DNA from: a bacterium
GTDB lineage: Bacteria; Campylobacterota; Campylobacteria; Campylobacterales; Sulfurimonadaceae
Assembly: GCA_018822665.1 (NCBI GenBank)
Contig: JAHJJX010000030.1
Span: 31,073 to 95,072, forward strand
Direction: 5' to 3'
DNA: 64,000 nucleotides
Shown here: piece by piece, positions 1 to 64,000 of the stretch
How positions within the stretch are numbered: the stretch's first letter is position 1
Layout: each line of letters begins with the position of its first letter
The notes under the pieces: generated by a model
Told to the model about the DNA's origin: nothing
Seen by the model: only the letters and a program-made list of their open reading frames with translations
The model's database searches: none
Program-made: the position numbers and the translations under genes

Positions 1-236
1 GGCAAATCTTCTTCTACTAAATGGGAGAGAAAATATTCCAGAGTAGGGGTTAGGTCTTCTTTGTTTAAGCCATATATTTTATAAGTCTGTTCAGACCATA
101 GCGTCTTATGGTTTTTTAAATCTACCTCCCAGCTGCCAAGATTTGAAATACTCTCAAACTGTTTAAAAGCGTCTTCTCTTGCTTTTAGTTTTAGTATGGC
201 GGTATTTAACGTATCCTGGAGTTCATTGTCTGGCAT
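1..236 (-). CDS. PAS-domain signalling protein, N-terminal fragment (continues past window edge)
   Basis: The minus-strand frame is open from the ATG at 236-234 to position 1. It reads MPDNELQDTLNTAILKLKAREDAFKQFESISNLGSWEVDLKNHKTLWSEQTYKIYGLNKEDL..., and GAGGA lies about 10 nt upstream. It is absent from the ORF track because it has no stop in the window. The SWEVDL...W...Y.IYG stretch looks like the start of a PAS fold. Confidence 0.5.
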   Translation of the reverse strand, partial: MPDNELQDTLNTAILKLKAREDAFKQFESISNLGSWEVDLKNHKTLWSEQTYKIYGLNKEDLTPTLEYFLSHLVEEDL

Positions 237-242
237 GTGGAA
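231..242 (-). repeat. Copy of over-represented word TTCCACATGCCA (reads TGGCATGTGGAA on + strand)
   Basis: Exact 12-mer. Its internal ATG is the start codon of the partial PAS gene. Confidence 0.9.
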
Positions 243-275
243 TAATTCCTCGTTTGTATGAAATTTAGAGAGTTT

Positions 276-839
276 TTAAAATAAATGTCCCATTTTGTCT
301 TTTTTTGTATTTATATAATCTTCATTATATTTATTAGATTTCATTATTATGGGAACCCTTTGAACAATCTCTATATTGCTGATGGAGTTAATCTTATCTG
401 GATTATTTGTGAGAAGCTTAATTTTATGAATGTTGAAGTGGTGAAGAATGTAAGTCACCATTTCATACGTTCTCTCATCTGCTCCAAAACCCAACTGATG
501 ATTTGCGTCTATGGTATTGTAGCCTTTGTCTTGAAGGGCATACGCATTTATCTTGTTTAAAAGACCTATGTTTCTTCCTTCTTGTCTTAGGTAAATTACC
601 ATTCCGTTTGTTTGAGATGCCAAATTTAAAGCATATTCCAACTGATCTCTGCAGTCACACTTTAAACTGCCAATAGCATCGCCGGTGAGACACTCTGAAT
701 GGACCCTGACTATCGGCACTTCATCAAGGTTGTCCGTGTATATGACTAGGTGTTCTTTTCCACCCTCTTTAAAGGCTTTGACTTTAAAATTACCAAATCT
801 TGAGGGTAAATTTGCTACTTCGGAAATTTCTATGTTCAT
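276..839 (-). CDS. ribA: GTP cyclohydrolase II (monofunctional RibA)
   Basis: VRVHSECLTGDAIGSLKCDCRDQL and IYLRQEGRNIGLLNKINAY are the classic GCH-II zinc and catalytic motifs. I prefer the ATG at 839 (MNIEISEV...). The track start at 914 is a TTG that overlaps the divergent hemB start. Confidence 0.85.
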   Translation of the reverse strand: MNIEISEVANLPSRFGNFKVKAFKEGGKEHLVIYTDNLDEVPIVRVHSECLTGDAIGSLKCDCRDQLEYALNLASQTNGMVIYLRQEGRNIGLLNKINAYALQDKGYNTIDANHQLGFGADERTYEMVTYILHHFNIHKIKLLTNNPDKINSISNIEIVQRVPIIMKSNKYNEDYINTKKDKMGHLF

Positions 840-905
840 TAATTTAAACTTTAAAACGATAAAATCTTTTTTAAAAAAAATTATTATATCAAAAAAAGGA
901 TTATT

Positions 906-1877
906 ATGTTTCAAAGATTTCGACGAAAACGCTTAAATAAACATCTCCGTGCATTGGTAAGAGAAACATCAGTGAGTATTGATGATTTTATTTACCCTCT
1001 CTTTGTTCGTTCAGGCAAAGCAATAAAAACGGAAGTTGCATCTATGCCGGGCGTGTATCAGATGAGTATAGATGAAATTATAAAAGAGTGTCGGGAATTA
1101 AAATCACTTGGTATTTATTCTATTATTCTTTTTGGCATCCCTGATGTTAAGGATTCTATCGGCTCTGATTCTCTTTGCGAGCACGGAATTATTGCATCTG
1201 CAATAAGAAGCATCAAAGAAGTGCATCCGGATATGTTTGTCGTTACGGACCTTTGTTTTTGTGAATACACGGACCATGGGCATTGCGGAATTATTGATGC
1301 AAAACATGAAACTGTTGAAAATGATGCAACTTTAAAAATCTCTGCTTCGCAAGCGATAGTCCACGCGAAGGCCGGCGCAGACATGATAGCACCATCAGGA
1401 ATGATGGATGGAATCATCGAAACATTAAGAGAAGCGCTTGATTCAAACGGATATGAAAATATTCCGATTATGAGCTACTCAACAAAATTTGCGTCAGGAT
1501 ATTACGGCCCGTTTCGTGATGTGGCAGAATCTACTCCAAGTTTTGGAGACCGTGCATCGTATCAAATGGACCCGGCAAACCGTAGGGAAGCAATAGCGGA
1601 AAGTATCTCGGATGAGGCTCAGGGAGCAGATATATTAATGGTAAAACCGGCTCTTGCCTATCTTGATATAGTAAGAGAAATAAAAGACAATACATCGCTT
1701 CCTTTGGCGGTTTATAACGTGAGCGGAGAGTATGCAATGTTGAAGCTGGCACAAAAACATAATTTGATTGATTATGAAAGAGTTGTCATGGAAACAATGA
1801 TTAGCTTTAAGAGGGCAGGAGCAGATATAATTATCTCTTATCATGCAAAAGAAGTTGCAAAAATGTTAAACTCTTAA
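906..1877 (+). CDS. hemB: Porphobilinogen synthase (delta-aminolevulinate dehydratase)
   Basis: Full-length ALAD-like 323 aa protein with [19 protein letters not shown] and [10 protein letters not shown] (active-site Lys) motifs. Confidence 0.9.
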
Positions 1878-1942
1878 TATTTTTTGTTTATTTAAAGAAA
1901 ACTATATTAAAATATGTAACTGTTCATTTTTAGGAAAATATA

Positions 1943-2869
1943 TTGAGACACTTTTTAACACTGAGAGATTTTACAAAAGAAGAGATTTTAGAGATTATAG
2001 ACACGGCTATCGAAATAAAAAAAGATTTAAAAGCGGGCATTTACAAAGAGCAGCTTAAAAATCAAACTTTGGCCATGATATTTGAAAAAAGCTCAACGAG
2101 AACGAGAGTGAGTTTTGAAACAGGTATGTTTCAGCTTGGCGGTCATGCTTTGTTTTTGTCCAATCGTGACATTCATCTTGGCCGCGGCGAACCGGTAAAA
2201 GATACAGCACGGGTTATTTCAAGCATGTGTGACATGGTTATGATTCGAACTTTTGAACATTCCATGATAGAAGAATTTGCTTCTTATAGCAGAGTCCCTG
2301 TTATAAACGGTTTGACAGATTCTTTTCACCCTGTTCAGCTTCTAGCCGACTATATGACAATGGTTGAGTATGGAGTCGCTGATGGAGCAATTGTTGCATA
2401 TATCGGTGATGGAAATAATATGACGCACTCATGGTTGATGCTTGCGGCTAAGCTTGGTTTTGAACTTAGAATCGCAACCCCAAAAGGGTATGAAGTCAAT
2501 AGGAAAATTTTGGAAGTAGCTTTAAAAATGGCTGAGGAGAGCGGAGCGGTTATTACTCAAACAAATGACCCTAAAACAGCTGTCCGCGGTGCTACTATTG
2601 TTACTACGGATACTTGGGCTTCAATGGGACAAGAAGATGAAAAAGAAGAGAGAATTAAAGCATTCTCCGGCTATATGGTTGATGATAGTATGATGGACAC
2701 GGCTCATAGCGATGCAAGATTTTTACACTGTCTGCCGGCTTATCGAGGGCAAGAAGTTTCAGAGAGTGTTTTAGAAAAACATTCGGAGATTGTTTTTAAT
2801 GAAGCTGAAAATAGACTTCATGCCCAAAAAGGCTTAATGGTTTGGTTAGATAAAAAAAGAGAGAGATAA
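1943..2869 (+). CDS. argF: Ornithine carbamoyltransferase
   Basis: STRTRVSFE carbamoyl-phosphate motif, HPVQLLAD and HCLPA motifs. Uses a TTG start. Confidence 0.85.
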
Positions 2870-4060
2870 ATGAAAACAGTTTTAGCGATTTTTCTTGCTA
2901 CTAGTGTAATGTTTGGTGCTAAGGTCGTGGAAGTTGATGAGAGATTTCAAAAATCGCAAAGCTGCAAAGCGTGTCATTTGCGCATAGTAAAAGAGTGGGA
3001 TGAATCTTGGCATGCTAAATCTCACTACGAAAGCGATGAGTATTTTCGTGCCACAATTGATTATGTGAGCAGAAAAACAAGAAAAAGCTTGAATGGTGTA
3101 AAAGTCGAATGTGCGGCATGTCATAATCCAAGAATTTCTGTTACGAGTACAGATATGAATTATGAAATTATGGCTGTAATGGAATTGGACAAAGGCTCAA
3201 AAGTAAATCAAGCCCTCAGCAGCGATACGCTTAATGAGGGAATTAACTGTATCGTTTGTCACAATATTGATAAAATACATGCAGACAAAGATGCCTCTAT
3301 AAGAGGAATACACCGTGTAGAATGGAGTAAATCAGGGATAATGACCGGCCCGTACAATGATGCTTCCTCTCCCTATCATAAAGTGGAGCACCGTGATTTT
3401 ATGAGCAATAACTCTGAACAGTTATGTTTTGTGTGTCATGCAAATGATAAATCTGTAGAAGGCTTAGTTTTTACGGACATGCAAAGTGAATATCAAAAAG
3501 ATAAAAAATCTTGTGTTGATTGCCACATGGGAGAAGTGCAGCTTGGCGCGGCGGCATCACTCAAAATTGATAAAGGAAAAGTTAAAGAGAGAGAAATACG
3601 AGGGCACGGTTTTTCAGGGGCGCATTCTGCCGGCATGTGGGAAGATGCATTGGAACTTAGTTTATTGCAACAAGGGGACGAAATAGTTATTACTATTTCA
3701 AATCCTCAGCCGCATAATATTCCAAGCGGTTTTGGCTCTCGTGAATTAATACTTGATTTATCTTATAAAAAAGGCTTGAGTGAACTTGAAAATAGCTCCA
3801 TTTCATTAACAAGACACTATACAAGCAAGAGAGACAAGCCAACTATTCCCCATTTGGCTCTCAGTTCAACAAAAGATATGAGTATTCCTGCAAATGGAAC
3901 AAAAATATTAAAAGTACCGACTGTAAAAGGTGCGACTTTTGTAGATGTGAAATTATCTTTCCGTTTGGTAAATGATGAAGTGAAATCAATCTTAAATCTC
4001 AAAGAAGCAATTTGGTCAGAGAAATTTTTTATCGTATCTACTAGTTTGAAACTTAAATAA
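2870..4060 (+). CDS. Periplasmic multiheme c-type cytochrome (5 CxxCH)
   Basis: Signal peptide followed by CKACH, CAACH, CIVCH, CFVCH and CVDCH. The ATG directly abuts the argF stop codon. Confidence 0.75.
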   Translation: MKTVLAIFLATSVMFGAKVVEVDERFQKSQSCKACHLRIVKEWDESWHAKSHYESDEYFRATIDYVSRKTRKSLNGVKVECAACHNPRISVTSTDMNYEIMAVMELDKGSKVNQALSSDTLNEGINCIVCHNIDKIHADKDASIRGIHRVEWSKSGIMTGPYNDASSPYHKVEHRDFMSNNSEQLCFVCHANDKSVEGLVFTDMQSEYQKDKKSCVDCHMGEVQLGAAASLKIDKGKVKEREIRGHGFSGAHSAGMWEDALELSLLQQGDEIVITISNPQPHNIPSGFGSRELILDLSYKKGLSELENSSISLTRHYTSKRDKPTIPHLALSSTKDMSIPANGTKILKVPTVKGATFVDVKLSFRLVNDEVKSILNLKEAIWSEKFFIVSTSLKLK

Positions 4061-4070
4061 TATTAAAAAG

Positions 4071-4096
4071 TATAAAGCCTATTTCTAGGCTTTATA
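4071..4096. terminator. Hairpin between convergent genes (bidirectional terminator candidate)
   Basis: TATAAAGCCT-atttct-AGGCTTTATA forms a perfect 10-bp stem. It lies between the cytochrome stop (4060) and the stop of the minus-strand gene (4092). Confidence 0.55.
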
Positions 4097-4964
4097 TCCA
4101 TCCTTTAGAATCTTCCATAATCGCTTTGTTGTTCATATCGAAAATGGATATAATGTCCGTAATAGCACTCGTTCCTTTGTCAAAGTATTCACTTGAATCC
4201 ATATTTGGAGCATCTTTTAGAATCCCTTCTTTGGTTACTTTACTAAATTCTTCAATTGACTTTTCGCTTAGCATCAGACTGCGTTCCAAATCATCTTTGT
4301 ATTTATTTTTGTATTTCGCATTAATAGTTCTCATATTTGCGTAAAAAACAGACTGAAGATGTTCAACTTCCGCCAAGAGTGCTTTTAGCTGATAGAGTTG
4401 CTTTTTATTGAGTGTTCCCCTTGCAGCCGCACCGGAGCCTAAGCCTCTTAATTGACCTATATTTTCTGTTAAGGGCAAGATGGTTTCCATCATAACCGTA
4501 GCAGCTTCTTTACCAAAAGGATTGAGGTCTCCAAAATTCTTTTTGCTTATCGTTTGTGCAAGCATGAGAATTTGAGCTATATTCTCTGTGTATGCATCAA
4601 AAGCTTCCTCTGAACTAAGCTTGAGTGCTTTGCTGTTTAAAGTAATCAATGATCTGCTGATTGCCGTAGCTCGGGTGTTTACCACCGGATCCTCTGACAG
4701 GGAGAGTGATTCCATAGTTCCAATAGCTTTTTTCATGTCAGATCTATAGTTGTATATTAACAGTAAAGCGGATTCGTTACCGTTTATATAGGCATTTGTA
4801 GTACCGCGAGTCTTTTGTGTCGCCTCAACCAGATTTTTTAATGCTCCGATATATATACCATTATCCACTTGACTAGTGTTGCTAAATAATGATTTTGCAT
4901 ATATGCTCATTACCAAAATACTCAACATAAGAATAACACGCATTCTTTTCTCCTTGAATTTCAC
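4092..4964 (-). CDS. Secreted NIT (nitrate/nitrite-sensing-type) domain protein
   Basis: Signal peptide (ILMLSILVMSIYA) and an all-helical sequence. The stretch QKTRGTTNAYINGNES resembles the ERG..xY core of NIT domains. There is no output domain. Confidence 0.5.
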   Translation of the reverse strand: MKFKEKRMRVILMLSILVMSIYAKSLFSNTSQVDNGIYIGALKNLVEATQKTRGTTNAYINGNESALLLIYNYRSDMKKAIGTMESLSLSEDPVVNTRATAISRSLITLNSKALKLSSEEAFDAYTENIAQILMLAQTISKKNFGDLNPFGKEAATVMMETILPLTENIGQLRGLGSGAAARGTLNKKQLYQLKALLAEVEHLQSVFYANMRTINAKYKNKYKDDLERSLMLSEKSIEEFSKVTKEGILKDAPNMDSSEYFDKGTSAITDIISIFDMNNKAIMEDSKGWI

Positions 4965-5060
4965 ACAATTTCTAACATAAAGCGCGGCTTTAGTAGAAAA
5001 GTATTATATCTAACTCGCGTGCGAATTATCTTAATCTATGTCAAGAAAAAGCATTTTTAT

Positions 5061-6020
5061 TTAGTATTTTATTCCTGTCACAGACCTTATCTTTTCTATC
5101 ATCGGCAAAGCTGTTTCTTTTGCTTTTTTTGCTCCGATATTTAAAATATTTCTCACTTCCTCTTGATGCTTTTCAAAATATTCCCGTTTTTCTCTAAACT
5201 CTCTAAAATATTCCCACATAACTTCTCCAAGATATATTTTAAAGTGACCGTGGCCTTCTCCGCCCCTTTTATACCTCTCTTGAAGTGCTCTGAGGTTGTC
5301 TCCCTCTAAAAAGAGCTTTGCCATATTGTAAACATTACATGTTTCATACTCTTTTGGCTCTTCAACCGCGACATTTTGAGTAACAATCTTTTTGATTGTT
5401 TTCATTTGTTTTTTTTCATCACCAAAAATATTGACGATATTTCCATAGCTTTTAGACATCTTCTGTCCGTCAATTCCAGGAACGGTTTGAACTTCCTCTT
5501 GAACTCTAAAATTCGGAAGAGTTAAGATGTCTCCGTATTGATTGTTAAATTTTATAGCGATATCTCTTGCAATCTCCACATGTTGAATCTGATCTTTTCC
5601 AACCGGAACCACATCTGAGTTAAAAAGTAAAATATCTGCTGCCATTAAAACAGGATATGAAAAAAGAGAGTGGTTTGCCGCGATGCCTTTAGCTGTTTTG
5701 TCTTTATAGCTGTGAGCACGTTCCAACAAGCCCATAGGAGTAAAAGAGGATAAAATCCAGTAGAGTTCCAGTACCTCTTTTACATCAGATTGAACCCAAA
5801 ATGTTGATTTATCAGGTTCAATTCCAAGTGCTAAAAAATCCGTTGCACACTGCATTGTTAGCTTTGATAAATCCTTACCGCCGCTTGTCATTGCATGGTA
5901 GTTTGCTATAAAAGCAAAAGTATCACTGTTCTTTTGTGCATCCACCATCTGTTTTATTGAGCCGAAATAGTTTCCTATATGCAAATCTCCTGATGGCTGA
6001 ATACCTGTTAATACTCTCAT
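5061..6020 (-). CDS. trpS: Tryptophan--tRNA ligase
   Basis: GIQPSGDLHIGNY (HIGH-type) and KMSKS motifs. The ATG at 6020 has AGGAAA 8 nt upstream. The track start at 6050 adds 10 unlikely residues. Confidence 0.9.
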   Translation of the reverse strand: MRVLTGIQPSGDLHIGNYFGSIKQMVDAQKNSDTFAFIANYHAMTSGGKDLSKLTMQCATDFLALGIEPDKSTFWVQSDVKEVLELYWILSSFTPMGLLERAHSYKDKTAKGIAANHSLFSYPVLMAADILLFNSDVVPVGKDQIQHVEIARDIAIKFNNQYGDILTLPNFRVQEEVQTVPGIDGQKMSKSYGNIVNIFGDEKKQMKTIKKIVTQNVAVEEPKEYETCNVYNMAKLFLEGDNLRALQERYKRGGEGHGHFKIYLGEVMWEYFREFREKREYFEKHQEEVRNILNIGAKKAKETALPMIEKIRSVTGIKY

Positions 6021-6159
6021 AATATATTTCCTAGATTTTTTTTGTAACATTATATCAAATTGAATTAATTTAAATACTTCTCATTACCTTTTCAGCTTTA
6101 ATTTGTTATGATTTAGACATATTTAAAAAAGTAGTTCTACTACAGACAAAGGGTTTATT

Positions 6160-6489
6160 ATGAATGTACAAATTCGTTCAAAAGGTGTTGCTCTGCATGG
6201 CGGTGTAAGGTCTCATGTGGAAGATGCAGTTGATGCTTTTAAAAAATTTCAGTTGGATATTACTACTGTTAATGTCAATATTTCAACAGAAAAAAAAGGT
6301 GTTGCAGTGGAGTTTGATATTCATATTGCGCACGCTCAGCCGGTTGTAATCAATCAAAGTGATGATGATTTAGATACAGCTATTGATTTGGCGATAGAAA
6401 GAGCTTCAAAAGCACTTCGTCGTATACATGGAAAGGTTACTTCTAAACAATCTGAATCTATTAAAGATTTAGAAACACTAGATGCTTAA
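6160..6489 (+). CDS. Short HPF/RaiA-family ribosome-associated protein
   Basis: 109 aa. The stretch INQSDDDLDTAIDLAIERASKALRR matches the sigma-54-modulation/HPF fold signature and is paralogous to the long HPF at 21786-22328. Confidence 0.7.
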   Translation: MNVQIRSKGVALHGGVRSHVEDAVDAFKKFQLDITTVNVNISTEKKGVAVEFDIHIAHAQPVVINQSDDDLDTAIDLAIERASKALRRIHGKVTSKQSESIKDLETLDA

Positions 6490-6500
6490 TTCCACATGCC
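6490..6500 (+). repeat. Copy of over-represented word TTCCACATGCC
   Basis: Exact 11-mer beginning 1 nt after the stop codon at 6489. It pairs with the near-copy GGCATGTGcAA at 6508-6518. Confidence 0.9.
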
Positions 6501-6515
6501 TAATTTTGGCATGTG
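6493..6515 (+). terminator. Hairpin built from inverted motif copies
   Basis: CACATGCC-taatttt-GGCATGTG forms a perfect 8-bp stem directly after the HPF-like gene. There is no clear U-tract. Confidence 0.4.
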
Positions 6516-6551
6516 CAAACCTCTCATTCTTTTCTGCTTAGGAAATCTTCT

Positions 6552-7157
6552 TTGAAATTTTTTGTTTTTGTTTTTTTATTTGTAAATATGCTTGCAAGTG
6601 ATGATTATTCATTAAGACTAGCATACGGGAAGGTGACCGATAGTGACTTTGGTCAAATACTCTCAGGAGATATAAGGTCATACCCTGAGGATTTAAGGGT
6701 TTTGGCCTTGGACGGCGGCTATCTTTTGAGAAAAAATATGTATGAGCTGCCAATGGATGTTTATTTTAAAGTTGGATTGAGCCGTTTTGATGAAAATGGA
6801 TTGCAAGATGATATATATGAAAGCACTTTTTATATAAAGGCGTATTGGAATTTTGATTTTTTAGACAAGAGGGTAAGGCTAGGTTTTGGAGAAGGAGTTT
6901 CTTACACAAGCGGCATTTTATCGACTGAATATAAAGAAGCACAGTCACAAGAACCGGCCGGAAATAATTCAAAAATTTTAAATTATATAGATTTTAGTTT
7001 AGATTTTGAGTTGGGGAAATTACTTGGATATAAGCCACTTTATGGAACTTCCTTAGGCTGGGCAATAAAACATCGTTCAGGTGTTTATGGTTTGATAAAT
7101 GGTGTGAGACGCGGTGGCTCTAACTATAATACTCTTTATATAGAGACAAATTTTTAA
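6552..7157 (+). CDS. Outer-membrane beta-barrel protein (possibly PagL-like lipid A deacylase)
   Basis: C-terminal ...YIETNF (terminal Phe) and an alternating hydrophobic pattern. KHRSG...GSNYN loosely recalls the PagL His/Ser region. I prefer the TTG at 6552 (AGGA 8 nt upstream, then signal peptide KFFVFVFLFVNMLA). The track start at 6513 lies inside the upstream hairpin. Confidence 0.45.
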   Translation: MKFFVFVFLFVNMLASDDYSLRLAYGKVTDSDFGQILSGDIRSYPEDLRVLALDGGYLLRKNMYELPMDVYFKVGLSRFDENGLQDDIYESTFYIKAYWNFDFLDKRVRLGFGEGVSYTSGILSTEYKEAQSQEPAGNNSKILNYIDFSLDFELGKLLGYKPLYGTSLGWAIKHRSGVYGLINGVRRGGSNYNTLYIETNF

Positions 7158-7166
7158 AGGATTCTT

Positions 7167-7613
7167 ATGTACAATTGGATAGTTTGGTTTCATATTATTT
7201 CTATGATTTCTTGGTTTGCAGTTTTGTTTTATATGCCAAGACTGTTTGTGTATCATGCAGAAAATGCGCAAAATGCAGGTTTTGTTGAAGTTGTTAAAGT
7301 TATGGAGTTTAAAATATACCAATATATAGGTGTTCCTGCCATGTGGGCAACAGTTATCAGCGGAATAGCTTTAATTTTTCTCTCTACTTCCCATTATAGC
7401 GGGGTAAATATTTTATCCACAGGCGGATGGCTTCATACTAAAATACTTTTTGTAATATTCTTAATGGTATATTTCTTTTCTTTAAATGTGATGAGAAAAC
7501 GACTATTGGAAGACAAATGTGCCAAAAGTGGAAAGTTTTTCCGTATGTATAATGAAGTTCCAACTGTTTTACTGCTTATTATTGTAGCAATGGTGATAAT
7601 AAGGCCATTTTAA
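7167..7613 (+). CDS. hemJ: Protoporphyrinogen IX oxidase HemJ
   Basis: WFHIISMISWFAVLFYMPRLFVYHAE is the hallmark HemJ (UPF0093) N-terminal motif. 148 aa, about 4 TM segments. Confidence 0.75.
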   Translation: MYNWIVWFHIISMISWFAVLFYMPRLFVYHAENAQNAGFVEVVKVMEFKIYQYIGVPAMWATVISGIALIFLSTSHYSGVNILSTGGWLHTKILFVIFLMVYFFSLNVMRKRLLEDKCAKSGKFFRMYNEVPTVLLLIIVAMVIIRPF

Positions 7614-7619
7614 CCGATT

Positions 7620-7655
7620 GAGTAGATTATGTGCATGAAAACACATAATCTACTC
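7620..7655. terminator. Bidirectional terminator hairpin
   Basis: GAGTAGATTATGTG-catgaaaa-CACATAATCTACTC forms a perfect 14-bp stem between convergent hemJ and der. Confidence 0.7.
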
Positions 7656-7662
7656 TCAAATA

Positions 7663-9147
7663 CTATTTATCACCTCTTTTTTTCGCCTTAAACAGTACGG
7701 GAGTCCCCGTAAAATTAAAGGCTTCTCTGAGTTTATTTGTGAGGTACCTTCTGTAAGTAAAGTGAAGACCTTTTGGTTTATTCATAACAATAGCTATTTT
7801 TGGCGGTCGTGTTTCATATTGGGTTGCATAATAGATGCGGATAACTTGACCGCGCATACTCGGAAGCTGATGCCTTCTTAACGCTTTTTCCATAGCTTCA
7901 TTCAGTTTTGAAGTTGTAATTCTCTGAGAATAGTTATCGTTTATCTCTAAAATCATATCATGGAGCTTCTCAACTCTTTGTTTTGTGTTCGCAGACAGAG
8001 TGATAATCGGCGCATAAGCCAAGAATTTAAATCTGTCTCTTACTTCAAGAATTATTTTATCGTAATCTTCTCTTTTGGCAATATCCCATTTATTTAAGAC
8101 GATGATACACGCCAACCTGTTTTTATCTACAAGCCCGGCTATTTTTTCATCAAGATCTAAAAAAGGCTCACTTGCATCTAAAACAACGAGTGCCATATTT
8201 GCACTGTCAAGCATCTCTGTTGTTCGCATGAGAGCAAATTTTTCAATACCTGTGATTTTTCCCCTTTTTCGAATTCCTGCCGTGTCAACAAAAGTTAATT
8301 GTTTTCCCTTGTATTCAATGCTTTCATCTATCGGGTCAATGGTCGTTCCGGCTACACTGCTCACAACTGAACGTTCCTCTTTTAACAGCGCATTAAGAAG
8401 AGAGCTTTTTCCAACATTTACGCGGCCGATAATTGCAATTTTAATATGATTAATATCATTTTCATCGAACTCTTTAATCATATCATTTTGAGCAAAAATG
8501 GAGTTATCTTCTACTTCTTCTTCATCAGTGTAAAAAAAGTCATCACCTTCTTCATTGTTATCATCCGAAACACCTTCAAAAAAGTCATATTCATCATTAT
8601 CGTCTTCTGTTTCATCTTCAGCTTCTTGTGATTCTGTTTCCTCATCTACAATAATATCACTCTCGGGAACATGCGCGTAAATCCAGTCGATGAGAGCGTT
8701 AACGCTTCTGTTATGAGATACGGATATTCCAAAAATAGCATCCGTACCAAACTCATAATAATCCCAAAGTTTCTCTTGCATTTTGTCATTGTCAATTTTA
8801 TTTACAACGAGGGCAACATCCTTACCAAGGCTTTGAAGCTCATAAAACAACTTTTTATCCTCTTCTTCGGGCAAACCTTTGCCATCAACCATAAATAAAA
8901 CAATATCAGCTTTGTGCGCTGTTTCAAGTGACTTTTTTTTGATTTTATCGTATAACTCACACCCTTTATCTAGCCCGCCGGTGTCTAAAAGCTCAACTCG
9001 TTTGTCTATGATGACCGCATTTCTTCTTTTGACATCTCTTGTTGTTCCAGCTATATCGGATGTTATTGCATCTCTCTTTTTCATTAAACGATTAAATAAT
9101 GAGCTTTTTCCAACATTTGGGCGACCAATAATGGCGATTTTTTTCAT
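7663..9147 (-). CDS. der: Ribosome-biogenesis GTPase Der (EngA)
   Basis: Two tandem G domains (GRPNVGKSS...DTGG...NKID and GRVNVGKSS...DTAG...NKWD) plus a KH-like C-terminus. The inter-domain linker is acidic. Confidence 0.9.
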   Translation of the reverse strand: MKKIAIIGRPNVGKSSLFNRLMKKRDAITSDIAGTTRDVKRRNAVIIDKRVELLDTGGLDKGCELYDKIKKKSLETAHKADIVLFMVDGKGLPEEEDKKLFYELQSLGKDVALVVNKIDNDKMQEKLWDYYEFGTDAIFGISVSHNRSVNALIDWIYAHVPESDIIVDEETESQEAEDETEDDNDEYDFFEGVSDDNNEEGDDFFYTDEEEVEDNSIFAQNDMIKEFDENDINHIKIAIIGRVNVGKSSLLNALLKEERSVVSSVAGTTIDPIDESIEYKGKQLTFVDTAGIRKRGKITGIEKFALMRTTEMLDSANMALVVLDASEPFLDLDEKIAGLVDKNRLACIIVLNKWDIAKREDYDKIILEVRDRFKFLAYAPIITLSANTKQRVEKLHDMILEINDNYSQRITTSKLNEAMEKALRRHQLPSMRGQVIRIYYATQYETRPPKIAIVMNKPKGLHFTYRRYLTNKLREAFNFTGTPVLFKAKKRGDK

Positions 9148-9248
9148 GACTTGCCTTGTGAGTAGTAAAATAGTGAAGAGTTTAAATCTTATTGGGAATT
9201 ATATCTAAATAATAGTTGAAGGGTGAAATCTTCTCAAAAAGAGAAGAT

Positions 9249-9653
9249 TTAGTCTAGTACAAGCCAGATAAAGAACTCTTGGGTTTTTGGATCTTGCCAA
9301 GCTTCTTCTATATGTGCGGTAATAGTGCTTGAGTCGGACGTGTATGAACTGTCAATATCTATGGTAGTAGACACGTTATCATTTTTCAGATGTTCTTTCT
9401 TGATCATACTTAAAGAAACTTTTACACCTCTTTGAAGTGCCATCTCATCTAAAGCACGAGTAATAGCAAGATTTCTCTGATAAGAAAGACCTTTATAGTG
9501 TCTATACGCTGTTCCGACAGCACCAACTTTACCATTTTGGTTTGGATTCATTATCCAAGAAGGACTGAAATCTTCCACCACTGCCGACTTGGGCTTACTG
9601 CAACCCGAAAAAGCCAACAGTGCTAGAAGCAAAAAAGCTAAAAAACTCTTCAT
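9249..9653 (-). CDS. Lipoprotein (LPP20-operon-type)
   Basis: Lipobox LLALLAFSGC. It is co-oriented with, and overlaps by 1 nt, the upstream LPP20-family gene. Confidence 0.55.
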   Translation of the reverse strand: MKSFLAFLLLALLAFSGCSKPKSAVVEDFSPSWIMNPNQNGKVGAVGTAYRHYKGLSYQRNLAITRALDEMALQRGVKVSLSMIKKEHLKNDNVSTTIDIDSSYTSDSSTITAHIEEAWQDPKTQEFFIWLVLD

Positions 9654-10228
9654 TAGTCAGTTGGGAATTCTTTTTCTAAACCTTCTAAAGCGTTTTTAGA
9701 TTGAAATTGTTGCCATAATGCCTGATCATTTTTAAAACTAGATTTAACGGCATTTTTAACTTCACCATTTACTGTAGATTCAGGAACGGTTACTAACAGG
9801 TAAAGACTGCCTGATGGTGAAGTCCAAGAATCCGTCATTTTTGAACCTTGCAAATCTACTTTTGCTACTTGTTTTGATACGGCTGTTGTTACTTTATCAA
9901 CCGTTTCTTGATCACCGGCACCTGTTGCACGCGTAAAAGTTTCAACTTTGTCTTTTACCTGAGATTTGATTTGTTGTGCTAAATTAGAGCGACCGTTAGC
10001 CAAAGCTTCTCTTTGCATAAAGCCCATGCCCGCTGCACTTTTTGGAGCAACACCAACACCGGCGTAGGCACCTTCAACCATAGGAATACAAGTCCACTTA
10101 GGAGCTAATACGTTTTCTTGCTTGCAACGAAAATCCGGTTCTGCTTCTGGAGCAGGAGCCGCACCACAGCCACTCATTGTCGCAGCTACTAGGCCTGCTA
10201 ATGCTATTGAAGAAAGTATTTTGATCAT
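9653..10228 (-). CDS. LPP20-family lipoprotein
   Basis: Lipobox ATMSGC. The stretch YAGVGVA...REALANGRSNLAQQIKSQV resembles the LPP20 domain of Helicobacter/Campylobacter. Confidence 0.6.
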   Translation of the reverse strand: MIKILSSIALAGLVAATMSGCGAAPAPEAEPDFRCKQENVLAPKWTCIPMVEGAYAGVGVAPKSAAGMGFMQREALANGRSNLAQQIKSQVKDKVETFTRATGAGDQETVDKVTTAVSKQVAKVDLQGSKMTDSWTSPSGSLYLLVTVPESTVNGEVKNAVKSSFKNDQALWQQFQSKNALEGLEKEFPTD

Positions 10229-10402
10229 ATTTGATCTCCTTTTTATATTATTGTCGGTAAATTATACTAGCGTAATCTTAAATAATATTTATTAACTAAC
10301 ATTTATCTCTATTCTCTCCAAATTAAATCAAATATGCTAATTTTTTATTCTATTAAAGGGAAAAATTTCTAATTTTAAAAGTTTTAAATAATGCTTGCGA
10401 GG

Positions 10403-10408
10403 TATAAT
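10403..10408 (+). promoter_or_regulatory. -10 box TATAAT placed 7 nt before the ATG (leaderless-type)
   Basis: GGTATAATTACGCTTATGAAA. The same 21-nt layout recurs at 12050-12070. Confidence 0.45.
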
Positions 10409-10415
10409 TACGCTT

Positions 10416-10859
10416 ATGAAATATTATGCTTATGAAAATTTTAAAAATGATGCAAACGCGTTGATACAAGAAATAAAAGAGTTTAATCCACAGGCGATTA
10501 TAGGTATAGCAAGAGGTGGCTTAACGCTTTCGCATGCGCTGGCTGAGGGTTTAAATATACGAGACGTTCAAACCATACGAACCGAACTTTATGATGCAGC
10601 AAACAAGAGGGAAGAACTTACAATCTGCGGGAGATGTTCTTTTGGTGATGTGCAAAGAGTTTTAGTTGTGGATGATATAGCAGACAGCGGCGATACGCTC
10701 AAAGCCGTTATGAATTATTTGGCATGTGGAGCGAGTGAGATTGAGTTTAAATCGGCAACACTTTTTTATAAAAAAACGTCTGTGTACGAGCCCCATTTTT
10801 GGATAAATGAAGCAGATGACTGGATAGATTTTTTTTGGGAAAGAGATTTTAAAAATTAA
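10416..10859 (+). CDS. Purine phosphoribosyltransferase (xanthine-guanine/hypoxanthine type)
   Basis: VLVVDDIADSGDTL PRPP-binding loop. The ATG at 10416 is preferred over the TTG at 10395, which would place the TATAAT box inside the coding sequence. Confidence 0.7.
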   Translation: MKYYAYENFKNDANALIQEIKEFNPQAIIGIARGGLTLSHALAEGLNIRDVQTIRTELYDAANKREELTICGRCSFGDVQRVLVVDDIADSGDTLKAVMNYLACGASEIEFKSATLFYKKTSVYEPHFWINEADDWIDFFWERDFKN

Positions 10860-11233
10860 TCTTTGTGCCCTTTGTGCTTGTTTTTGAAATCTGTTTCATA
10901 AATGTATTCAGAAATCTCTTTGAGCGTCTCCAAGTCAAAACCGAGTTCAGGCATAATCCCATGCTTTTCAACGGATTCAAGCATAATGGAAGTTTCTTCT
11001 TTTGGATGCTGTACCCAGATGGACATATAGTTTACAAAGTCCTCTTTTTTGGGGAAAGCTCTTAAATAATGCTCTTTGAAATCAACAACCGACGGGGCAG
11101 ATACAGTTTTGGTTTCAAAGTGGCAGGTGATGCAGTTCCCGTGAAAAAGGAGAGAGCCGTCTTCATTGGCTGTCAAATCTAAGAATGAAAGAAACAATAC
11201 AAAGAGAGTTTGTATAATACTCTTAGCTGACAT
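10856..11233 (-). CDS. Monoheme c-type cytochrome
   Basis: Signal peptide plus a single CITCH heme motif. 125 aa. Confidence 0.6.
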   Translation of the reverse strand: MSAKSIIQTLFVLFLSFLDLTANEDGSLLFHGNCITCHFETKTVSAPSVVDFKEHYLRAFPKKEDFVNYMSIWVQHPKEETSIMLESVEKHGIMPELGFDLETLKEISEYIYETDFKNKHKGHKD

Positions 11234-11235
11234 TT

Positions 11236-11991
11236 TTACTTTTTAGCATTTTTAATCATCTCGTAGGCCTGATTTATCTCTTGAGTTTTTTCTGTGGCTT
11301 CTTTCATATACTCTTCATCTTTGCCTTGTGATTTGATAATGTCTGGATGATATTCTCTGATGAGTTTTCTGTACGCTTTTTTTATTGCGTCCATATCATC
11401 ACTTTCATTTACCCCTAAAAGTTTGTAAGCATCTTGTATATTGGCTTTTGGATGAATATTTTTAATAATTTTTTCAAACTGATCAAAGATGGCGTGGTAG
11501 AGATTTGGATCGATTTCAAAAGATTCTGCAATCGTGCTTAAAACATCTTCTTCACTTTTGCTCACTTCCCCGTCCACAAAGGCAAGCTGGATTAAAAATC
11601 CTATAAACTGATGCTGTTTTGCTTTGTCTCTTTTTATCGCTTTGCCTAGAGTTGCCGCAATTTGTTCCAGATTGTCATATCTTTCTTTTTGCTCATTAAA
11701 GATTTGTTTTAAGATATCTTTTGTCTTTTGGGGCTCAGGAAAAACTGCTGAAATATCATCAAACATAATTCCTACAAGTTCAGCTTCAAGCGCATCGACT
11801 TTGCCGTCGGCCTTTGCAACTTTTGCCACAAGTGCGACAAACAGACCCAAGTCGCTGTGCTCAAGCGTTTCTTTTGTAATTTTCATATTTTTAAAAGCCG
11901 CTTGCGAATACTCACTCGCATACGTTTTGTAGCTTTTAAATATATAATAAAAAACAGCTCCTAAAATTGCAAAAAGTATAATGTTTCCCAT
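11236..11991 (-). CDS. DjlA-like membrane co-chaperone (TM + TerB-like + C-terminal J domain)
   Basis: N-terminal TM helix. The C-terminal DAYKLLGV...AYRKLIREYHPD is a J domain with the HPD motif. Confidence 0.7.
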   Translation of the reverse strand: MGNIILFAILGAVFYYIFKSYKTYASEYSQAAFKNMKITKETLEHSDLGLFVALVAKVAKADGKVDALEAELVGIMFDDISAVFPEPQKTKDILKQIFNEQKERYDNLEQIAATLGKAIKRDKAKQHQFIGFLIQLAFVDGEVSKSEEDVLSTIAESFEIDPNLYHAIFDQFEKIIKNIHPKANIQDAYKLLGVNESDDMDAIKKAYRKLIREYHPDIIKSQGKDEEYMKEATEKTQEINQAYEMIKNAKK

Positions 11992-12051
11992 ATTTGTCCT
12001 TCGTAGAATCTTAATAAATTTTTGGAATTATACAACATAATTATGAATGGG

Positions 12052-12057
12052 TATAAT
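12052..12057 (+). promoter_or_regulatory. -10 box TATAAT placed 7 nt before the ATG (leaderless-type)
   Basis: GGTATAATTGCCCTTATGAAA, identical at 19 of 21 positions to the element at 10401-10421. Confidence 0.45.
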
Positions 12058-12064
12058 TGCCCTT

Positions 12065-12952
12065 ATGAAACGAATAAATGATTTAAACCTTGGCGTAAAG
12101 TATATGTTGCTCTCCTCATTTTTGTTTGCCATAATGGGAGCCTTTGCAAAGCTTTCAAGTGCCTACATGAGCTCTTTAGAAGTGGTGTTTTTTAGAAATA
12201 TTTTCGGTGTTGTGCTGATTGGTTTTGCTATTTACAAATCTCCAATGAAAAATATTGGGGGAAAGCCTCTTTTGCTTTTTTTTAGAGGGTTTATGGGTTT
12301 TAGCGCACTTTTGGCTTATTTTTATAATATTGCACATATTCCTCTTGGAGATGCCGCGACTTTTTCAAAAACCGCACCCATATTTACCGCTGTGTTTGCA
12401 TGGCTGTTTTTAAATGAAAAATTAACATTCAAAGCTTGGTTCGCTGTTATCATCGGTTTCATCGGGATACTTTTTATAACCCAGCCCGGCGGCATAGGTT
12501 TTTCCAAATACGATATTTTAGGTATTTTTAGCGGAGTCGGCGCGGCTCTTGCATACACCTCTGTGAGAGAACTGAGAAACTATTACGATACCAGAGCAAT
12601 CGTTATGTCATTTATGCTGATTGGGACGATAGGACCTTTGATACTCTTGATTATTTCACCTTATCTCCACATGCCGGAACTTGATTTTATGCTTGGAGAA
12701 TTTATTATGCCGCAGGGAATTGTATGGTTTTATATAGCCGGAATGGGTGTTCTTGCAACACTTTCTCAGTATTACATGACAAAGGCGTATGGGGAAACCA
12801 AAGCGGGAATTGTCGGGGCGGTGAGTTATACAAATATCATTTTTGCAATTATTGTCGGAACGCTGATGGGCGACTCTTTGCCTGACTTCATGATGGCATG
12901 TGGAATAGTGCTTATCATTTTTGCAGGAATAATGGTAGCCAGAGCAAAATAA
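12065..12952 (+). CDS. EamA/DMT-family transporter
   Basis: About 10 TM segments in a two-EamA-repeat pattern. The ATG at 12065 is preferred over 12047. Confidence 0.7.
   Translation: MKRINDLNLGVKYMLLSSFLFAIMGAFAKLSSAYMSSLEVVFFRNIFGVVLIGFAIYKSPMKNIGGKPLLLFFRGFMGFSALLAYFYNIAHIPLGDAATFSKTAPIFTAVFAWLFLNEKLTFKAWFAVIIGFIGILFITQPGGIGFSKYDILGIFSGVGAALAYTSVRELRNYYDTRAIVMSFMLIGTIGPLILLIISPYLHMPELDFMLGEFIMPQGIVWFYIAGMGVLATLSQYYMTKAYGETKAGIVGAVSYTNIIFAIIVGTLMGDSLPDFMMACGIVLIIFAGIMVARAK
12894..12905 (-). repeat. Copy of TTCCACATGCCA (TGGCATGTGGAA on + strand)
   Basis: Exact 12-mer inside the EamA CDS, read as M-A-C-G-I. Confidence 0.9.
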
Positions 12953-13008
12953 CTTTAGTTTAAAACCATTATGATATAATCATTTCCTATTTTTTAAAAG
13001 GTAAAATT

Positions 13009-13800
13009 ATGACATTATTGGCAGGACCTTGTGTTATTGAGAGTGAAGAAAACATTTTTAAAATTGCAAAGTCTTTAGAGGTTTATCACAAAGATAGCTC
13101 TATAGATTTTTATTTCAAGTCGAGTTTTGACAAAGCAAACAGAACATCATTGGATAGTTTTCGCGGGCTTGGTCTTGAAGAGGGACTTCGAATTTTAGAA
13201 AAAGTAAAAAATGATTTTGGCTATAAAGTGGTAACGGATGTGCATGAATCACATCAGGTGCCAAGTGTAGCCGAGGTTGTAGATATGCTTCAAATTCCGG
13301 CTTTTTTATGTCGTCAGACGGACTTGCTCGTGGCATGTGCAAAAACTACCAAAGAGGTAAATATCAAAAAAGGGCAGTTTATTAACCCTCCCGATATGAA
13401 ATACTCGGTAGCAAAAGTTCTTAAAACGCGCGGCTGTGATGAAGTGAGTTATGAAAACTCCAAAAAACACGGAGTCTATCTGTGTGAGAGAGGCTCCTCT
13501 TTTGGCTATGGCAATATTGTTGTTGATATGCGCTCTTTGGTCATTATGAGAGAATTTGCTCCGACTATTTTTGATGCAACGCACTCTGTTCAGATGCCCG
13601 GAGCACTTGGCGGCAAAACAGGCGGAGACAGCTCGATGGTTCCCTATTTAGCAAGTGCAGCAGCAGCAGTCGGAGTGGACGGTTTCTTTTTTGAGACACA
13701 CTTTGACCCGAGCATAGCTCTGAGTGACGGCCCAAATATGATAAAACTTGAAGAGCTTAGTGCTCTTGTAAACAAAATTAAAAAAATTCAAGCAATATAA
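13009..13800 (+). CDS. kdsA: 3-deoxy-8-phosphooctulonate synthase
   Basis: [19 protein letters not shown] and [11 protein letters not shown] are KDO8P synthase motifs. Confidence 0.9.
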
Positions 13801-13809
13801 GGAAGTAGT

Positions 13810-14280
13810 ATGAAGTTAATCGAAGGCAAATTAAAAGTAATTAATGGCAAAAAAATTGCTATCGTAAGTACAAGATGGAACCATTTTATAGTAGATAGAC
13901 TTGTTGAGGGTGCAAAAGATGCATTTTCTCGTCACGGCGGAAATGATGAAGATATCACTCATGTTTTAGCACCGGGTGCGTTTGAGCTTCCGATGGTAAT
14001 CGAGCAGCTTTTGGTAAGCGGAAAATATGACGCAGTTTGTGCGCTTGGCGCAGTTATCCGCGGTTCTACTCCACACTTTGATTATGTATCTGCTGAAGCT
14101 ACAAAAGGGATTGCAACGGTAAGTTTAAAACACAGAAAACCGGTTTCATTCGGACTTTTAACAACCGATACTATCGAGCAGGCAATCGAAAGAGCCGGAA
14201 CAAAAGCAGGAAATAAAGGTTTTGAAGCGATGACGGTTGTAATAGAGATGCTTGATTTATATGAAGCGATAGGTGAATAA
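13810..14280 (+). CDS. ribH: 6,7-dimethyl-8-ribityllumazine synthase
   Basis: VPGAFELP-type core (LAPGAFELP) and [14 protein letters not shown]. Confidence 0.9.
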
Positions 14281-14282
14281 GC

Positions 14283-14687
14283 ATGGCTACAAGACATCAT
14301 GCCCGAATGGCGGTAGTGAGTTTGCTTTATGCTTATGACTTGGGAAACGGAAACATTGCAGAGCATACAGATGAAATTTTAGAAGAGAAAAAAATCCGCA
14401 ATAAGCAAAAGGATTTTGCACTTGCCCTTTTTGACGGTGTTATGAAAAATTTGGAGCCTGTGGATAAAGCGATTATAGAACATTTAAAAGAGTGGGATTT
14501 TGAGCGACTAGGAAGCATTGAGAGAGCTACGCTCAGACTCGCGTGTTATGAGATACTTTTTGGCGAACTTGATTCCGCTGTTGTTATCAATGAAGCGGTT
14601 GAGATTACAAAAGCATTCGGAACAGAGCAATCCCCAAAATTCATTAACGGTGTTTTAGACGCAATATCAAGAGACAAACAAATATAA
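14283..14687 (+). CDS. nusB: Transcription antitermination factor NusB
   Basis: RHHARMAVVSLLYAYD...INEAVEITKAFG...KFINGVLD. The ribH-nusB order is conserved. Confidence 0.9.
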   Translation: MATRHHARMAVVSLLYAYDLGNGNIAEHTDEILEEKKIRNKQKDFALALFDGVMKNLEPVDKAIIEHLKEWDFERLGSIERATLRLACYEILFGELDSAVVINEAVEITKAFGTEQSPKFINGVLDAISRDKQI

Positions 14688-14690
14688 AGT

Positions 14691-17102
14691 ATGAAAAAAA
14701 TTGCTTTATTAGTTTTGTTTTTTACTACTATCCTTTTTGGTGCAAATGAGTGTATCTCTTGCCATAAAGGGATAGAAGATATCAGAGATAAAAACTCTGA
14801 TATGATGAAGGCAATACTAAGAGTGGCAGACAAAGCCGGGCACATCGGTAACGATTGTATCGTTTGTCATGGCGGAACTCCTGAGAGTAAAAACAAAGAC
14901 AAAGCGCATTCGGGAACAGTCAAATATTTTAAAACAAACAAAGGTCCAAAAGAATTTTACCCGGCACCCGGCAGCACTTGGATTAACCAAAATACATGCG
15001 GCACGTGCCATGAAAATCAAATCTCCTCTCAGATGAATTCTTTAATGATGACCGAACAGGGTAAGATTCAAGGCGCACTTTGGAGTTTTGGAGCAATAAA
15101 CGGTTATCAGCATGACGTGGGTACCTACGTTACACAAAATCCGGAAGATGCACATAAAAGACTTGGAACGGAGGCATATAGAAATTATATGCAAAAACTC
15201 TCTTCTATGGAACCTCAGGCTTTTCCTTCTCAAATGAGAGAGCTTCCCGCTGCTCCGAGTGCAGACGAAGTACAAAAAGACCCATCCCTTGCAGTATATA
15301 CCTATCTTCGCCAAGAATGCCTTCGATGTCATACAGGTTCTAAAGGGAGACAGGTTCGCGGCGATTACAGGGGAATAGGCTGTGCTTCTTGTCATATCCC
15401 TTACTCCAATGAAGGCTATTATGAGGGTAAAGATAAAAGCATAAATAAAAAAAATCCCGGACATCTCTTAGTACACTCCATCCAGTCCTCCCGTGATGTA
15501 AAAGTAAAAGTACATAAAGTCGAATACTCCGGAGTTCCGGTTGAAACATGTTCCACATGCCATAACCGCGGAAAAAGAATAGGTGTTTCGTACCAAGGTT
15601 TGATGGAGAGTGCGTACAGTTCAACTTTTGATGAAAGCGGAAATGAACAGCCAAAACTTCATACAAAAAGATATATGCATATGCAAGAAGATATTCACTT
15701 CCAAAAAGGGATGCTGTGTCAGGATTGTCACACATCCAACGATTTGCATGGGGATGGATTTTTAGGCGGGGCGAATGCCGCTGCCGTTGAGGTGGAATGT
15801 CAGGATTGCCATGGAACTACAAAAGCGTATCCTTGGGAATTGCCGCTTGGATATTCGGATGAGTTTAGCACACAGCACGCAAGGGGTGAAGGCAGAGGTA
15901 CCACTCAAACAATGGCTGAGTATTTGAAGCAGGGAAGTTTTAATGAGCCTCGGGATGGTTACCTTTTGACGGCTCGCGGAAATCCTCTTGTACATGCGGT
16001 AAAAGAGGGCGATAAAATTATAGTGCATTTGGCAAGCGGAAAAGACATAGAACTCACACCGCTTAAAAAATTAAAAGAGCAGGAAAAACTTTCCAAAAAA
16101 GCTTTGCTTGCAATGGATACAATTTCCGCGCATACCGATAATATGGAATGTTATACATGTCACGCAACTTGGGCTCCCCAGTGTTATGGCTGTCATGTGA
16201 AAATTGATTATTCGCAGGGAAAACAAAATCCGGATTATTTAGCAGCCTCGCATGATCAGGATATTCATGGAAAAACAGGCGGGATGAAAGATTTGAAAAA
16301 ATATCTTGTAGATGGGAAAGTTACCGAGACGAGAAGTTTTTTAAGATGGGAAGACCCGCCGCTTTCACAAAACGGAGAAGGAAGAATCTCTCCGACCGTG
16401 CCGGGATGCCAAACAACCATAACTGTTATAGGAAAAGACGGAAAAGCTTTGCTTCAGAATCATATTTATAAGATTCCAAATGTTGAAGGGGCAGGGGATG
16501 AAGGTCAAAATGCTATTGATATGGCACCGATTCAACCGCATACGATTTCAAAAGAATCAAGAAGTTGCGAGAGTTGTCACACCTCCCCCAAAGCTATGGG
16601 AATGGGAATCGGAGGAACAAAAAGCAGTGTGAAAGACCCATCTCTTACGACGATTACAGATATTATGAGTGCAGAGGGGAAAATATTGCCGACGATTGTC
16701 GATGAGCAGATTCCCGCAATCCTCAATCTTAAATATGATTATTCCAGATTTTTAGACGAAAACGGCACACAGCTTCAAACACTCGGGCATCACTGGACAC
16801 TTTCTGCTCCGCTGAGCAAAGAGCAAAGAGACAAGTTAGACCGTGAGGGCATGTGTATCTCTTGTCATCAAGATATACCAAAAGGAAATTTGGCGGTATC
16901 TGCAATGACACACATAGCAAAAATGGCAGAAATTACGATAGATAAAAAAATGCACGCAGAAATTTTGAATAAAACATTAAATATTGCGGCTTGGGTTCAA
17001 GTTTTAGGTGGAATTTTTGTTGGAATGCTTATGATGCTGGGAATATATCATGTATTTTTTAGAAAAAAAGAAATAAATCCGAAAAATGAAGGGTGGAAAT
17101 AG
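14691..17102 (+). CDS. Membrane-anchored multiheme c-type cytochrome (12 CxxCH)
   Basis: Signal peptide, then 12 CxxCH motifs: CISCH, CIVCH, CGTCH, CLRCH, CASCH, CSTCH, CQDCH x2, CYTCH, CYGCH, CESCH, CISCH. A C-terminal TM helix reads WVQVLGGIFVGMLMMLGIYHVFF. Confidence 0.8.
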   Translation: MKKIALLVLFFTTILFGANECISCHKGIEDIRDKNSDMMKAILRVADKAGHIGNDCIVCHGGTPESKNKDKAHSGTVKYFKTNKGPKEFYPAPGSTWINQNTCGTCHENQISSQMNSLMMTEQGKIQGALWSFGAINGYQHDVGTYVTQNPEDAHKRLGTEAYRNYMQKLSSMEPQAFPSQMRELPAAPSADEVQKDPSLAVYTYLRQECLRCHTGSKGRQVRGDYRGIGCASCHIPYSNEGYYEGKDKSINKKNPGHLLVHSIQSSRDVKVKVHKVEYSGVPVETCSTCHNRGKRIGVSYQGLMESAYSSTFDESGNEQPKLHTKRYMHMQEDIHFQKGMLCQDCHTSNDLHGDGFLGGANAAAVEVECQDCHGTTKAYPWELPLGYSDEFSTQHARGEGRGTTQTMAEYLKQGSFNEPRDGYLLTARGNPLVHAVKEGDKIIVHLASGKDIELTPLKKLKEQEKLSKKALLAMDTISAHTDNMECYTCHATWAPQCYGCHVKIDYSQGKQNPDYLAASHDQDIHGKTGGMKDLKKYLVDGKVTETRSFLRWEDPPLSQNGEGRISPTVPGCQTTITVIGKDGKALLQNHIYKIPNVEGAGDEGQNAIDMAPIQPHTISKESRSCESCHTSPKAMGMGIGGTKSSVKDPSLTTITDIMSAEGKILPTIVDEQIPAILNLKYDYSRFLDENGTQLQTLGHHWTLSAPLSKEQRDKLDREGMCISCHQDIPKGNLAVSAMTHIAKMAEITIDKKMHAEILNKTLNIAAWVQVLGGIFVGMLMMLGIYHVFFRKKEINPKNEGWK
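15551..15562 (+). repeat. Copy of TTCCACATGCCA
   Basis: Exact 12-mer inside the cytochrome CDS, read as (C)-S-T-C-H, so it overlaps a heme motif. Confidence 0.9.
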
Positions 17103-17533
17103 TGAAAAAATTATTACTCATTGTGGCATGTGGAATCACTTTGCTTGCAAATGATATTATTATTAAACAGAGCAAGTATAGTGTTTCGCAAACGATTGAA
17201 AATATCAAAGATATAGTTAAAAGCAAAGGAATGGGCGTGTTTGCCATTATCAATCATCAAGGAAATGCAGGAATGGTTGGCATGCAAATACAGGAATCCA
17301 AGCTTATTATTTTTGGAAATCCAGAGCTTGGAACTCCGTTAATGCAAGAAAATATTTTAGCTTCATTGGACTTACCTCTGAAAGTTTTAGTGTACAGAGA
17401 CAGTGAAAATAAAGTGAAACTGGCTTATAGAAATGCAACGTGGCTTCAAGGCATTCATGGCTTTAAAAACAATGAAGCGGTAATGAAAATAGATGAGGGA
17501 TTAGACAAAATAACGGATAAAGCAAGCAAATGA
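17093..17533 (+). CDS. DUF302-family periplasmic protein
   Basis: Signal peptide. The stretch VFAIINHQ...LIIFGNPELGTPLMQ...LDLPLKVLVY is typical of DUF302. The GTG start overlaps the cytochrome stop. Confidence 0.6.
   Translation: MEIVKKLLLIVACGITLLANDIIIKQSKYSVSQTIENIKDIVKSKGMGVFAIINHQGNAGMVGMQIQESKLIIFGNPELGTPLMQENILASLDLPLKVLVYRDSENKVKLAYRNATWLQGIHGFKNNEAVMKIDEGLDKITDKASK
17124..17135 (-). repeat. Copy of TTCCACATGCCA (TGGCATGTGGAA on + strand)
   Basis: Exact 12-mer inside the DUF302 CDS, read as V-A-C-G-I. Confidence 0.9.
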
Positions 17534-18579
17534 AAAGATTAACAAAAGAAGAAGCCTTAGACTTAATTAAAAACGCTGACCTCAAAGAGCTTGGTCGCAT
17601 GGCAAGTGCTCGCAAGAAAGAGCTCCATCCAAAAGGGATTACAACCTTTGTGGTCGATAGAAATATCAACTATACGAATATCTGCTGGGTGGATTGCAAG
17701 TTTTGCGCCTTTTACAGACATGAAAAAGATGCGGATGCGTATGTTCTTACTTTTGATGAGATTGATGCGAAGATAGACGAACTTTTAGAGATTGGCGGAA
17801 CGCAGATACTTTTTCAAGGGGGAGTGCATCCTAAACTGAAAATAGAATGGTATGAGGATTTAGTCGGACATATTCATACAAAATATCCACAAATCACCAT
17901 CCACGGTTTTTCATCCATAGAGATAGATTTTATCGCAAAAGTCTCTCGCATAAGTGTTGAAGAGGTTTTAGAGCGTCTCAAAGAAAAAGGTTTGGCTTCT
18001 ATCCCCGGAGCAGGAGCGGAAATACTAAGTGATAAGGTTCGAGACATTATTGCACCCAAGAAGATTGACTCGGATGTTTGGGTGGATATTCATCGCAAAG
18101 CGCATAAACTTGACATAAAGTCAACCGCAACGATGATGTATGGAACCATTGAGAGGGATGAAGATATCATAGAACATTTGGATATGATTCGTGCACTTCA
18201 AGATGAGACAGGTGGTTTTAGAGCGTTTATTATGTGGAGTTTTCAAGGGCAAAACACTGAACTTTTAAGACTTATTCCTGATATGGAAAAACCATCTTCA
18301 AACCGTTACCTGAGACTTCTGGCAGTTGCGAGACTGTATTTGGATAATGTTCCAAATATCCAAAGTTCCTGGGTTACGCAGGGCCCGTACATCGGTCAGA
18401 TGGCTTTAAGGTTTGGAGCCAATGACTTAGGTTCAACGATGATGGAAGAAAATGTTGTTAGAAGTGCAGGTGCCGGTTTTAGAATGGCAAAAGAAGAGAT
18501 GGTACGACTCATACGCGACATCGGTGAAATTCCGGCGATAAGAAATACCGCTTATGAAACTTTAGAGAAATTTGCATAA
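17530..18579 (+). CDS. Futalosine-pathway radical SAM enzyme (MqnC/MqnE family)
   Basis: NINYTNICWVDCKFCAFYR is a CxxxCxxC radical-SAM cluster in the CofH/MqnC/MqnE context. I cannot distinguish C from E by eye. Confidence 0.7.
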   Translation: MKRLTKEEALDLIKNADLKELGRMASARKKELHPKGITTFVVDRNINYTNICWVDCKFCAFYRHEKDADAYVLTFDEIDAKIDELLEIGGTQILFQGGVHPKLKIEWYEDLVGHIHTKYPQITIHGFSSIEIDFIAKVSRISVEEVLERLKEKGLASIPGAGAEILSDKVRDIIAPKKIDSDVWVDIHRKAHKLDIKSTATMMYGTIERDEDIIEHLDMIRALQDETGGFRAFIMWSFQGQNTELLRLIPDMEKPSSNRYLRLLAVARLYLDNVPNIQSSWVTQGPYIGQMALRFGANDLGSTMMEENVVRSAGAGFRMAKEEMVRLIRDIGEIPAIRNTAYETLEKFA

Positions 18580-19860
18580 ATGAAATCACTATTAATATTT
18601 TTAATTTTAGGACAGATAATAATGGCAGCGACAATAGATTATATAGAAACAAAAGGTTTAAAAATACCGGTTATTTTTGAGAGCGACAAGCGTTTGCCGC
18701 TTGTTACAATACAGTTCATTTTTACAAATGCCGGAACCATTACGGATACAGACAAAGCAGGTTTGGCAAAGTTTAGCTCAAAAGTTATGGGTGAGGGCAC
18801 AAAAGAATTGGGAAGCAGCGCGTATGCAGAAGCTTTAGAAGCTAAAGCGATTCACATATCGGCTTCAACGGGAGAAGAAACTTTTGTAGTAGAGATGAGT
18901 TGTTTAAAGGAGGAGTTTGATGAGGGATTAAAATATTTCAATGCTCTTTTAAAGGACCCGAATTTTAGTGAAGAGACTATCAGTAAAGTAAAAACTATCA
19001 CCGTGGGTTCTTTGAGTTCAAAAGAAAATGATTTTGATTATGTGGCTTCAAATGCGTTAAAGTTTATTATGTTTGAGGGAACTCCTTTGTCTCATCCCTC
19101 TTCTGGAACAATACAAAGCGTAAAAAGCATCGAGTTGAGTGATGTTGAAACTTTTATCAAAAATCATCTTGTAAGTTCTAGAGTCATTGTTGCTCTTGGC
19201 GGCGATGTTGATTTGGAAAAAGCAAAAGAGAAAGTTTCTAAAATTATTGAAGAGATGCCAAAGGGTGAAGCAAGTGCGGTTAAAAACTTTATGCCAAACG
19301 ATAAACCAAAAGAAAACATTCTTTTAAAAGATACACAGCAGGCTTATATTTATTTTGGTTCACCTTACAATATGCGTGAGAATTCTGAAGATAATTACAA
19401 GGCAAGAGTGGCCGCTTTTATACTTGGAACAGGTGGTTTTGGTTCACGCTTAATGGAAGAAATAAGAGTAAAAAGAGGTTTGGCATATTCTGCGTATGCC
19501 CGAGTGAGTATTAGCAAATCAAGTAGTTCTTTTAGCGGATATTTGCAAACAAAAATAGAATCTCTTAAAGAAGCGCAAAAAACTGTAAATGAGGTTATTG
19601 CTGAGTTTGTAAAAAATGGAGTAACACAAGAGGAGCTTGAGCAAACTAAAAAGTTTATGTTGGGAAGCGAGCCTCTGAGAGTCGAGACAATGAGCCAAAG
19701 ACTCAACCGAACATTTTTAGAGTTTTACAAAGGGCAAGAACTTGGCTATTCTGACAAAGAGTTGGCACTCATAAAAACTTTAGATTTAAAAGATTTAAAT
19801 GAGTTTATCAAATCTCACAAAGAGATAAATCAACTCAGTTATGCGATTGTTACGAAATAA
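18580..19860 (+). CDS. M16 (pitrilysin/insulinase)-family protein lacking the HxxEH zinc motif
   Basis: Signal peptide and two-lobe M16 architecture (GLAKFSSKVMGEGT where HxxEH..G.GT is expected; RGLAYSAY in the second lobe). No HxxEH occurs anywhere in the protein. Confidence 0.6.
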   Translation: MKSLLIFLILGQIIMAATIDYIETKGLKIPVIFESDKRLPLVTIQFIFTNAGTITDTDKAGLAKFSSKVMGEGTKELGSSAYAEALEAKAIHISASTGEETFVVEMSCLKEEFDEGLKYFNALLKDPNFSEETISKVKTITVGSLSSKENDFDYVASNALKFIMFEGTPLSHPSSGTIQSVKSIELSDVETFIKNHLVSSRVIVALGGDVDLEKAKEKVSKIIEEMPKGEASAVKNFMPNDKPKENILLKDTQQAYIYFGSPYNMRENSEDNYKARVAAFILGTGGFGSRLMEEIRVKRGLAYSAYARVSISKSSSSFSGYLQTKIESLKEAQKTVNEVIAEFVKNGVTQEELEQTKKFMLGSEPLRVETMSQRLNRTFLEFYKGQELGYSDKELALIKTLDLKDLNEFIKSHKEINQLSYAIVTK

Positions 19861-19947
19861 TTAGTTATTTTATTGCATTTTGCCATATTTATAACAATGT
19901 ATTGAATATTTGATAAAATAGTTTATATTGAATCAAATAGAGGGAAT

Positions 19948-21744
19948 ATGCAGCTTACTCAAGAGCAAGACAGCAAGTTTAAAAAACTAGGTATTACCGC
20001 GTGGTGCGAACTTGCTCTTATCGTTCCGCATTCTTATGAAGATTTGCGTCTTCACGAGAAAATGAAAATCCACATGCCACAACTCATAGATGCGACTGTT
20101 GAATCCGTGCACCGCGCTCCAAACTCCATTCAGATAAACTTTTTTGCTCATAACTTTGGACATACCGTTCATGGAGTTATTTTTCACCCAAAGCCCTATA
20201 TGCTTCATCAGTATAAGGTCGGGGAGAGAGATTATTTTTACGGGGTTATAGAATGCAGTATCGGCAACTGTACAATGAGTATGCCAAGAAAAGTTACAAC
20301 AGTCGGTAACATTACTCCAAAGTATAAGTCGGCTTTGAGAGCGGATGTTATGGTTCGATTTATATCGCAAAATTTAACCTATGAAAACTTAAAATCAGAA
20401 GGTTTAAACAGTGAGGTTATTGAGGAGATACTGAAACTTCATTTTCCGGCAGACGAAATTTTGCAAATGAAGGCATTGAGTCAAAAAACAATAGATGCAC
20501 TCAAATATACGGAGCTGTTTTCTTACATGAAACAAGTGGCGAACAAGAGAAGATATTTTGAGCCTTTGGCATGTGGAAGCAATGATTATGTTGAATGGGC
20601 AAAAACTTTGCCTTTTAAGCTGACAAAAGAACAAACAGAGACAATTGAAGAGATAAAACAAGACTTGTCTAAAAATGTAGCCGCAAAAAGAATGATAGTA
20701 GGAGATGTAGGGTGCGGGAAGACAATGGTCATTTTGGCCTCAGCGGTTATGATGTCGCCAAAGCGTTCCATCTTGATGGCTCCAACAACCATACTCGCAA
20801 ATCAGCTTTATGAAGAGGCTGTAAAATACCTTCCACATGCTAAGATTGTTTTAGTAACCAACAAAACAAAAAAGGTAGATTTAAATGCATTTGATTTTAT
20901 AATCGGAACACATGCTCTATTATACAGAGAACTTCCACATGCCGAGCTTGTTATGGTGGATGAGCAACATCGTTTTGGTACAGCGCAAAGAAAGATGTTG
21001 GAAAAACTTGTAAGCAGCGGAGCAAAAAAGCCACACTTTTTGCAGTTCTCCGCTACTCCGATTCCAAGAACACTTGCAATGATTGAAACGGCACACATTG
21101 ATGTGAGTTTAATCACCTCTACCCCTTTTAAAAAAGATATTACGAGTAAGGTTATTCATAAAAGTGATTTTAAAGAATTGCTTGAACATATAAAAAGCGA
21201 AGTAAAAAAAAATAATCAGGTTTTGCTTGTGTATCCTTTAGTTCAAGAAAGTGAAGTTTTAGAATACCAGAGCATTGAAGAAGCGCGCGGATATTGGGAA
21301 AAAAGTTTTGAGAATGTATATGTTACGCACGGCAAAGATAAAGATAAAGAGGAGATACTTATAGAGTTTCGTGATAAAGGAAGCATACTCATAGCAACGA
21401 CGGTTGTTGAAGTGGGTATTTCCATTCCACGACTCAGTACGGTTGTAATAGTAGGTGCGGAACGTTTGGGTTTATCTACCTTGCATCAGTTAAGAGGTAG
21501 AGTGAGCAGAACAGGGCTTAAAGGCTATTGTTACCTGTACACAAATCAAAGCACATCGGAGCGGTTGGATAAATTTGTAAAGACTATGAGTGGCTTTGAG
21601 ATAGCAAATTTGGATTTAAAATTTAGAAAAAGCGGAGATTTATTAAAAGGGACGAATCAAAGCGGAAATCAGTTTAAATGGGTGGATATTGCCGAAGATG
21701 CAGAGATAGTTAAAAATGTTAAAAATGATTTGGGGATTATTTGA
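19948..21744 (+). CDS. recG: ATP-dependent DNA helicase RecG
   Basis: GDVGCGKT (Walker A), DEQHRFG, SATPIPRT, QLRGRVSR and the TRG-like C-terminus. Confidence 0.9.
   Translation: MQLTQEQDSKFKKLGITAWCELALIVPHSYEDLRLHEKMKIHMPQLIDATVESVHRAPNSIQINFFAHNFGHTVHGVIFHPKPYMLHQYKVGERDYFYGVIECSIGNCTMSMPRKVTTVGNITPKYKSALRADVMVRFISQNLTYENLKSEGLNSEVIEEILKLHFPADEILQMKALSQKTIDALKYTELFSYMKQVANKRRYFEPLACGSNDYVEWAKTLPFKLTKEQTETIEEIKQDLSKNVAAKRMIVGDVGCGKTMVILASAVMMSPKRSILMAPTTILANQLYEEAVKYLPHAKIVLVTNKTKKVDLNAFDFIIGTHALLYRELPHAELVMVDEQHRFGTAQRKMLEKLVSSGAKKPHFLQFSATPIPRTLAMIETAHIDVSLITSTPFKKDITSKVIHKSDFKELLEHIKSEVKKNNQVLLVYPLVQESEVLEYQSIEEARGYWEKSFENVYVTHGKDKDKEEILIEFRDKGSILIATTVVEVGISIPRLSTVVIVGAERLGLSTLHQLRGRVSRTGLKGYCYLYTNQSTSERLDKFVKTMSGFEIANLDLKFRKSGDLLKGTNQSGNQFKWVDIAEDAEIVKNVKNDLGII
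20567..20578 (-). repeat. Copy of TTCCACATGCCA (TGGCATGTGGAA on + strand)
   Basis: Exact 12-mer inside recG, read as L-A-C-G-S. Confidence 0.9.
20933..20943 (+). repeat. Copy of TTCCACATGCC
   Basis: Exact 11-mer inside recG, read as L-P-H-A. A 1-mismatch copy, TTCCACATGCtA, lies at 20831-20842. Confidence 0.9.
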
Positions 21745-21745
21745 G

Positions 21746-21775
21746 TTTGTACATGCCAAGTTTGGCATATACAAA
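21746..21775. terminator. Bidirectional terminator hairpin made of degenerate motif copies
   Basis: TTTGTACATGCC...GGCATATACAAA forms about 13 bp with one mismatch, between convergent recG (stop 21744) and hpf (stop 21786). Confidence 0.5.
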
Positions 21776-21785
21776 GAAGGTGATT

Positions 21786-22328
21786 TTAATAGAGTCCAAA
21801 TCTTGCATCGTTTCTTTTGTAAAGAACACGAGTTTTGCCTTCGTTATCTATAAATATGTCAAAGAGTTTTGTACTGTCTTTAAGTTCTTGAAGTACATCT
21901 TCCACTTCACGCGGTTTGTAAAGTGATAATTCAACAGGTACGATTTCATCTTCTAAAGCTTCTTGTGCTTCACTTAGGTTAATTCCGCCGTTTGTTTCAT
22001 GTTTAATCTCATTGAGACCGATTTTCTGGTGTTGCGTACCTCTGTCGTGACTACGGCGCATAGCTTTTTGAGCTCTTGCAATTGCCAAATCAATTGCAAC
22101 ATATAAATCTTCATCACTTTGTTTGATGATTATTGAATTTTTATGAGAAAGATGGATAGCAAACTCAACCATCATAAATTCTTTAGTTTTTTTAGTCTGA
22201 GCAGTTGCTACAACACCGATAGAGATAATATCCATATTGTATTTGCTAAGTGTTTCAATAGATGTAGTCATGTGTTCTTTAATAGCATCAGTTAAGTCTA
22301 CATGTCTTCCTGTGAGGGAGATATTCAT
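21786..22328 (-). CDS. hpf: Long ribosome hibernation-promoting factor
   Basis: N-terminal HPF fold (MNISLTGRHVDLTDAIKEH...DLYVAIDLAIARAQKAMRR) plus a C-terminal dimerisation domain (KPREVEDVLQEL...FIDNEGKTRVLYKRNDARFGLY). Confidence 0.85.
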   Translation of the reverse strand: MNISLTGRHVDLTDAIKEHMTTSIETLSKYNMDIISIGVVATAQTKKTKEFMMVEFAIHLSHKNSIIIKQSDEDLYVAIDLAIARAQKAMRRSHDRGTQHQKIGLNEIKHETNGGINLSEAQEALEDEIVPVELSLYKPREVEDVLQELKDSTKLFDIFIDNEGKTRVLYKRNDARFGLY

Positions 22329-22391
22329 AAAAAGTCCTTTTAATATTTTAATTCAGATTATATCATTAAAAAGTTTAGAAAATTTATATTG

Positions 22392-22853
22392 CTATAATTT
22401 TTGAATGCTTCTTCTAAAAAATGTTATAGGCTCGGAAGCCGCATTTGTGCTTACCGTGACATCCATTAAAACGGAGCCGCTGGATTCAGGAGTTGTGATG
22501 GTAAAATAACTGTTTGTGCAGGTGGCCGGCAGAGCCCCTGAATAAACATAGTGCATATCAATATTTATATTATAAATATCTTCAGTAAAATTAAGGTTGT
22601 CTATACAGTTGTTTTGAGAAATTTCTAAGAGAGCGTATTCCGTGGCACTTTTTGAGAGCAGTACAGCCTGTTCATAGAGATACAAGTCGGTTGTCTGTTT
22701 AGAAGTTTGTGTTGTGAGGGAGAGCGAAAGGGCCATAATAGTCGCTATAACAACAATGACGGAAATCGCCATAATAATAGCAAAACCGCCTCTTTTTCTG
22801 CTAGGATTTTTTTGAAAACGGGAATGTATTAAAATATAGTTTTTTCTTTGCAT
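22392..22853 (-). CDS. Pilin-like protein without Glu5 (MshP/PilX/GspK-like)
   Basis: A basic N-terminus followed by GGFAIIMAISVIVVIATIMALSLSL. It overlaps the upstream gene by 25 nt and is the last gene of the four-gene operon. Confidence 0.55.
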   Translation of the reverse strand: MQRKNYILIHSRFQKNPSRKRGGFAIIMAISVIVVIATIMALSLSLTTQTSKQTTDLYLYEQAVLLSKSATEYALLEISQNNCIDNLNFTEDIYNINIDMHYVYSGALPATCTNSYFTITTPESSGSVLMDVTVSTNAASEPITFFRRSIQKL

Positions 22854-23737
22854 AATGAATATTCCTCCACTAAATTACTTTTGACACATACTTGTATCTT
22901 TACAACGGAACCTATGGCACGAAACTGAAATGTGCTTACATTTTCCATGATAAGCGCATTTTTGATATTTTTATCGGTATCACTATATTTTTCACCGTTC
23001 CATGGCTGGTAGTCATAATAGAGATTGAGTGTTCCCTTGTTGTTAACTCCGGGCGTATAAACGATAGCGTATGCAGTCCAGGCGAGTTTATAATACTCAT
23101 ACACATCCACACCGCTAAAATCAACTCCTGCGATGCTTGATGAAAATTGATTCGCATTTGTTCCATACGTGATAGGGTGTATGCTGGCATTTTGGTTTGT
23201 AAGAGCGGCTCCGTCCCATCCATAACCGTTGATATCGGTTGTTCCTGCAAAATATAGAGCGGCATCGGCGATAGAACTGTTTCCATACGACAAAATGTCT
23301 ATAAGTGTATTTATTTTTGCAGTGTCGGTTTGTGGAGATGTGATATTTGCAGTTTGACCGATATCTGCGTCTAAATCTATAATTCCGCTCCAGTTTGGAA
23401 GGTATAAAAGAGTATCGGAATTTCCACGAAAACCGTCTTCATCCGCGCCAACCCATTCTAAAACGTTGTATGCGGTACCACTCGCATTTGCAAGAGGTAC
23501 AAAAGTACCAGCTGTTGTGTCTCTTGCAATAGTTGAATCTTTGATGCGGTGTTGAAGTCGGGTCGCTATAAACTCAACGGCAGCAGCGCTGTTGGATTGC
23601 AGGGTGTGATTAATATGAGAGAATATAAAGTTATTATAAGCTTGCGCTAAAAATTCAACCCCAAATTTGCCAACTATTCCAATAACAACAATGACAAACA
23701 CAAGTTCTATCATGGTAAAGGCGTTACGTATTCTCAT
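22829..23737 (-). CDS. Prepilin-type N-terminal cleavage/methylation domain protein (MshO-like minor pilin)
   Basis: MRIRNA|FTMIELVFVIVVIGIV is a class III signal peptide with Glu at +5. 302 aa. Confidence 0.65.
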   Translation of the reverse strand: MRIRNAFTMIELVFVIVVIGIVGKFGVEFLAQAYNNFIFSHINHTLQSNSAAAVEFIATRLQHRIKDSTIARDTTAGTFVPLANASGTAYNVLEWVGADEDGFRGNSDTLLYLPNWSGIIDLDADIGQTANITSPQTDTAKINTLIDILSYGNSSIADAALYFAGTTDINGYGWDGAALTNQNASIHPITYGTNANQFSSSIAGVDFSGVDVYEYYKLAWTAYAIVYTPGVNNKGTLNLYYDYQPWNGEKYSDTDKNIKNALIMENVSTFQFRAIGSVVKIQVCVKSNLVEEYSLCKEKTIF

Positions 23738-24370
23738 TTAGTAAGTCCTCTTGTTGTAATCAATTTCACCAATATTTGCACTGTAAGTTTTTAAAACGGT
23801 TATCAGGTTATCATCTTTGTCCGCAATACTCACCGTTATTTTTTTTATATTTTGACTTCCCTCAGTAGCTGCACCAAAGTCCGCATACACAACGCTAATA
23901 CTGCTTCTATAATCTTCTTTATAGCCCGCTGACGTATAAACATTTCCTCCGGAACTATCTGTCAGTATAGAAGCACTGCTCTTGATTGTATCATCTAAAT
24001 CATCTAAGTCGCCGCTATCTGAACCTAAAGTTGTTGAGGGGCGGATAGTGAGATTCTCCAAGCATCTTCTATGCAGAGGTTGGTTGACGTGGCCAAGTCT
24101 TCGTTTTGTTGTTGTGTTGCAATCGAGAGCTGTGGTAGGAACAACTTGTGATAATGCGTCCGGATTTTCTTTATCATTTTCATCCCACTGATAGGTTACT
24201 GCCTGATTAAGCTCCGCCGCGGCTGCAAAGATTGCTTCTTGAAGTAGATTTTGGTCAACTCCTTTGGCTGTAATCTGACTCATCATAGGAAGCGACATTA
24301 CCGTAATCGCTATAATTACAATGGCAAAAATAAGCTCAATCATTGAAAAAGCATATCTGCTTCTTACCAC
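23738..24370 (-). CDS. Prepilin-type N-terminal cleavage/methylation domain protein (minor pilin)
   Basis: MVRSRYA|FSMIELIFAIVIIAITV with Glu at +5. The GTG start overlaps the stop of the 1471-aa gene by 7 nt. Confidence 0.65.
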   Translation of the reverse strand: MVRSRYAFSMIELIFAIVIIAITVMSLPMMSQITAKGVDQNLLQEAIFAAAAELNQAVTYQWDENDKENPDALSQVVPTTALDCNTTTKRRLGHVNQPLHRRCLENLTIRPSTTLGSDSGDLDDLDDTIKSSASILTDSSGGNVYTSAGYKEDYRSSISVVYADFGAATEGSQNIKKITVSIADKDDNLITVLKTYSANIGEIDYNKRTY

Positions 24371-27300
24371 ATGCTTCTCCTATTTGTGATGGTTGAGCCA
24401 CCCTCTACGGTGGTTGTATTTGTTTCATGTGCTCCAGCCCATGAGCCGGCAGCATTATGAAATTCAACTTCAAATTCATTCGCAGTAGCTCCGGCATTGT
24501 ATTTATTGTAAAGGAGCCATGTTGAAGGAAAGTTTTGCATCGTTGTTTTGTACGGATATTCTTCTTCACCCACTTCATAGGTCACCGTGGTTGAATCAGG
24601 ATGGCCTCCGCTCGTGTCGGTTCCGGTCACATCTGTTCTCGATTTTGTCTGATTAACGTTTCCTGCTGTTCCGGATATAACTGTGTGGAGCGTATTTGTA
24701 AACCATCTTGAGTCATTATTGTATGCTGAAGTAGCTCCGTTTGGAAGTAAAGTTTTATCACATCCCACACCATTACAAAATGCTTCATAATAAAGGAGTG
24801 CATTGCCGCTATTTCCAACGAATGTTTGTCTTGGCGCATTTGTACGACCGTGAATAAAAGTGGCCGACAAGTCTGCAGGAGTCGCAGCGCTGGTTATAAC
24901 AAGAGCACCGTATATTGAGCTTGCGGTTAATATTACGTCGGCACCGTTGACTCTGAATGGATTTACCGGATTTATTAAAGTTCTTTGGAAATTAAATCGA
25001 AGCATCTTAGATGCATCTGCGGTATTCCACGGGATAGTAAGTGCTCCGGCCGTGAAATTTAAGTTGATTCCTTCGTCTATTTCGTCTTTTATTAAGGTTG
25101 GAGTGCCCGCCGTTGCAACGGCTATGCTGACATTTACAGGATTTTCCCAAGAGAGCGTTTTAAAATTAGAAGTTTTATTGTTGAGAGCGTTTTGTGCCTC
25201 GATAGTAACATCTAAATGTGCAGACATAGCTAAATCATTGGAAAGGTATGTAAAAGTATTTGTGTTATGGTTATTAAGGTGAACGTTTGTTAACGTAAAA
25301 TGATCAGGAATAAAAGTAGCATCTACACTCCCGCATACATAGCGCCCGCTTGCAGTACAATCTGCAGGAGTATCGCCGATATCAATATTTGTCCAAGTTG
25401 TATCCTGCATTTGAAGCGTTACTTTTCCAACGTCGCTAAAGTTTATATTTGCTCCATTTACGGCATCTCCATTTGTTATATTAAAATCTGTTCCAAAAGC
25501 AGGTGCTCCGAGCAATGTATTGTCAACAGTTACTCCGTCTGGTTGATACATGGCAGTTTTAAGTAGATTGAGTACGGTATTTGCGGTTGACACGGTATAG
25601 CCGCTACTTGGAGTAGTGTCTCCAAATCGGGCAGCAGTTAAAGGGAAATTATAGTTTACTCCTGATTTGAGGAAATTTATATTTTCTCCTGCAGGTGCCG
25701 TAATTACAAATCTGTCGGGTCGAATTGCAAAATGATCGCTCGCACTGCATATATGCCATGAAGGTGTTCCGTTTGTTTGAGTGTCGCAAGCCTCGATAGT
25801 TGCACTTAGGCAACTTGTGGAGCTGTAGAGTCGGTAGATTGTATCATTTTCAGCTGCATCATATTCATAAGTTGCACATATTTTAAAGCCGACTACTGCA
25901 TCAGAAACCGCAGATGTTACCGTAAAATCGGAAGAGGAGGGTATATGGTCTACTGTTGAAGCATCAAAAGTTATAGTATTGCTTATCGGTGTTAATAACC
26001 CGTTTGGATAGATTGCCACATCAATATTTCCGATACCCGCTTTTGTTGCATAAGCATCATTCGTACTATTTAAACTTGCAAGGGAAAGATTAAATGGCTT
26101 GTTTACAATTTTCGTGGATATTGTTCGAATACTCGGCGGTACGGGAGTTGTATCGAGTACAGTATCCCAAGCGTCAAGCGAACCTGTAATGTATACAGTT
26201 GAACTTCCTCCACATGAACCAAAACCGCTTGCATCCAAGCCTGAGCCATCATAAGTATATATCTGATTGTTGTTCAATGTAATAGAACCTACGGATGATA
26301 CCGCTCCCCTAAAGGAACTGTTGTTTGTATTTGTTCCAGCGTCAAAAGTTCCTTTAGCAAATATGTATGCCACCATGTTATACCCCGAACCGCCACCCGA
26401 TGTGGTCATAGCAAAATTACCGCCTATGAATATGTACATATCGGATGCAATACCCGTGTTATTGTTATAGTTGAAATCTAGAGTGTTATTATTTAAAATC
26501 ATATCTCCATCTATAAAAAATCTCACTTTTCCTTCAGTTCTTACGATAAGCCTAGCATTGCTAGACCATGAATCGAAGTAGTAATCTCCTTCTGTAAAAG
26601 TCAATGTTATATCTGCATCTGTTCCCGTGATAGATTTAATACTCATATATTTTCTATCTGACGTAGAGTAGGATTGCGTGGCTTGAAATCTTGTGTCTCC
26701 TACAATATTTAGATGAGGATATTCTTTTGCGGATAATGTACCGCTGATATCTGATGCTGTGCTTAATGATGATGAAACATGTACGGGGAGAGACGGTACA
26801 TCTATCGACATTACAGATACTGAACAGGCATCCAGCTGACTGGCATTTTGATAAATTTCAGTATCTGAACATTTAACACTGCCATTTATTCCATCTGCAT
26901 AAATGATATCTGCGGAGATGACAACATCACCGTTTGCCGCATTAATCATGTCCCATGTATTTAATGCGCTAGGAAAAACTCCACATTGTTCATAGTTTGG
27001 ATCTGCTACGCCATATTGAGAACATGCCCCCCAGCCGCTCTCGTCAATACTTTGGTCAAAATAAAACTTAGACAAATTTCCAATCTCTATATCCCCGTAG
27101 GATGAAATAGCGCCTGTAAAGTATGTAGGCGAACCAAAGTCTACGGAACCCTCCACGTAGACTGTCGCGTTGAAAGTTGTGCCTCCCCCTCCGGTTACAA
27201 GGCTTCCTTGCACAAAAAGAACAAAATTAGCAGCCGGCAAGGATGTGTCATAACTGCCATTTACTCCTGTCGTATTAATACCAGGATTGTTTCCAGGAGT

Positions 27301-28779
27301 AAAATCACCGTTTATATACATATTAATCAGTTGATTACTATCGTAAGCTCGGATTGAACTTACATTGGTTGAACCGGGGATGGTAAAAGAAGTTGTATAG
27401 TAATTACCTGAATAAAGAACAATTGTACTCGTTGATGATGCCAGTATAGAGTTTGCTTTAAAAAGTATTCTTTTTCCAGGTGTATAGGGCTTAAAAGTTA
27501 TAGAAGCTGTTTCATCGAGTTGAAGGGTGCCGATATCTACATAATCTGCAATGATTTCAACATTCGATGAACCTGTTGCGGTCGATGATTGGTTGAGAGT
27601 GTTTATCTGTACATATTGAGCCTTGAGCGCAACATTAGTGCCCGCTCTTCCCACTCTGAGTGTTTGCATTTTAATGGTTTGCGATGCTTCAAAATCTATG
27701 TTTGTGTTTCCGGGAAGAATGAGTGAGTTGATTTTAATATTTTTTGGAATAGTTGATGTTGTAAAAGAGTTGCCCGTACCATCACTTTGTATCCCAATAG
27801 TGCCTATTTCCAAGTTGTAAGGTTCAGGAGTGGAAAATGTTACATTATTGTTTATCGTAAGATTAAGTGTATTAAGTTTTTGCAGAGCAGAAAAGCTAAG
27901 ATTAAGACCTGTGATGCCGTTGTTGGACATATTGATTGTATTGTACTCTGTTAAAGTAAAGGTTTTCGATGCACTGAGTGATACATCGGAGCTGGCGAGT
28001 GGTGCCGGATTGTTTGTGATTGTTGCGGTATCGGGCACGTTGGTGTAGAGAACGTTTAATTGTTCTCCATAATTTCCTGTCGATGTGGCAATTCCTCCAT
28101 CACAGCTAAGTTCTTGATATACACTCCAAATAATGCTGCCTGTATTTAAAGAACAATCAGGGGTATTAAACAGCGCAGCTCCCGCTCCGGATTTTTGATG
28201 AATATTACTAGGGTTGCTTCTCGTTTGCAGCACATCTTCAAATGTTCCACAAAAAGCTGTTGTTGCAAGTGCTTCTTCTACCGGAATGATTTCATCTGCT
28301 ACGACAGCAGGCGTAGAACCTCCAGATGAAGCAGTAAATGAATAGGTGAGCGCATAACGCATGTAATCGTTAGTTTTTTTGTCTATATGAATATAATATG
28401 TTTGATTGGCAGTGAGTGTAAATGTAAAAGGACCATGCGTGTAACTAGAGCCGCCGCTGCTGATTATGTCATTTCCTCCACAACTGCTTCCAACGTAAAA
28501 TTTTACTTGCATTTGACTGCTTGTTCCACCCCATTGATCTCTATTTCCTTCAGAAATTGTCAGTGCTCCACCAACGGTAGGGGTAAATTTTAAGTAAATA
28601 TTTGTACCCAATGCACTGTATCCGCTCGTATAATAATTAGTAGTTTCATCTAATGTAGCAGAAACACCGTCTAAAGTACTTACTGAGTGTAGGGTGGCAC
28701 AGGAATTTGGATTGGTTGCGGTTTCTGCATAAGCCAAAGATGAGATTAGCATTATCAACAAAAGTAAAAAGGTTTTCAT
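24364..28779 (-). CDS. Giant secreted MshQ-like pilus-associated protein (1471 aa)
   Basis: Signal peptide MKTFLLLLIMLISSLAYA and a strong AAGGAGG RBS. The protein is Thr/Ser/Asn/Gly-rich with a beta-rich repeat character. The C-terminal third carries FAIRPDRF / ATFIPDHF / IHGRTNAPRQ and ends in ...RRSMW, which recalls the MshQ C-terminal region (DUF6701-type) as I remember it. Confidence 0.6.
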   Translation of the reverse strand: MKTFLLLLIMLISSLAYAETATNPNSCATLHSVSTLDGVSATLDETTNYYTSGYSALGTNIYLKFTPTVGGALTISEGNRDQWGGTSSQMQVKFYVGSSCGGNDIISSGGSSYTHGPFTFTLTANQTYYIHIDKKTNDYMRYALTYSFTASSGGSTPAVVADEIIPVEEALATTAFCGTFEDVLQTRSNPSNIHQKSGAGAALFNTPDCSLNTGSIIWSVYQELSCDGGIATSTGNYGEQLNVLYTNVPDTATITNNPAPLASSDVSLSASKTFTLTEYNTINMSNNGITGLNLSFSALQKLNTLNLTINNNVTFSTPEPYNLEIGTIGIQSDGTGNSFTTSTIPKNIKINSLILPGNTNIDFEASQTIKMQTLRVGRAGTNVALKAQYVQINTLNQSSTATGSSNVEIIADYVDIGTLQLDETASITFKPYTPGKRILFKANSILASSTSTIVLYSGNYYTTSFTIPGSTNVSSIRAYDSNQLINMYINGDFTPGNNPGINTTGVNGSYDTSLPAANFVLFVQGSLVTGGGGTTFNATVYVEGSVDFGSPTYFTGAISSYGDIEIGNLSKFYFDQSIDESGWGACSQYGVADPNYEQCGVFPSALNTWDMINAANGDVVISADIIYADGINGSVKCSDTEIYQNASQLDACSVSVMSIDVPSLPVHVSSSLSTASDISGTLSAKEYPHLNIVGDTRFQATQSYSTSDRKYMSIKSITGTDADITLTFTEGDYYFDSWSSNARLIVRTEGKVRFFIDGDMILNNNTLDFNYNNNTGIASDMYIFIGGNFAMTTSGGGSGYNMVAYIFAKGTFDAGTNTNNSSFRGAVSSVGSITLNNNQIYTYDGSGLDASGFGSCGGSSTVYITGSLDAWDTVLDTTPVPPSIRTISTKIVNKPFNLSLASLNSTNDAYATKAGIGNIDVAIYPNGLLTPISNTITFDASTVDHIPSSSDFTVTSAVSDAVVGFKICATYEYDAAENDTIYRLYSSTSCLSATIEACDTQTNGTPSWHICSASDHFAIRPDRFVITAPAGENINFLKSGVNYNFPLTAARFGDTTPSSGYTVSTANTVLNLLKTAMYQPDGVTVDNTLLGAPAFGTDFNITNGDAVNGANINFSDVGKVTLQMQDTTWTNIDIGDTPADCTASGRYVCGSVDATFIPDHFTLTNVHLNNHNTNTFTYLSNDLAMSAHLDVTIEAQNALNNKTSNFKTLSWENPVNVSIAVATAGTPTLIKDEIDEGINLNFTAGALTIPWNTADASKMLRFNFQRTLINPVNPFRVNGADVILTASSIYGALVITSAATPADLSATFIHGRTNAPRQTFVGNSGNALLYYEAFCNGVGCDKTLLPNGATSAYNNDSRWFTNTLHTVISGTAGNVNQTKSRTDVTGTDTSGGHPDSTTVTYEVGEEEYPYKTTMQNFPSTWLLYNKYNAGATANEFEVEFHNAAGSWAGAHETNTTTVEGGSTITNRRSMW

Positions 28780-28851
28780 AACAGCCTCCTTTGAAGCAAA
28801 AAAATGAGCACAAAAAAAGAGGGCTCAACGGCGAGAACTACTATATATTTA

Positions 28852-28857
28852 ATTATA
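28852..28857 (-). promoter_or_regulatory. -10 box (TATAAT on minus strand) for the giant-protein/pilin operon
   Basis: The minus strand reads GGTAGTATAATTAAAT about 70 nt upstream of the ATG at 28779. Confidence 0.4.
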
Positions 28858-28914
28858 CTACCACACAAGCTTAATAAGTACTGAAAGTAGTTGAATTTAT
28901 GAAAATGTGATATC

Positions 28915-28942
28915 TTTTCCGCATGCAATGGCATGTGGAAAA
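28915..28942. repeat. Inverted pair of motif copies forming a 12-bp hairpin
   Basis: TTTTCCGCATGC-aatg-GCATGTGGAAAA forms 12 bp with one G.U pair. It lies 8 nt past the fliW stop and upstream of the giant-protein promoter. Confidence 0.8.
28929..28940 (-). repeat. Copy of TTCCACATGCCA (TGGCATGTGGAA on + strand)
   Basis: Exact 12-mer, intergenic. It abuts the 2-mismatch inverted copy TTCCgCATGCaA at 28917-28928. Confidence 0.9.
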
Positions 28943-28949
28943 ATTGAAG

Positions 28950-29330
28950 TTATTTCTGTAAAAAAGTAGATATTTTTTCAGCAACACCATATTTGGACGA
29001 TTCAGTCAAAATAATTTGTGCTGCTTTTTTTGTGTCGGTATTAAACACCAAAGGACCTATAAAGTTAACAACAGATTCCTCTATAGGTGTTTGAATAAGA
29101 ACTATATTTAAAATGAGAAGATTTGAATCTTTGTCAACACTCAGCAGTTCTTGAAAATTTTGCGGAACTTCAAAGTCATACTCTCTTAAAACAAAAGGGT
29201 TTATTAGAGTAAAAGAGACATGTCTGTCGCTAAGCGCTTGCATCTTCATAAAGATATCATCTATCTTTTGCAACTCAACTTGTTTTATATCTTCAAAGCC
29301 TAAAAGAGGAACACTTATATCAAATATCAT
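28950..29330 (-). CDS. fliW: Flagellar assembly factor FliW
   Basis: MIFDISVPLLGFEDIKQVELQKIDD...SFTLINPF...YDFEVP... is the typical FliW sequence. The ATG at 29330 is preferred over 29375. Confidence 0.8.
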   Translation of the reverse strand: MIFDISVPLLGFEDIKQVELQKIDDIFMKMQALSDRHVSFTLINPFVLREYDFEVPQNFQELLSVDKDSNLLILNIVLIQTPIEESVVNFIGPLVFNTDTKKAAQIILTESSKYGVAEKISTFLQK

Positions 29331-29453
29331 AAAAAACCTTTTTATATTTTCGTCAATTGTATCACTTTTAAGCATAAAATATTCCTACTTTAAAGAGATA
29401 TATAACTCTTTTGGATAAAATAACAGCCTATCTATAATTAGGAATAAAACAAT

Positions 29454-30251
29454 ATGAATCTAAAGATAAAACTTCTTCTCACTCTTCTTGCAATGCTTAT
29501 GTTCTTTAGCGGTTGTTCTAAAGATTTAGAGGAATATAACAAGCCTGCCATGTACTGGTATACAAAGATAATAGAGTCTATATCCAACGGAAATTTAGAA
29601 AAGGCAGATAATTATTATAGTTCACTTCAAGGGGAGCATATCGGTTCTCCTTTGCTTCCAGAAGCTACTATGATTTTGGCAATAGCACATATGCATTATG
29701 AAGAGTATCTTTTAAGTGAGCATTTTTTAAATGAATACGTAAAAAGATATGCCAATCCAAATGAAAAAGAATTTGTAGAATTCTTAAAAATCAAAGCTAA
29801 ATATTTAGCTTTGCCAAATCCAAGAAGAGATCAGGCATTAATAGACGAAGGAATTCAAGAGAGCGAAAAATTTAAACTCAGTTACCCGAACTCCGTGTAT
29901 TATGATGTAGTAAATACAATGTTAACACGTCTTTATATGGCAGAAGCTGCACTCAATGAAAGTATTGCTGACCTTTATAAAAGGTTGGATAAACCAAAAA
30001 GTGCAAAGTATTATAGAGATATTAAGCCGCAGACATGGATAGTTTGGAATGAAATAGATAGAGCAAACACTCCTTGGTATCGCGCTTGGTTTGAAGGTGA
30101 CGGGAGCGAGAGTTGGTATGGGCCAATTGTTCCGGACACAAGAAGTGTTGTCTCCAGAAACTCTGTTGTAGATAATGCCGATTTGCAAGAGATAAAAGAA
30201 AAAAAATCAGAAAAAAATTCTGAACAGCCTTCACACAGTGAAGAGCCTTAA
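29454..30251 (+). CDS. bamD: Outer-membrane protein assembly factor BamD (ComL-like TPR lipoprotein)
   Basis: Lipobox MLMFFSGC and TPR-like helices (LEKADNYYSSLQ..., YPNSVYYD). Confidence 0.6.
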   Translation: MNLKIKLLLTLLAMLMFFSGCSKDLEEYNKPAMYWYTKIIESISNGNLEKADNYYSSLQGEHIGSPLLPEATMILAIAHMHYEEYLLSEHFLNEYVKRYANPNEKEFVEFLKIKAKYLALPNPRRDQALIDEGIQESEKFKLSYPNSVYYDVVNTMLTRLYMAEAALNESIADLYKRLDKPKSAKYYRDIKPQTWIVWNEIDRANTPWYRAWFEGDGSESWYGPIVPDTRSVVSRNSVVDNADLQEIKEKKSEKNSEQPSHSEEP

Positions 30252-30265
30252 AAAGAGGATAATGA

Positions 30266-32683
30266 ATGAAGCTAAGTAATTACGGTGAGTTTCCTGCGGA
30301 TATTCCAGTTATAGCAGAAGATGAACTTTTTTTGTATCCATTTATGATTTCACCACTTTTTTTAAGTGATGAAAATAATATTAAAGCAGCAACGAGAGCC
30401 ATTGAAGAAAGTTCTTTGGTTATCGTTTGTTCAACACAGCCTTCGCATGAGGGCGAAAGAAATTATGAATCACTTTATAATGCCGGAGTGGTTGGTTCAA
30501 TTATGCGTAAAGTTGCTCTTCCCGATGGAAGAGTTAAAGTTCTTTTTCAAGGTTTGGCAAGAGCAGAAATGCTTCGCAAAGTGCAAGATTCCCCTTTGAT
30601 AGCATACGTAGATGTTTTAAATTCCACTAATGTAAATTCATTGAAAATTGATGCAATTTTAGAAATTGTACGTGAAAAAGTGAGAACACTCTCAAGTGTC
30701 AGCAATTATTTTCCTCCAGATTTGCTTAGAACGATAGAAGAAAATCATGATCATAACCGTATTATAGATTTAATATGTAGTAGTATTAAGCTTAAAAAAG
30801 AGCAAGCGTATAAGCTGTTTGTTGAGGTGGATACTGAAAAAAGATTCTTACTGCTTATAGATAATTTGATTGATGAAATAGAAGCAAATAAACTTCAAAA
30901 AGAGATTCGCTCAAAAGTTCACACACATATAGAAAAAGTTAATAAAGAATATTTTTTAAAAGAACAGCTTAAACAGATTCAAAAAGAGTTGGGAACAGAT
31001 ACCTCAAGAGATGAAGAGATAGAAGAATACCGTAAGAAGCTCGAAGCAAAAAAAGAAAAAATGGATACAGACGCTTACAAAGAGATAAGCAAGCAGATAG
31101 AGAGACTTTCTCGAATGCATCCTGATTCGTCCGATGCTTCTATGACTCAAACGTATCTTGATTGGGTATTAGAAATTCCATTTGGAGATGAGTCTAAAAA
31201 AGCTCTCAAAATTTCAGATGTTGAAACTCAACTTGACCAAGACCATTTCTCTTTAGAAAAGCCGAAAAAAAGAATCGTTGAGTACTTCGCGGTAAAAGAA
31301 CTTTTAGAATTAAGAGGTATTAGCCATGCAAATGCTACTGGGGCTATATTGTGTTTCTCCGGGCCTCCGGGTGTCGGAAAAACTTCACTTGCAAACTCGA
31401 TAGCAACGGCTTTAAAACGTCCGCTGATAAGAATAGCACTTGGCGGACTTGAAGATGTAAATGAACTAAGAGGGCACAGAAGGACTTATGTCGGAGCGAT
31501 GCCTGGCAGAATTGTACAAGGCTTAATTGACGCTAAAAAAATGAATCCCGTTGTAGTTTTAGATGAGATAGATAAAGTTTCACGTTCACAAAGAGGGGAT
31601 CCGACTGCAGCACTTTTGGAGATTCTTGACCCTGAGCAAAACAAAGAGTTTAGGGATTATTACCTTAACTTTAATATTAACCTGAGTAATGTAATCTTTA
31701 TAGCTACGGCAAATGATGTTGGACGTATTCCGGCACCGCTTCGTGATAGAATGGAGTTTATTACGGTGAGTTCTTACACTCCTCAGGAAAAATTTGAAAT
31801 TGCCAAAAGATACCTTATCCCGCAAGAATTAAAAAAACATGGACTTAAAAACTCTGAAGTCAGTATTTCAAAACCAGCATTAAAAGAATTGATTCATAGT
31901 TATACACGTGAAGCAGGGGTGCGTAATCTTCGCCGTCGCATTGCTGATATGTCGAGAAAAGTTGCCAAAGATATACTTCAGCATCCTGAAATAAACAAAG
32001 TCTCGGTAACGCTTAAAAATTTAAAAGATTATTTTGACAAGAGTGTTTTTGAGATTGAAAAAACCGATAAAATTCCGGTAATTGGAGTTGTGAATGGTTT
32101 GGCTTGGACAGCCGTTGGCGGAGATGTTTTAAAAATAGAAAGTATACGCATTAAAGGCAAGGGAAACTTGCAGCTCACGGGAAGTCTGGGTGATGTAATG
32201 AAGGAATCAGCAAGAATTGCAATGAGTGTTGTTAAAACGCTTATAGACAATAAAAAGCTGAAAATTTCTGCAGAAAATATTCCTATGACATTCAAAGAAA
32301 AAGAAGATGATGTGATGATTGATGCAAGTGAAGTTTACAAGCGGTATGACTTACATGTACATGTGCCAGATGGTGCAACTCCAAAAGATGGTCCAAGTGC
32401 CGGCATTGCGATGGTGAGTGTCATCTCTTCAATTTTAAGTTCACAAAAGATTCGTTCTGAGATTGCTATGACGGGAGAGGTCTCTCTAAGTGGCGATGTA
32501 TTGCCGATAGGTGGATTAAAAGAAAAACTGATTGCTGCTCATAAGGCAGGAATGACGAAAGTTTTAATTCCGTCGAAAAACTATGAAAGAGATTTGGAAG
32601 ATATTCCTCAAGAAGTGAGAGATGCTATGGAAATAGTCGCTGTAAGTAGAGTGGAAGAGGTTTTAAAGCAAATTCTTATTTGA
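30266..32683 (+). CDS. lon: ATP-dependent Lon protease
   Basis: LON N-domain, GPPGVGKTS Walker A, and the PKDGPSAG catalytic Ser motif with the downstream K. Confidence 0.95.
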   Translation: MKLSNYGEFPADIPVIAEDELFLYPFMISPLFLSDENNIKAATRAIEESSLVIVCSTQPSHEGERNYESLYNAGVVGSIMRKVALPDGRVKVLFQGLARAEMLRKVQDSPLIAYVDVLNSTNVNSLKIDAILEIVREKVRTLSSVSNYFPPDLLRTIEENHDHNRIIDLICSSIKLKKEQAYKLFVEVDTEKRFLLLIDNLIDEIEANKLQKEIRSKVHTHIEKVNKEYFLKEQLKQIQKELGTDTSRDEEIEEYRKKLEAKKEKMDTDAYKEISKQIERLSRMHPDSSDASMTQTYLDWVLEIPFGDESKKALKISDVETQLDQDHFSLEKPKKRIVEYFAVKELLELRGISHANATGAILCFSGPPGVGKTSLANSIATALKRPLIRIALGGLEDVNELRGHRRTYVGAMPGRIVQGLIDAKKMNPVVVLDEIDKVSRSQRGDPTAALLEILDPEQNKEFRDYYLNFNINLSNVIFIATANDVGRIPAPLRDRMEFITVSSYTPQEKFEIAKRYLIPQELKKHGLKNSEVSISKPALKELIHSYTREAGVRNLRRRIADMSRKVAKDILQHPEINKVSVTLKNLKDYFDKSVFEIEKTDKIPVIGVVNGLAWTAVGGDVLKIESIRIKGKGNLQLTGSLGDVMKESARIAMSVVKTLIDNKKLKISAENIPMTFKEKEDDVMIDASEVYKRYDLHVHVPDGATPKDGPSAGIAMVSVISSILSSQKIRSEIAMTGEVSLSGDVLPIGGLKEKLIAAHKAGMTKVLIPSKNYERDLEDIPQEVRDAMEIVAVSRVEEVLKQILI

Positions 32684-32696
32684 GTTATGCGTTAGA

Positions 32697-32723
32697 TTGC
32701 GAGGGCCTTTAAAAGCCTCGCAA
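32697..32723. terminator. Bidirectional terminator hairpin
   Basis: TTGCGAGG(g)C-ctttaaaa-GCCTCGCAA lies between convergent lon and the response regulator. Confidence 0.6.
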
Positions 32724-32772
32724 AATTGTAGTTTGTGATTGTATAGAAAGAAAAGTCTATTTTAAGAAGTAA

Positions 32773-33150
32773 TTAAACGATAACCATTGCTATTTTCTTT
32801 AGTAAATCATCATTTCGTATCGGCTTCATTAAAAATCCATTTGCACCAAACTCCAGCGCTTCACTTTTTTTTGTTTCGTCCGTTGTTAACACTATGATAG
32901 GCAGCTGACGAAGATTAAAATCAGCACGAACCACCTTAAGCATCTCAATTCCCCCCATTACAGGCATAATAATATCAAGTAAAATCAAGTCGATATCACT
33001 TCTATTTTTTAATATACCCACAGCGTCAGAGCCATTTTTCGCTTCTATAACTTCTATAACTTTTCCGCTTTTATTAAGCATAGACTTTAATAATTTTAAG
33101 TTAATCAAATCATCATCAACCGCAAGTACTACCAAATTATCTCTCATCAT
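32773..33150 (-). CDS. Single-domain response regulator (CheY-like receiver)
   Basis: VLAVDDD...ILLDIIMP...LTT...MKP are the receiver signature residues. 125 aa. Confidence 0.85.
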   Translation of the reverse strand: MMRDNLVVLAVDDDLINLKLLKSMLNKSGKVIEVIEAKNGSDAVGILKNRSDIDLILLDIIMPVMGGIEMLKVVRADFNLRQLPIIVLTTDETKKSEALEFGANGFLMKPIRNDDLLKKIAMVIV

Positions 33151-33159
33151 ATTTTACCT

Positions 33160-36100
33160 TTAAATAAATTTTTCAAATATCAGTCTTAATAAATCTTTGT
33201 TTACAACATTTTTTATAATTTCATGGACGCACACAGCATCTTCTTGATTTTCAGGTGTCGATGGGTCTGTGATAAGTACTAAATAGGTAGTCAAAGAGGA
33301 AGAAACATTTTTTTCCTTAATGGCTGAAGAAAAATGTACCAAGTCTAAACCATCATACTCTTTATCAATAAGTACAAGCTTATATATTGATTCTTTTGTC
33401 AATTCCTCCAGTTCATTCACATCATTTGCAACTTCATAAGTGTAGCCTAAAGATTCTAAGATTTGAATGTAAAGTTTAGCTTCAAAATGACTTTTTTTAG
33501 CTAAGAGGATATCTGCCTTATAGCTCGCTTTTTGAGGAGTTTCTTGTTGTGTAATTATCTCTTGAGGTAGCGTTTCTTCTTCAGCATTATCTTCTATAAC
33601 AGCTTCTTCATGAAGAGTTTCAGGAATCTCTTTATCTTCTACCGGATCTACGTTTTTTATTTCCTCATTCTTTGAGAGTTCTATATTTGCAGAGATGTCT
33701 TCATTTTTAGATGCTTGTGTTTGTAATATTGACGCATCTTGCGGATTCTCTTGAGTATTTTCAATTTCGGCAATATTTTTTGGTATTACTATTTCTTCAA
33801 CTATTTTGTCTGCTAAAAAGTGATTGAGTAAAGAAATAATTTCCGAACGAACAAGTGGTTTTGTTGTGTACTCATCCAGTCCTGCACTTAAAAATCTCTC
33901 CCTGTCCCCTTTGAGCGCATTGGCTGTCAATGCTAAAATTGGAACATGCGGCTGATTATAGTCCTCTTCATATTCTAAAATTTCGGCAGTTGCTTCAACT
34001 CCATCCAAAAATGGCATTTGAATATCCATAAAAATCAAATCAAAATTACCGTCTTTTCTTTTTTGAAATGCTTCTAAGCCATTAGAAGCAACAGTAATAG
34101 TAAGCCCCAAGTCCTCAAGCGTTCTTTTAATGAGCTTTTGATTAATTATATTGTCTTCGGCGACTAAAACATTTGCATTAAATTTTGATGTATCGGCATT
34201 AAACTTTTTACGATTTACTTTTTTTACTTTTTTTGCGTTAAAGTTTTCAGCAGTGAAATTTTCTAGTGCCTGTTTTACTTTTGAAGTATTGAGTGGCTCA
34301 TAAATAGTTTTAAAAATATTGATATTTAATGAGTCGATTTTTTTCATATAATAAGATTTTGTTAAGAGAACAAGAGCCTGAGGAAGTTTCCCGTATGTAA
34401 CAAGCATGTCTTCAGGGGCATAGTCGTAATCTACAAATACTAAATCATAACTTACCTGTCTCTGAAGCGTTTCTAATTCATTTAAGTCCTTAAATGAAGT
34501 ATAGCTCACACCATAAAAGTGAAGGTACTCACGAAGATAAGTTTCTTGTCTTTTTATTTTATGTGATGACTCTAAAACTAAAGCATTAAGACTTGAATAG
34601 CTACCTTTTGAGCTTTCATTGAGCGTTTCAACTTCTTCAAAGTCAATAGTGAAATAGAATGTTGTACCTTCTCCTGGCTCACTGTAAAGATCTAGTTGAC
34701 CACCCATGAGTTCAATAAATCTGCTTGAAATTGTAAGCCCAAGCCCAGTACCGCCATATTTACGGGTAATAGATGTGTCGGCTTGAGAGAATGCTTCAAA
34801 TATTCTAGATTTTTGTTCACTTGTTACACCGATACCGCTGTCTTGTACTTCAAATCTAACTCTTGTAATTCCATCTTCATTGGAATCAACTTTTCTAATG
34901 TCAACATTAATTGTCCCGGAGCTGCTTGTAAATTTAACAGCATTTGAAAGAAGATTAATAATAACTTCTTTAATTTTTGTTGGGTCACCTTTAAGTGGAT
35001 GTTCAAGCTCTGGGTCGATAAAGCAACCAAGGTCAATATGTTTTTCGCTCGCTCTAACGGCATAAACATCCACGGCACTTTCAAACTCATCTATTGGATT
35101 AAAGATAATATCTTCAATTTCAAGTTTATTGCTCTCAATTTTTGATAAGTCAAGAATATTATTAATAATTTCAAGAAGGTTTTCGGAACTTTTTTCGATT
35201 ATTTCGACAAATTCATTTTGTTCTTCTTTGAGTCCTGTATCTTTAAGTAGTTCCGTAAAGCCAACGATACCGTTTAGCGGAGTACGAATTTCATGTGACA
35301 TGTTAGCAAGGAACATTGATTTCGCTTCACTCGCTTCCATCGCTGATTCTTTATCGCGTCTCGTTTGTTCAATAATTTTTTCTAATAAACTATATGCTTG
35401 CGCAGTTCCCTCGGCTGTATGTAAGTTAATATTTACACTTTCAGAATTAGCATCACTTGTATCTTCTGCAACTCTTTTTAGTACATTTTCCAAGTTTTTA
35501 ATATTTTTAGCAATTTCATTGGATAGCAAATATCCTAGAATAGCTAGAATAACTGAAACCATCCATATTGTAAAAGTTAAGATGAGAAACTTCAGAGCAT
35601 TTTCTTGTACTTCTTGGGCTCTGTTATCCATAGTTGTTAGAAGTAAATCTTCTGCTTCTGAGATAATATTTGTTTTTTCCGAAAGCATTGTAAACCAAAT
35701 ACCGGAACTTGTTTCGTACTCACCTGCGCCGGCAGATGAAATAATACTTGTTCTTTCCGCATTAATATCATCAAAAAGTTCTTTATTGTCTTCACTTTGA
35801 AAAAGTGCTTTTAGTTTTGCAACAAGCACTTTGTTTTGTAATGTGTCATAATTAATGGAATCCGCTTTAGCAATCAAAGATATCCATTTATTAAACTCAT
35901 CTTCTTCGAGTTCAGTTGAACGAGCAATAGCAAAAGAGATGAAATCTCTCTCGGCAGCAGTAAATTCTTTTGCTCTCACCATAGTAATATAGACGGATGA
36001 AAGTGCATTGATTTCTTGATCCATCTGATTACTGGTAATTTCTTCGAGCTGACGAATACCGTTGGATTGTGCTTGACCATAAACGGTTTCATAAACATCT

Positions 36101-36534
36101 TGAAAATTACTTTGATGTTTATCAACCAAGTTTCTAATTTTTTTAATTTCAGCCATAGAAGAGGAGATACTTTCTATATTTTTACATGCGTAACAATTTG
36201 CCTGACCTTGCGAATGGTCATGCAGAATAGTGTTATTTTTTGTATGGTGAAGATATGCCTCTAGTTTTTGATCTACAACTTTTCTTTGTTGCGTAAGCGA
36301 CTTGAATGTATTTGGAGATGAATTTCCAAGATAGATAACTGTCATACCTCTCTCACGAGAGATGTTACCCACTAGCTCATTGAGGTATCTGTTTTCGGAA
36401 AGCTTATCTTTAAGCAATTGAGCTGATTGATAGTTTGCGTATGAGTCATACACAAAATAACTGGTCAACGAAAATAAAATAAGTATAGGGAATAGACTTA
36501 TCAGTCTCAGTCTGTTTTTTAATCCTACTTGCAT
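33160..36534 (-). CDS. Hybrid sensor histidine kinase with periplasmic NIT-like sensor, HisKA/HATPase, one canonical and two degenerate receiver-like domains
   Basis: Order is TM, NIT-like region (ISRERGMTVIYLGNSS), TM, H-box FLANMSHEIRTPLNG, G-box GGTGLGLTIS, then canonical REC (VLVAEDN...LIFMDIQMP...TKP). Receiver-like segments lacking the full acidic pocket flank the REC. Confidence 0.8.
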   Translation of the reverse strand: MQVGLKNRLRLISLFPILILFSLTSYFVYDSYANYQSAQLLKDKLSENRYLNELVGNISRERGMTVIYLGNSSPNTFKSLTQQRKVVDQKLEAYLHHTKNNTILHDHSQGQANCYACKNIESISSSMAEIKKIRNLVDKHQSNFQDVYETVYGQAQSNGIRQLEEITSNQMDQEINALSSVYITMVRAKEFTAAERDFISFAIARSTELEEDEFNKWISLIAKADSINYDTLQNKVLVAKLKALFQSEDNKELFDDINAERTSIISSAGAGEYETSSGIWFTMLSEKTNIISEAEDLLLTTMDNRAQEVQENALKFLILTFTIWMVSVILAILGYLLSNEIAKNIKNLENVLKRVAEDTSDANSESVNINLHTAEGTAQAYSLLEKIIEQTRRDKESAMEASEAKSMFLANMSHEIRTPLNGIVGFTELLKDTGLKEEQNEFVEIIEKSSENLLEIINNILDLSKIESNKLEIEDIIFNPIDEFESAVDVYAVRASEKHIDLGCFIDPELEHPLKGDPTKIKEVIINLLSNAVKFTSSSGTINVDIRKVDSNEDGITRVRFEVQDSGIGVTSEQKSRIFEAFSQADTSITRKYGGTGLGLTISSRFIELMGGQLDLYSEPGEGTTFYFTIDFEEVETLNESSKGSYSSLNALVLESSHKIKRQETYLREYLHFYGVSYTSFKDLNELETLQRQVSYDLVFVDYDYAPEDMLVTYGKLPQALVLLTKSYYMKKIDSLNINIFKTIYEPLNTSKVKQALENFTAENFNAKKVKKVNRKKFNADTSKFNANVLVAEDNIINQKLIKRTLEDLGLTITVASNGLEAFQKRKDGNFDLIFMDIQMPFLDGVEATAEILEYEEDYNQPHVPILALTANALKGDRERFLSAGLDEYTTKPLVRSEIISLLNHFLADKIVEEIVIPKNIAEIENTQENPQDASILQTQASKNEDISANIELSKNEEIKNVDPVEDKEIPETLHEEAVIEDNAEEETLPQEIITQQETPQKASYKADILLAKKSHFEAKLYIQILESLGYTYEVANDVNELEELTKESIYKLVLIDKEYDGLDLVHFSSAIKEKNVSSSLTTYLVLITDPSTPENQEDAVCVHEIIKNVVNKDLLRLIFEKFI

Positions 36535-36543
36535 ATGTTAGCC

Positions 36544-38367
36544 TTATATTTTAGATATTCCCATTAGTTTCATACTAATGCTATTTGCAGCTGTAGCTGC
36601 TATATTTGAGTCTTCGGTGCCAATGAGAGTATTGAATTCTTGCGTGAAATCTTTAACTCTCATGTTGTCGCTCATCCCTTTTAGCTTGATTGTACTTTTT
36701 TTCCACATGCCAGAGTTATTTTCAGCGATTGCACTATGAATAGACTCAATTAAAAGAGCACTCTCGTGAACAAAATCTTCAAAAAGTTCATTGAAGCTCT
36801 CTATGGCGATACCGATTTCATTGGCTATATATTTTTTATTATAATCCATCGGAATATAGATTTCTTTTTTTGTTTCTGTGATTATATGAGCTTTAGTATT
36901 TTTTTTCTCTTCTACAGGCTCATGCACAGCCTCCTGCTCTTCATTTTTGGAATCAAGAGCTACAACCGACAGCTCTTGCGTAAGTAATATATTTTCGTCT
37001 TCTTCAGGATTTGCTTCAAGTAATAAGTCATTATCGTCTATTTCATATAAATCATCTTTTTGATTATTTAGGAACTCATCGTCAGCCAATTCAGCCATAG
37101 CTATTTTTTGGGGTACGTGAGAATCTTCAATGGTATCGTCTTTGAAATCTATATATAAGCTATCGTCATCTTCGGCGTCCTCAGACGTTTTAGCTATTTC
37201 AGCGGTTGCAGTTTCTTCTTTTTCAGAAAACATATCATCATCATCTTTAAATTCTATTTCTGAAAAATCGTCATAGTTTTCATCTTCACTCTCACTTTTT
37301 GCCACAGTTGCAGAAGCAGCGGAAACTTTATGGACTTCCTGCTCGTTGCCAATCTCTTTTCCTGAAAGTTTTCTTATGATTTTATAAAATGCATCTAGAT
37401 TTGCTTTTATTTCTTTATTGTTATCTGAAGTATTAATCGTTGAAAGTGCTTCAAATGCGTCTTCAACTCGTAAATTAGCAGCAACCCCTTTAAGCTTATG
37501 GGATAATATCTTGACATTGTTATGGTCATTATCTTTGAGCGCAGAATAGAGGTTTTCTTTAAATTCTTCAGCTTGATTTATAAAGTCTTGAATAAATTCT
37601 TCTATGAGATCTACCGGCAATCCCAACTCATCGGATGCAACTTGTGGATCAAAAACATAGCTGTCATCAAAAGTGATGTTTTCTGCGCTAGTTTCCTCTT
37701 CAAATTCTACGTGAATATCATCAAGGTCTAGTCTGAGTTCATTATCTTGAGTATCAGCGACAGGAGAAATATTGCTCAAACTGCTTTGTAGTTTTTCGGG
37801 AATATCATCAATTTTGATTTCAGAAGAAGAGTCTTCGGATATATCTTCAATAATATCTTTTTCTAAAACTTGAGGACCGGTATCGGATGCATAGGGATCA
37901 TCAATCGTAACCGTTTCTTGGAAATCATTGAAAGATGTTGTAAGTTCCGGCACATCCAATTTTGCATTATGCGAAATAGTTGTTTTGGGAACAGACTTTT
38001 CTAAAACATCTTGAGCAATTTTTTCATTTTCTTCATGTGTTAATATTTTTAAGTTAGTTAAATTGACTAGATAGGCTTTTAAAGACGGATTGTCAATGAG
38101 GTAAGCAGTGCTTATATCTATTATGCATTTATAGTTTTTATTGTTTGCATGTATGATAACTTTTGAATTTTCACTCGACTCTGCACATGTAATAAAATCT
38201 ATCCAGTGAACATGTTTAAAGTTATGAACATACCCCGGTGTTTTAACAAACAAATCAGCAAAATCGGACGATTCTTTGAGAAGCTGCGATAAGTCCTTAA
38301 AGCCTAAAGCTTCCAAGTCATGTTTGTCAATTCCTAGAAATTCTCTATTGTGGTTGTAAATTAGCAT
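36544..38367 (-). CDS. Acidic Hpt-domain phosphorelay protein (one canonical Hpt, one His-less Hpt-like repeat)
   Basis: ILSHKLKGVAANLRVEDAFEAL is a canonical Hpt helix. The C-terminal STIKLKGMSDNMRVKDFTQEF aligns to it with His replaced by Ile. The middle of the protein contains long D/E-rich tracts. Confidence 0.65.
   Translation of the reverse strand: MLIYNHNREFLGIDKHDLEALGFKDLSQLLKESSDFADLFVKTPGYVHNFKHVHWIDFITCAESSENSKVIIHANNKNYKCIIDISTAYLIDNPSLKAYLVNLTNLKILTHEENEKIAQDVLEKSVPKTTISHNAKLDVPELTTSFNDFQETVTIDDPYASDTGPQVLEKDIIEDISEDSSSEIKIDDIPEKLQSSLSNISPVADTQDNELRLDLDDIHVEFEEETSAENITFDDSYVFDPQVASDELGLPVDLIEEFIQDFINQAEEFKENLYSALKDNDHNNVKILSHKLKGVAANLRVEDAFEALSTINTSDNNKEIKANLDAFYKIIRKLSGKEIGNEQEVHKVSAASATVAKSESEDENYDDFSEIEFKDDDDMFSEKEETATAEIAKTSEDAEDDDSLYIDFKDDTIEDSHVPQKIAMAELADDEFLNNQKDDLYEIDDNDLLLEANPEEDENILLTQELSVVALDSKNEEQEAVHEPVEEKKNTKAHIITETKKEIYIPMDYNKKYIANEIGIAIESFNELFEDFVHESALLIESIHSAIAENNSGMWKKSTIKLKGMSDNMRVKDFTQEFNTLIGTEDSNIAATAANSISMKLMGISKI
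36701..36712 (+). repeat. Copy of TTCCACATGCCA
   Basis: Exact 12-mer inside the minus-strand Hpt gene. The coding strand reads G-M-W-K. Confidence 0.9.
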
Positions 38368-38376
38368 TTATTCCCC

Positions 38377-38790
38377 TTAAACTTCTGCTTCTAGCATCTT
38401 GTTATATAATTCTATATTTTCTTGAATATCTTTTCTTGAAGCAGGTTTTCTTGCAGCAATATAACCAATTATCTTTTCTTGATTATCGCGAATAGGAAGT
38501 ATTTCCGAATCTACCCAATAATATAAACCGTCTTTTCTTAAATTTTTAACTAATCCGTTCCACGCCTGACCACTTTTTATCGTATCCCACATTCTTGTAA
38601 ATGCCGCTTTTGGCATATCCGGATGTCTAATAATATTGTGAGCGCTCCCCACGAGTTCTTCGGCTTTATAACCGGAGACCTCACAAAATTTTCTATTAGC
38701 AAAAATGATTACACCGTTCAAGTCTGTTTGACTTATTATCACCTTGCCTTCATAAATATACTCTTCATTTATAGGTGTTACTTTATCCAT
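38377..38790 (-). CDS. Stand-alone Aer/CetB-type PAS domain protein (probable FAD-binding redox sensor)
   Basis: ISQTDLNGVIIFANRKFCEVSGYKAEELVGSAHNIIRHPDMPKAAFTRMWDTIKSGQAWNGLVKNLRKDGLYYWV closely follows the E. coli Aer PAS signature (HN.VRHPDMP..F..W..L..G..W.G.VKN). Confidence 0.8.
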   Translation of the reverse strand: MDKVTPINEEYIYEGKVIISQTDLNGVIIFANRKFCEVSGYKAEELVGSAHNIIRHPDMPKAAFTRMWDTIKSGQAWNGLVKNLRKDGLYYWVDSEILPIRDNQEKIIGYIAARKPASRKDIQENIELYNKMLEAEV

Positions 38791-38859
38791 TAAAAAACCT
38801 TATACCTGTAAAATAACTATAGTCCGTATGAATATATCATAATCAAAAGAAAATAAAAC

Positions 38860-40662
38860 TTATTTGTAAATATTTTTGATAACTTTTGCATCTTTTACGC
38901 TCAATATTGAACTTATATCATCAATGCTTAATATTTTAAGTGCTTCAAATGTTCCAAAGTGATTAAGCAGTTTTTTTACTTTAGCCTCAGATATCCCATG
39001 TAGAGTCAATAATGTACTCTCTTTGTCTCGTTTGAGTTTTGTTTTTTTATGAAATCCAATGGCGCTTCTGTGCGCTTCATCTCTAAGATTTTGTATCCAT
39101 TGAAGCCTTTTATCGCTTGCTTGGAGTTTAAAGCTTTCATTTTTTGTGTGAATAATGTCATTTGCCTTCCCCTTTGCACGGTGGGATTTTGCATCAATTT
39201 TTTCTTTGGAGATAGCAACAACATCAATAAAAACACCAAGAGAATCTAAAATTTCGGATGCAAGTTTCAATAAAGTTGTTCCTCCATCAATAACCCATAA
39301 ATCAGGAGGAGAATTTTTAGAAAAACTCTCAACTCTTCGTGTAAGTGTTTCTTTCATTTGCGCGTATTCATTTTTTGCTTCCAAATGATAGGTTCTGTAA
39401 CTTTGTTTATCGAAATTGGAATTTTCATAAACAATCATAGCCCCGATGGCAGCTTCTCCGCTCATGTGTGAATTGTCAAAAGTCTCCACCCTGTTTGGTA
39501 TTCTTTGCAAAGATAAAAGCGCTTGTATTTCCTTTAAGAGTTTAGTCATATCTTTAGGATTTTCTTTTTTTAAAAGTTCTTGCGCGTTCAAAACAGCTAA
39601 GTCGATAAGATGTTTTTTATTTCCAATCTTCGGTACCCGTATCTGCGCTTTTTTTTCAAAAACTGTGCTTAAATATTTTTCCATTACTTCTTGCTCTTCA
39701 AATTCGCAGGCAAGCAAAATCGGGGCTACAATAGGCGGTTTTCCATGAGCATAGAAATCCATGAGAACTCTTTGATAAAGCTCATTTTCATCATACCCCT
39801 CGTTGAGTTGTATATAATCGTGCGATGATGAGATTATTTTTCCGTTTCTCATAAATATTCGTACGACTACGGCTTTTGTTTCATTGTGATGCAGAGCAAA
39901 AACATCATAGTTTTCAACACTTGCAAAATCAATTTCACTTTTTATTTGTGAACGATTGATTCTTTCTATCGTATCTCGAAGTTCACCTGCTTCTTCAAAC
40001 CTGAGTTCTTCGGCATAAAATTCCATCTTTTGGCTTAGTTTATTGATGAGTGTTTTTTTGTTTTGAATCAACTCTATTGCAAAATCCAATTCTTTTTTAT
40101 ATCGGGCATGTGGAACTTCAATTTCACATGGACCAAGACACCGATGTATTTGATAATAAAGACACAGTTTTTTGGAACTTAGACATCCTTTTTTTTGCAC
40201 AAGCTTGCATAGTTCGTAAATGGAATCCAATATATCTCTCGCTGCAACTGAATAAGGGCCAAAATAGGTAATATGGGGAGAGTCTATAATTTTCCTAGTT
40301 ATTTCAAATCGGGGGTATTTCTGCGAATTGTCTATGTAGATGTAAGGGTATGTTTTATCATCGCGCAGTAAAATATTGTACTTTGGATTGAGCTGCTTTA
40401 TAAGAGAGTTTTCGAGGATGAGCGCGTCATGTTCAGAATTTACAATGATGTAGTTGAGCGTAACTGTTTGAGATATCATCTTTGTTATTCTGGCAGAAAG
40501 CTTGGAATTTGCTTGTAGCTCCGGCGTAAAAGTAAAGTAGCTTTTTACTCTTTTGGATAACTCTTTAGCCTTTCCTATATACAGCAAATGGCCGTCTTTA
40601 TCAAAATATTGATAGATTCCCGCACTATTTGGAAGTTGTTTAATCGTTTGTTCGAGTGTCAT
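38860..40662 (-). CDS. uvrC: Excinuclease ABC subunit C
   Basis: GIY-YIG N-terminus ([25 protein letters not shown]), UVR domain, RNase H-like endonuclease domain and a C-terminal HhH. Confidence 0.9.
40105..40115 (-). repeat. Copy of TTCCACATGCC (GGCATGTGGAA on + strand)
   Basis: Exact 11-mer inside uvrC. The coding strand reads V-P-H-A. Confidence 0.9.
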
Positions 40663-41095
40663 TTTTAGCTTTTATAATATCTTGAATTGACCTTACAAGA
40701 GTGTTGAGTTTTTCATCTTTTATATTTATTGCAAAATTTCCTGAAGCTCTTTCTGGATATTTGGCTTTTTTTATATCTGTTTTTACAGAAACTTTGATGA
40801 AAGTATGCGTTACAAAGGCTTTTATGTCACTAAAAGTGGTCTCTTCGCAATCCTCCGGCATATAAAACTTTAAAGCACTTTTAATACTTTGTATACTATT
40901 ATCAAACTCTTGTTTACCGGCAGGATGATTTAGCACAAAAAATAGAATATCATTTTTTACATAAGCGAATTTTATCATCTTTTGTAGAGCCGGAATAAAG
41001 AGTGATTGTATTTTGTTTATACATTTATATTTTGTGAGTTTAGAAAATTGAGGCTTACTTTGAAGAGAATTAATAATTTGACCAGCGTTTTTCAT
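40640..41095 (-). CDS. DUF721/DciA-like protein
   Basis: 151 aa. The pattern [23 protein letters not shown] resembles the DUF721 core (..L.v.v.s..w..el). It overlaps the uvrC start by 23 nt. Confidence 0.35.
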
Positions 41096-41110
41096 GGGGC
41101 AATTATAGCA

Positions 41111-41242
41111 ATGTTTTTATTAAGTTTGAGTGGATGTGGATATAAAAAAGCTCCATATTATTTAGAAGAGGCACCTGCGGGTGATACTAATGTTGAATTT
41201 ATCCTAAAAGATAAAAATACAAAAACAAATGAAAAATATTGA
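41111..41242 (+). CDS. Small lipoprotein, LptM(YifL)-like (43 aa)
   Basis: MFLLSLSGCGYKKAPYYLEE... has a lipobox LSGC followed by GxKxPxY, as in E. coli LptM (TGCGLKGPLYFP). It lies within the longer track ORF 41006-41242, directly upstream of nadB. Confidence 0.4.
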   Translation: MFLLSLSGCGYKKAPYYLEEAPAGDTNVEFILKDKNTKTNEKY

Positions 41243-41251
41243 GAAAAATGA

Positions 41252-42697
41252 ATGCAGTATGATGTAATAATAATTGGTGCCGGAGTTGCAGGTCTTTATG
41301 CGGCTATCAATATACCAAAAGATAAAAAAGTGCTTATTATCAATAAAAGGGAAACTTTTAAGTGTAATAGTTTTTATGCTCAAGGCGGAGTGGCATTGGC
41401 GGTGGATGATGCAGATGTTCCTTTGCATATTCAAGACACATTGGATGCAGGTTCCGGATTATGTGATGAAGAAGCCGTAAAGGTCTTGAGCGAAAATTCA
41501 AGAACCGTGATTGATGATTTAATTAATCGCGGGTTTAAGTTCGATACAGACAAAGAGGGAAAACTGCTTTATACGCAAGAAGCAGCGCACTCAAAAGAGA
41601 GAATTATTCATGCCGGCGGAGATGCAACGGGAAGATATATGCATTTGTTCCTGCTAGAACAGAATCCACACCCTATGCTCACAGATACAAGAGTCGTAGA
41701 TTTGCTGATACAAGATAAAGAGTGCTATGGCGTTACAGTTTTGGATAATAGAGAATCCAGAAATATATATGCAAAAAATGTAATTATCGCCAGCGGAGGA
41801 GTCGGTTCACTCTTTGAATATCATACGAATGCCCCGTGTATCAGTGCTGATTTGCAAGGTCTTTGTGTTTTAAAAGGGATAGAGTTGGAGAGAATGGAGA
41901 TGATGCAGTTTCATCCAACCGTATTTGTCAATAGTGATTTGGCGCAAAAGCTGCTTCTTACAGAAGCGCTTCGAGGCGAAGGAGCTACGATTGAAGATGA
42001 AAATGGAAGAAGATTTTTGTTTGATTATGATGAGAGAGGCGAACTTGCTTCAAGAGATATTGTAAGCAAGGCAATATACGATTATAATAAAAAAACAGGT
42101 TCAAAAACATATCTTTCACTCAAAAATTTTGAGCATGTTTACTTTACAAAAAGATTTCCGAATATATATAAAAACTTGCAACTCCTAGGTTTTGATGTAC
42201 CAAGACAACGAGTTCCTATCTCTCCGGCTTTTCATTACGCGATAGGTGGAATAAAGAGCGATTTGAATGGTTCCGTGCCCTCTGTAAAATCTCTTTATGC
42301 AGTGGGGGAAGTTGCATCTACGAAAGTGCATGGGGCAAACAGACTTGCTTCAAACTCCTTGCTTGAGGGCTTGGTGTTTGCCAAAAGGGCCGTCGAAACT
42401 ATACTCAAATCTGATGTTGAAAAAAAAGATGTTCTATTTGAAGTGAGCGACGAGGAGATGAGTTTAAAAGAAGATAAGGATAAAAAAAATCTGCTTCGTC
42501 ACATCATGTGGGAAAATGTTTCAATCGTTCGAACAAAACAGGGCTTAAATGATGCATTAAATCAAATTAATACACTTTTGAAAGAAAAAATTGGTAAACT
42601 ACTGAAATTTCGTTTACTAACAGCAAAAGAAATAGTTCTTGCAGCATTGGCTCGTGAGAAGTCTATTGGTGTACACACAATTTTAGAGGAGAAGTGA
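41252..42697 (+). CDS. nadB: L-aspartate oxidase
   Basis: DVIIIGAGVAGL FAD motif, AQGG, HPT and a GANRLASNSLLEG-type C-terminal flavoprotein signature. Confidence 0.85.
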   Translation: MQYDVIIIGAGVAGLYAAINIPKDKKVLIINKRETFKCNSFYAQGGVALAVDDADVPLHIQDTLDAGSGLCDEEAVKVLSENSRTVIDDLINRGFKFDTDKEGKLLYTQEAAHSKERIIHAGGDATGRYMHLFLLEQNPHPMLTDTRVVDLLIQDKECYGVTVLDNRESRNIYAKNVIIASGGVGSLFEYHTNAPCISADLQGLCVLKGIELERMEMMQFHPTVFVNSDLAQKLLLTEALRGEGATIEDENGRRFLFDYDERGELASRDIVSKAIYDYNKKTGSKTYLSLKNFEHVYFTKRFPNIYKNLQLLGFDVPRQRVPISPAFHYAIGGIKSDLNGSVPSVKSLYAVGEVASTKVHGANRLASNSLLEGLVFAKRAVETILKSDVEKKDVLFEVSDEEMSLKEDKDKKNLLRHIMWENVSIVRTKQGLNDALNQINTLLKEKIGKLLKFRLLTAKEIVLAALAREKSIGVHTILEEK

Positions 42698-44028
42698 TGA
42701 CAGAAGCACACGGAGCAGCAGGACACGCAGTAGATCTTGCAGTTGAGCCATTCGGTTGGTTATTATTGGCAATATTTGTGGTGGGGTATTATTTTATTGC
42801 AGCAGAAGAAAAGTATCACATAAACAAAGCAAAACCTGCCTTATTTACAGGGACATTTATGTTTATGCTGCTTGGCGGTTATTATGCATTTAACGGTCTT
42901 GATTTTTCTGCTTTTGATACAGAAATAGCACACCTTATTTTAGAAATAGCAGAAATTTTCTTTTTCTTGTTTGTTGCAATGACTTTCATTGAAGCACTGA
43001 TAGAAAGAAATGTTTTTGATGCTCTTAAAGAGAAGCTTATGAAAGCCGGATACAGTTATAAACAACTTTTCTGGGTAACAGGATTTTTGGCATTTTTTAT
43101 CTCGCCTGTAGCTGATAACTTAACTACAGCATTAATCTTATCTACTGTACTTATTACAATAGAAAAAAATAACAAAGCTTTTTTAGTTCCAGCGGCTATC
43201 AATATAGTTGTTGCTGCAAATGCAGGTGGTGCATGGTCTCCGTTTGGTGATATTACAACTCTAATGGCATGGTCGGCAGGCAAAGGAGCATTCATTGACT
43301 TTCTATTCTTATTCCCTGCCTCAATCACTGGGTGGTTGGTTACTGGCTGGTTATTAAGCCGTTTTGTACCGGATACTACACCTCCAAAAGTGGATACTGG
43401 CGAGCCTGTTCATATTCACAGAGGCGGAAAAGTTATAATCTTTTTGGGTGTATTTACGATAGCATCAGCAGTATTTGGAAAACAGCTGATGCATTTACCT
43501 CCAATGTGGGGAATGTTATTTGGCCTTTCACTTTTACAGCTTTATGCGTTTACGCTTAAAAAATACCATGACCATGATATTCAGATATATAAGTCCGTAT
43601 CAAAAATTGAAAATGACACGTTGCTGTTTTTCTTTGGTATCTTAGCCGCAGTTGGCGCATTACACTTCGCTGGTTTTCTTGCACATGCAGTAAATTTATA
43701 TACAATGTTTAGTCCAACTTCTGTAAATATAGGTGTCGGCTTCTTGTCTGCGGTCGTAGATAACGTTCCTGTTATGTCTGCTGTGCTTAAAGCTTCTCCA
43801 GATTTGGAGCTTTCTCAGTGGATGCTTGTGACATTAACTGCCGGTGTGGGTGGTTCTATGATTGCGTTTGGTTCTGCTGCTGGTGTCGGTGTTATGGGGA
43901 AACTCAAGGGGATTTATACTTTTAACTCACATATGAAATTTGCTTGGGCAATTTTAATCGGTTATATTGTTTCTGTAAGCGTATGGTATCTTCAGTTTGA
44001 GGTTTTAGGTCTTTATATTAAACATTAA
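42694..44028 (+). CDS. NhaD/ArsB-superfamily Na+/H+ antiporter
   Basis: About 12 TM segments. DNLTTALI and VDNVPVM motifs are typical of NhaD-type antiporters. The start overlaps the nadB stop. Confidence 0.55.
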   Translation: MMTEAHGAAGHAVDLAVEPFGWLLLAIFVVGYYFIAAEEKYHINKAKPALFTGTFMFMLLGGYYAFNGLDFSAFDTEIAHLILEIAEIFFFLFVAMTFIEALIERNVFDALKEKLMKAGYSYKQLFWVTGFLAFFISPVADNLTTALILSTVLITIEKNNKAFLVPAAINIVVAANAGGAWSPFGDITTLMAWSAGKGAFIDFLFLFPASITGWLVTGWLLSRFVPDTTPPKVDTGEPVHIHRGGKVIIFLGVFTIASAVFGKQLMHLPPMWGMLFGLSLLQLYAFTLKKYHDHDIQIYKSVSKIENDTLLFFFGILAAVGALHFAGFLAHAVNLYTMFSPTSVNIGVGFLSAVVDNVPVMSAVLKASPDLELSQWMLVTLTAGVGGSMIAFGSAAGVGVMGKLKGIYTFNSHMKFAWAILIGYIVSVSVWYLQFEVLGLYIKH

Positions 44029-44123
44029 TCTAACTTTGTGTATCCTTTCATGACTTGAAAGGGTTCACTCCCTTCTTTAGAGCCTTTTGGCACCTCAAAA
44101 CACTTTTATTAAAGGCATTTACA

Positions 44124-45674
44124 ATGACAAATGTTAGTATCATAGTTTTAGACTTTGGTTCTCAATACACTCAACTTATAGCTCGTCGTCTTCGTGAAGA
44201 TAAAATTTATTGCGAAATTCTTCCTTATCATACTCCTGTAGAAGAAATTAAAGCTAAAAATCCAAAAGGTATTATCCTTAGCGGTGGACCTTCCTCTGTT
44301 TACAATAAAGATGCTTATGTAGTAGATCAAGGTGTATACGGCATGGGTATTCCTGTTCTTGGTATTTGCTACGGTATGCAAAGAATTGCGGTAGACTTTG
44401 GTGGAAGTGTTATCCGCTCAAGCCATCATGAATACGGTAAAGCAGAGCTCAAAATAGAAAATGCAGGAGAGGGATGCTCACCTCTTTTAAAAGATTGTGA
44501 TGACGGGAGAATCGTATGGATGAGTCACAGCGATAAGGTAGACGTATTGCCAGAAGGCTTTTCACCAATCGCAACTTCTGCAAATTCACCTTATGCAGCC
44601 ATTTCAAATGAAGAAAAACGTGTGTATGCAATGCAGTACCATCCGGAAGTTCAACACTCGGAAGAGGGTTATTTAATGCTTCGTAACTTTGCAAAAAATA
44701 TTTGTGGAGTGACTGAAAAATGGAAAATGGAACATTTCTTAAAAGAGCAAATTGCTAAAATTCGTGCACAGGTGGGAACTGGAAAAGTTCTTTGCGGACT
44801 GAGCGGAGGCGTTGACAGCTCTGTTGTAGCGGCTATGCTTTATGAAGCAATCGGCGATCAGTTGATACCTGTATTTGTAGATAACGGTCTTCTTCGCAAG
44901 GGGGAGAGAGAACAAGTTGAAGAAGTATTTAAAATCAATCTTAAAGTTCCTTTGGTAACAGTGGATGCTAGGGAGAATTTTTTAGGCAAACTTGCGGGTG
45001 TGAGCGATCCTGAAACAAAGCGCAAGATTATTGGACATACTTTTATTGAAGAGTTTGAAAAAGAAGCAAAAAAACATGATGGCATTAAGTTTTTAGCGCA
45101 GGGTACTCTTTACCCTGATGTAATCGAATCTATCAGTGTAAACGGCCCTTCAGAGGTTATTAAATCTCACCATAATGTTGGCGGTTTGCCTGACTGGATG
45201 GATTTTGAACTTATTGAGCCTTTGCGCGAGCTTTTTAAAGACGAAGTACGTAAAATAGGACTTGAGCTAGGACTTCCAGCAAGTATGATAAACCGTCATC
45301 CATTCCCTGGTCCAGGGCTTGCTATAAGAATTATGGGAGATGTAAACGAGCCGGATTTAACACTTCTTCGCGAAGCGGACGTAATTTTGCTCGATGAACT
45401 TAAGGCGAGTGGATATTACGCTAAAACATGGCAGGCTTTTGTGGTTTTACTGAACGTGAAATCTGTCGGCGTTATGGGCGATAACCGCACGTATGACAAT
45501 ACTGTTTGTGTAAGAGTTGTTGAAGCTGTCGATGGAATGACTGCAACTTTTGCGCACCTTCCTCATGATTTACTTGAAAGAATCTCAAGAAGAATCATTA
45601 ATGAAGTAGACGGAATCAATAGAGTTGTTTATGATATCTCCTCTAAGCCTCCGGCTACCATCGAGTGGGAATAA
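44124..45674 (+). CDS. guaA: GMP synthase (glutamine-hydrolysing)
   Basis: GATase domain ([25 protein letters not shown]), ATP-PPase SGGVDSS and a C-terminal dimerisation domain ending PPATIEWE. The ATG at 44124 is preferred over the track start at 44055. Confidence 0.95.
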
Positions 45675-45685
45675 TAGAAGTGAAC

Positions 45686-45721
45686 ACAATTATTTACAGG
45701 GTTTGCCCTGTAAATAATTGT
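45686..45721 (+). terminator. Strong hairpin after guaA
   Basis: ACAATTATTTACAGGG-tttg-CCCTGTAAATAATTGT forms a perfect 16-bp stem. No U-tract follows it. Confidence 0.6.
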
Positions 45722-45748
45722 ACCGTGAACAGATTTTTCACATTTTAG

Positions 45749-45760
45749 TTCCACATGCCA
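45749..45760 (+). repeat. Copy of TTCCACATGCCA
   Basis: Exact 12-mer, intergenic (guaA-hemD). It shares the longer string TTCCACATGCCAAGA with the copy at 49111. Confidence 0.9.
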
Positions 45761-45782
45761 AGATGTAAGGAAAAAATTTCAA

Positions 45783-46418
45783 ATGTCAAAGCCTATTTAT
45801 CTTTTTTCAATCTCCACACATCCTCGTGCGATATCTATCAATTCTTTGGATATTCAATTTTTAAAACCAAATATAGATTTCTCTCAATATGATTATTTCA
45901 TTATCACTTCAAAACAATCGAGTGAAGCGTTAAAACAGTATGAAAGTACAAAATATTTAAATAAACCCGCGCTTTGCGTCTCCCTCCAAAGTGCTTTGTC
46001 TTATGAAAAGATAGGCGGTAAAATCCTAGAAATAGGCAGCGGCTATGGAGACAACTTAATTACAAAAATTAACAATTATCCAAAAACAACGAAATGGCTT
46101 TATTTGAGAGCTGAAGTGGTCGCTTCTGATTTTGTAAAAATATGCAAAGAAGAGGGATATAACATAGATGAAGTTGTGATGTATAAGAGTGAATGTTCAC
46201 AAGACATATGGCATGTGGAAGTGGAAGAAGAAGCTGTTTTAATCTTTACATCGCCATCAAGTGTTGAATGTTTTTTAAAAAATCACAGCATAAGTCCTCG
46301 TGCAAAAATCATAGTAATAGGAAAAACGACAGCTGCCGCTTTACCAAAGGGCGTAGAATATTATATTTCTGAAAAAACGACTATTGACAGTTGTATGGAG
46401 ATAGGACTGAGTTTGTGA
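45783..46418 (+). CDS. hemD: Uroporphyrinogen-III synthase
   Basis: 211 aa with a HEM4-like two-lobe pattern (YDYFIITSKQSSEAL...VLIFTSPSSVECF...IVIGKTTAAAL). Confidence 0.55.
   Translation: MSKPIYLFSISTHPRAISINSLDIQFLKPNIDFSQYDYFIITSKQSSEALKQYESTKYLNKPALCVSLQSALSYEKIGGKILEIGSGYGDNLITKINNYPKTTKWLYLRAEVVASDFVKICKEEGYNIDEVVMYKSECSQDIWHVEVEEEAVLIFTSPSSVECFLKNHSISPRAKIIVIGKTTAAALPKGVEYYISEKTTIDSCMEIGLSL
46209..46220 (-). repeat. Copy of TTCCACATGCCA (TGGCATGTGGAA on + strand)
   Basis: Exact 12-mer inside hemD, read as W-H-V-E. Confidence 0.9.
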
Positions 46419-49105
46419 TTTACTTAAAATTGCTGGCTGTTTTACTAATAACATGGAGTGGTTTTTTATATGCAACAGACACCGTAGTCGCGCATGACAA
46501 GGCTTATTTCAAATTTAAAAAAGAGAATGTTGAAGTTATCTACACACAAGATAATTTACCCTTTGCCGAGCATGTCGTCGGGATGCAGACGGCACTTCAC
46601 AAGCATTATGAGAAATTTTTCGGCTGGAAACTTGATGAAACGCTTTATGTAGGTTTGATATCTACAAATAAACAGATTGCAAATGGATTTTCATCTCAAT
46701 GGTCGAGCAACAGGCAGATGAATTATGTCGGCGGTACGCAGATGATAGATTATTTTTCATCAACATCCTGGCTAAATACTTTGCTTTATCATGAAACGGC
46801 TCATAACTATCAGGGCAATATGAAGGGACATAATATTTCAAGAACGCTTCATTCCGTATTTGGAAACGGCTCTTTTATCTTTCCGTTTTTCATCGTTCCA
46901 AATATTATGGAGAACTCTTTTATGCTTGAGGGGAATGCTGTTTTAAACGAATCATGGCATGGAAACGGGGGCAGACTTTACAGCGGTAGATTTAAAGCTG
47001 AAACTTTACTTCAGGCAAAGGCAGGAAACATCAAGGCGAGCGATGTTTATAATGTAAAACTTGCTTTTCCCTATACAGGAAATATCTGGTATATTCAGGG
47101 TGGTTTTTATAATCTTTATCTAGCCGAGTTATACGGGATGGAGAAGGTTAACAGTTATTTCAAATATTATTCAAAAGATTTCTGGTGGCCGCAGTTTACG
47201 GATGAAAGTATGAAATCTGCCGTAGGTATTGACTTTGAAACTTCATTGGAGCAGTTTTCAAATGAATATGCAAAGATGGCAGAGGGTATGGTTTTGGCAG
47301 AAGGTGAGAAAATTGCTTCTTCACAGTTTTTTTATTCACTTGGAAACAATAAGGATGAAATATTTTTTATAGTTCATAAAGACGGAGTGACAAAGCCGGA
47401 ATTGCTCATAATTGATAAAGCAACTTTTGGACAAAAAAAAATAGGCGATAGCTGGCTAAGCGGCAAGGTTATCAAAGCAGATGGTATTTATTATACGCAG
47501 GGAAGTAAAAATGTATCTCCAATCAGAATATATCAGGGACTTTTTGACAATGAAGGCTTTATAAAAGAGGGAACTGCTTCAAAAATGGTGCAGGGATATT
47601 TAAGTGATTTAAAAGAGGTTTATTTTGATGTCGCTAGTTCCTATTCACAAGCGCAACTGTATGTCGGCAAAGAGTTTTATGCTCAAGTAAATTCATCCGT
47701 AATTATTGACACACAAGACAACCTTTATTATTTTGTTCAAAACGGTAAAACCAGAACGCTCTATAAAAATAAAACACCTCTTTATTCCTATAAGGGATAT
47801 TATGGAATTGTGAGTGATGTTGACAGTAAAGGACGCGTATACTTTGTCGCAAATTCACAATTAGGCTCAACACTTTTTGTTGTTGATGCAAAAAACGTCA
47901 AACGTGCAAGCCAAGCAGATAATATAATAGAAGCAAGACTTGTGAATGATGATGAAGTGCTTATTGCCGCGGTGAGTGACAAAGATTATTATTATGTAAA
48001 AAATAAACTTCTAAATAGAGAAGAAGCTCCCTTTGAAACTATATTGTTTTTTGAAGATAAAGAATATTACGGAGGCAAGAGCGATTCCAATACTTCCTCC
48101 AAAGTAAATTTGGATTTGTCCGACCCTTACTATTCTGTTTTGGATATGCATTATAGCGGCATGGATGTTTCTCTCGCCTTTGGAGATGATGTATCCACAT
48201 GGAATATCAATGCAAGATTTGGAGATCCGCTAGCTCAAAATTCCGGGAATTTTTTTCTCAATAAAGATGAGTCAAGTACAACCGTAGCAGGTGTTTCTTA
48301 CAAAAATTCACAGTATTTGCTGCAATACACGATTTTTGCATACGGGGTGATTTCGAGTGATGAAAAAGAGAAAAACAGAGAAAATGGTTTTATAGTGAGT
48401 ACTGAATTGCCGTTTTACAAAAGCGGATATTATTCAGGTATTTTGAGCGGGAATTACTATCAAGATTATAATACACAAAAAAGGGAGCCTCTGAGTGTGC
48501 TTTTAAATTTTTCCAGAGCAGAGGCATATAACTATTCAATGTATGAAAACTATTTAAATGATATTAGTTTTTACGGTGCAAAAGAGAGAATAGATACTCT
48601 TTATGGAGCAAATTATAATTTTAAACACTCTCTTGCGTATGAGTTTTATATAGGACTAGGGGCAAAATTTTCCCAGACAAATAGTGATATTTCAGATACA
48701 CAAGCATTTATTGAGAATCGCGGTGTAAAGATAAGTAATGTATCGTATCAGCTGGACATGGACCCGACTACAGTTTTGGTGCCAAGCTTGGATGCCTCAG
48801 GTTATTTAAAAACAGCTTCGTACGCAGAATTGAGTCTAGCGAAAGTGATTAACTTCTCTAGTTATTGGTTTACCTTTCCTCTCTCATTGCAAAGAGAATC
48901 TCTTTATACCAAATACAGATATTACGATTTGGAGAGTTTTAGCAATAAAAAAAATAATTTTAGTGAGATAACAGCAGGATTGACTGTTTCTATGGTTGTG
49001 CTGAATAAATTTGTTTTACCGATTAATTTTGAGTATATTCACAATGATGCCGACTTTTTAGAAGATAAAAATAAGTTCAGATTTATGCTTGGCGGAACAT
49101 TTTAA
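46415..49105 (+). CDS. Large exported HExxH protein with outer-membrane-barrel-like C-terminus (function unknown)
   Basis: The GTG at 46415 overlaps the hemD stop (GTGA) and yields the signal peptide VIYLKLLAVLLITWSGFLYA. HETAH lies at 46790-46804. The C-terminal ~250 aa has alternating strands and ends ...FRFMLGGTF. Confidence 0.6.
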   Translation: MIYLKLLAVLLITWSGFLYATDTVVAHDKAYFKFKKENVEVIYTQDNLPFAEHVVGMQTALHKHYEKFFGWKLDETLYVGLISTNKQIANGFSSQWSSNRQMNYVGGTQMIDYFSSTSWLNTLLYHETAHNYQGNMKGHNISRTLHSVFGNGSFIFPFFIVPNIMENSFMLEGNAVLNESWHGNGGRLYSGRFKAETLLQAKAGNIKASDVYNVKLAFPYTGNIWYIQGGFYNLYLAELYGMEKVNSYFKYYSKDFWWPQFTDESMKSAVGIDFETSLEQFSNEYAKMAEGMVLAEGEKIASSQFFYSLGNNKDEIFFIVHKDGVTKPELLIIDKATFGQKKIGDSWLSGKVIKADGIYYTQGSKNVSPIRIYQGLFDNEGFIKEGTASKMVQGYLSDLKEVYFDVASSYSQAQLYVGKEFYAQVNSSVIIDTQDNLYYFVQNGKTRTLYKNKTPLYSYKGYYGIVSDVDSKGRVYFVANSQLGSTLFVVDAKNVKRASQADNIIEARLVNDDEVLIAAVSDKDYYYVKNKLLNREEAPFETILFFEDKEYYGGKSDSNTSSKVNLDLSDPYYSVLDMHYSGMDVSLAFGDDVSTWNINARFGDPLAQNSGNFFLNKDESSTTVAGVSYKNSQYLLQYTIFAYGVISSDEKEKNRENGFIVSTELPFYKSGYYSGILSGNYYQDYNTQKREPLSVLLNFSRAEAYNYSMYENYLNDISFYGAKERIDTLYGANYNFKHSLAYEFYIGLGAKFSQTNSDISDTQAFIENRGVKISNVSYQLDMDPTTVLVPSLDASGYLKTASYAELSLAKVINFSSYWFTFPLSLQRESLYTKYRYYDLESFSNKKNNFSEITAGLTVSMVVLNKFVLPINFEYIHNDADFLEDKNKFRFMLGGTF

Positions 49106-49110
49106 AATTT

Positions 49111-49122
49111 TTCCACATGCCA
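49111..49122 (+). repeat. Copy of TTCCACATGCCA
   Basis: Exact 12-mer beginning 6 nt after the stop at 49105. Confidence 0.9.
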
Positions 49123-49156
49123 AGAGGGTAAAAAGAAAAATCAAGTATCCTTTTTG

Positions 49157-49162
49157 TATAAT
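49157..49162 (+). promoter_or_regulatory. -10 box (TTGTATAAT) for the candidate sRNA
   Basis: TATAAT preceded by TG. The predicted start at about 49169-49170 sits just before the closing helix of the structured region. Confidence 0.4.
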
Positions 49163-49169
49163 CACACTC

Positions 49170-49375
49170 GTAGTCTGGGTAGTTCGACCTACGCAAATAT
49201 GAGGGTTCTACATTATCAACTGGTGAACTAGTAAAACTTCTGTGTGTCGGTGCTCTCGCTTGAGGCATGTTAACTCTACCGATGAGAATGCCGCCGTTAT
49301 GAAGTCTTCTCTTCGCCCTAATTCGGCTTTGAGAACCAAAGCTAATTGTGAAACGGCTACCCGGGCTATTTTAGG
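49170..49375 (+). ncRNA. ssrS: Candidate structured sRNA upstream of purD (6S RNA-like rod)
   Basis: This is a 320-bp non-coding gap that looks GC-richer than its surroundings. Nested long-range pairings are CUGGGUAG (49175-49182) with CUACCCGG (~49358-49365), GGUUCU with AGAACC, ACUUC with GAAGU, CGGU with GCCG, and GGCAU with AUGCC, giving an imperfect rod with internal loops. As I recall it, the 6S RNA gene of Helicobacter/Campylobacter lies next to purD. Confidence 0.45.
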
Positions 49376-49440
49376 AAAGTTATTTCGTGAATATATTTTG
49401 ATATTTTCATTAAATAATTTAAAATTATATGGAGATGTGG

Positions 49441-50706
49441 ATGAAGATTTTAATTTTAGGTAGTGGTGCTAGAGAATACTCTATAGCTCGCGCAATTTTG
49501 AATGAAAATGCGGGGCATGAACTCTTTTTTATGCCGGGAAACGGTGCAACAAGTGAGCAAGGCACAAACTTAAATATTAAAGATTACGACTCTCTTGCAC
49601 AGTATGCAAAACAAAATAATATAGAATTGACCATCGTAGGACCAGAAGGTCCTTTAGTGGATGGTGTTGTAGATATTTTTAAAAAAAACGGACTTGTCAT
49701 TTTTGGACCGAGCAAGGCCGCTGCACAGCTTGAGGGCTCAAAAGTTTATATGAAAAACTTTTTGGCAAAATACAAAATTCCAACGGCTCGTTATATTGAA
49801 ACTTCGTCTATTGAAGATGCCTTTAAATTTTCAAATACTTTATCGACACCAATCGTTGTAAAAGCCGATGGACTTTGCGGCGGGAAGGGTGTTATTATTG
49901 CTCAGACCCATAATGAAGCAAAAGTTGCGATTTCCGAAATGCTGAGTGGAAAAAGTTTTGGAGATGCAGGCAAAAGTGTTATTGTGGAAGAATTTTTAGA
50001 CGGCTATGAGCTTTCTATGTTTGCGGTTTGTGATGGGGATGATTATATCCTTCTTCCGGCTGCACAGGACCATAAAAGACTTAAAGATAATGACGAAGGG
50101 CCAAATACAGGGGGAATGGGTGCGTATGCTCCGACACCGCTTGTGGATGAGGCGCTTTACCAAAAAGTAAGAGACAGAGTGATTCGTCCAACACTTGATG
50201 GCATGAACAAAGAAGGCGCACCTTTTGAAGGTGTACTTTTTATCGGGATTATGGTTGTAAACGGTGAACCGATTACATTAGAGTTTAATGTTCGTTTTGG
50301 TGATCCTGAATGTGAGATTCTCATGCCGCTTATGACATCAAGCGTGAGCGATATGTTTTTAAAAGCTGCTACAAACAGATTGAGTGAGATAAAAGTGGAA
50401 TTTTCTAAGCAGTACGCTGTGGGTGTTGTTATGGCGAGTGAGAATTACCCTTATGGAAGCTCAAAACCTGCTGAAATTATTTTAGATGATATTCATCATG
50501 AAGAGATAGAAAAATATACACATATTTCTTATGCCGGCGTTAGCAAAGAAGATGGAATTCTATATGCTGATGGCGGAAGAGTTTTAGTCTGCGTTGGACT
50601 CGGCGACAGCATAAAAGAGGCAAGAGATAGAGCTTATCTGCGATGTGGTCAAGTTCATTTTGCCGGTAAAAAGTTAAGAACAGATATCGCTTATCAGGCA
50701 CTCTAG
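49441..50706 (+). CDS. purD: Phosphoribosylamine--glycine ligase
   Basis: [14 protein letters not shown]..., ATP-grasp core, and [14 protein letters not shown] lies 5 nt before the ATG at 49441. Confidence 0.95.
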
Positions 50707-50709
50707 ATT

Positions 50710-51159
50710 ATGAATGAAGAGATAGAAAATACACTTCATCGAGAAGATATAACATTAGCAGATACAAAAAAAAGAGCGATGGCATTTTTTATAGATGAGA
50801 TGCTTTTGTCATTTTTACTCATCTTTGCTTTATGGGATTCGTTTAGCAATGCAAAAGATATGGAAGAGATTATTAATTTAACAAATTCCTTTGTTTTGGA
50901 ATATATGTTTATGAAGATAATCTATCAAGCTTTTTTTGTGATGCAGTACGGTGCAAGTTTAGGCAAGATAGTAATGAAGATAAGAGTGATAGAGATAAAA
51001 ACTCTCCAAAATCCAAATGTTTTAAGCTCCCTCAATCGTGCAATATTCAGAATAATCAGTGAGATGCTTTTTTATCTGGGATTTTTATGGGGTATATTGG
51101 ACCCGGCACGTCAAACATGGCACGATAAAACTGCAAGAACTTTAGTTGTAAATGCTTAA
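50710..51159 (+). CDS. RDD-family membrane protein
   Basis: KKRAMAFFIDE...three TM...WHDKTARTLVV is the typical RDD pattern. Confidence 0.6.
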   Translation: MNEEIENTLHREDITLADTKKRAMAFFIDEMLLSFLLIFALWDSFSNAKDMEEIINLTNSFVLEYMFMKIIYQAFFVMQYGASLGKIVMKIRVIEIKTLQNPNVLSSLNRAIFRIISEMLFYLGFLWGILDPARQTWHDKTARTLVVNA

Positions 51160-53317
51160 ACTTTTTTACCTCTTTGTTATACTGGCTTCATTCGCATACG
51201 CTCAAGATAAGGTTGAAATATATGCGACTTCAATTGAATCCGAGAATGATACGGTAAAAGCTTCCGGTGGCGTAACGGTAGTATATAAAGATTATTTTAT
51301 AAGTGCCGACGATGCGCTTTATGATAAAAAGAGTGGCGAGTTAAAACTCTTTGGCAATATTCGTGCAAATCATGGAAATACTTATAAGCTTTTAGGCGAT
51401 TATGCAAAACTCAATATTGCAAAAAAAGAGAGGACATTTGAGCCATTTTTCATGCTTGAAAAAAGTTCTAAAGTATGGATAAGTGCAGACGAAGGTTTTG
51501 CAAAAGATAATGAGATTCAGATTGACTCCGGTGTTATGAGTGGCTGTAATCCAAATAATCCGCTCTGGAAAATTGAGTTTACTTCATCTGATTACAGTGC
51601 CGATTCTAAATGGTTAAATTTATACAACGCAAGAATTTATATTTATGATATTCCCGTTTTATACACACCGTATTTCGGATATTCTCTTGATACAACCCGC
51701 AGAACCGGACTTCTGACTCCTGCTTTTGGTATATCCGATAAAGAAGGATTTTTTTATGAACAATCTATATATATCGCAGAACAAAACTGGTGGGATTTAG
51801 AGTTAAAGCCACAAACTAGAACAAATCGCGGTTATGGGGGATACTCTACCCTTCGGTTTGTTGATGGCGGAAACTCAAAAGGTGAGCTGACCACAGGGTA
51901 TTTTAAAGAAAAAAATGACTATTTTTTAAAAGAAAATTTAGTGAATAATACCCACTATGGTTTTAATCTTGAATATGAAAATAATAATGTCCTCAACCAA
52001 TGGTTTAGAACAAGCTTGAGAGGACAATCGGGCTTATATCTAGATGTAAATAATATGAATGATGTTGATTATATCAATCTCTCATCCAATGATACAACCG
52101 AGAATGCAACATCCACACAAGTTTTATCAAGGGGAAATTTATTTTATAATACGGAAAGAAACTACTTTGCTACTTATGTAAAGTATTATAAAGATTTAAC
52201 AAAAGATAGTAATGAAGATACACTTCAAAAACTGCCAACTTTTCAATATCACTATTATCTTGATACTTTGTTTCAAAATCATCTTTTTTATAATTTGGAT
52301 ATGCAAACAAGTAATATACAAAGGGACATAGATAAAACTGTTATTCAAACAAATATCAATATTCCTATTACTCTGCAAACCTCCCTTTTTGATGAATATT
52401 TAAATCTTTCCTACAAAGCTCAACTTTTTGCTCAACATTCGAAGTTTGGAGGGAATGAAGAGGTAGTTAGCGGTGAGTATAATAATGGAATTTTTGGAAG
52501 AACTTATAATATTCTTCAGGCATCAACCAAGCTTACAAAAGCTTATTCAGATTTTACCCATGTACTTGGGTTTGGTTCAAGATATACAATCTCAGGCTCA
52601 GAATATAAAGATGGATTTTATGAAGATTATAAAGATTTTTGTGCCAATCCGGAAAACTCGGATAAAGCCCAATGTGAATTTTATAATATTACGGATATTA
52701 ATGAAGCTTTACAATTTGATTTTTCACAATACATTTTTGATACATCTGGAAATCAAAAAATATATCACAGACTTGCCCAGACGATAGCGTATGAAGACAC
52801 TACGAGCAAAGTTGGAGAATTGGAAAATGAATTTGATTATCAGATAACAAACAACATAAATTTTTATAATAATTTATTTTATAGTTATGATGAGCAGTCT
52901 TTTTCTAAAATGTTTAATAAACTCTCTTATAAGATTGGCGGACTAGGTCTTTCTTTTTCCCATTTGTATAAAGATAGTTTTGATGATGCCTCTGCGGGTT
53001 CACCTTATACAAGCTACATTACATCAAGTGCAAGATATACTTACGACGAGCATTATTCTTATCATGTGAAATGGGATTATGATTTAGAAAACATTTTAAA
53101 AAAGAGTGCTGAAGTAGGGTTCATGTATAAAAAGCGATGTTGGGATTTCGGACTTAGATATGTGGAAAATAACAGGCCTATTCTTGCTCAAAACAGTGCA
53201 TCGTCCGTGTATGATAGGTATGTATATTTTAGTATAGTTCTCAAACCGCTGATGCCATCAGGTAGTAAGTCTTCTGATTTTGCTGCAAGACTTTCCGAAG
53301 ACTTGAAAGGATTATAA
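51152..53317 (+). CDS. lptD: LPS-assembly outer-membrane protein LptD
   Basis: Signal peptide, OstA-type N-domain (VKASGGVTVVYKDYFISADDALYDKKSGELKLFGN) and a large C-terminal barrel. Confidence 0.8.
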   Translation: MLKLFYLFVILASFAYAQDKVEIYATSIESENDTVKASGGVTVVYKDYFISADDALYDKKSGELKLFGNIRANHGNTYKLLGDYAKLNIAKKERTFEPFFMLEKSSKVWISADEGFAKDNEIQIDSGVMSGCNPNNPLWKIEFTSSDYSADSKWLNLYNARIYIYDIPVLYTPYFGYSLDTTRRTGLLTPAFGISDKEGFFYEQSIYIAEQNWWDLELKPQTRTNRGYGGYSTLRFVDGGNSKGELTTGYFKEKNDYFLKENLVNNTHYGFNLEYENNNVLNQWFRTSLRGQSGLYLDVNNMNDVDYINLSSNDTTENATSTQVLSRGNLFYNTERNYFATYVKYYKDLTKDSNEDTLQKLPTFQYHYYLDTLFQNHLFYNLDMQTSNIQRDIDKTVIQTNINIPITLQTSLFDEYLNLSYKAQLFAQHSKFGGNEEVVSGEYNNGIFGRTYNILQASTKLTKAYSDFTHVLGFGSRYTISGSEYKDGFYEDYKDFCANPENSDKAQCEFYNITDINEALQFDFSQYIFDTSGNQKIYHRLAQTIAYEDTTSKVGELENEFDYQITNNINFYNNLFYSYDEQSFSKMFNKLSYKIGGLGLSFSHLYKDSFDDASAGSPYTSYITSSARYTYDEHYSYHVKWDYDLENILKKSAEVGFMYKKRCWDFGLRYVENNRPILAQNSASSVYDRYVYFSIVLKPLMPSGSKSSDFAARLSEDLKGL

Positions 53318-53318
53318 T

Positions 53319-53972
53319 ATGACAAGAAAGTATAAACACATATTGAAAAATCGATTAGACGCTGCTATTAAATTGATTGATGTATTACCGATGCAAAGAT
53401 TTAAAGAAGAGTCGTGGAAGATTATAGCAGTTTCAAAGGGCGGTCTAGAATTAGGTTCATTTATTAAAGGCAGATATGCAAATGAATTGGACTTCTTATT
53501 TTCCGAAGCTATTTTTGCACCGAATAACCATGAATGTGAAGTTGCAAGAGTAAGCGAAACTGAAGAAATTGTAATTAATGAAGATCTTGTGGCAGCTTTT
53601 GATATTAAATACGACTTTATTTATGGAGAAGCGCGAAGAAAGCATGAAGAAAAAATTTTAAGCTACATCTATCAATATAGAAAAGGACGGCATTTTCCAT
53701 CCATGTACAATGAAGTTGTTTTGCTCGTAGATGAGGGTAGCGAAACAGGATTGAAGTTTATGACGGCTCTTAAAACAATTTTGGCACAAAAGCCAAAAGC
53801 TGTTTATATCGCGGTCCCGGTTTTACCAACGGATGTGCTAGAATTATTAGAACCATTTGCGGATGATGTGTTTTTTCTTTATGATATTGAAGATTATGTT
53901 GAAACATCTTTGTATTATGAAGATTTATCCAATGTTGATGAAGACAAAATAGAAAAATTATTAGGAGAATAA
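53319..53972 (+). CDS. Phosphoribosyltransferase-family protein
   Basis: VVLLVDEGSETGLKF is a PRPP-loop-like motif. 217 aa. Confidence 0.5.
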   Translation: MTRKYKHILKNRLDAAIKLIDVLPMQRFKEESWKIIAVSKGGLELGSFIKGRYANELDFLFSEAIFAPNNHECEVARVSETEEIVINEDLVAAFDIKYDFIYGEARRKHEEKILSYIYQYRKGRHFPSMYNEVVLLVDEGSETGLKFMTALKTILAQKPKAVYIAVPVLPTDVLELLEPFADDVFFLYDIEDYVETSLYYEDLSNVDEDKIEKLLGE

Positions 53973-53973
53973 A

Positions 53974-56145
53974 TTGAAATATGATGTAAATTTAGAGCTA
54001 GAAAATAGAGTTGAAGAATACTCTTTTGGAGAAGTTGCAAAACAGGCGAATGGTTCTGCGTGGCTGAAGTCAGGAAATACGGTCATTCTTGCCGCAGTTG
54101 TTATTGATGAAACCGAAATAGTAAAAGATGATTTTCTGCCGCTTACGGTTCAGTATATAGAAAAATCATACGCATCAGGTAAAATTCCGGGTGGTTTTTT
54201 TAAAAGAGAAACAAAACCGAGTGACTTTGAAACTTTAACTTCTCGTATAGTTGACCGTTCTCTTCGTCCTCTCTTTCCAAAAGGGTTTGGATATCCAACA
54301 CAAATAACTATCTTTGTTTTTAGTGTTGATAGTGAAGCAGATTTACAGGTATTGGCTTTAAATGCCGCTTCGGCAGCTCTTTATGTCAGCGACATTGATA
54401 TTAACACTTCTGTCTCTGCTGTTCGTGCTGCCAAAGTTGATGGAGAGCTTGTACTTAATCCAACGCTTTCACAGCTCAATAATTCAACTTTAGATTTATA
54501 TCTTTCCGGAACAAAAGATGACCTTCTTATGATTGAGATGCGTTCGTTTGGCTCACAAGAGATGCAAATGGAAAATAATTATGTTCTTGACCCCATGATA
54601 GACCCGACTTTAAGCATACAGAGCATAGCGACTCACGTGTCAAATGCGATGCCTGAAGAGGAGTTGATAAAAGTTTTAGAAAAAGCAGAAGCGTTGCTTT
54701 TTGATAGCAATGCCAAATATGAAGAAGTTTTTTCTGCATATAAAAAAGATGTATTAAAACTTGAATACAAAGCGCATATAATAAATGAAGAGATGGTCTC
54801 ATACGTAAGAGACAATCATCTTGATGGCATTAAAAATGCCATGAATAACATGGCAAAATCTGAGCGTTCAACTGCTTTAAGACAACTCAGAAAAAAAATT
54901 ATATTAGAAAAAACTGAGTGGGAAGAGATTGAACTCAAAGATGCATTGGAAAAAGTGAAAAAAGAGCAGGTAAGATCGCAGATACTTCATGAAAGAATTC
55001 GTGCAGATGGAAGAGCTTTAAATGAAATAAGACCTATAACAATCAGTACAAATGTTCTTCCAAGTGCCCATTCTTCTTGTCTTTTTACAAGAGGGGGAAC
55101 GCAGGCTTTGGTAATTCTTACTATTGGCGGACCTAAAGATGCGCAGATGTTTGAAAATTTGACAGACGAAAGCACTCAGAATGAGAACTTTATGGTGCAT
55201 TACAACTTCCCTGGATTTAGTGTAGGCGAAGCTTCTCCTGTTATGGGAACAAAAAGAAGAGAATTGGGGCACGGCAATTTGGCAAAAAGAGCATTGGAGC
55301 CTATTGTTGATTTAGACGGGCAAACTGTTCGTTTGGTATCTGAAGTTCTAGAATCAAATGGCTCTTCTTCTATGGCAACAGTCTGCGGCGGATATATGGC
55401 CCTTCGTGCGGCGGATATTGATACGAATGACACGGTAGCGGGAATCGCTATGGGTATGGTGAGTGAAGACGGAAAATATGCGATTCTTTCAGATATTATG
55501 GGACTCGAAGACCATGATGGAGATATGGATTTTAAAGTAACAGGTTCAAAAGACGGAATTACTGCCATGCAGATGGATATTAAGCTTGGAGGAATCAGTT
55601 TAGCGGTTCTTCAAGAGGCGCTTTATCAGGCAAAAGAGGGCAGAGCGCATATTATTGATATTATGCTTGAAGCTGAGAAAGAGATAGAATTTAACGATGG
55701 AGTGCTTCCAAGTGTGGATTTATTTCATATTGACCCAAGTTTTATAGGTGAAATTATCGGTCAAGCCGGAAAAACAATTCGTGAAATTATTGAAAAATTT
55801 GAAGTGGCAATAGATATAGATAAAAAAGTTGGAAAAGTAAAAGTAACCGGAAAAAATAAAACTGGAGTAGCTGGAGCAAGAGAACATATTGAAAACATTA
55901 TCAATGCTCCAAAACAAGCGAAAATAGAGTATAAAGTTGGAGATAAGTGCAAAGGTGTGGTAAAGAAAATTGTTGATTTTGGAGCATTTATAGGACTTCC
56001 TGATGGTACAGATGGACTTTTACATATATCTAAAATATCAAATGAGAGAGTAGAAAAAGTATCTGATGTCGTAAGTGAAGGTGATGAAATCGAAGTTGAA
56101 ATTTTGGAATTTAAAGGAAATAAAATTTCTTTAGGTCGAGCATAA
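53974..56145 (+). CDS. pnp: Polyribonucleotide nucleotidyltransferase (PNPase)
   Basis: Two RNase PH domains (RADGR, SNGSSSMA), a KH domain (IGQAGKTIREI) and an S1 domain (GDKCKGVVKKIVDFGAFI). Uses a TTG start. Confidence 0.95.
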   Translation: MKYDVNLELENRVEEYSFGEVAKQANGSAWLKSGNTVILAAVVIDETEIVKDDFLPLTVQYIEKSYASGKIPGGFFKRETKPSDFETLTSRIVDRSLRPLFPKGFGYPTQITIFVFSVDSEADLQVLALNAASAALYVSDIDINTSVSAVRAAKVDGELVLNPTLSQLNNSTLDLYLSGTKDDLLMIEMRSFGSQEMQMENNYVLDPMIDPTLSIQSIATHVSNAMPEEELIKVLEKAEALLFDSNAKYEEVFSAYKKDVLKLEYKAHIINEEMVSYVRDNHLDGIKNAMNNMAKSERSTALRQLRKKIILEKTEWEEIELKDALEKVKKEQVRSQILHERIRADGRALNEIRPITISTNVLPSAHSSCLFTRGGTQALVILTIGGPKDAQMFENLTDESTQNENFMVHYNFPGFSVGEASPVMGTKRRELGHGNLAKRALEPIVDLDGQTVRLVSEVLESNGSSSMATVCGGYMALRAADIDTNDTVAGIAMGMVSEDGKYAILSDIMGLEDHDGDMDFKVTGSKDGITAMQMDIKLGGISLAVLQEALYQAKEGRAHIIDIMLEAEKEIEFNDGVLPSVDLFHIDPSFIGEIIGQAGKTIREIIEKFEVAIDIDKKVGKVKVTGKNKTGVAGAREHIENIINAPKQAKIEYKVGDKCKGVVKKIVDFGAFIGLPDGTDGLLHISKISNERVEKVSDVVSEGDEIEVEILEFKGNKISLGRA

Positions 56146-56357
56146 AATACTTTACACATGCCCAAATTTATTTTGGGTGCTATGTAGCTAATTTATTTAT
56201 TTGCATATTTCAATTTAAACAAATATTTAAGACTTTTTAAGTACAATTCGCCCATCAATTTTTTAGTAGGGAAATAGTTGCATTTATGTATCTATTGCTA
56301 TTCGCGAGAATGGTTACGCTAGCCGAACAAATTTTGAAACAATTTATTGGAGAAACT

Positions 56358-56672
56358 ATGAAAAAAATTATTTTCTTAATGGTAGCACTAGCTACTGCTG
56401 CATTCGCAAGTGACGGTGAGGTTGCTAACCAAACTCTTAAAGCTTACTCTATGATCGCTGCTGGTCTTGGTCTTGGTTTAGCTGCTTTAGGTGGAGCTAT
56501 CGGTATGGGTCATACTGCTGCTGCAACAATTGCTGGTACAGCGCGTAACCCAGGTTTAGGTGCTAAACTTATGACTACAATGTTCATCGCTCTTGCAATG
56601 ATCGAAGCACAGGTTATTTATGCACTAGTAATTGCTCTTATAGCACTTTACGCAAACCCGTACTTAGGTTAA
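56358..56672 (+). CDS. atpE: F0F1 ATP synthase subunit c (solitary gene)
   Basis: GLGLAALGGAIGMG...ARNPG...MIEAQVIYALVIAL has the conserved carboxylate Glu. The ATG at 56358 is preceded by GGAG. No other atp genes are adjacent. Confidence 0.85.
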   Translation: MKKIIFLMVALATAAFASDGEVANQTLKAYSMIAAGLGLGLAALGGAIGMGHTAAATIAGTARNPGLGAKLMTTMFIALAMIEAQVIYALVIALIALYANPYLG

Positions 56673-56687
56673 TCTTAAGTACTTCAA

Positions 56688-56705
56688 GCACCTTCGGGTG
56701 TTTTT
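56688..56705 (+). terminator. Intrinsic terminator after atpE
   Basis: GCACC-UUCG-GGUGU followed by UUUU. Confidence 0.55.
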
Positions 56706-56725
56706 ACACCTTTTTTAAAATATAT

Positions 56726-56810
56726 GCGACCGTGGTGGAACGGTAGACACGCTACCTTGAGGTGGTAGTGCCTTACGGGTGTGGGAGTTCAAATCTCCCC
56801 GGTCGCACCA
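56726..56810 (+). tRNA. tRNA-Leu (anticodon GAG), CCA encoded
   Basis: Acceptor GCGACCG/CGGTCGC, anticodon arm CTACC-TTGAGGT-GGTAG, a long variable arm and T-arm GGGAG-TTCAAAT-CTCCC, ending ACCA. Confidence 0.9.
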
Positions 56811-56895
56811 TCTTTGCTATCCATAAAAATTCTATTTTCAACATCCCTGCGCATTAAAATAATCCTAGAATATTCATTAGTATTTCTCATATATT

Positions 56896-56904
56896 TGATA
56901 TAAT
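56896..56904 (+). promoter_or_regulatory. Extended -10 promoter (TGaTATAAT) for the P-type ATPase
   Basis: TTTGATATAATC lies about 40 nt upstream of the ATG at 56945. Confidence 0.45.
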
Positions 56905-56944
56905 CGTTCAATATAAAATAAAATTCTTATGACAGAGGGTTAGA

Positions 56945-59470
56945 ATGCAAATTCCGGAGTATGCCCATTCTTTAAAAGTGGAAGAAATTTTACAGATTCT
57001 TCAGACAAGTTCTAATGGACTTAATGAGAGTGAAGTTCTAAAGCGACAAAAGGAATTTGGTAAGAATATTCTTGAAGAATATAAAGTAAGCAAACTCTCT
57101 CTTTTAGCAGAACAGTTTAAATCACCTCTTGTGCTTATTCTTCTTATCGCTTCGCTTATCTCTTTTGCTGTTGGTAGCTCCGGAGATGCTTTACTCATCG
57201 CTTTTATTGTACTTATAAACACTATTCTTGGATTTTGGCAGGAACTCAAAGCTCTTACATCTATTGAAGCACTAAAAAAAATGACTGAAAGTAAAGTTAT
57301 TGTCATTCGTGATGGGAATGAGATATCTGTCGTTTCATCTTTGCTAATTCCAGGTGACATTATTCATCTGCAAGAAGGAGATATGGTACCTGCGGATTTG
57401 CGTTTAATCAAGGTTGAGGGATTGAGCATTGATGAGTCTGTACTTACAGGAGAATCGGTGCCGGTTAGCAAAGAAGCAGGGATAATTCTTCCAAACAAGA
57501 CTTTGCCATTCGAACTTGATAACATGGCACTCTCGGGAACAGTGGTTGTAAAAGGATCTGCGATAGCCGTAGCGGTATATACTGCACAAAAAACTTATCT
57601 TTCGTCAATTGCACAAAAAGCTCAAGAAAAATCACCAGACAGCCCTTTAAGCAAAGCATTAGCTATCTATACAAAAAAACATCTCATCCTCATTTTTTCT
57701 ACTATAGTGATTGTTGGAATTATTGCTTTATATCAAGGTCGTGACCTTATTGATATTATGATGCTTCTCATAGCTGAAATAGTTTCGGCTATACCGGAAG
57801 GATTGCCTATTGTAGTAACTTTAGTTCTTACTATCGGTGCGATGGCTTTAAGCCGTAAAAATGTGTTAGTTCGCTACTTGCCAACCGTTGAGACGCTTGG
57901 AAGTGCTACAGTGATAGCATCAGATAAAACAGGAACTATCACACAGGGAGAACTTATAGTAAAGGATAGTTTCGCAATTGATGAAACATTTACAAAGATT
58001 GCGGCTGCTTTGGCAAATGAATCAAAAAAAGGCAAAGGTGACCCCATAGATATTGCTCTAGCAGAGTGGCTCGGAGGACGCTATGAAGAGATGAGAGAGA
58101 AGTTTAGACGTACGAGTTTTTATCCTTTTGACACAAAGTATCGTCTTATGGCAAGTGCAAATATTATCCATGATGAACATAAAATAGTAGTAAAAGGCGC
58201 TTATGAATCCTTAAAAGAGTTTGCAAACAATAGTAAAGACTTTCAAAAGCTAGATGCAGTTCACGATGAATTTGCCAAAAAAGGATTAAGAGTTTTGGCT
58301 ATGGGTGTAGGCGATTATAAAAGTGATAACATTGAGACATGGCAGATTGATATTGTCGGATTGGTTGGTTTTTTAGATCCCCCGAAAGAGGATGTGAAAT
58401 TAGCAGTGGAGACGGCAAAAAAATCAGGTATACGCATGATGATGATTACTGGGGATAATGCTTTGACGGCTACTGCAATAGCAAAAGAGGTTGGAATTTA
58501 TGCGGATGGCAATGAAGTATTAAGCGGTCCGGAAATCTCTGAAATGGATGATGAACTTCTTATGTCAAAACTTGCAAACACAACTGTTTGGGCTCGCATG
58601 CTTCCTGAGAATAAATACCGTATTGTAAAATTACTCCAACAAAATGGAGAGATAGTAGCTGTTACCGGAGATGGGGCAAATGATATTCCTGCAATCAAGA
58701 CAGCAGATTTAGGAATTGCTATGGGGAGTGGCTCTGAAGCGACAAAAGCTATCGCTAAGATGATTTTACTCAATGATGATTTATCGGTAATTGTTGAAGC
58801 AATAAGGCAAGGTCGGATTATTTCTGACAATATAAGAAAATCTATTTATTTTTTAGTATCAACAAGTATAGACGAGATTATTTTGATCTCCGGGGCCATA
58901 CTCATGGGATATCCACTCCCCTTATATCCGTTACAAATACTTTGGATAAATCTTGTCGCAGATAGTGCATTGGATAAAACATTCCCTTTTATTAAAGAAG
59001 AAGGAGATGTTATGAATCGTAAGCCTAAGAAGACAGACATGCAATTTTTTGATAAGGTTCAAATAGCACGGACATTATATGCTTCCATTATCATTGGTCT
59101 GCTTGGGCTATGGATTTTTCATACGACCATCCTAACACAAGGATACGACATCGCGGTGTCAACTGTATTTACTGCGATGATTGTAGCTATCTGGGTAAAC
59201 GGTTTACAGTCTTTAAAAGAACATGAACCTTTTTTAAAAAATATTGATACAAGTTTTACAATCAATCCATATTTGTGGTTTGGTATTACTATTGGTATTA
59301 TTTTGCAGGCAGGTATACTTATTTTTGCTGGGGAATGGTTCCATGCTCAGATGCCTGATTTAGAAGCGTTAGTCTCCATTGTCGTTATGGCTGTAAGTGT
59401 ATTTTGTCTTATAGAATTGAGAAAATGGGCTGAATTATGGTACTGCAATAAAAGAAAAACGATTGAATAA
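56945..59470 (+). CDS. Cation-transporting P-type ATPase (P2-type, Ca2+/Mg2+-like)
   Basis: Cation_ATPase_N-like start, TGES, DKTGTIT phosphorylation site, MITGDN, and VTGDGANDIPAIKTADLGIAMG. Confidence 0.85.
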   Translation: MQIPEYAHSLKVEEILQILQTSSNGLNESEVLKRQKEFGKNILEEYKVSKLSLLAEQFKSPLVLILLIASLISFAVGSSGDALLIAFIVLINTILGFWQELKALTSIEALKKMTESKVIVIRDGNEISVVSSLLIPGDIIHLQEGDMVPADLRLIKVEGLSIDESVLTGESVPVSKEAGIILPNKTLPFELDNMALSGTVVVKGSAIAVAVYTAQKTYLSSIAQKAQEKSPDSPLSKALAIYTKKHLILIFSTIVIVGIIALYQGRDLIDIMMLLIAEIVSAIPEGLPIVVTLVLTIGAMALSRKNVLVRYLPTVETLGSATVIASDKTGTITQGELIVKDSFAIDETFTKIAAALANESKKGKGDPIDIALAEWLGGRYEEMREKFRRTSFYPFDTKYRLMASANIIHDEHKIVVKGAYESLKEFANNSKDFQKLDAVHDEFAKKGLRVLAMGVGDYKSDNIETWQIDIVGLVGFLDPPKEDVKLAVETAKKSGIRMMMITGDNALTATAIAKEVGIYADGNEVLSGPEISEMDDELLMSKLANTTVWARMLPENKYRIVKLLQQNGEIVAVTGDGANDIPAIKTADLGIAMGSGSEATKAIAKMILLNDDLSVIVEAIRQGRIISDNIRKSIYFLVSTSIDEIILISGAILMGYPLPLYPLQILWINLVADSALDKTFPFIKEEGDVMNRKPKKTDMQFFDKVQIARTLYASIIIGLLGLWIFHTTILTQGYDIAVSTVFTAMIVAIWVNGLQSLKEHEPFLKNIDTSFTINPYLWFGITIGIILQAGILIFAGEWFHAQMPDLEALVSIVVMAVSVFCLIELRKWAELWYCNKRKTIE

Positions 59471-59569
59471 ATAAGGCTTTTTATTTGTTTTAACGCTACT
59501 ATTTATTACAAAATTATCACATTATAAGTTTTTTGGATACAATAAGCGCTTGAAATTTTAAACAAAGAG

Positions 59570-62347
59570 TTGTGGGTGCTTAAAAAAATACATAATATTT
59601 CTATAGCATATAAAATATATATACCATTAATATTTATTATAATTATTGGACTAAGTATAATAATCATTAACTTTTCTTTAGCTTTAGACAGTATAGAAAC
59701 GAGAGCAAAACTCGATATAAAAAAAGAACTTCAGTCCTATATTAGACAAGAACTCAGCAAAAATTATCAAGTGGCACTGAGTAATGCTATTAACGTGTCC
59801 TTAAATCCAAAAATTATAGATGCATTAAAAAATAATGACAGAGAGTTAGCTTATAAGACTTTGAATAATTTAGGTTCTATTTTTAAAAACTCTACTATAT
59901 TGGATCAAATCAAAATACATATTCATGACAAAAATGCAATAAGTCTGGCAAGAAGCTGGAGTGCGAATGATTACGGAGATGATATTGGAGAATTTAGACA
60001 AAGCTTAAATCTGATTAAGAGAGATAAGCAAGCTGTTTTAGCAGTTGAAACTGGCAGATTAGGGATGATGATTCGTGGAGTTGCCCCAGTTTTGGATGGT
60101 GATGAATTTATTGGAAGCATAGAAATTATCCAAGGATTCGACAAACTGGTCGTTGATTCGAAAAAATCAAATAATTATTCCATCGCGGTATTTAATTGTG
60201 AAGATAATAACAGCGCAGTTAAAAAATTTAAAGAAGAAAAAGTTCTGAAAGGACGGGGTATGGTTCTTTCTCAGGATTTCGATATAACTGATAAACTGTT
60301 TTACGCCACACTAGAAAAAGAATTTGACAAAGATTTGATAATGAAGCATGAACTTGTACAGTTGGGCGAGTACTACGTAGCAGGATTCAAGCTGAGGGAT
60401 ATGAATAAAAAAAGAATAGGCTGTATTTTAATAGCAGCAGATAAAGAACACGTAAATAGATATGTAGAAGATGCAAAAAAGATATTCAAAGAACAAATTG
60501 GAATCATGCTTTTTATAGATATATTAATGTTGATGTTTCTGGTATATATAGTGTCTCTGGCAGTGAAAAATCCTATTTTCAAATTATTGAAAAATTTAAA
60601 ACAGATTAATCAAGAGATAAATCATGGCAAAACACCACTCGAAATATATGAAAACAGTAAACTGCAATATGATAGTCACGATGAAATAGGCTCCATAAGT
60701 CAAAGAATAAATATCTTATTAAAAACTATGTCCAAAACTTTTGTCCAGCTACAAAAATCTCAAAAACATACTTCCGAATATATAAAAGCAATTTATGCAG
60801 GAGGACTTGTTTCCATAAGTGATATAAATGGCGATATAACATACGTGAATGATGAATTGTGCAAAGTAAGCGGCTATACAAGAACTGAATTGATTGGTAA
60901 CGCACATAGTATATTTCGAGATGCAGAGACTCCTAAAAGAACGTATGAAAAATTATGGCAGAGGATTCAATCCGGAAAAATATATAATAATATATTGAAA
61001 AATAAAAAAAAAGACGGTTCAATTTTTTATACGAATGTCACCATTATCCCTATTAAGAATGAAAAAGATGAAATAATAGAATATATAGCTTTTAGGGATG
61101 ATGTAACAGAGCTGATTAACTCAAAAAAAGAGCTTAAAAGAACCTCATCAATAGATGCATTAACAAATTTGGGGAACAGGTTTAAAATGATATCGGACAT
61201 ATCTGAAGATTGTTATTTGGCTATTTTAGATATAGATTGTTTTAAAGAAGTAAATGACTTTTATGGTTATGAAATTGGTGATTTGGTATTAAAAGACTTG
61301 GCAAAGAGGCTTTTTGAATACTTTAATGCTGCGAACATGGAAGTGTATCATCTCAATGGGGATGAGTTTGCGGTTCTTGCAAATAACAACGCTTTGCAGC
61401 AAAGTAATTTTTATGAACTAATAAGAAAATTTATAGCATTAAACTCAATGTACGAATTCTTTTTGAATGACAATACTCAAATTAATGTGAGACTAACCTG
61501 CGGAATTTCTTTTGATGGAAAAAATTTAATCAATTATGCTGATATAGCACATAAACATGCTAAAAAAATAAATAAAGATTTGCTAGAATATACAAATGAA
61601 ATAAATATAGACGAAGAATATAAAAAAAATCTAGAGTGGACGAGTGAACTTAAAAAAGCAATAGATGAGGATAGAATAAAAGCGTATTATCAACCGATAG
61701 TGAATACAAAAACATTAAAAATCGAAAAGTATGAAGCGTTGATGCGGTTGATTAAAAAAGATGGAGAGGTTGTCTCTCCTGCTTATTTTTTGCAAACAGC
61801 AAAAAAAACAAGAATTTATAAAGATTTGACTAAAATAATAGTTACGCAAGCATTTGAAAAGTTTAGCGATAGTGAATATGAACTTTCTATAAACTTGAGT
61901 ATTGAAGATATAATGACTTATGACGTAAGTTCGTGGATTTTTGATTTGGCCAAGAAAAAAAATATACAAAATAGACTTGTTATAGAGTTGGTAGAATCCG
62001 AAGGGATAGAATCTTTTGAGGAAATTGCACAGTTTATTAAGCAGGCCAAAGAAAATGGCATTAAAATTGCAATCGATGATTTTGGCACGGGCTATAGTAA
62101 TTTTGAGTATCTTTTTAAGTTAAATGCAGACTATTTAAAAATAGACGGATCTCTAATAAGCGAAATTGATAAAAATGAAAAATTATGCAGCGTTGTGGAA
62201 GTTATTGTTGCTTTTGCGAAGAAAAATGATATAAAAGTGATAGGAGAATTTGTGTCAACAAAGAAAATTTTTGAAAAAACACAATTTTTAGATATTAATT
62301 ATGCACAAGGGTACTATCTCGGCATGCCCTCGGATGAACTGCAATGA
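59570..62347 (+). CDS. Cache-like sensor / PAS / degenerate GGDEF / EAL c-di-GMP signalling protein
   Basis: TM, then a periplasmic domain with IHIHDKNAISLARSW..YGDDIGEFR (Cache-type motif), TM, an Aer-like PAS, NGDEF in place of GGDEF, and an EAL domain (YEALMRL...DDFGTGYS). Confidence 0.8.
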   Translation: MWVLKKIHNISIAYKIYIPLIFIIIIGLSIIIINFSLALDSIETRAKLDIKKELQSYIRQELSKNYQVALSNAINVSLNPKIIDALKNNDRELAYKTLNNLGSIFKNSTILDQIKIHIHDKNAISLARSWSANDYGDDIGEFRQSLNLIKRDKQAVLAVETGRLGMMIRGVAPVLDGDEFIGSIEIIQGFDKLVVDSKKSNNYSIAVFNCEDNNSAVKKFKEEKVLKGRGMVLSQDFDITDKLFYATLEKEFDKDLIMKHELVQLGEYYVAGFKLRDMNKKRIGCILIAADKEHVNRYVEDAKKIFKEQIGIMLFIDILMLMFLVYIVSLAVKNPIFKLLKNLKQINQEINHGKTPLEIYENSKLQYDSHDEIGSISQRINILLKTMSKTFVQLQKSQKHTSEYIKAIYAGGLVSISDINGDITYVNDELCKVSGYTRTELIGNAHSIFRDAETPKRTYEKLWQRIQSGKIYNNILKNKKKDGSIFYTNVTIIPIKNEKDEIIEYIAFRDDVTELINSKKELKRTSSIDALTNLGNRFKMISDISEDCYLAILDIDCFKEVNDFYGYEIGDLVLKDLAKRLFEYFNAANMEVYHLNGDEFAVLANNNALQQSNFYELIRKFIALNSMYEFFLNDNTQINVRLTCGISFDGKNLINYADIAHKHAKKINKDLLEYTNEINIDEEYKKNLEWTSELKKAIDEDRIKAYYQPIVNTKTLKIEKYEALMRLIKKDGEVVSPAYFLQTAKKTRIYKDLTKIIVTQAFEKFSDSEYELSINLSIEDIMTYDVSSWIFDLAKKKNIQNRLVIELVESEGIESFEEIAQFIKQAKENGIKIAIDDFGTGYSNFEYLFKLNADYLKIDGSLISEIDKNEKLCSVVEVIVAFAKKNDIKVIGEFVSTKKIFEKTQFLDINYAQGYYLGMPSDELQ

Positions 62348-64000
62348 ATTTAAGTGTAAAAAATAAAACGCTTCTTTTTACGGTATTGGTAATATTTGTA
62401 TTTGCGAGTATTATTTTAGGGCTTATTTATGTTAAACAAAAAGACACTCTTATAGAAACGCAAAAAGAATATTTTGAGAATGTAAAATATTTATATTCAA
62501 AAGTCAAAAGCAAACATGAAAATTTTTATATCAATTGGAGTTTGTTAAATCTGGAATCAATGGGTATCAAAGAAGCGTTCTATAATCAAAATAGGGAAGA
62601 GTTGTACAAATTATCACATACAATCTGGAATACACTTCAAAAAGAAAACAAAGATTTAGCCTTAATGAGTTTCCACATGCCAGATGGAACGGTTTTTTTA
62701 AGAATGCATGATATTGATAATTTTGGAGACAATGTATCGAATTCGAGAACAATGGTAAGAAAAGTGCATATCAAAAAAAATGTATTATTCGGTTTTGAAT
62801 CATTTTCAAATAATTTGGCATATAGAATCTTTCAGCCGATTTTTTATAAAGAAAAATATATAGGCGCTCTGGAATTTGGACTGCGACCAGATTATATTTT
62901 AAATGATGTAAATTACTATCATAAAGTTGATGGGGCTTTATTTGTTAAAAATACAGAACAAAATGGGTTCTTAAAAAAAACTTCGAAAATTAATGATTTT
63001 GTTTTGCAATACAATGTTTTGCTTAATGAAAAGTTATTAACTTATTTTCCAGAGAATTATAATTTTGAAAGTTTTATCAATATAAATACGCCAGACGGTG
63101 ACACATGGTCAGTTTATTCATTTGATTTAAAAGATTTTAATAATGATGTTGCAGCGAAAGTAATATTTTTTAAAGATATTACAAATGATATTTTGGAATT
63201 TAAAAACAGCATTATAAATTTAACAATTATTCTCATGATTTTAACGGTAATTGTTTTTGTTGTTGTAAATATTGGCTTTAACAGCAGTATTAGAAATTTA
63301 GAAAGAAAATATATTGATGTCAGTGCATATAAAAATATGGTTGATGAGAATGTCCTTATTTATTCTATTGATTTAAATGGGATTATTTTGGATGTAAGTG
63401 ATGCGTTTTGCAGAATTTGCGGCTTTAGTCAAAAGGAATTGATTGGCAAGTCTTTTGAAGTTTTTGCGCATCCGGAACTTTCTAAAGAGTTTTTTACAAA
63501 AATATGGGAAAGTTTGAAGTACAAAAAAACTTGGACAGGAGATGTTAAAAACTTAAAAAACAATGGGAAATATTATTGGACACATGTCAATATACAACCC
63601 AGACTGAGAGAAAACTTATTGGTTGGTTATGATGTCATTATGCATGATATCACAGATAAAAAGATAAATGAAGAGTTGTTGGTGACGGATGGCTTGACAC
63701 ATATTTACAACCGAAGATATTTTAACGATATATTTCCGAGAATGATTAAAAGTGCACAGAGGGATGGCGGCTATCTAAGTTTTTTAATCTTAGATGTGGA
63801 TAATTTTAAATTATATAATGACACGTACGGGCATCAAGCAGGAGATAAAGCACTTATAGCGGTTGCAAATGTTTTGAACGAATCTTTAAACCGCGGAGAT
63901 GATTTTTGTTTTAGACTAGGAGGGGAAGAGTTTGGAGTTCTTTATAAAAGCAGCAATGAGGAAGATGCTTACCTTTTCGCACAGAAGTTTAGAAAAAATA
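62344..64000 (+). CDS. Cache-like sensor / PAS / GGDEF diguanylate cyclase (partial, runs off window)
   Basis: The ATG at 62344 overlaps the upstream stop (ATGA). Features are SFHMPDGTVFLRMHDIDNFGDNVSNSR (Cache-type motif), TM, PAS (ELIGKSFEVFAHPELSKEFF...W.GDVKN), and a GGDEF domain with RLGGEEFGVL. It is missing from the ORF track because it has no stop in the window. Confidence 0.75.
   Translation, partial: MNLSVKNKTLLFTVLVIFVFASIILGLIYVKQKDTLIETQKEYFENVKYLYSKVKSKHENFYINWSLLNLESMGIKEAFYNQNREELYKLSHTIWNTLQKENKDLALMSFHMPDGTVFLRMHDIDNFGDNVSNSRTMVRKVHIKKNVLFGFESFSNNLAYRIFQPIFYKEKYIGALEFGLRPDYILNDVNYYHKVDGALFVKNTEQNGFLKKTSKINDFVLQYNVLLNEKLLTYFPENYNFESFININTPDGDTWSVYSFDLKDFNNDVAAKVIFFKDITNDILEFKNSIINLTIILMILTVIVFVVVNIGFNSSIRNLERKYIDVSAYKNMVDENVLIYSIDLNGIILDVSDAFCRICGFSQKELIGKSFEVFAHPELSKEFFTKIWESLKYKKTWTGDVKNLKNNGKYYWTHVNIQPRLRENLLVGYDVIMHDITDKKINEELLVTDGLTHIYNRRYFNDIFPRMIKSAQRDGGYLSFLILDVDNFKLYNDTYGHQAGDKALIAVANVLNESLNRGDDFCFRLGGEEFGVLYKSSNEEDAYLFAQKFRKN
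62671..62682 (+). repeat. Copy of TTCCACATGCCA
   Basis: Exact 12-mer inside the partial GGDEF gene, read as F-H-M-P. Confidence 0.9.

Follow-up and report, generated by a model that had tools for sequence, protein, structure and literature searches.

A hyper-abundant 12-nt word in the chromosome of a Sulfurimonas-like organism, a candidate uptake or self-recognition sequence

Described genomic words and the word in the window

To our knowledge, sequence-specific DNA uptake is firmly established in two proteobacterial families only, and the uptake receptor is known in Neisseria only. The density of DUS and USS is about 1 per kb. The window analyzed here, a 64-kb stretch of core chromosome from a Sulfurimonas-like organism, contains a hyper-abundant word, TTCCACATGCCA (core TCCACATGCC), which resembles DUS and USS at the sequence level. 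Like the DUS of Neisseriaceae (AT-GCCGTCTGAA, with the minor pilin ComP as receptor), it is a non-palindromic word of 10-12 nt that occurs in both orientations, within genes and enriched between them, and its inverted pairs form hairpins downstream of genes. Related species may likewise share the word or carry variants of it, and in both cases the outer positions are tolerant while the core is intolerant. The differences are that the sequence is unrelated and comes from another phylum, that no ComP homologue was recognised here, and that the density is about 2-4 times lower than that of DUS or USS. In addition, DUS dialects track phylogeny (PMC3630211), whereas the words of congeners here are wholly different and not 1-3-nt dialects, with a patchy distribution and one sister species that is word-less.

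The USS of Pasteurellaceae (AAGTGCGGT core; Hin and Apl types) is likewise hyper-abundant and non-polar. It shares with the present word a build-up of copies through point substitutions where coding sequence permits them, some reading frames being preferred, as well as terminator-like hairpin pairs, and neither has an identified receptor. However, taxon and sequence are different, and the helically phased AT-tracts beside the core are absent here, where only a-t before the core and a after it are preferred.

The cyanobacterial HIP1 (GCGATCGC) is another word that is hyper-abundant in coding and non-coding DNA, with sites conserved above background. Both words have a 4-base palindrome at the centre, which is the target of a GATC methyltransferase in HIP1 and is CATG here, and true palindromes (TACATGTA and TATCATGATA) occur in related Sulfurimonas lineages. 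However, the window word is asymmetric, with 10-12 nt, and is found in a few species only, whereas HIP1 is nearly phylum-wide. HIP1 is now proposed to be uptake-related and is suspected of promoting transformation (bioRxiv 10.1101/2024.09.10.611283; 10.64898/2026.06.24.733823). Within Campylobacterota, C. jejuni was reported to accept, by way of a T2SS/T4P system, only DNA that carries a short motif methylated by CtsM (PMC8468864). This RAATTY mark comes from the same phylum and resembles the present word in being a short motif with a palindromic centre; it serves self-DNA discrimination at uptake by a T2SS/T4P-type machine. It differs in being a 6-mer recognised by methylation, while 10-12 bases are specified here and the excess is >200-fold. 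We know of no report that RAATTY is hyper-abundant.

The original prediction had likened the word to DUS and USS. The sequence hallmarks of an uptake word that were examined here stand, namely extreme over-representation, both orientations without polarity, tolerance in several coding frames, inverted pairs after stops and lineage restriction. The likeness does not extend to the lower density, the on/off sister species, the patchy words, or the HIP1-like CATG centre and palindromes. The prediction knew of no described uptake sequence in Campylobacterota, and none was found in the literature searched, in which the word itself appeared only as primer coincidences; no report of natural transformation in Sulfurimonas was found in it either. 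A DUS/USS-like word in free-living Campylobacterota, if true, would bring a new phylum, and environmental chemolithoautotrophs, into the range of the phenomenon, and would provide a simple genomic marker of DNA-exchange partners in sulfidic habitats.

Abundance, anatomy and placement of the word

The hyper-abundance of the word in the window is real. The 11-mer TTCCACATGCC has 14 exact copies in the 64 kb, seven on each strand, against an expectation of 0.01 from dinucleotide-preserving shuffles of the window and 0.06 from a 4th-order Markov model. Synonymous-codon shuffling, with all protein sequences kept, gives 0.94 expected coding copies for 8 observed, and the maximum among 200 shuffles was 4. 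Among 9-, 10-, 11-, 12- and 13-mers, the word or its sub-words rank top by over-representation in the window. Matches with up to two mismatches number 29 in total, against 5.1 expected. The excess over chance is about hundreds-fold (>200-fold) in window and contig DNA of the window organism and three related species, and copy density is 0.22-0.6 per kb. All statistics are based on the 64-kb window and about 380 kb of related contigs, and thus apply to window and contigs rather than to whole genomes. The copies in the window, together with a gene cluster discussed below, are:

231..242, minus strand: exact 12-mer TTCCACATGCCA, intergenic, 34 nt past the end of the gene for GTP cyclohydrolase II (276-914, minus strand; distance from the stop), sense relative to this gene
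6490..6518: inverted pair TTCCACATGCCt-N5-TGGCATGTGcAA, starting 1 nt past the stop of an HPF-like gene (6160-6489)
10720..10731, minus strand: coding, antisense copy CTCCACATGCCA with one mismatch and an unchanged 10-mer core, reads A-C-G
12665..12676, plus strand: copy CTCCACATGCCG with the 10-mer core intact, within the EamA transporter gene
12894..12905, minus strand: exact 12-mer, coding, antisense in the EamA transporter gene, reads A-C-G
13331..13342, minus strand: one-mismatch copy TTGCACATGCCA, coding, antisense
15551..15562, plus strand: exact 12-mer, sense in a multihaem cytochrome gene (14691-17102), reads S-T-C-H
17124..17135, minus strand: exact 12-mer, coding, antisense in a DUF302 gene, reads A-C-G
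20068..20079, plus strand: one-mismatch copy ATCCACATGCCA, sense in recG, reads H-M-P
20567..20578, minus strand: exact 12-mer, antisense in recG, reads A-C-G
20831..20842, plus strand: one-mismatch copy TTCCACATGCTA, sense in recG, reads P-H-A
20933..20944, plus strand: exact 11-mer TTCCACATGCCG, sense in recG, reads P-H-A
22392-28779: two prepilin-like genes, a PilX-like gene and a DUF6701/MshQ-like gene, with the minor pilins at 22392-24370
28917..28940: inverted pair TTCCgCATGCaA/TGGCATGTGGAA, 10 nt past the fliW stop
36701..36712, plus strand: exact 12-mer, coding, antisense in an Hpt-domain gene, reads G-M-W-K, kept in L006
40104..40115, minus strand: exact 11-mer, sense in uvrC, reads P-H-A
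45749..45760, plus strand: exact 12-mer, intergenic, 75 nt past the guaA stop
46209..46220, minus strand: exact 12-mer, coding, antisense in hemD, reads W-H-V-E
49111..49122, plus strand: exact 12-mer, intergenic, 6 nt past the stop of a 904-aa gene, upstream of a purD RNA motif
62671..62682, plus strand: exact 12-mer, intergenic, 324 nt past a stop, whose internal ATG (62677) opens an ORF that runs off the window

All 14 exact 11-mers of the original prediction were found, and the 11 that it described as followed by A extend to TTCCACATGCCA. The near-copies that it had listed are present at 6507, 10720, 13331, 20068, 20831, 28917 and 56152. Its reading contexts (A-C-G, W-H-V, S-T-C-H, P-H-A, H-M-P and G-M-W-K) were confirmed, as was a copy serving as start codon, which is the one at 62671; the ORF that it opens is PAS-GGDEF-like, judged by eye. 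Its range of 1-80 nt after stop codons is correct for five intergenic copies (1-75 nt), but not for that at 62671. Abundance beyond Markov and codon-shuffled expectation, which it had set as a check, is seen at window level in the values above.

In a logo pooled from 381 kb of word-bearing organisms, the core TCCACATGCC is invariant, in the context a-t-[T/A]-core-[A/G]-a, and variable positions are limited to 1, 3, 11 and 12. The central CACATGC is nearly invariant, while outer positions vary. The flanks had been predicted not to be conserved, and indeed no conservation is seen past about 2 nt from the word. The asymmetric TTCCACATGCCA is palindromic only in its CATG centre, and is therefore not a palindrome of the HIP1 type.

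Non-coding DNA holds 15 of 44 copies (34%) against about 9.5% expected (p 7e-6), and about half of the copies are in coding sequence. In the pooled DNA, non-coding copies lie mostly 2-40 nt past stop codons; many are inverted pairs that fold as hairpins, 1-40 nt past stops. Hairpins were calculated for the pairs at 6490..6518 (-13.4 kcal/mol, z -3.6) and 28917..28940 (-13.2 kcal/mol, z -4.6), and the predicted preference for inverted pairs after stops was borne out. In a metagenome scan, the arrangement TTCCACATGCCA-loop-TGGCATGTGGAA turned up in dozens of contigs of low GC content. Coding copies in the pooled DNA use all six frames. As the excess also survives codon shuffling, a peptide-level cause was ruled out, in agreement with the earlier claim that conservation acts on the DNA and not on a peptide. 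Coding copies originate as point substitutions at permissive sites, as shown by the uvrC and recG orthologues, which have the same length with unrelated bases. Insertion of a 12-nt (4-codon) cassette was ruled out, since orthologues are of equal length at uvrC, at recG 20933 and at other sites.

Conservation and loss among relatives

The word is common to four species: the window organism, L002, L003 and L006. Word-bearing MAGs are JAABQD01, JBAZSV01 and PETN01, and the sister species L001 is JAPLGO01. Between L002 and L003, which have 80% nucleotide identity, 7/7 sites are kept against 17% of background 10-mers (p 4e-6). The 60-nt flanks of these sites diverge as background does (0.80 vs 0.81), which rules out a recent transfer of the whole segment as the source of the shared sites. 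Judged from these alignments, word sites stand out as islands, with conservation confined to the word itself, and this indicates active maintenance. The uvrC site at 40104..40115 is kept in 4/4 word-bearing species, and 19 other species have an unrelated sequence of the same length there. The fliW pair at 28917..28940 is kept in L002 and L003, a single arm is left in L006, and the hairpin of L001 is decayed.

L001 clusters with L002 and L003 in 100% of bootstraps, but retains 0/9 word sites. Its remnants at orthologous positions have a mean of 8.1/12 matches, against about 6.2 in outgroups. By this comparison, the sister species has lost every site and keeps decayed remnants only. Lineage specificity, another check proposed originally, was thus found among the relatives. 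These natural on/off sisters (L002 and L003 vs L001) make the responsible gene findable through comparative genomics.

Candidate explanations and other words in relatives

Our best explanation, put forward tentatively, is that TTCCACATGCCA may serve a Sulfurimonas clade as a DUS/USS-like word for uptake or self-recognition, kept by transformation-linked drive. A sequence-specific part of the DNA-uptake/transformation pathway would bind dsDNA carrying the word. A DNA receptor at the surface or in the periplasm is a candidate for this reader, and might recognise a CATG-centred and perhaps methylated site. Because the receptor would bind the word, fragments of the same species that carry it would be preferentially taken up and recombined. 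Such an uptake bias would act as a molecular drive, fixing those point mutations by which the word arises, between genes or at permissive coding positions, and also preserving existing copies. Inverted pairs directly after stops would serve also as transcript-end hairpins. If the reader protein were lost, the copies would decay at the neutral rate. The observations on which the proposal draws are the hyper-abundance, the substitution origin, conservation of the word only, the absence of polarity, the hairpin-forming pairs downstream of stops, and the confinement to a single clade, where one sister species has lost the word. To these it would add the uptake bias, the receptor and the competence of the organism. 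The CATG centre and the palindromic relatives suggest a dimeric or methylation-linked reader, and tie the DUS/USS puzzle to the HIP1 puzzle. Counting against the uptake reading are a reader of this type, the lower density, the lack of any report of transformation in Sulfurimonas in the literature searched, the behaviour of the pilin cluster described next, and words that differ completely between congeners, unlike DUS dialects. Constructs carrying the word might render these hard-to-engineer bacteria transformable.

The window includes type IV prepilin-like genes. Their cluster is well conserved and intact in species with and without the word, and its identity tracks phylogeny, not the word. 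No PDB relatives of the pilin-cluster proteins of the window were found. With neither co-variation with the word nor structural relatives, the cluster did not emerge as a specificity determinant. Family scans of the window ORFs showed that comEC and dprA are absent from the window. In a search of phages, the pair pattern gave 0 viral matches and the 14-mer only chance-like single matches, a null that carries no information, as the collection may lack phages that infect these hosts.

A less probable explanation, which we still take seriously, is an array of binding sites for a chromosomal protein unrelated to uptake; a HIP1-like function is a further candidate. The protein would structure the nucleoid, or would read a 'self' marker that, in either orientation, keeps a nuclease or defence system off the chromosome. 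Selection would keep the hundreds of sites, and the word would be replaced or lost with the protein. The conservation confined to the word, with decay once the maintaining force is gone, is consistent with such an array; the CATG centre and the palindromic words of relatives would suit dimeric DNA-binding proteins, and HIP1 was given a structural role on similar evidence (PMC5861425). However, spacing of the copies in the window is indistinguishable from random (CV 0.90 vs 0.92), with no periodic or even spacing found there. Furthermore, selection for binding alone does not account for the preference for inverted pairs after stops, and the array is without a candidate protein.

We consider it unlikely, somewhat more so than the array, that the word is a functionless, neutral by-product of sequence-specific biased repair or gene conversion that turns near-matches into it. 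Such an activity might be methyltransferase-linked very-short-patch (VSP) repair or a nickase with CATG at the centre of its site. The origin of copies by point substitution and the almost invariant centre between variable outer positions argue for such a process, and a mobile enzyme gene would suit the on/off, patchy distribution. However, VSP-type repair as known acts on a single specific mismatch and enriches words modestly; it does not yield an excess of 200- to 1000-fold for a 10-12-mer. Family scans of window ORFs found neither a methyltransferase gene nor a Vsr-like one, and the CATG tetramer is neither avoided nor enriched (observed/expected 0.85). A link to CATG restriction-modification was found unsupported, since CATG is not avoided. 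The tetramers GATC and GGCC are avoided, unlike CATG.

A polar signal such as Chi or KOPS/AIMS, co-oriented with replication and read by AddAB or FtsK, would also be a short, species-specific and over-represented word present within genes, but is very improbable here and was rejected for lack of orientation skew. Orientation is 7:7 in the window, where GC skew is positive in 13/16 4-kb bins. Related loci show no bias (3:6 in L002, 4:8 in L003 and 3:3 in L006), as the original claim of no strand bias would have it, and the pooled orientation relative to the G-rich strand is 24 against 39 (p 0.08). The 10 to 12 specified bases and the frequent inverted pairs are atypical of such signals. Although some intergenic copies form inverted repeats, it is scarcely credible that the copies derive from a small mobile repeat (REP/BIME, MITE or Correia-like), whether as its remnants or as its core, and flank logos and orthologue alignments rule this out: conserved sequence ends within about 15 nt, the loops of pairs range from 0 to 30 nt with unrelated sequences, and roughly half the copies sit within coding sequence, where alignment with orthologues shows no indels. 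The dismissal of a MITE or IS remnant in the original prediction therefore holds, while the 'REP-like' of its title is unsupported, given the unconserved flanks and the share of coding copies.

Other Sulfurimonas lineages carry different words (TACATGTA palindromes and AAACGCAG), patchily distributed and unrelated in sequence to TTCCACATGCCA. One of them, AAACGCAG, is not monophyletic, occurring in two separate, well-supported clades. The true palindrome TATCATGATA was found in Sulfurospirillum-like genomes. In recG, the position of L050 orthologous to the copy at 20567..20578 is TGACATGTAGAAGC, near the CTACATGTAG word of the L050 and L070 loci. The orthologues of the site at 20933..20944 have the same length and different bases, with TACCAAACGCAG in species that carry the AAACGCAG word. 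A broader and doubtful possibility is that Sulfurimonas and relatives harbour a fast-switching system of genome-wide words of 8-12 bp, lineage-specific and each either on or absent, in which each lineage re-tags the same permissive sites with its own word. The presence of at least one word in two separate clades and the re-tagged sites would then imply a horizontally mobile specificity determinant. If true, this may be an uptake-receptor module, or a methyltransferase with a reader; it would rewrite hundreds of chromosomal sites within the timescale of speciation, and would set gene-flow compartments among co-occurring species.

The 'GATTCCA' of enterohepatic Helicobacter was considered as a related dialect and rejected. 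Its excess is weaker (5-8-fold), has GATTC/GAATC at its centre and probably reflects something else. In L042, 10/13 copies of TTAGCATCA share one frame, and this word may therefore act at the peptide level.

Abundance and anatomy of the word

The window carries 14 exact copies of the 11-mer TTCCACATGCC, seven per strand, against 0.01 expected from dinucleotide-preserving shuffles and 0.06 from a 4th-order Markov model (all counts in this work come from the 64-kb window and about 0.4 Mb of related contigs). A pattern search recovered every copy named in the original prediction, on the same strand and at the same coordinate, and 11 of the 14 extend to the 12-mer TTCCACATGCCA, as it had stated. 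Allowing up to two mismatches gives 29 matches, where 5.1 are expected, and all the near-copies it had noticed are among them. An unbiased k-mer census of the window ranks the word and its sub-words first by frequency among the non-trivial 9- to 13-mers. The codon-shuffled comparison, which the original prediction had proposed for the whole genome, was made on the window by permuting synonymous codons inside each ORF with all protein sequences kept: 8 coding copies are observed, while 200 shuffles gave a mean of 0.94 and a maximum of 4. Because the shuffles, the Markov model and the codon permutation all fall far below the observed counts, the excess is real, and composition, codon usage and peptide content are not its cause.

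The Lon protease of the window is 88-91% identical to that of Sulfurimonas MAGs and isolates. Pfam and NCBIfam scans found the core genes ALAD, OTCase, TrpRS, Der, NusB, RecG, Lon, UvrC, GuaA, PurD, PNPase and P-type ATPase, together with two-component proteins, c-di-GMP proteins and multihaem cytochromes. With such ordinary genes around it, the word is scattered through the core chromosome. At a GC content of ~36%, the window shows positive GC skew in 13 of its 16 4-kb bins. Observed/expected ratios of tetranucleotides are 0.21 for GATC (strongly avoided), 0.49 for GGCC (moderately avoided) and 0.85 for CATG (not avoided); the avoidance of GATC and GGCC suggests restriction systems against both. 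Features of the window with MtrC/MtrF-like domains are:

2870-4060: multihaem cytochrome
14691-17102: multihaem cytochrome, the larger gene, with a sense word copy inside

A pooled set combined the window with three related genomic loci and with 35 word-bearing metagenome contigs of low GC; after removal of duplicates it comprises 381 kb and 134 exact 11-mers. This set was partly ascertained through inverted pairs, and ascertained and unascertained statistics were kept separate. There the 10-mer core TCCACATGCC hardly varies at all. Position 1 is occupied by T in 80% and by A in 16% of copies, position 12 by A in 81% and by G in 14%, and weaker preferences are seen for A-T preceding the word and A following it. 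One-mismatch variants cluster at positions 1, 3 and 11, and the central CACATGC almost never varies. The flanks of the 14 window copies are unrelated, and no conserved sequence longer than the word was found in the pooled set. Since nothing beyond the word is conserved, REP, MITE and IS remnants are ruled out; the original prediction was right to set the last two aside, and the REP-like alternative in its title is contradicted.

Genomic context and polarity

Coding sequence makes up ~93% of the window DNA, yet six of the 14 exact copies are intergenic. In the four loci selected independently of the word, non-coding copies number 15 of 44, where ~9.5% would be expected (p 7e-6), and in the pooled set the non-coding copies lie mostly 2-40 nt past stop codons. 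Coding copies in the window are read as A-C-G, W-H-V, S-T-C-H, P-H-A, H-M-P and G-M-W-K, in agreement with the multiple reading contexts first described. All six frame/strand combinations are occupied in the pooled set, with xTT-CCA-CAT-GCC (P-H-A) and antisense GCA-TGT-GGA (A-C-G) as the favoured readings. Two imperfect inverted pairs form hairpins in the window:

6490/6507: 1 nt after a stop codon, -13.4 kcal/mol, z -3.6
28917/28929: 10 nt after a stop codon, -13.2 kcal/mol, z -4.6

Single intergenic copies tested for folding gave no hairpin. The 5 of 5 pairs found without ascertainment show the same post-stop inverted arrangement, which upholds the earlier suggestion of such pairs. A metagenome scan with the pattern TCCACATGCC-N0-30-GGCATGTGGA found at least dozens of contigs of 29-39% GC among the matches listed; among these matches the pairs have the form (T)TTCCACATGCCA-loop-TGGCATGTGGAA(A), the loops are 0-30 nt long and unrelated in sequence, and additional single copies occur on many of the paired contigs.

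Orientation is 7:7 in the window, as the original prediction had noted, and 3:6, 4:8 and 3:3 in the related word-bearing loci L002, L003 and L006. Unpaired copies number 24 on the G-rich strand versus 39 on the C-rich strand (p 0.08), and spacing is indistinguishable from random placement (CV 0.90 vs 0.92). With no orientation bias and random-like spacing, Chi, KOPS and periodic models are unsupported.

Four copies lie inside a 900-nt stretch of recG (19948-21744), two exact 11-mers and two one-mismatch forms. DUS, the Neisseria uptake sequence, is reportedly biased towards genome-maintenance genes, and the recG and uvrC copies recall this bias, in numbers too small to test. Two structured elements also lie near copies:

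49231-49366, + strand: purD RNA motif (Rfam RF01069, 71 bits), of a family typical of the phylum, upstream of purD (49429-50706); a word copy lies ~110 nt further upstream
45683-45724: nearly perfect 19-bp stem-loop directly after guaA, 25 nt before the copy at 45749

Conservation and loss among related species

The Lon neighbourhoods of 79 species were compared. Synteny is kept at ~72% nucleotide identity, so orthologous positions are comparable. Only three of the 79 neighbourhoods contain the word, those of L002, L003 and L006, where 6-12 copies of the core lie in 14-22 kb; by the count in relatives that had been proposed as a check, it is lineage-specific. At the uvrC site, GGCATGTGGAAC is present in all four word-bearing species, and 19 other species have unrelated bases over the same length. 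At the recG site 20933, the window has TTCCACATGCCG where other species have TTCCAGATGCTG, TACCAAACGCAG or further sequences in the same codons. Equal length with differing bases at orthologous sites rules out origin by insertion and indicates that copies originate by point substitution, partly non-synonymous, where the protein tolerates change.

L002 and L003 (80% nucleotide identity) share 7 of 7 aligned sites in intact form, versus 17% of background 10-mers (p 4e-6), while the 60-nt flanks have diverged like the remainder (0.80 vs 0.81). In a Lon+UvrC tree of these two proteins, L001 (JAPLGO010000038.1) clusters with L002 and L003 in 100% of bootstraps and is their sister species. L001 is 79% identical to L003, yet 0 of 9 word sites are kept and every exact copy is gone. 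Decayed remnants at orthologous positions, those in uvrC and recG included, have a mean of 8.1/12 matches, against ~6.2 in outgroups, and the place after fliW at which relatives have a perfect pair is taken by a degenerate hairpin, TTTTCACATGTAGCGTGGAAA. Read most simply, these alignments point to a lineage-specific force that maintains the word and was lost in L001, which would make this species a natural 'off' genome for locating the responsible gene. Such on/off, patchy evolutionary behaviour is unusual.

Candidate functions and words of other lineages

By its sequence features, the word is classified with the hyper-abundant, lineage-specific genomic words of the DUS/USS/HIP1 type. The likeness to Neisseria DUS and the Pasteurellaceae uptake signal USS, proposed at the outset, holds for the combined features: a 10-12-nt word without polarity, copies arising by substitution at permissive sites, conservation limited to the word, post-stop enrichment as hairpin-forming inverted pairs, clade restriction, and neutral decay once the maintaining force is gone. 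The closest palindromic analogue is the cyanobacterial HIP1, which was recently linked to transformation (bioRxiv 10.1101/2024.09.10.611283; 10.64898/2026.06.24.733823), with an earlier structural proposal (PMC5861425). In DUS/USS systems, biased uptake followed by homologous recombination acts as a molecular drive (PMC2397512, PMC3630211). Campylobacter jejuni is reported to take up only DNA with a CtsM-methylated motif, via a T2SS/T4P system (PMC8468864), a precedent in the phylum for discrimination of self-DNA during uptake. By analogy, the word might serve uptake or self-recognition, the reading we favour, though tentatively and at somewhat less than an even chance. One candidate for the uptake machinery is encoded in the window:

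22392-28779, - strand: four-gene type IV minor-pilin-type cluster with a DUF6701/MshQ-like protein of 1471 aa, two prepilins (N-termini AFSMIEL and AFTMIEL) and a PilX-like protein

No word copy lies inside this cluster. Across species no co-variation with the word was found, the cluster being equally present in many word-less Sulfurimonas, and its role as specificity determinant thus has no support from co-variation.

If the copies were an array of sites bound by a nucleoid or 'self-marker' protein, both conservation and loss would be accounted for; the favouring of pairs behind stop codons would not, and we consider this explanation unlikely. Biased repair or conversion suits the substitution origin and patchy distribution; family scans of the window revealed no such gene, and known systems of this type produce only modest enrichment. 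We consider it rather improbable. Polar signals are very improbable and mobile repeats slightly more so, both being contradicted by direct tests. Full-text literature searches found no report of the word, sequence matches being eukaryotic primers only, and no uptake sequence reported for Sulfurimonas or Campylobacterota, as the original prediction had supposed.

Repeating the k-mer census on other loci showed that several Sulfurimonas-type lineages, and Sulfurospirillum-like ones, have their own strongly over-represented 8-12-mers, with up to 27 copies per 22 kb against <2 expected.

Over-represented words in loci of related species (k-mer census)
cTTACATGTAAg: L051, L044, L048, L034, L019
TCTACATGTAGA: L070
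TACATGTA, core only, without flank preference: L050
AAACGCAG: L030, L054, L010, L008
TTAGCATCA: L042
TATCATGATA: L052, L053 (Sulfurospirillum-like)

In L051 the 9-mer TTACATGTA was counted 27 times over both strands, which corresponds to about 13 sites in 22 kb. Strand skew is absent from every non-palindromic word tested. The CATG centre is common to the word of the window and several others, and several are CATG-centred palindromes. The recG site 20567 reads TGGCATGTGGAAGC in the window, TGACATGTAGAAGC in L050 and TTACATGTAAGG in L070, and at 20933 the species with AAACGCAG carry TACCAAACGCAG. These readings show that the local word re-uses the same permissive sites. The AAACGCAG word occurs in two separate pairs with 100% support each and 0% for monophyly in the two-gene tree. 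These words are non-uniform: AAACGCAG copies are all coding in our sample and TTAGCATCA copies lie mostly in one frame. They are therefore regarded as related observations rather than as established parts of a single system.

Five enterohepatic Helicobacter loci (L067, L069, L065, L058 and L060) have GATTC/GAATC-containing words, for example GATTCCA, present 59 times in 22 kb, and GAGATTC, over-represented 4-8-fold without strand skew. The enrichment is less strong than in Sulfurimonas and involves shorter words; it may reflect a different phenomenon. Two loci harbor repeat elements, not short words: a tandem array of about 20 copies of GAATTACTT in L025 and, in L021, a longer repeat around TTGACTTAG that is present about 9 times and has conserved flanks.

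Follow-up and report, generated by a model that had tools for sequence, protein, structure and literature searches.

A published scheme treats GspI/GspJ/GspK, PilV/PilW/PilX and MshD/MshO/MshP as equivalent sets, each joined by PilY1 or MshQ where these occur, and so equates MshDOPQ with PilVWXY1 (PMC13533445). Adhesins of the PilY1/PilC type dock on the cap through a conserved C-terminal part, and their last ~10 residues are essential; in a model put forward in 2026, the minor pilin that lacks Glu5 is completed by the final strand of PilY1 or MshQ, and the C-terminus of MshQ has been modelled onto MshP in this way (PMC13533445). Type IVa pilus genes are normally scattered over several loci, and Epsilonproteobacteria have been found to possess systems of the MSH type (PMC6668835). 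T4P genes have been reported in Thiovulum and MshL is annotated in Sulfurovum; a literature search found no paper linking Sulfurimonas to MSHA pili. In Colwellia and others, a DUF6701 tail of ~500 aa is carried by non-canonical DUF3494 ice-binding proteins, where it has been read as a cell-surface mark (PMC11645318).

The operon described here belongs to a kind of module already known, the MSHA MshDOPQ or PilVWXY1 type, at a site that is conserved in Sulfurimonas-like bacteria and has never been studied there. We consider it probable, at roughly 70%, that its products make up the tip or initiation complex of a type IV filament, a retractile pilus of the type IVa or MSH type being most likely, with the machinery located elsewhere in the genome.

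Layout and conservation of the operon

Four minus-strand genes span 22392-28779 in the open reading frame list of the 64-kb window (the whole stretch of DNA that was analysed). The first encodes a protein of 1471 aa, called the giant below, and the other three encode pilin-shaped proteins (Table 1). Successive junctions are a 7-nt overlap, an exact abutment (0 nt) and a 25-nt overlap, and the coordinates are exactly those from which the initial annotation had deduced a four-gene operon. The ribosome-binding site that it had placed ahead of the giant gene can be read directly, and genes 2-4 each have their own (GGAG, GAGG or GGAGG) 7-10 nt ahead of the start codon. The sigma70-type -10 box named with it fares less well: it is a plausible element of an operon promoter, though the box alone is weak evidence, since TATAAT occurs 106 times in the window, a consensus scan found no -35 partner for this copy, and the 32 promoter-like sites around the operon are not above the chance expectation of 26.4 +/- 5.2.

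Table 1. Features of the operon and of the large protein that it encodes, in window coordinates
Feature	Position	Strand	Remarks
Giant gene	24364-28779	-	1471 aa; ATG start; ORF list
Gene 2	23738-24370	-	210 aa; GTG start; 7-nt overlap with giant gene
Gene 3	22829-23737	-	302 aa; abuts gene 2 (0 nt)
Gene 4	22392-22853	-	153 aa; 25-nt overlap with gene 3
Candidate -10 box TATAAT	28852-28857	-	73 nt 5' of the giant's ATG; read directly
Ribosome-binding site AAGGAGG	28785-28791	-	ends 5 nt before the giant's ATG; read directly
Central conserved module, aa 160-590	27010-28302	-	motif GGGTTFNATxYVEG
Partial second copy of central module, aa ~600-856	26212-26982	-	
C-terminal anchor domain, aa 861-1471	24367-26199	-	DUF6701-like
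Extreme C-terminal motif TNRRSMW-COOH	24367-24387	-	proposed donor beta-strand

Annotation of the neighbouring ORFs bears out the flanks that had been named, fliW (28950-29375) and hpf (21786-22328), and places bamD among the operon's neighbours; for two other window proteins an exact database look-up gave no record. A functional tie to the flagellum through fliW was considered and rejected, as lon, bamD, fliW, hpf and recG form a conserved housekeeping synteny. The idea that the operon is a remnant was also rejected, since all four ORFs are intact and are conserved across hundreds of sequence clusters.

The term "orphan", applied when the cluster was first noticed, does not hold as a description of one odd genome: the operon sits at the fliW-hpf site, with no machinery beside it, in dozens of related genomes as well as in 80 metagenome loci. 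The same operon was found in 10 of the 10 loci from genomes or MAGs in which pilin genes follow the giant gene, and the same four genes in 80/80 metagenome loci, usually between fliW and hpf; the carriers include cultured Sulfurimonas species, and some lineages have one or two canonical pilins added after gene 4. Like V. cholerae mshD-O-P-Q, the operon has contiguous genes, a trio of small, large and small pilins, the last of them proposed to be of the PilK type, and a Sec protein of more than 1000 aa. It differs in standing apart from every secretory or structural msh operon and in its order, the adhesin gene coming first here and last in Vibrio, as had correctly been pointed out.

Verru_Chthon cassettes, verrucomicrobial four-gene sets with TIGRFAM models, comprise one very large protein and three prepilin-type proteins, often encoded away from machinery, and in its four genes the operon resembles them. 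Membership was rejected, the match of gene 2 to cassette protein B being non-significant (E 0.11).

Three pilin-like proteins

Genes 2 and 3 begin MVRSRYA/FSMIEL and MRIRNA/FTMIEL (the slash marks the cleavage site), both with Glu5, and so carry the two canonical class-III prepilin signals reported beforehand. A six-frame regular-expression search of the whole 64 kb found prepilin motifs in these two genes only, and the motif is kept in their orthologs; residue -1 is Ala in both, in place of the usual Gly, which is also the residue in V. cholerae MSHA. Both products pass the NCBIfam prepilin model TIGR02532 (17.1 bits for gene 2 and 18.2 for gene 3, against a cut-off of 16.3), and Pfam N_methyl stays under its gathering score on the window proteins (18.2 and 17.0 vs 21.2). 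Across the gene-3 family N_methyl matches 31/31 members, with a best E of 4.8e-7, and no other Pfam family recurs; this gene has more than 1475 homologs, with about 60% identity in Sulfurimonas, and its AF2 model (pLDDT 75.6) has a helix at 9-61 and about 13 strands. Gene 2, present in 80/80 metagenome loci, encodes a protein with two Cys and a pI of 4.6, with weak NCBIfam matches to ComGE (E 0.0014) and GspI (E 0.028); its profile matched pilins in the PDB over the N-terminal helix only.

The third protein reads ...RKRGG/FAIIMAI, with leader and helix present and Met at +5, so that the absence of Glu5 noted at the outset is confirmed, and the loss is kept in 8/8 aligned orthologs. Among its 902 homologs, one UniRef entry is named "MSHA biogenesis protein MshP", a point of likeness to V. 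cholerae MSHA, and PilX, PilV and PulG appear among the JGI names. No match was found between gene 4 and the prepilin cleavage/methylation profiles, no Pfam family recurs in 35 members of its family, and the N-terminal matches to GspK are weak (E 0.039 for gene 4 and 3e-5 for its ortholog in locus L022). The AF2 model (pLDDT 81) has an N-terminal helix at 21-81 and a five-strand sheet. Since it ends in a beta-strand of its own (143-152), the monomer model shows no obvious vacancy for a donor strand.

Outside the N-terminal helix, these proteins matched no described family in the searches made. The globular domains of genes 2-4 gave no match to the MshO, MshP, PulJ, PilW, PilX or GspK profiles of Pfam and NCBIfam, which sets them apart from V. 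cholerae MSHA; profile searches of the three against the PDB gave matches confined to the N-terminal helix, or none, and HHalign of their profiles against E. coli GspG-K aligned that helix alone. The AF2 models of genes 3 and 4 are lollipops of a long alpha-1 helix and a beta-sheet, for which Foldseek found no significant match in the PDB; the best pilin-related one was the non-significant EpsI (probability 0.3-0.5, E about 0.7). What remains is the pattern of three consecutive minor pilins of 210, 302 and 153 aa in which Glu5 is present, present and absent, as in GspI-GspJ-GspK, where the order is the same and the subunit without Glu5 is also the last. By analogy, on which the assignment of I, J and K roles rests given the lack of a minor-pilin profile for the globular domains and of a significant fold match, we propose that gene 2 occupies the GspI/PilV/MshD position, gene 3 that of GspJ/PilW/MshO and gene 4 that of GspK/PilX/MshP. 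Of the minor-pilin or tip-complex composition put forward in the initial annotation, the sizes, order and Glu5 pattern stand, all in agreement with the published I/J/K-plus-adhesin scheme (PMC13533445), together with DUF6701 on the giant; a specific minor-pilin profile and a significant fold match do not accompany them. The profile searches suggested there divide in the same way, DUF6701 (giant) and TIGR02532 (genes 2 and 3) passing and no MshO or MshP model matching a globular domain.

The giant: a conserved anchor under varied heads

The giant begins with MKTFLLLLIMLISSLAYA/ET, a Sec-type signal as read from the sequence (AYA/E), and is acidic, rich in Thr, Ser, Asn and Gly, with 18 Cys. DUF6701 (Pfam PF20419) matches residues 964-1399 (E 4e-8; 33.3 bits, above the gathering cut-off of 27). 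The match is modest, 2 of 22 close relatives of the giant reaching E < 0.001 (best 2e-11), and one relative's giant has DUF6701_3rd recorded. DUF6701 is, we take it, the domain borne by MshQ, including that of V. cholerae, and to that extent the MshQ-like character first ascribed to the giant is upheld. No other Pfam or NCBIfam family was found on the giant at E up to 1, and the profile of its family found no sequence relative in the PDB.

A first homolog search with the whole giant gave 26 proteins and understated the family, the word index having been saturated by the repetitive head. When the C-terminal domain was searched exhaustively, 902 representatives of 50%-identity clusters matched, proteins of 600-2070 aa in which the domain lies nearly always at the extreme C-terminus; tblastn of this domain against plasmids gave no match. 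It is present in 66 of the 80 metagenome loci, the other 14 probably being cut by contig ends, and is 29-46% identical to that of the giants of Sulfurimonas sp. (CP093236) and S. aquatica, the heads of which are unrelated. Conservation extends to the last residue: the terminal W is found in 140 of 144 cluster representatives and an RxxW end in 130 of them, 66 of 66 metagenome giants end in NRRxxW, with the RR pair at -5/-4, and R1468 and W1471 are nearly invariant (alignment A1).

The heads are of at least 10 types, with cadherin-like, Big_9, Calx-beta, PA14, GLEYA and CshA domains, all of adhesin type, among the relatives; those of V. cholerae MSHA and of the Colwellia proteins differ from the heads found here, the latter also placing a C-terminal DUF6701 under varied functional parts. 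About 25 other giants, that of Sulfurospirillum oryzae among them, are 35-57% identical to the present one in its central module, which has no match in Pfam, NCBIfam or the PDB; found in just 1 of the 80 metagenome loci, the module belongs to the variable head. In locus L012 a single trio of pilin genes lies between two different giant genes, and S. oryzae has a dispersed additional giant without pilin genes. Judged from these alignments, the head is swappable and the anchor, with the last residues NRRxMW-COOH, near-invariant, a combination that fits the 2026 strand-completion model.

There is a similar arrangement in pilV-W-X-Y1 of Pseudomonas and Acinetobacter and in pilI-J-K with PilC of Neisseria, where an I/J/K cap is likewise accompanied by a large non-pilin adhesin with a variable N-terminal head, retraction depends on PilT, and several adhesin paralogs may be present per genome (PilC1/PilC2 in Neisseria; L012 and L002 among the present loci). 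No sequence relation of those adhesins to the giant was detected: its sole Pfam match is DUF6701, and the PilY1/PilC beta-propeller family was not found on it in Pfam or NCBIfam. As far as the sequences indicate, the operon is an analogue of the PilY1/PilC systems and not a member of their family.

The filament and the alternatives

No T2SSE, T2SSF, Peptidase_A24 or Secretin domain was detected in the 64-kb window, the annotation of which covered nearly every non-overlapping ORF of 110 aa or more (two at 13810-14687, ribH- and nusB-like, were left out), and mshE, mshG, mshL, mshM and a major pilin gene were found neither there nor in any related locus. It had rightly been claimed that there is no pilus machinery nearby; ATPase, platform protein, peptidase, secretin and a third prepilin motif are all absent from the 64 kb. 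In the relative L022 a gene for an ATPase of the PilT/PilU family lies on the same strand, 16 nt upstream of the giant gene (TIGR01420 at 453 bits against a cut-off of 319; PilT in the PDB at E 1e-113). This linkage, seen in just 1 of about 92 loci, favours a retractile type IVa or MSH-type pilus over a secretion pseudopilus, and the question of which fibre is served, left entirely open at first, is to that extent answerable.

If the operon indeed encodes the tip of such a pilus, the genes for its motor, platform, peptidase, secretin and major pilin would lie in other parts of the genome, and a complete pilus machine is presumably present in the source organism. The products of genes 2, 3 and 4 would go to the inner membrane, where the prepilin peptidase would cut those of genes 2 and 3, and probably that of gene 4 too, after Ala or Gly; their N-terminal helices would then join the three subunits into a cap equivalent to GspI-J-K, PilV-W-X or MshD-O-P, with the gene-4 protein, lacking Glu5, at its top. 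Sec would carry the giant into the periplasm, and its conserved C-terminal domain would dock onto the three-pilin cap, the TNRRSMW-COOH end probably extending the gene-4 protein's sheet by a strand. Docking would license polymerisation of the fibre and leave the variable head at the pilus tip, where we infer that it acts as an adhesin.

An alternative that we consider unlikely is that the minor pilins build only a short stub or pseudopilus that displays the giant at the surface, with no long fibre and with a borrowed peptidase and ATPase. It would fit the fact that a major pilin never adjoins the operon in the window lineage, the conservation of the four genes as a unit in 80/80 loci, and a literature that, as far as searched, documents no fibre for these organisms. 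However, canonical pilins directly follow gene 4 in some lineages, a pilT gene next to the operon, as in L022, implies that there is a fibre to retract, and an adhesin of 1000-2000 aa would still need an outer-membrane passage of the size of a secretin.

Public annotations name genes 2 and 3 "type II secretion system protein" or "GspH family", and the weak NCBIfam matches to GspI (gene 2) and GspK (gene 4), with the non-significant EpsI fold match among the best for gene 4, point the same way, toward the tip of a T2SS pseudopilus with the giant as secreted cargo and not as a tip subunit. We regard this as improbable. T2SS minor pseudopilin genes reside inside gsp operons, and homologs of GspC/D/E/F/L/M/O are absent from the window and 92 related loci; tblastn with the E. 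coli proteins gave no match in the window or in L001-L012, the single GspE match in the 80 metagenome loci proved to be a PilT, and there are no gsp genes near any locus of the operon. GspK carries an alpha-domain, for which gene 4, at half its size (153 vs 327 aa), has no room. A T2SS has no adhesin partner, the invariant extreme C-terminus of the giant has no known counterpart among T2SS substrates, and a retraction ATPase beside the operon, as in the relative L022, would be foreign to such a system.

Minor pilins such as ComP are the DUS receptors in Neisseria, and PilT-dependent pili commonly drive DNA uptake. On the former ground the cluster had been suggested, speculatively, as a partner of an abundant 12-mer. 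On this reading its products would be competence-pilus minor pilins, one of which, or the giant, would be the receptor for the 10-12-mer GGCATGTGGA, a DUS-like uptake sequence. The 10-mer has 17 copies where 0.04 are expected, and one copy, lying between fliW and the giant gene, makes up a hairpin; the 10-mer also occurs in a Sulfuricurvum MAG, and other operon-bearing lineages have dispersed short repeats of their own (CTTACATGTAAG, GACTGAAGTC and AGACAGAGTA). In its broadest form the proposal would make the tip module the receptor by which a competence pilus recognises specific DNA sequences, the lineage-specific repeats its uptake sequences, and the dialects co-variant with the minor pilins; if true, there would be a DUS-like system in Campylobacterota. 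The co-occurrence of operon and repeats in the same genomes is all that it rests on, and no positive evidence for the partnership emerged: some operon-bearing loci, of Sulfurimonas and others, have no copy of the 10-mer, the four mature proteins are all acidic (pI 4.2-4.7), unlike known DNA-binding pilins, and no DNA-binding domain was detected in Pfam or NCBIfam. To our knowledge, moreover, the pili that serve competence in V. cholerae, Thermus and Bacillus typically have no giant adhesin. Such a protein is missing from the V. cholerae T4aP and the Bacillus Com pili (PMC13533445). Both the receptor role and its extension to dialects are thus very improbable.

Hardly any weight can be given to the last alternative, an ordinary outer-membrane-anchored adhesin with unrelated pilin-like neighbours and a terminal Trp serving as beta-barrel targeting signal: outer-membrane proteins typically end in an aromatic residue and bamD is nearby, but N-R-R-x-M-W puts two charges where a beta-signal needs alternating hydrophobics, DUF6701 is split by Pfam into several domains (e.g., DUF6701_3rd), and tight translational coupling (7, 0 and 25 nt) with strict co-occurrence of the four genes in 80/80 loci indicates one functional unit.

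Read as a pilus-tip module, the operon provides a natural and phylogenetically distant test case for the 2026 strand-addition model of PilC/PilY1/MshQ, and NRRxMW-COOH a simple sequence signature by which alternative tip adhesins may be found in a genome. Database labels have so far offered only "type II secretion system protein" or "hypothetical" for these genes. Among the sulfur oxidisers of vents, redoxclines and aquifers, Sulfurimonas, Sulfuricurvum and their relatives are dominant, and how they attach to sulfur, minerals, particles or hosts is poorly known; occupying one chromosomal site almost throughout the family, the operon is a candidate device for such attachment, with a conserved anchor and an exchangeable head.

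The operon and its genomic setting

The initial annotation had grouped four ORFs as an orphan operon encoding an MshQ-like giant and three pilin-like proteins; their coordinates agree exactly with the ORF list, and the successive junctions overlap by 7, 0 and 25 nt. Genes 2, 3 and 4 each have a GGAG-type site 7-10 nt ahead of the start, which fits real, translationally coupled genes. The two expression signals ascribed to the giant gene, TATAAT and AAGGAGG, are both present, but the TATAAT, taken alone, is weak evidence of a promoter, since the window has 106 copies of this hexamer, a promoter scan found no -35 partner for it, and promoter-like sites around the operon show no excess over shuffled expectation. 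The spacer between gene 4 and hpf contains an extended -10 and no terminator-like hairpin, so that hpf may have its own promoter in addition to read-through from the operon.

Features of the operon, the giant protein, the window and related loci (window positions unless a locus or residues are named)
Feature	Position	Strand	Description
Giant gene	24364-28779	minus	1471-aa ORF, ATG start
Gene 2	23738-24370	minus	210-aa ORF, GTG start
Gene 3	22829-23737	minus	302-aa ORF
Gene 4	22392-22853	minus	153-aa ORF
AAGGAGG	28791-28785	minus	5 nt ahead of the giant's ATG, read directly
TATAAT	28857-28852	minus	candidate -10 box of the giant, read directly
Gene 4-hpf spacer	22329-22391		63 nt; extended -10 TGATATAAT
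Giant, part 1			signal peptide
Giant, part 2			small N-terminal domain
Giant, part 3	aa 160-590		central module, GGGTTFNATxYVEG motif
Giant, part 4	aa ~600-856		partial repeat of central module
Giant, part 5			C-terminal domain, ~610 aa
GGCATGTGGA, first nine sites	232, 6491, 10721, 12666, 12895, 15552, 17125, 20069, 20568		10-mer
GGCATGTGGA, other eight sites	20934, 28930, 36702, 40105, 45750, 46210, 49112, 62672		10-mer
GGCATGTGGA in Sulfuricurvum MAG locus (L003)	7875-7905 and 7 more sites		9 copies in 15 kb
Multihaem cytochrome gene	2870-4060		396 aa
Multihaem cytochrome gene	14691-17102		803 aa
Two-component cluster	32773-38790		NIT-sensor hybrid kinase, Hpt protein, PAS protein, response regulator
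ORF after hemD	46391-49105		904 aa
GGDEF-EAL gene, window	59570-62347		~31 kb from operon
GGDEF-EAL gene, metagenome contig L022	11359-13347		near operon
PilT/PilU-family ORF, L022	5000-6094	same as giant	364 aa, ends 16 nt ahead of giant gene
Pilin trio with two giants, metagenome contig L012	3286-14242		single trio between the giants
Extra giant, Sulfurospirillum oryzae (L002)	10001-14254		no adjacent pilin genes

Almost all non-overlapping window ORFs of at least 110 aa have been annotated (two at 13810-14687, resembling ribH and nusB, were left unscanned). The gene set is housekeeping (ribA, hemB, argF, trpS, der, ribH, nusB, mqnC, recG, hpf, fliW, bamD and lon) and respiratory, with a NIT/Hpt/PAS two-component cluster; uvrC, guaA, purD, lptD, pnp, a P-type ATPase, a GGDEF-EAL protein and two multihaem cytochromes are also encoded. 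None of the annotated ORFs carries a T2SSE, T2SSF, Peptidase_A24 or Secretin domain, tblastn with E. coli GspC/D/E/F/L/M/O found nothing in the window, and a six-frame regular-expression search of it for the prepilin motif returned genes 2 and 3 only. The earlier observation that no pilus machinery lies nearby thus extends over all 64 kb, and "orphan" is correct for the entire window.

Both cytochromes match the MtrC/MtrF domain II/IV model, a hint that this sulfur oxidiser may transfer electrons outside the cell or in the periplasm. The 904-aa ORF after hemD gave only a weak CusS sensor-domain match in Pfam and NCBIfam. The two-component cluster is kept beside lon in most related loci.

Three pilin-like proteins and a modular giant

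The protein features read in the initial annotation were all recovered: a Sec-type signal on the giant (...SSLAYA|ET, read from the sequence), prepilin signals in gene 2 (A|FSMIEL) and gene 3 (A|FTMIEL), and the missing Glu5 in gene 4, whose sequence RGG|FAIIM has Met at +5; none of the aligned gene 4 orthologs has Glu there. Profile searches bore out part of the proposed assignment, finding DUF6701 in the giant (33.3 bits against a gathering score of 27, residues 964-1399) and the NCBIfam prepilin domain, above cut-off, in genes 2 and 3, but the globular domains of the small proteins match no minor-pilin family. N_methyl was matched by all 31 gene-3 relatives tested, with no other recurrent Pfam family among them, and gene 4 with 34 relatives gave no recurrent Pfam match. 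For gene 4 the GspK model gave no more than weak hits, confined to its N-terminal part (E 0.039 for the window protein, 3e-5 for an ortholog). The predicted structures of gene 3 (pLDDT 75.6, helix 9-61 followed by about 13 strands) and gene 4 (pLDDT 81, helix 21-81 and then an antiparallel sheet of five strands) both have the pilin "lollipop" architecture. Foldseek searches of these models against the PDB returned nothing significant, the sole pilin-related matches being to EpsI (probability 0.3-0.5), and in PDB profile searches and HHalign comparisons with E. coli GspG-K the N-terminal helix alone was matched. The products of genes 2-4 are pilin-like by motif and architecture, and their globular parts fall outside the described minor-pilin families.

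Apart from DUF6701, the giant has no family match in Pfam, NCBIfam or the PDB, and BLAST against its relatives divides it into five parts. When the C-terminal domain (residues 861-1471) was searched exhaustively, 902 cluster representatives (50% identity) matched it; they are proteins of 600-2070 aa, and the matching stretch nearly always sits at the very end of the chain. This domain alone is shared between the window giant and those of Sulfurimonas aquatica (46% identity) and Sulfurimonas sp. CP093236 (29%), and among 80 metagenome loci the N-terminal module of the window giant occurs in two and its central module in one. Complete giants show at least ten head types, with cadherin-like, Big_9, Calx-beta, PA14, GLEYA and CshA-type domains among the relatives; adhesins typically carry such domains. 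Nothing in the giant is as well conserved as its last residues: of 144 cluster representatives, 140 end in W and 130 in RxxW (consensus K-T-N-R-R-[S/L/T/I]-M-W-COOH), while all 66 metagenome giants end in NRRxxW. On L012 a single pilin trio lies between two different giants, one with a PA14/GLEYA/Calx-beta head and the other with a cadherin/Big_9 head, and Sulfurospirillum oryzae carries a further giant, distant from any pilin gene, whose C-terminal end is similar (KRMEW). Such a pattern is to be expected if a single docking site receives several different heads.

Distribution of the operon and of the dispersed repeat

The operon is far from unique to the source genome. An identical giant is on record in MAG contig GCA_018825615.1, and homologs number more than 1475 for gene 3 and 902 for gene 4. 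The order giant, ~205, ~300 and ~150 aa recurs, with fliW/bamD/lon on one side and hpf/recG on the other, in a Sulfuricurvum MAG, a Campylobacterales MAG, metagenome contigs and the closed genomes of S. aquatica (CP046072) and a second Sulfurimonas (CP093236); S. xiamenensis, S. hongkongensis, S. hydrogeniphila and several further isolates also contribute cluster members. The 80 loci (724 kb in total) came from scanning metagenomes with the profile of gene 3. Gene 2 is present in all 80, gene 4 in 79 and hpf in 56, and 66 retain the C-terminal domain of the giant (the remainder probably lost it at contig ends); gene order is the same in every tabulated locus (those of at least 9 kb). In Nitratifractor-type loci the operon lies between lipoate genes and mfd and has gained a fourth, canonical pilin (~215 aa), and one further lineage has two extra pilins. 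Public databases give the proteins unspecific names ("type II secretion system protein", "prepilin-type ... domain-containing", "hypothetical", "Ig-like", "Calx-beta domain-containing"), with "MSHA biogenesis protein MshP" on one UniRef entry and PilX or PilV on some JGI entries as exceptions.

The repeat that the initial annotation had speculatively linked to the operon, as minor pilins such as ComP are DUS receptors in Neisseria, is itself real: the 10-mer GGCATGTGGA occurs 17 times in the window (0.04 expected), on both strands and both within and between genes, and the 12-mer TGGCATGTGGAA 11 times. The copy at 28930-28939 forms, with an inverted copy (TTCCACATGCCAttGCATGCGGAA), an imperfect terminator-like hairpin directly past the fliW stop, and L003 has an inverted pair just past hpf. 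The link to the operon is pure speculation and found no support: the 10-mer is shared with the Sulfuricurvum MAG locus and has no copies in Sulfurimonas and other operon-bearing loci, the mature proteins of all four genes are acidic (pI 4.2-4.7), as known DNA-binding pilins are not, and no DNA-binding domain is detectable in them. Some operon loci of other lineages have dispersed short repeats of their own (the palindrome CTTACATGTAAG in L005, AGACAGAGTA in L004, GACTGAAGTC in L007), so that a "dialect" scenario of lineage-specific repeats stays conceivable.

Relationship to known pilus systems

Equivalent three-subunit initiation complexes have been described as GspI/J/K, PilI/J/K, PilV/W/X, ComGE/GF/GG and MshD/O/P (2026 PNAS, PMC13533445). 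In PilC/PilY1 adhesins the last ~10 residues form a beta-strand added to the PilK-family subunit, which holds the adhesin, and the same strand addition is predicted between MshP and MshQ, encoded after mshDOP (PMC13533445). The window operon follows this scheme in its I/J/K order and size pattern, in a last subunit without Glu5 and in a large partner that depends on Sec and whose tail is conserved. It differs in that the adhesin gene comes first, unlike mshDOP-MshQ, in that the module stands apart from any machinery, and in small proteins that have diverged beyond what existing profiles recognise. Such detachment is not unusual, since type IVa pilus genes are typically scattered over several loci (PMC6668835); the same work detected MSH-type systems computationally in Epsilonproteobacteria. 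MshL is annotated in Sulfurovum indicum, and T4P genes of mixed T4a, T4b and MSH affinities have been reported for Thiovulum. DUF6701 is also reported as a C-terminal tail in Colwellia, on surface proteins whose heads are of other kinds (PMC11645318).

As to the fibre, the 364-aa ORF adjoining the giant gene on L022 is unambiguously a PilT/PilU-family retraction ATPase (453 bits on TIGR01420, whose cut-off is 319; E 8e-52 on Pfam T2SSE; top PDB matches to PilT proteins, E ~1e-113). Retraction ATPases are part of type IVa and MSHA-type pili and not of the T2SS. GspD, GspF and GspO homologs occur in none of the ~92 related loci. The PilT linkage is a single case among those loci and so a pointer to a retractile pilus, not proof. 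On L022 the operon stands in a different context, with genes for an integrase-family protein and a GGDEF-EAL protein nearby. The GGDEF-EAL genes of L022 and the window could offer a regulatory lead, since the Vibrio MSHA pilus is under c-di-GMP control.

The best-supported reading, with a probability of about 0.7, makes the operon an MshDOPQ/PilVWXY1-like module for the tip or the initiation of a retractile type IV pilus. The giant would act as a modular adhesin at the tip, retained via its invariant C-terminus, which would make the strand-addition contact; each small protein would take its own position in the cap, the operon would serve adhesion, and the remaining pilus machine would be found in the source genome. 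The module is new, divergent and previously uncharacterised, yet of a kind already known; it is ecologically relevant and would come as no surprise to a pilus specialist.
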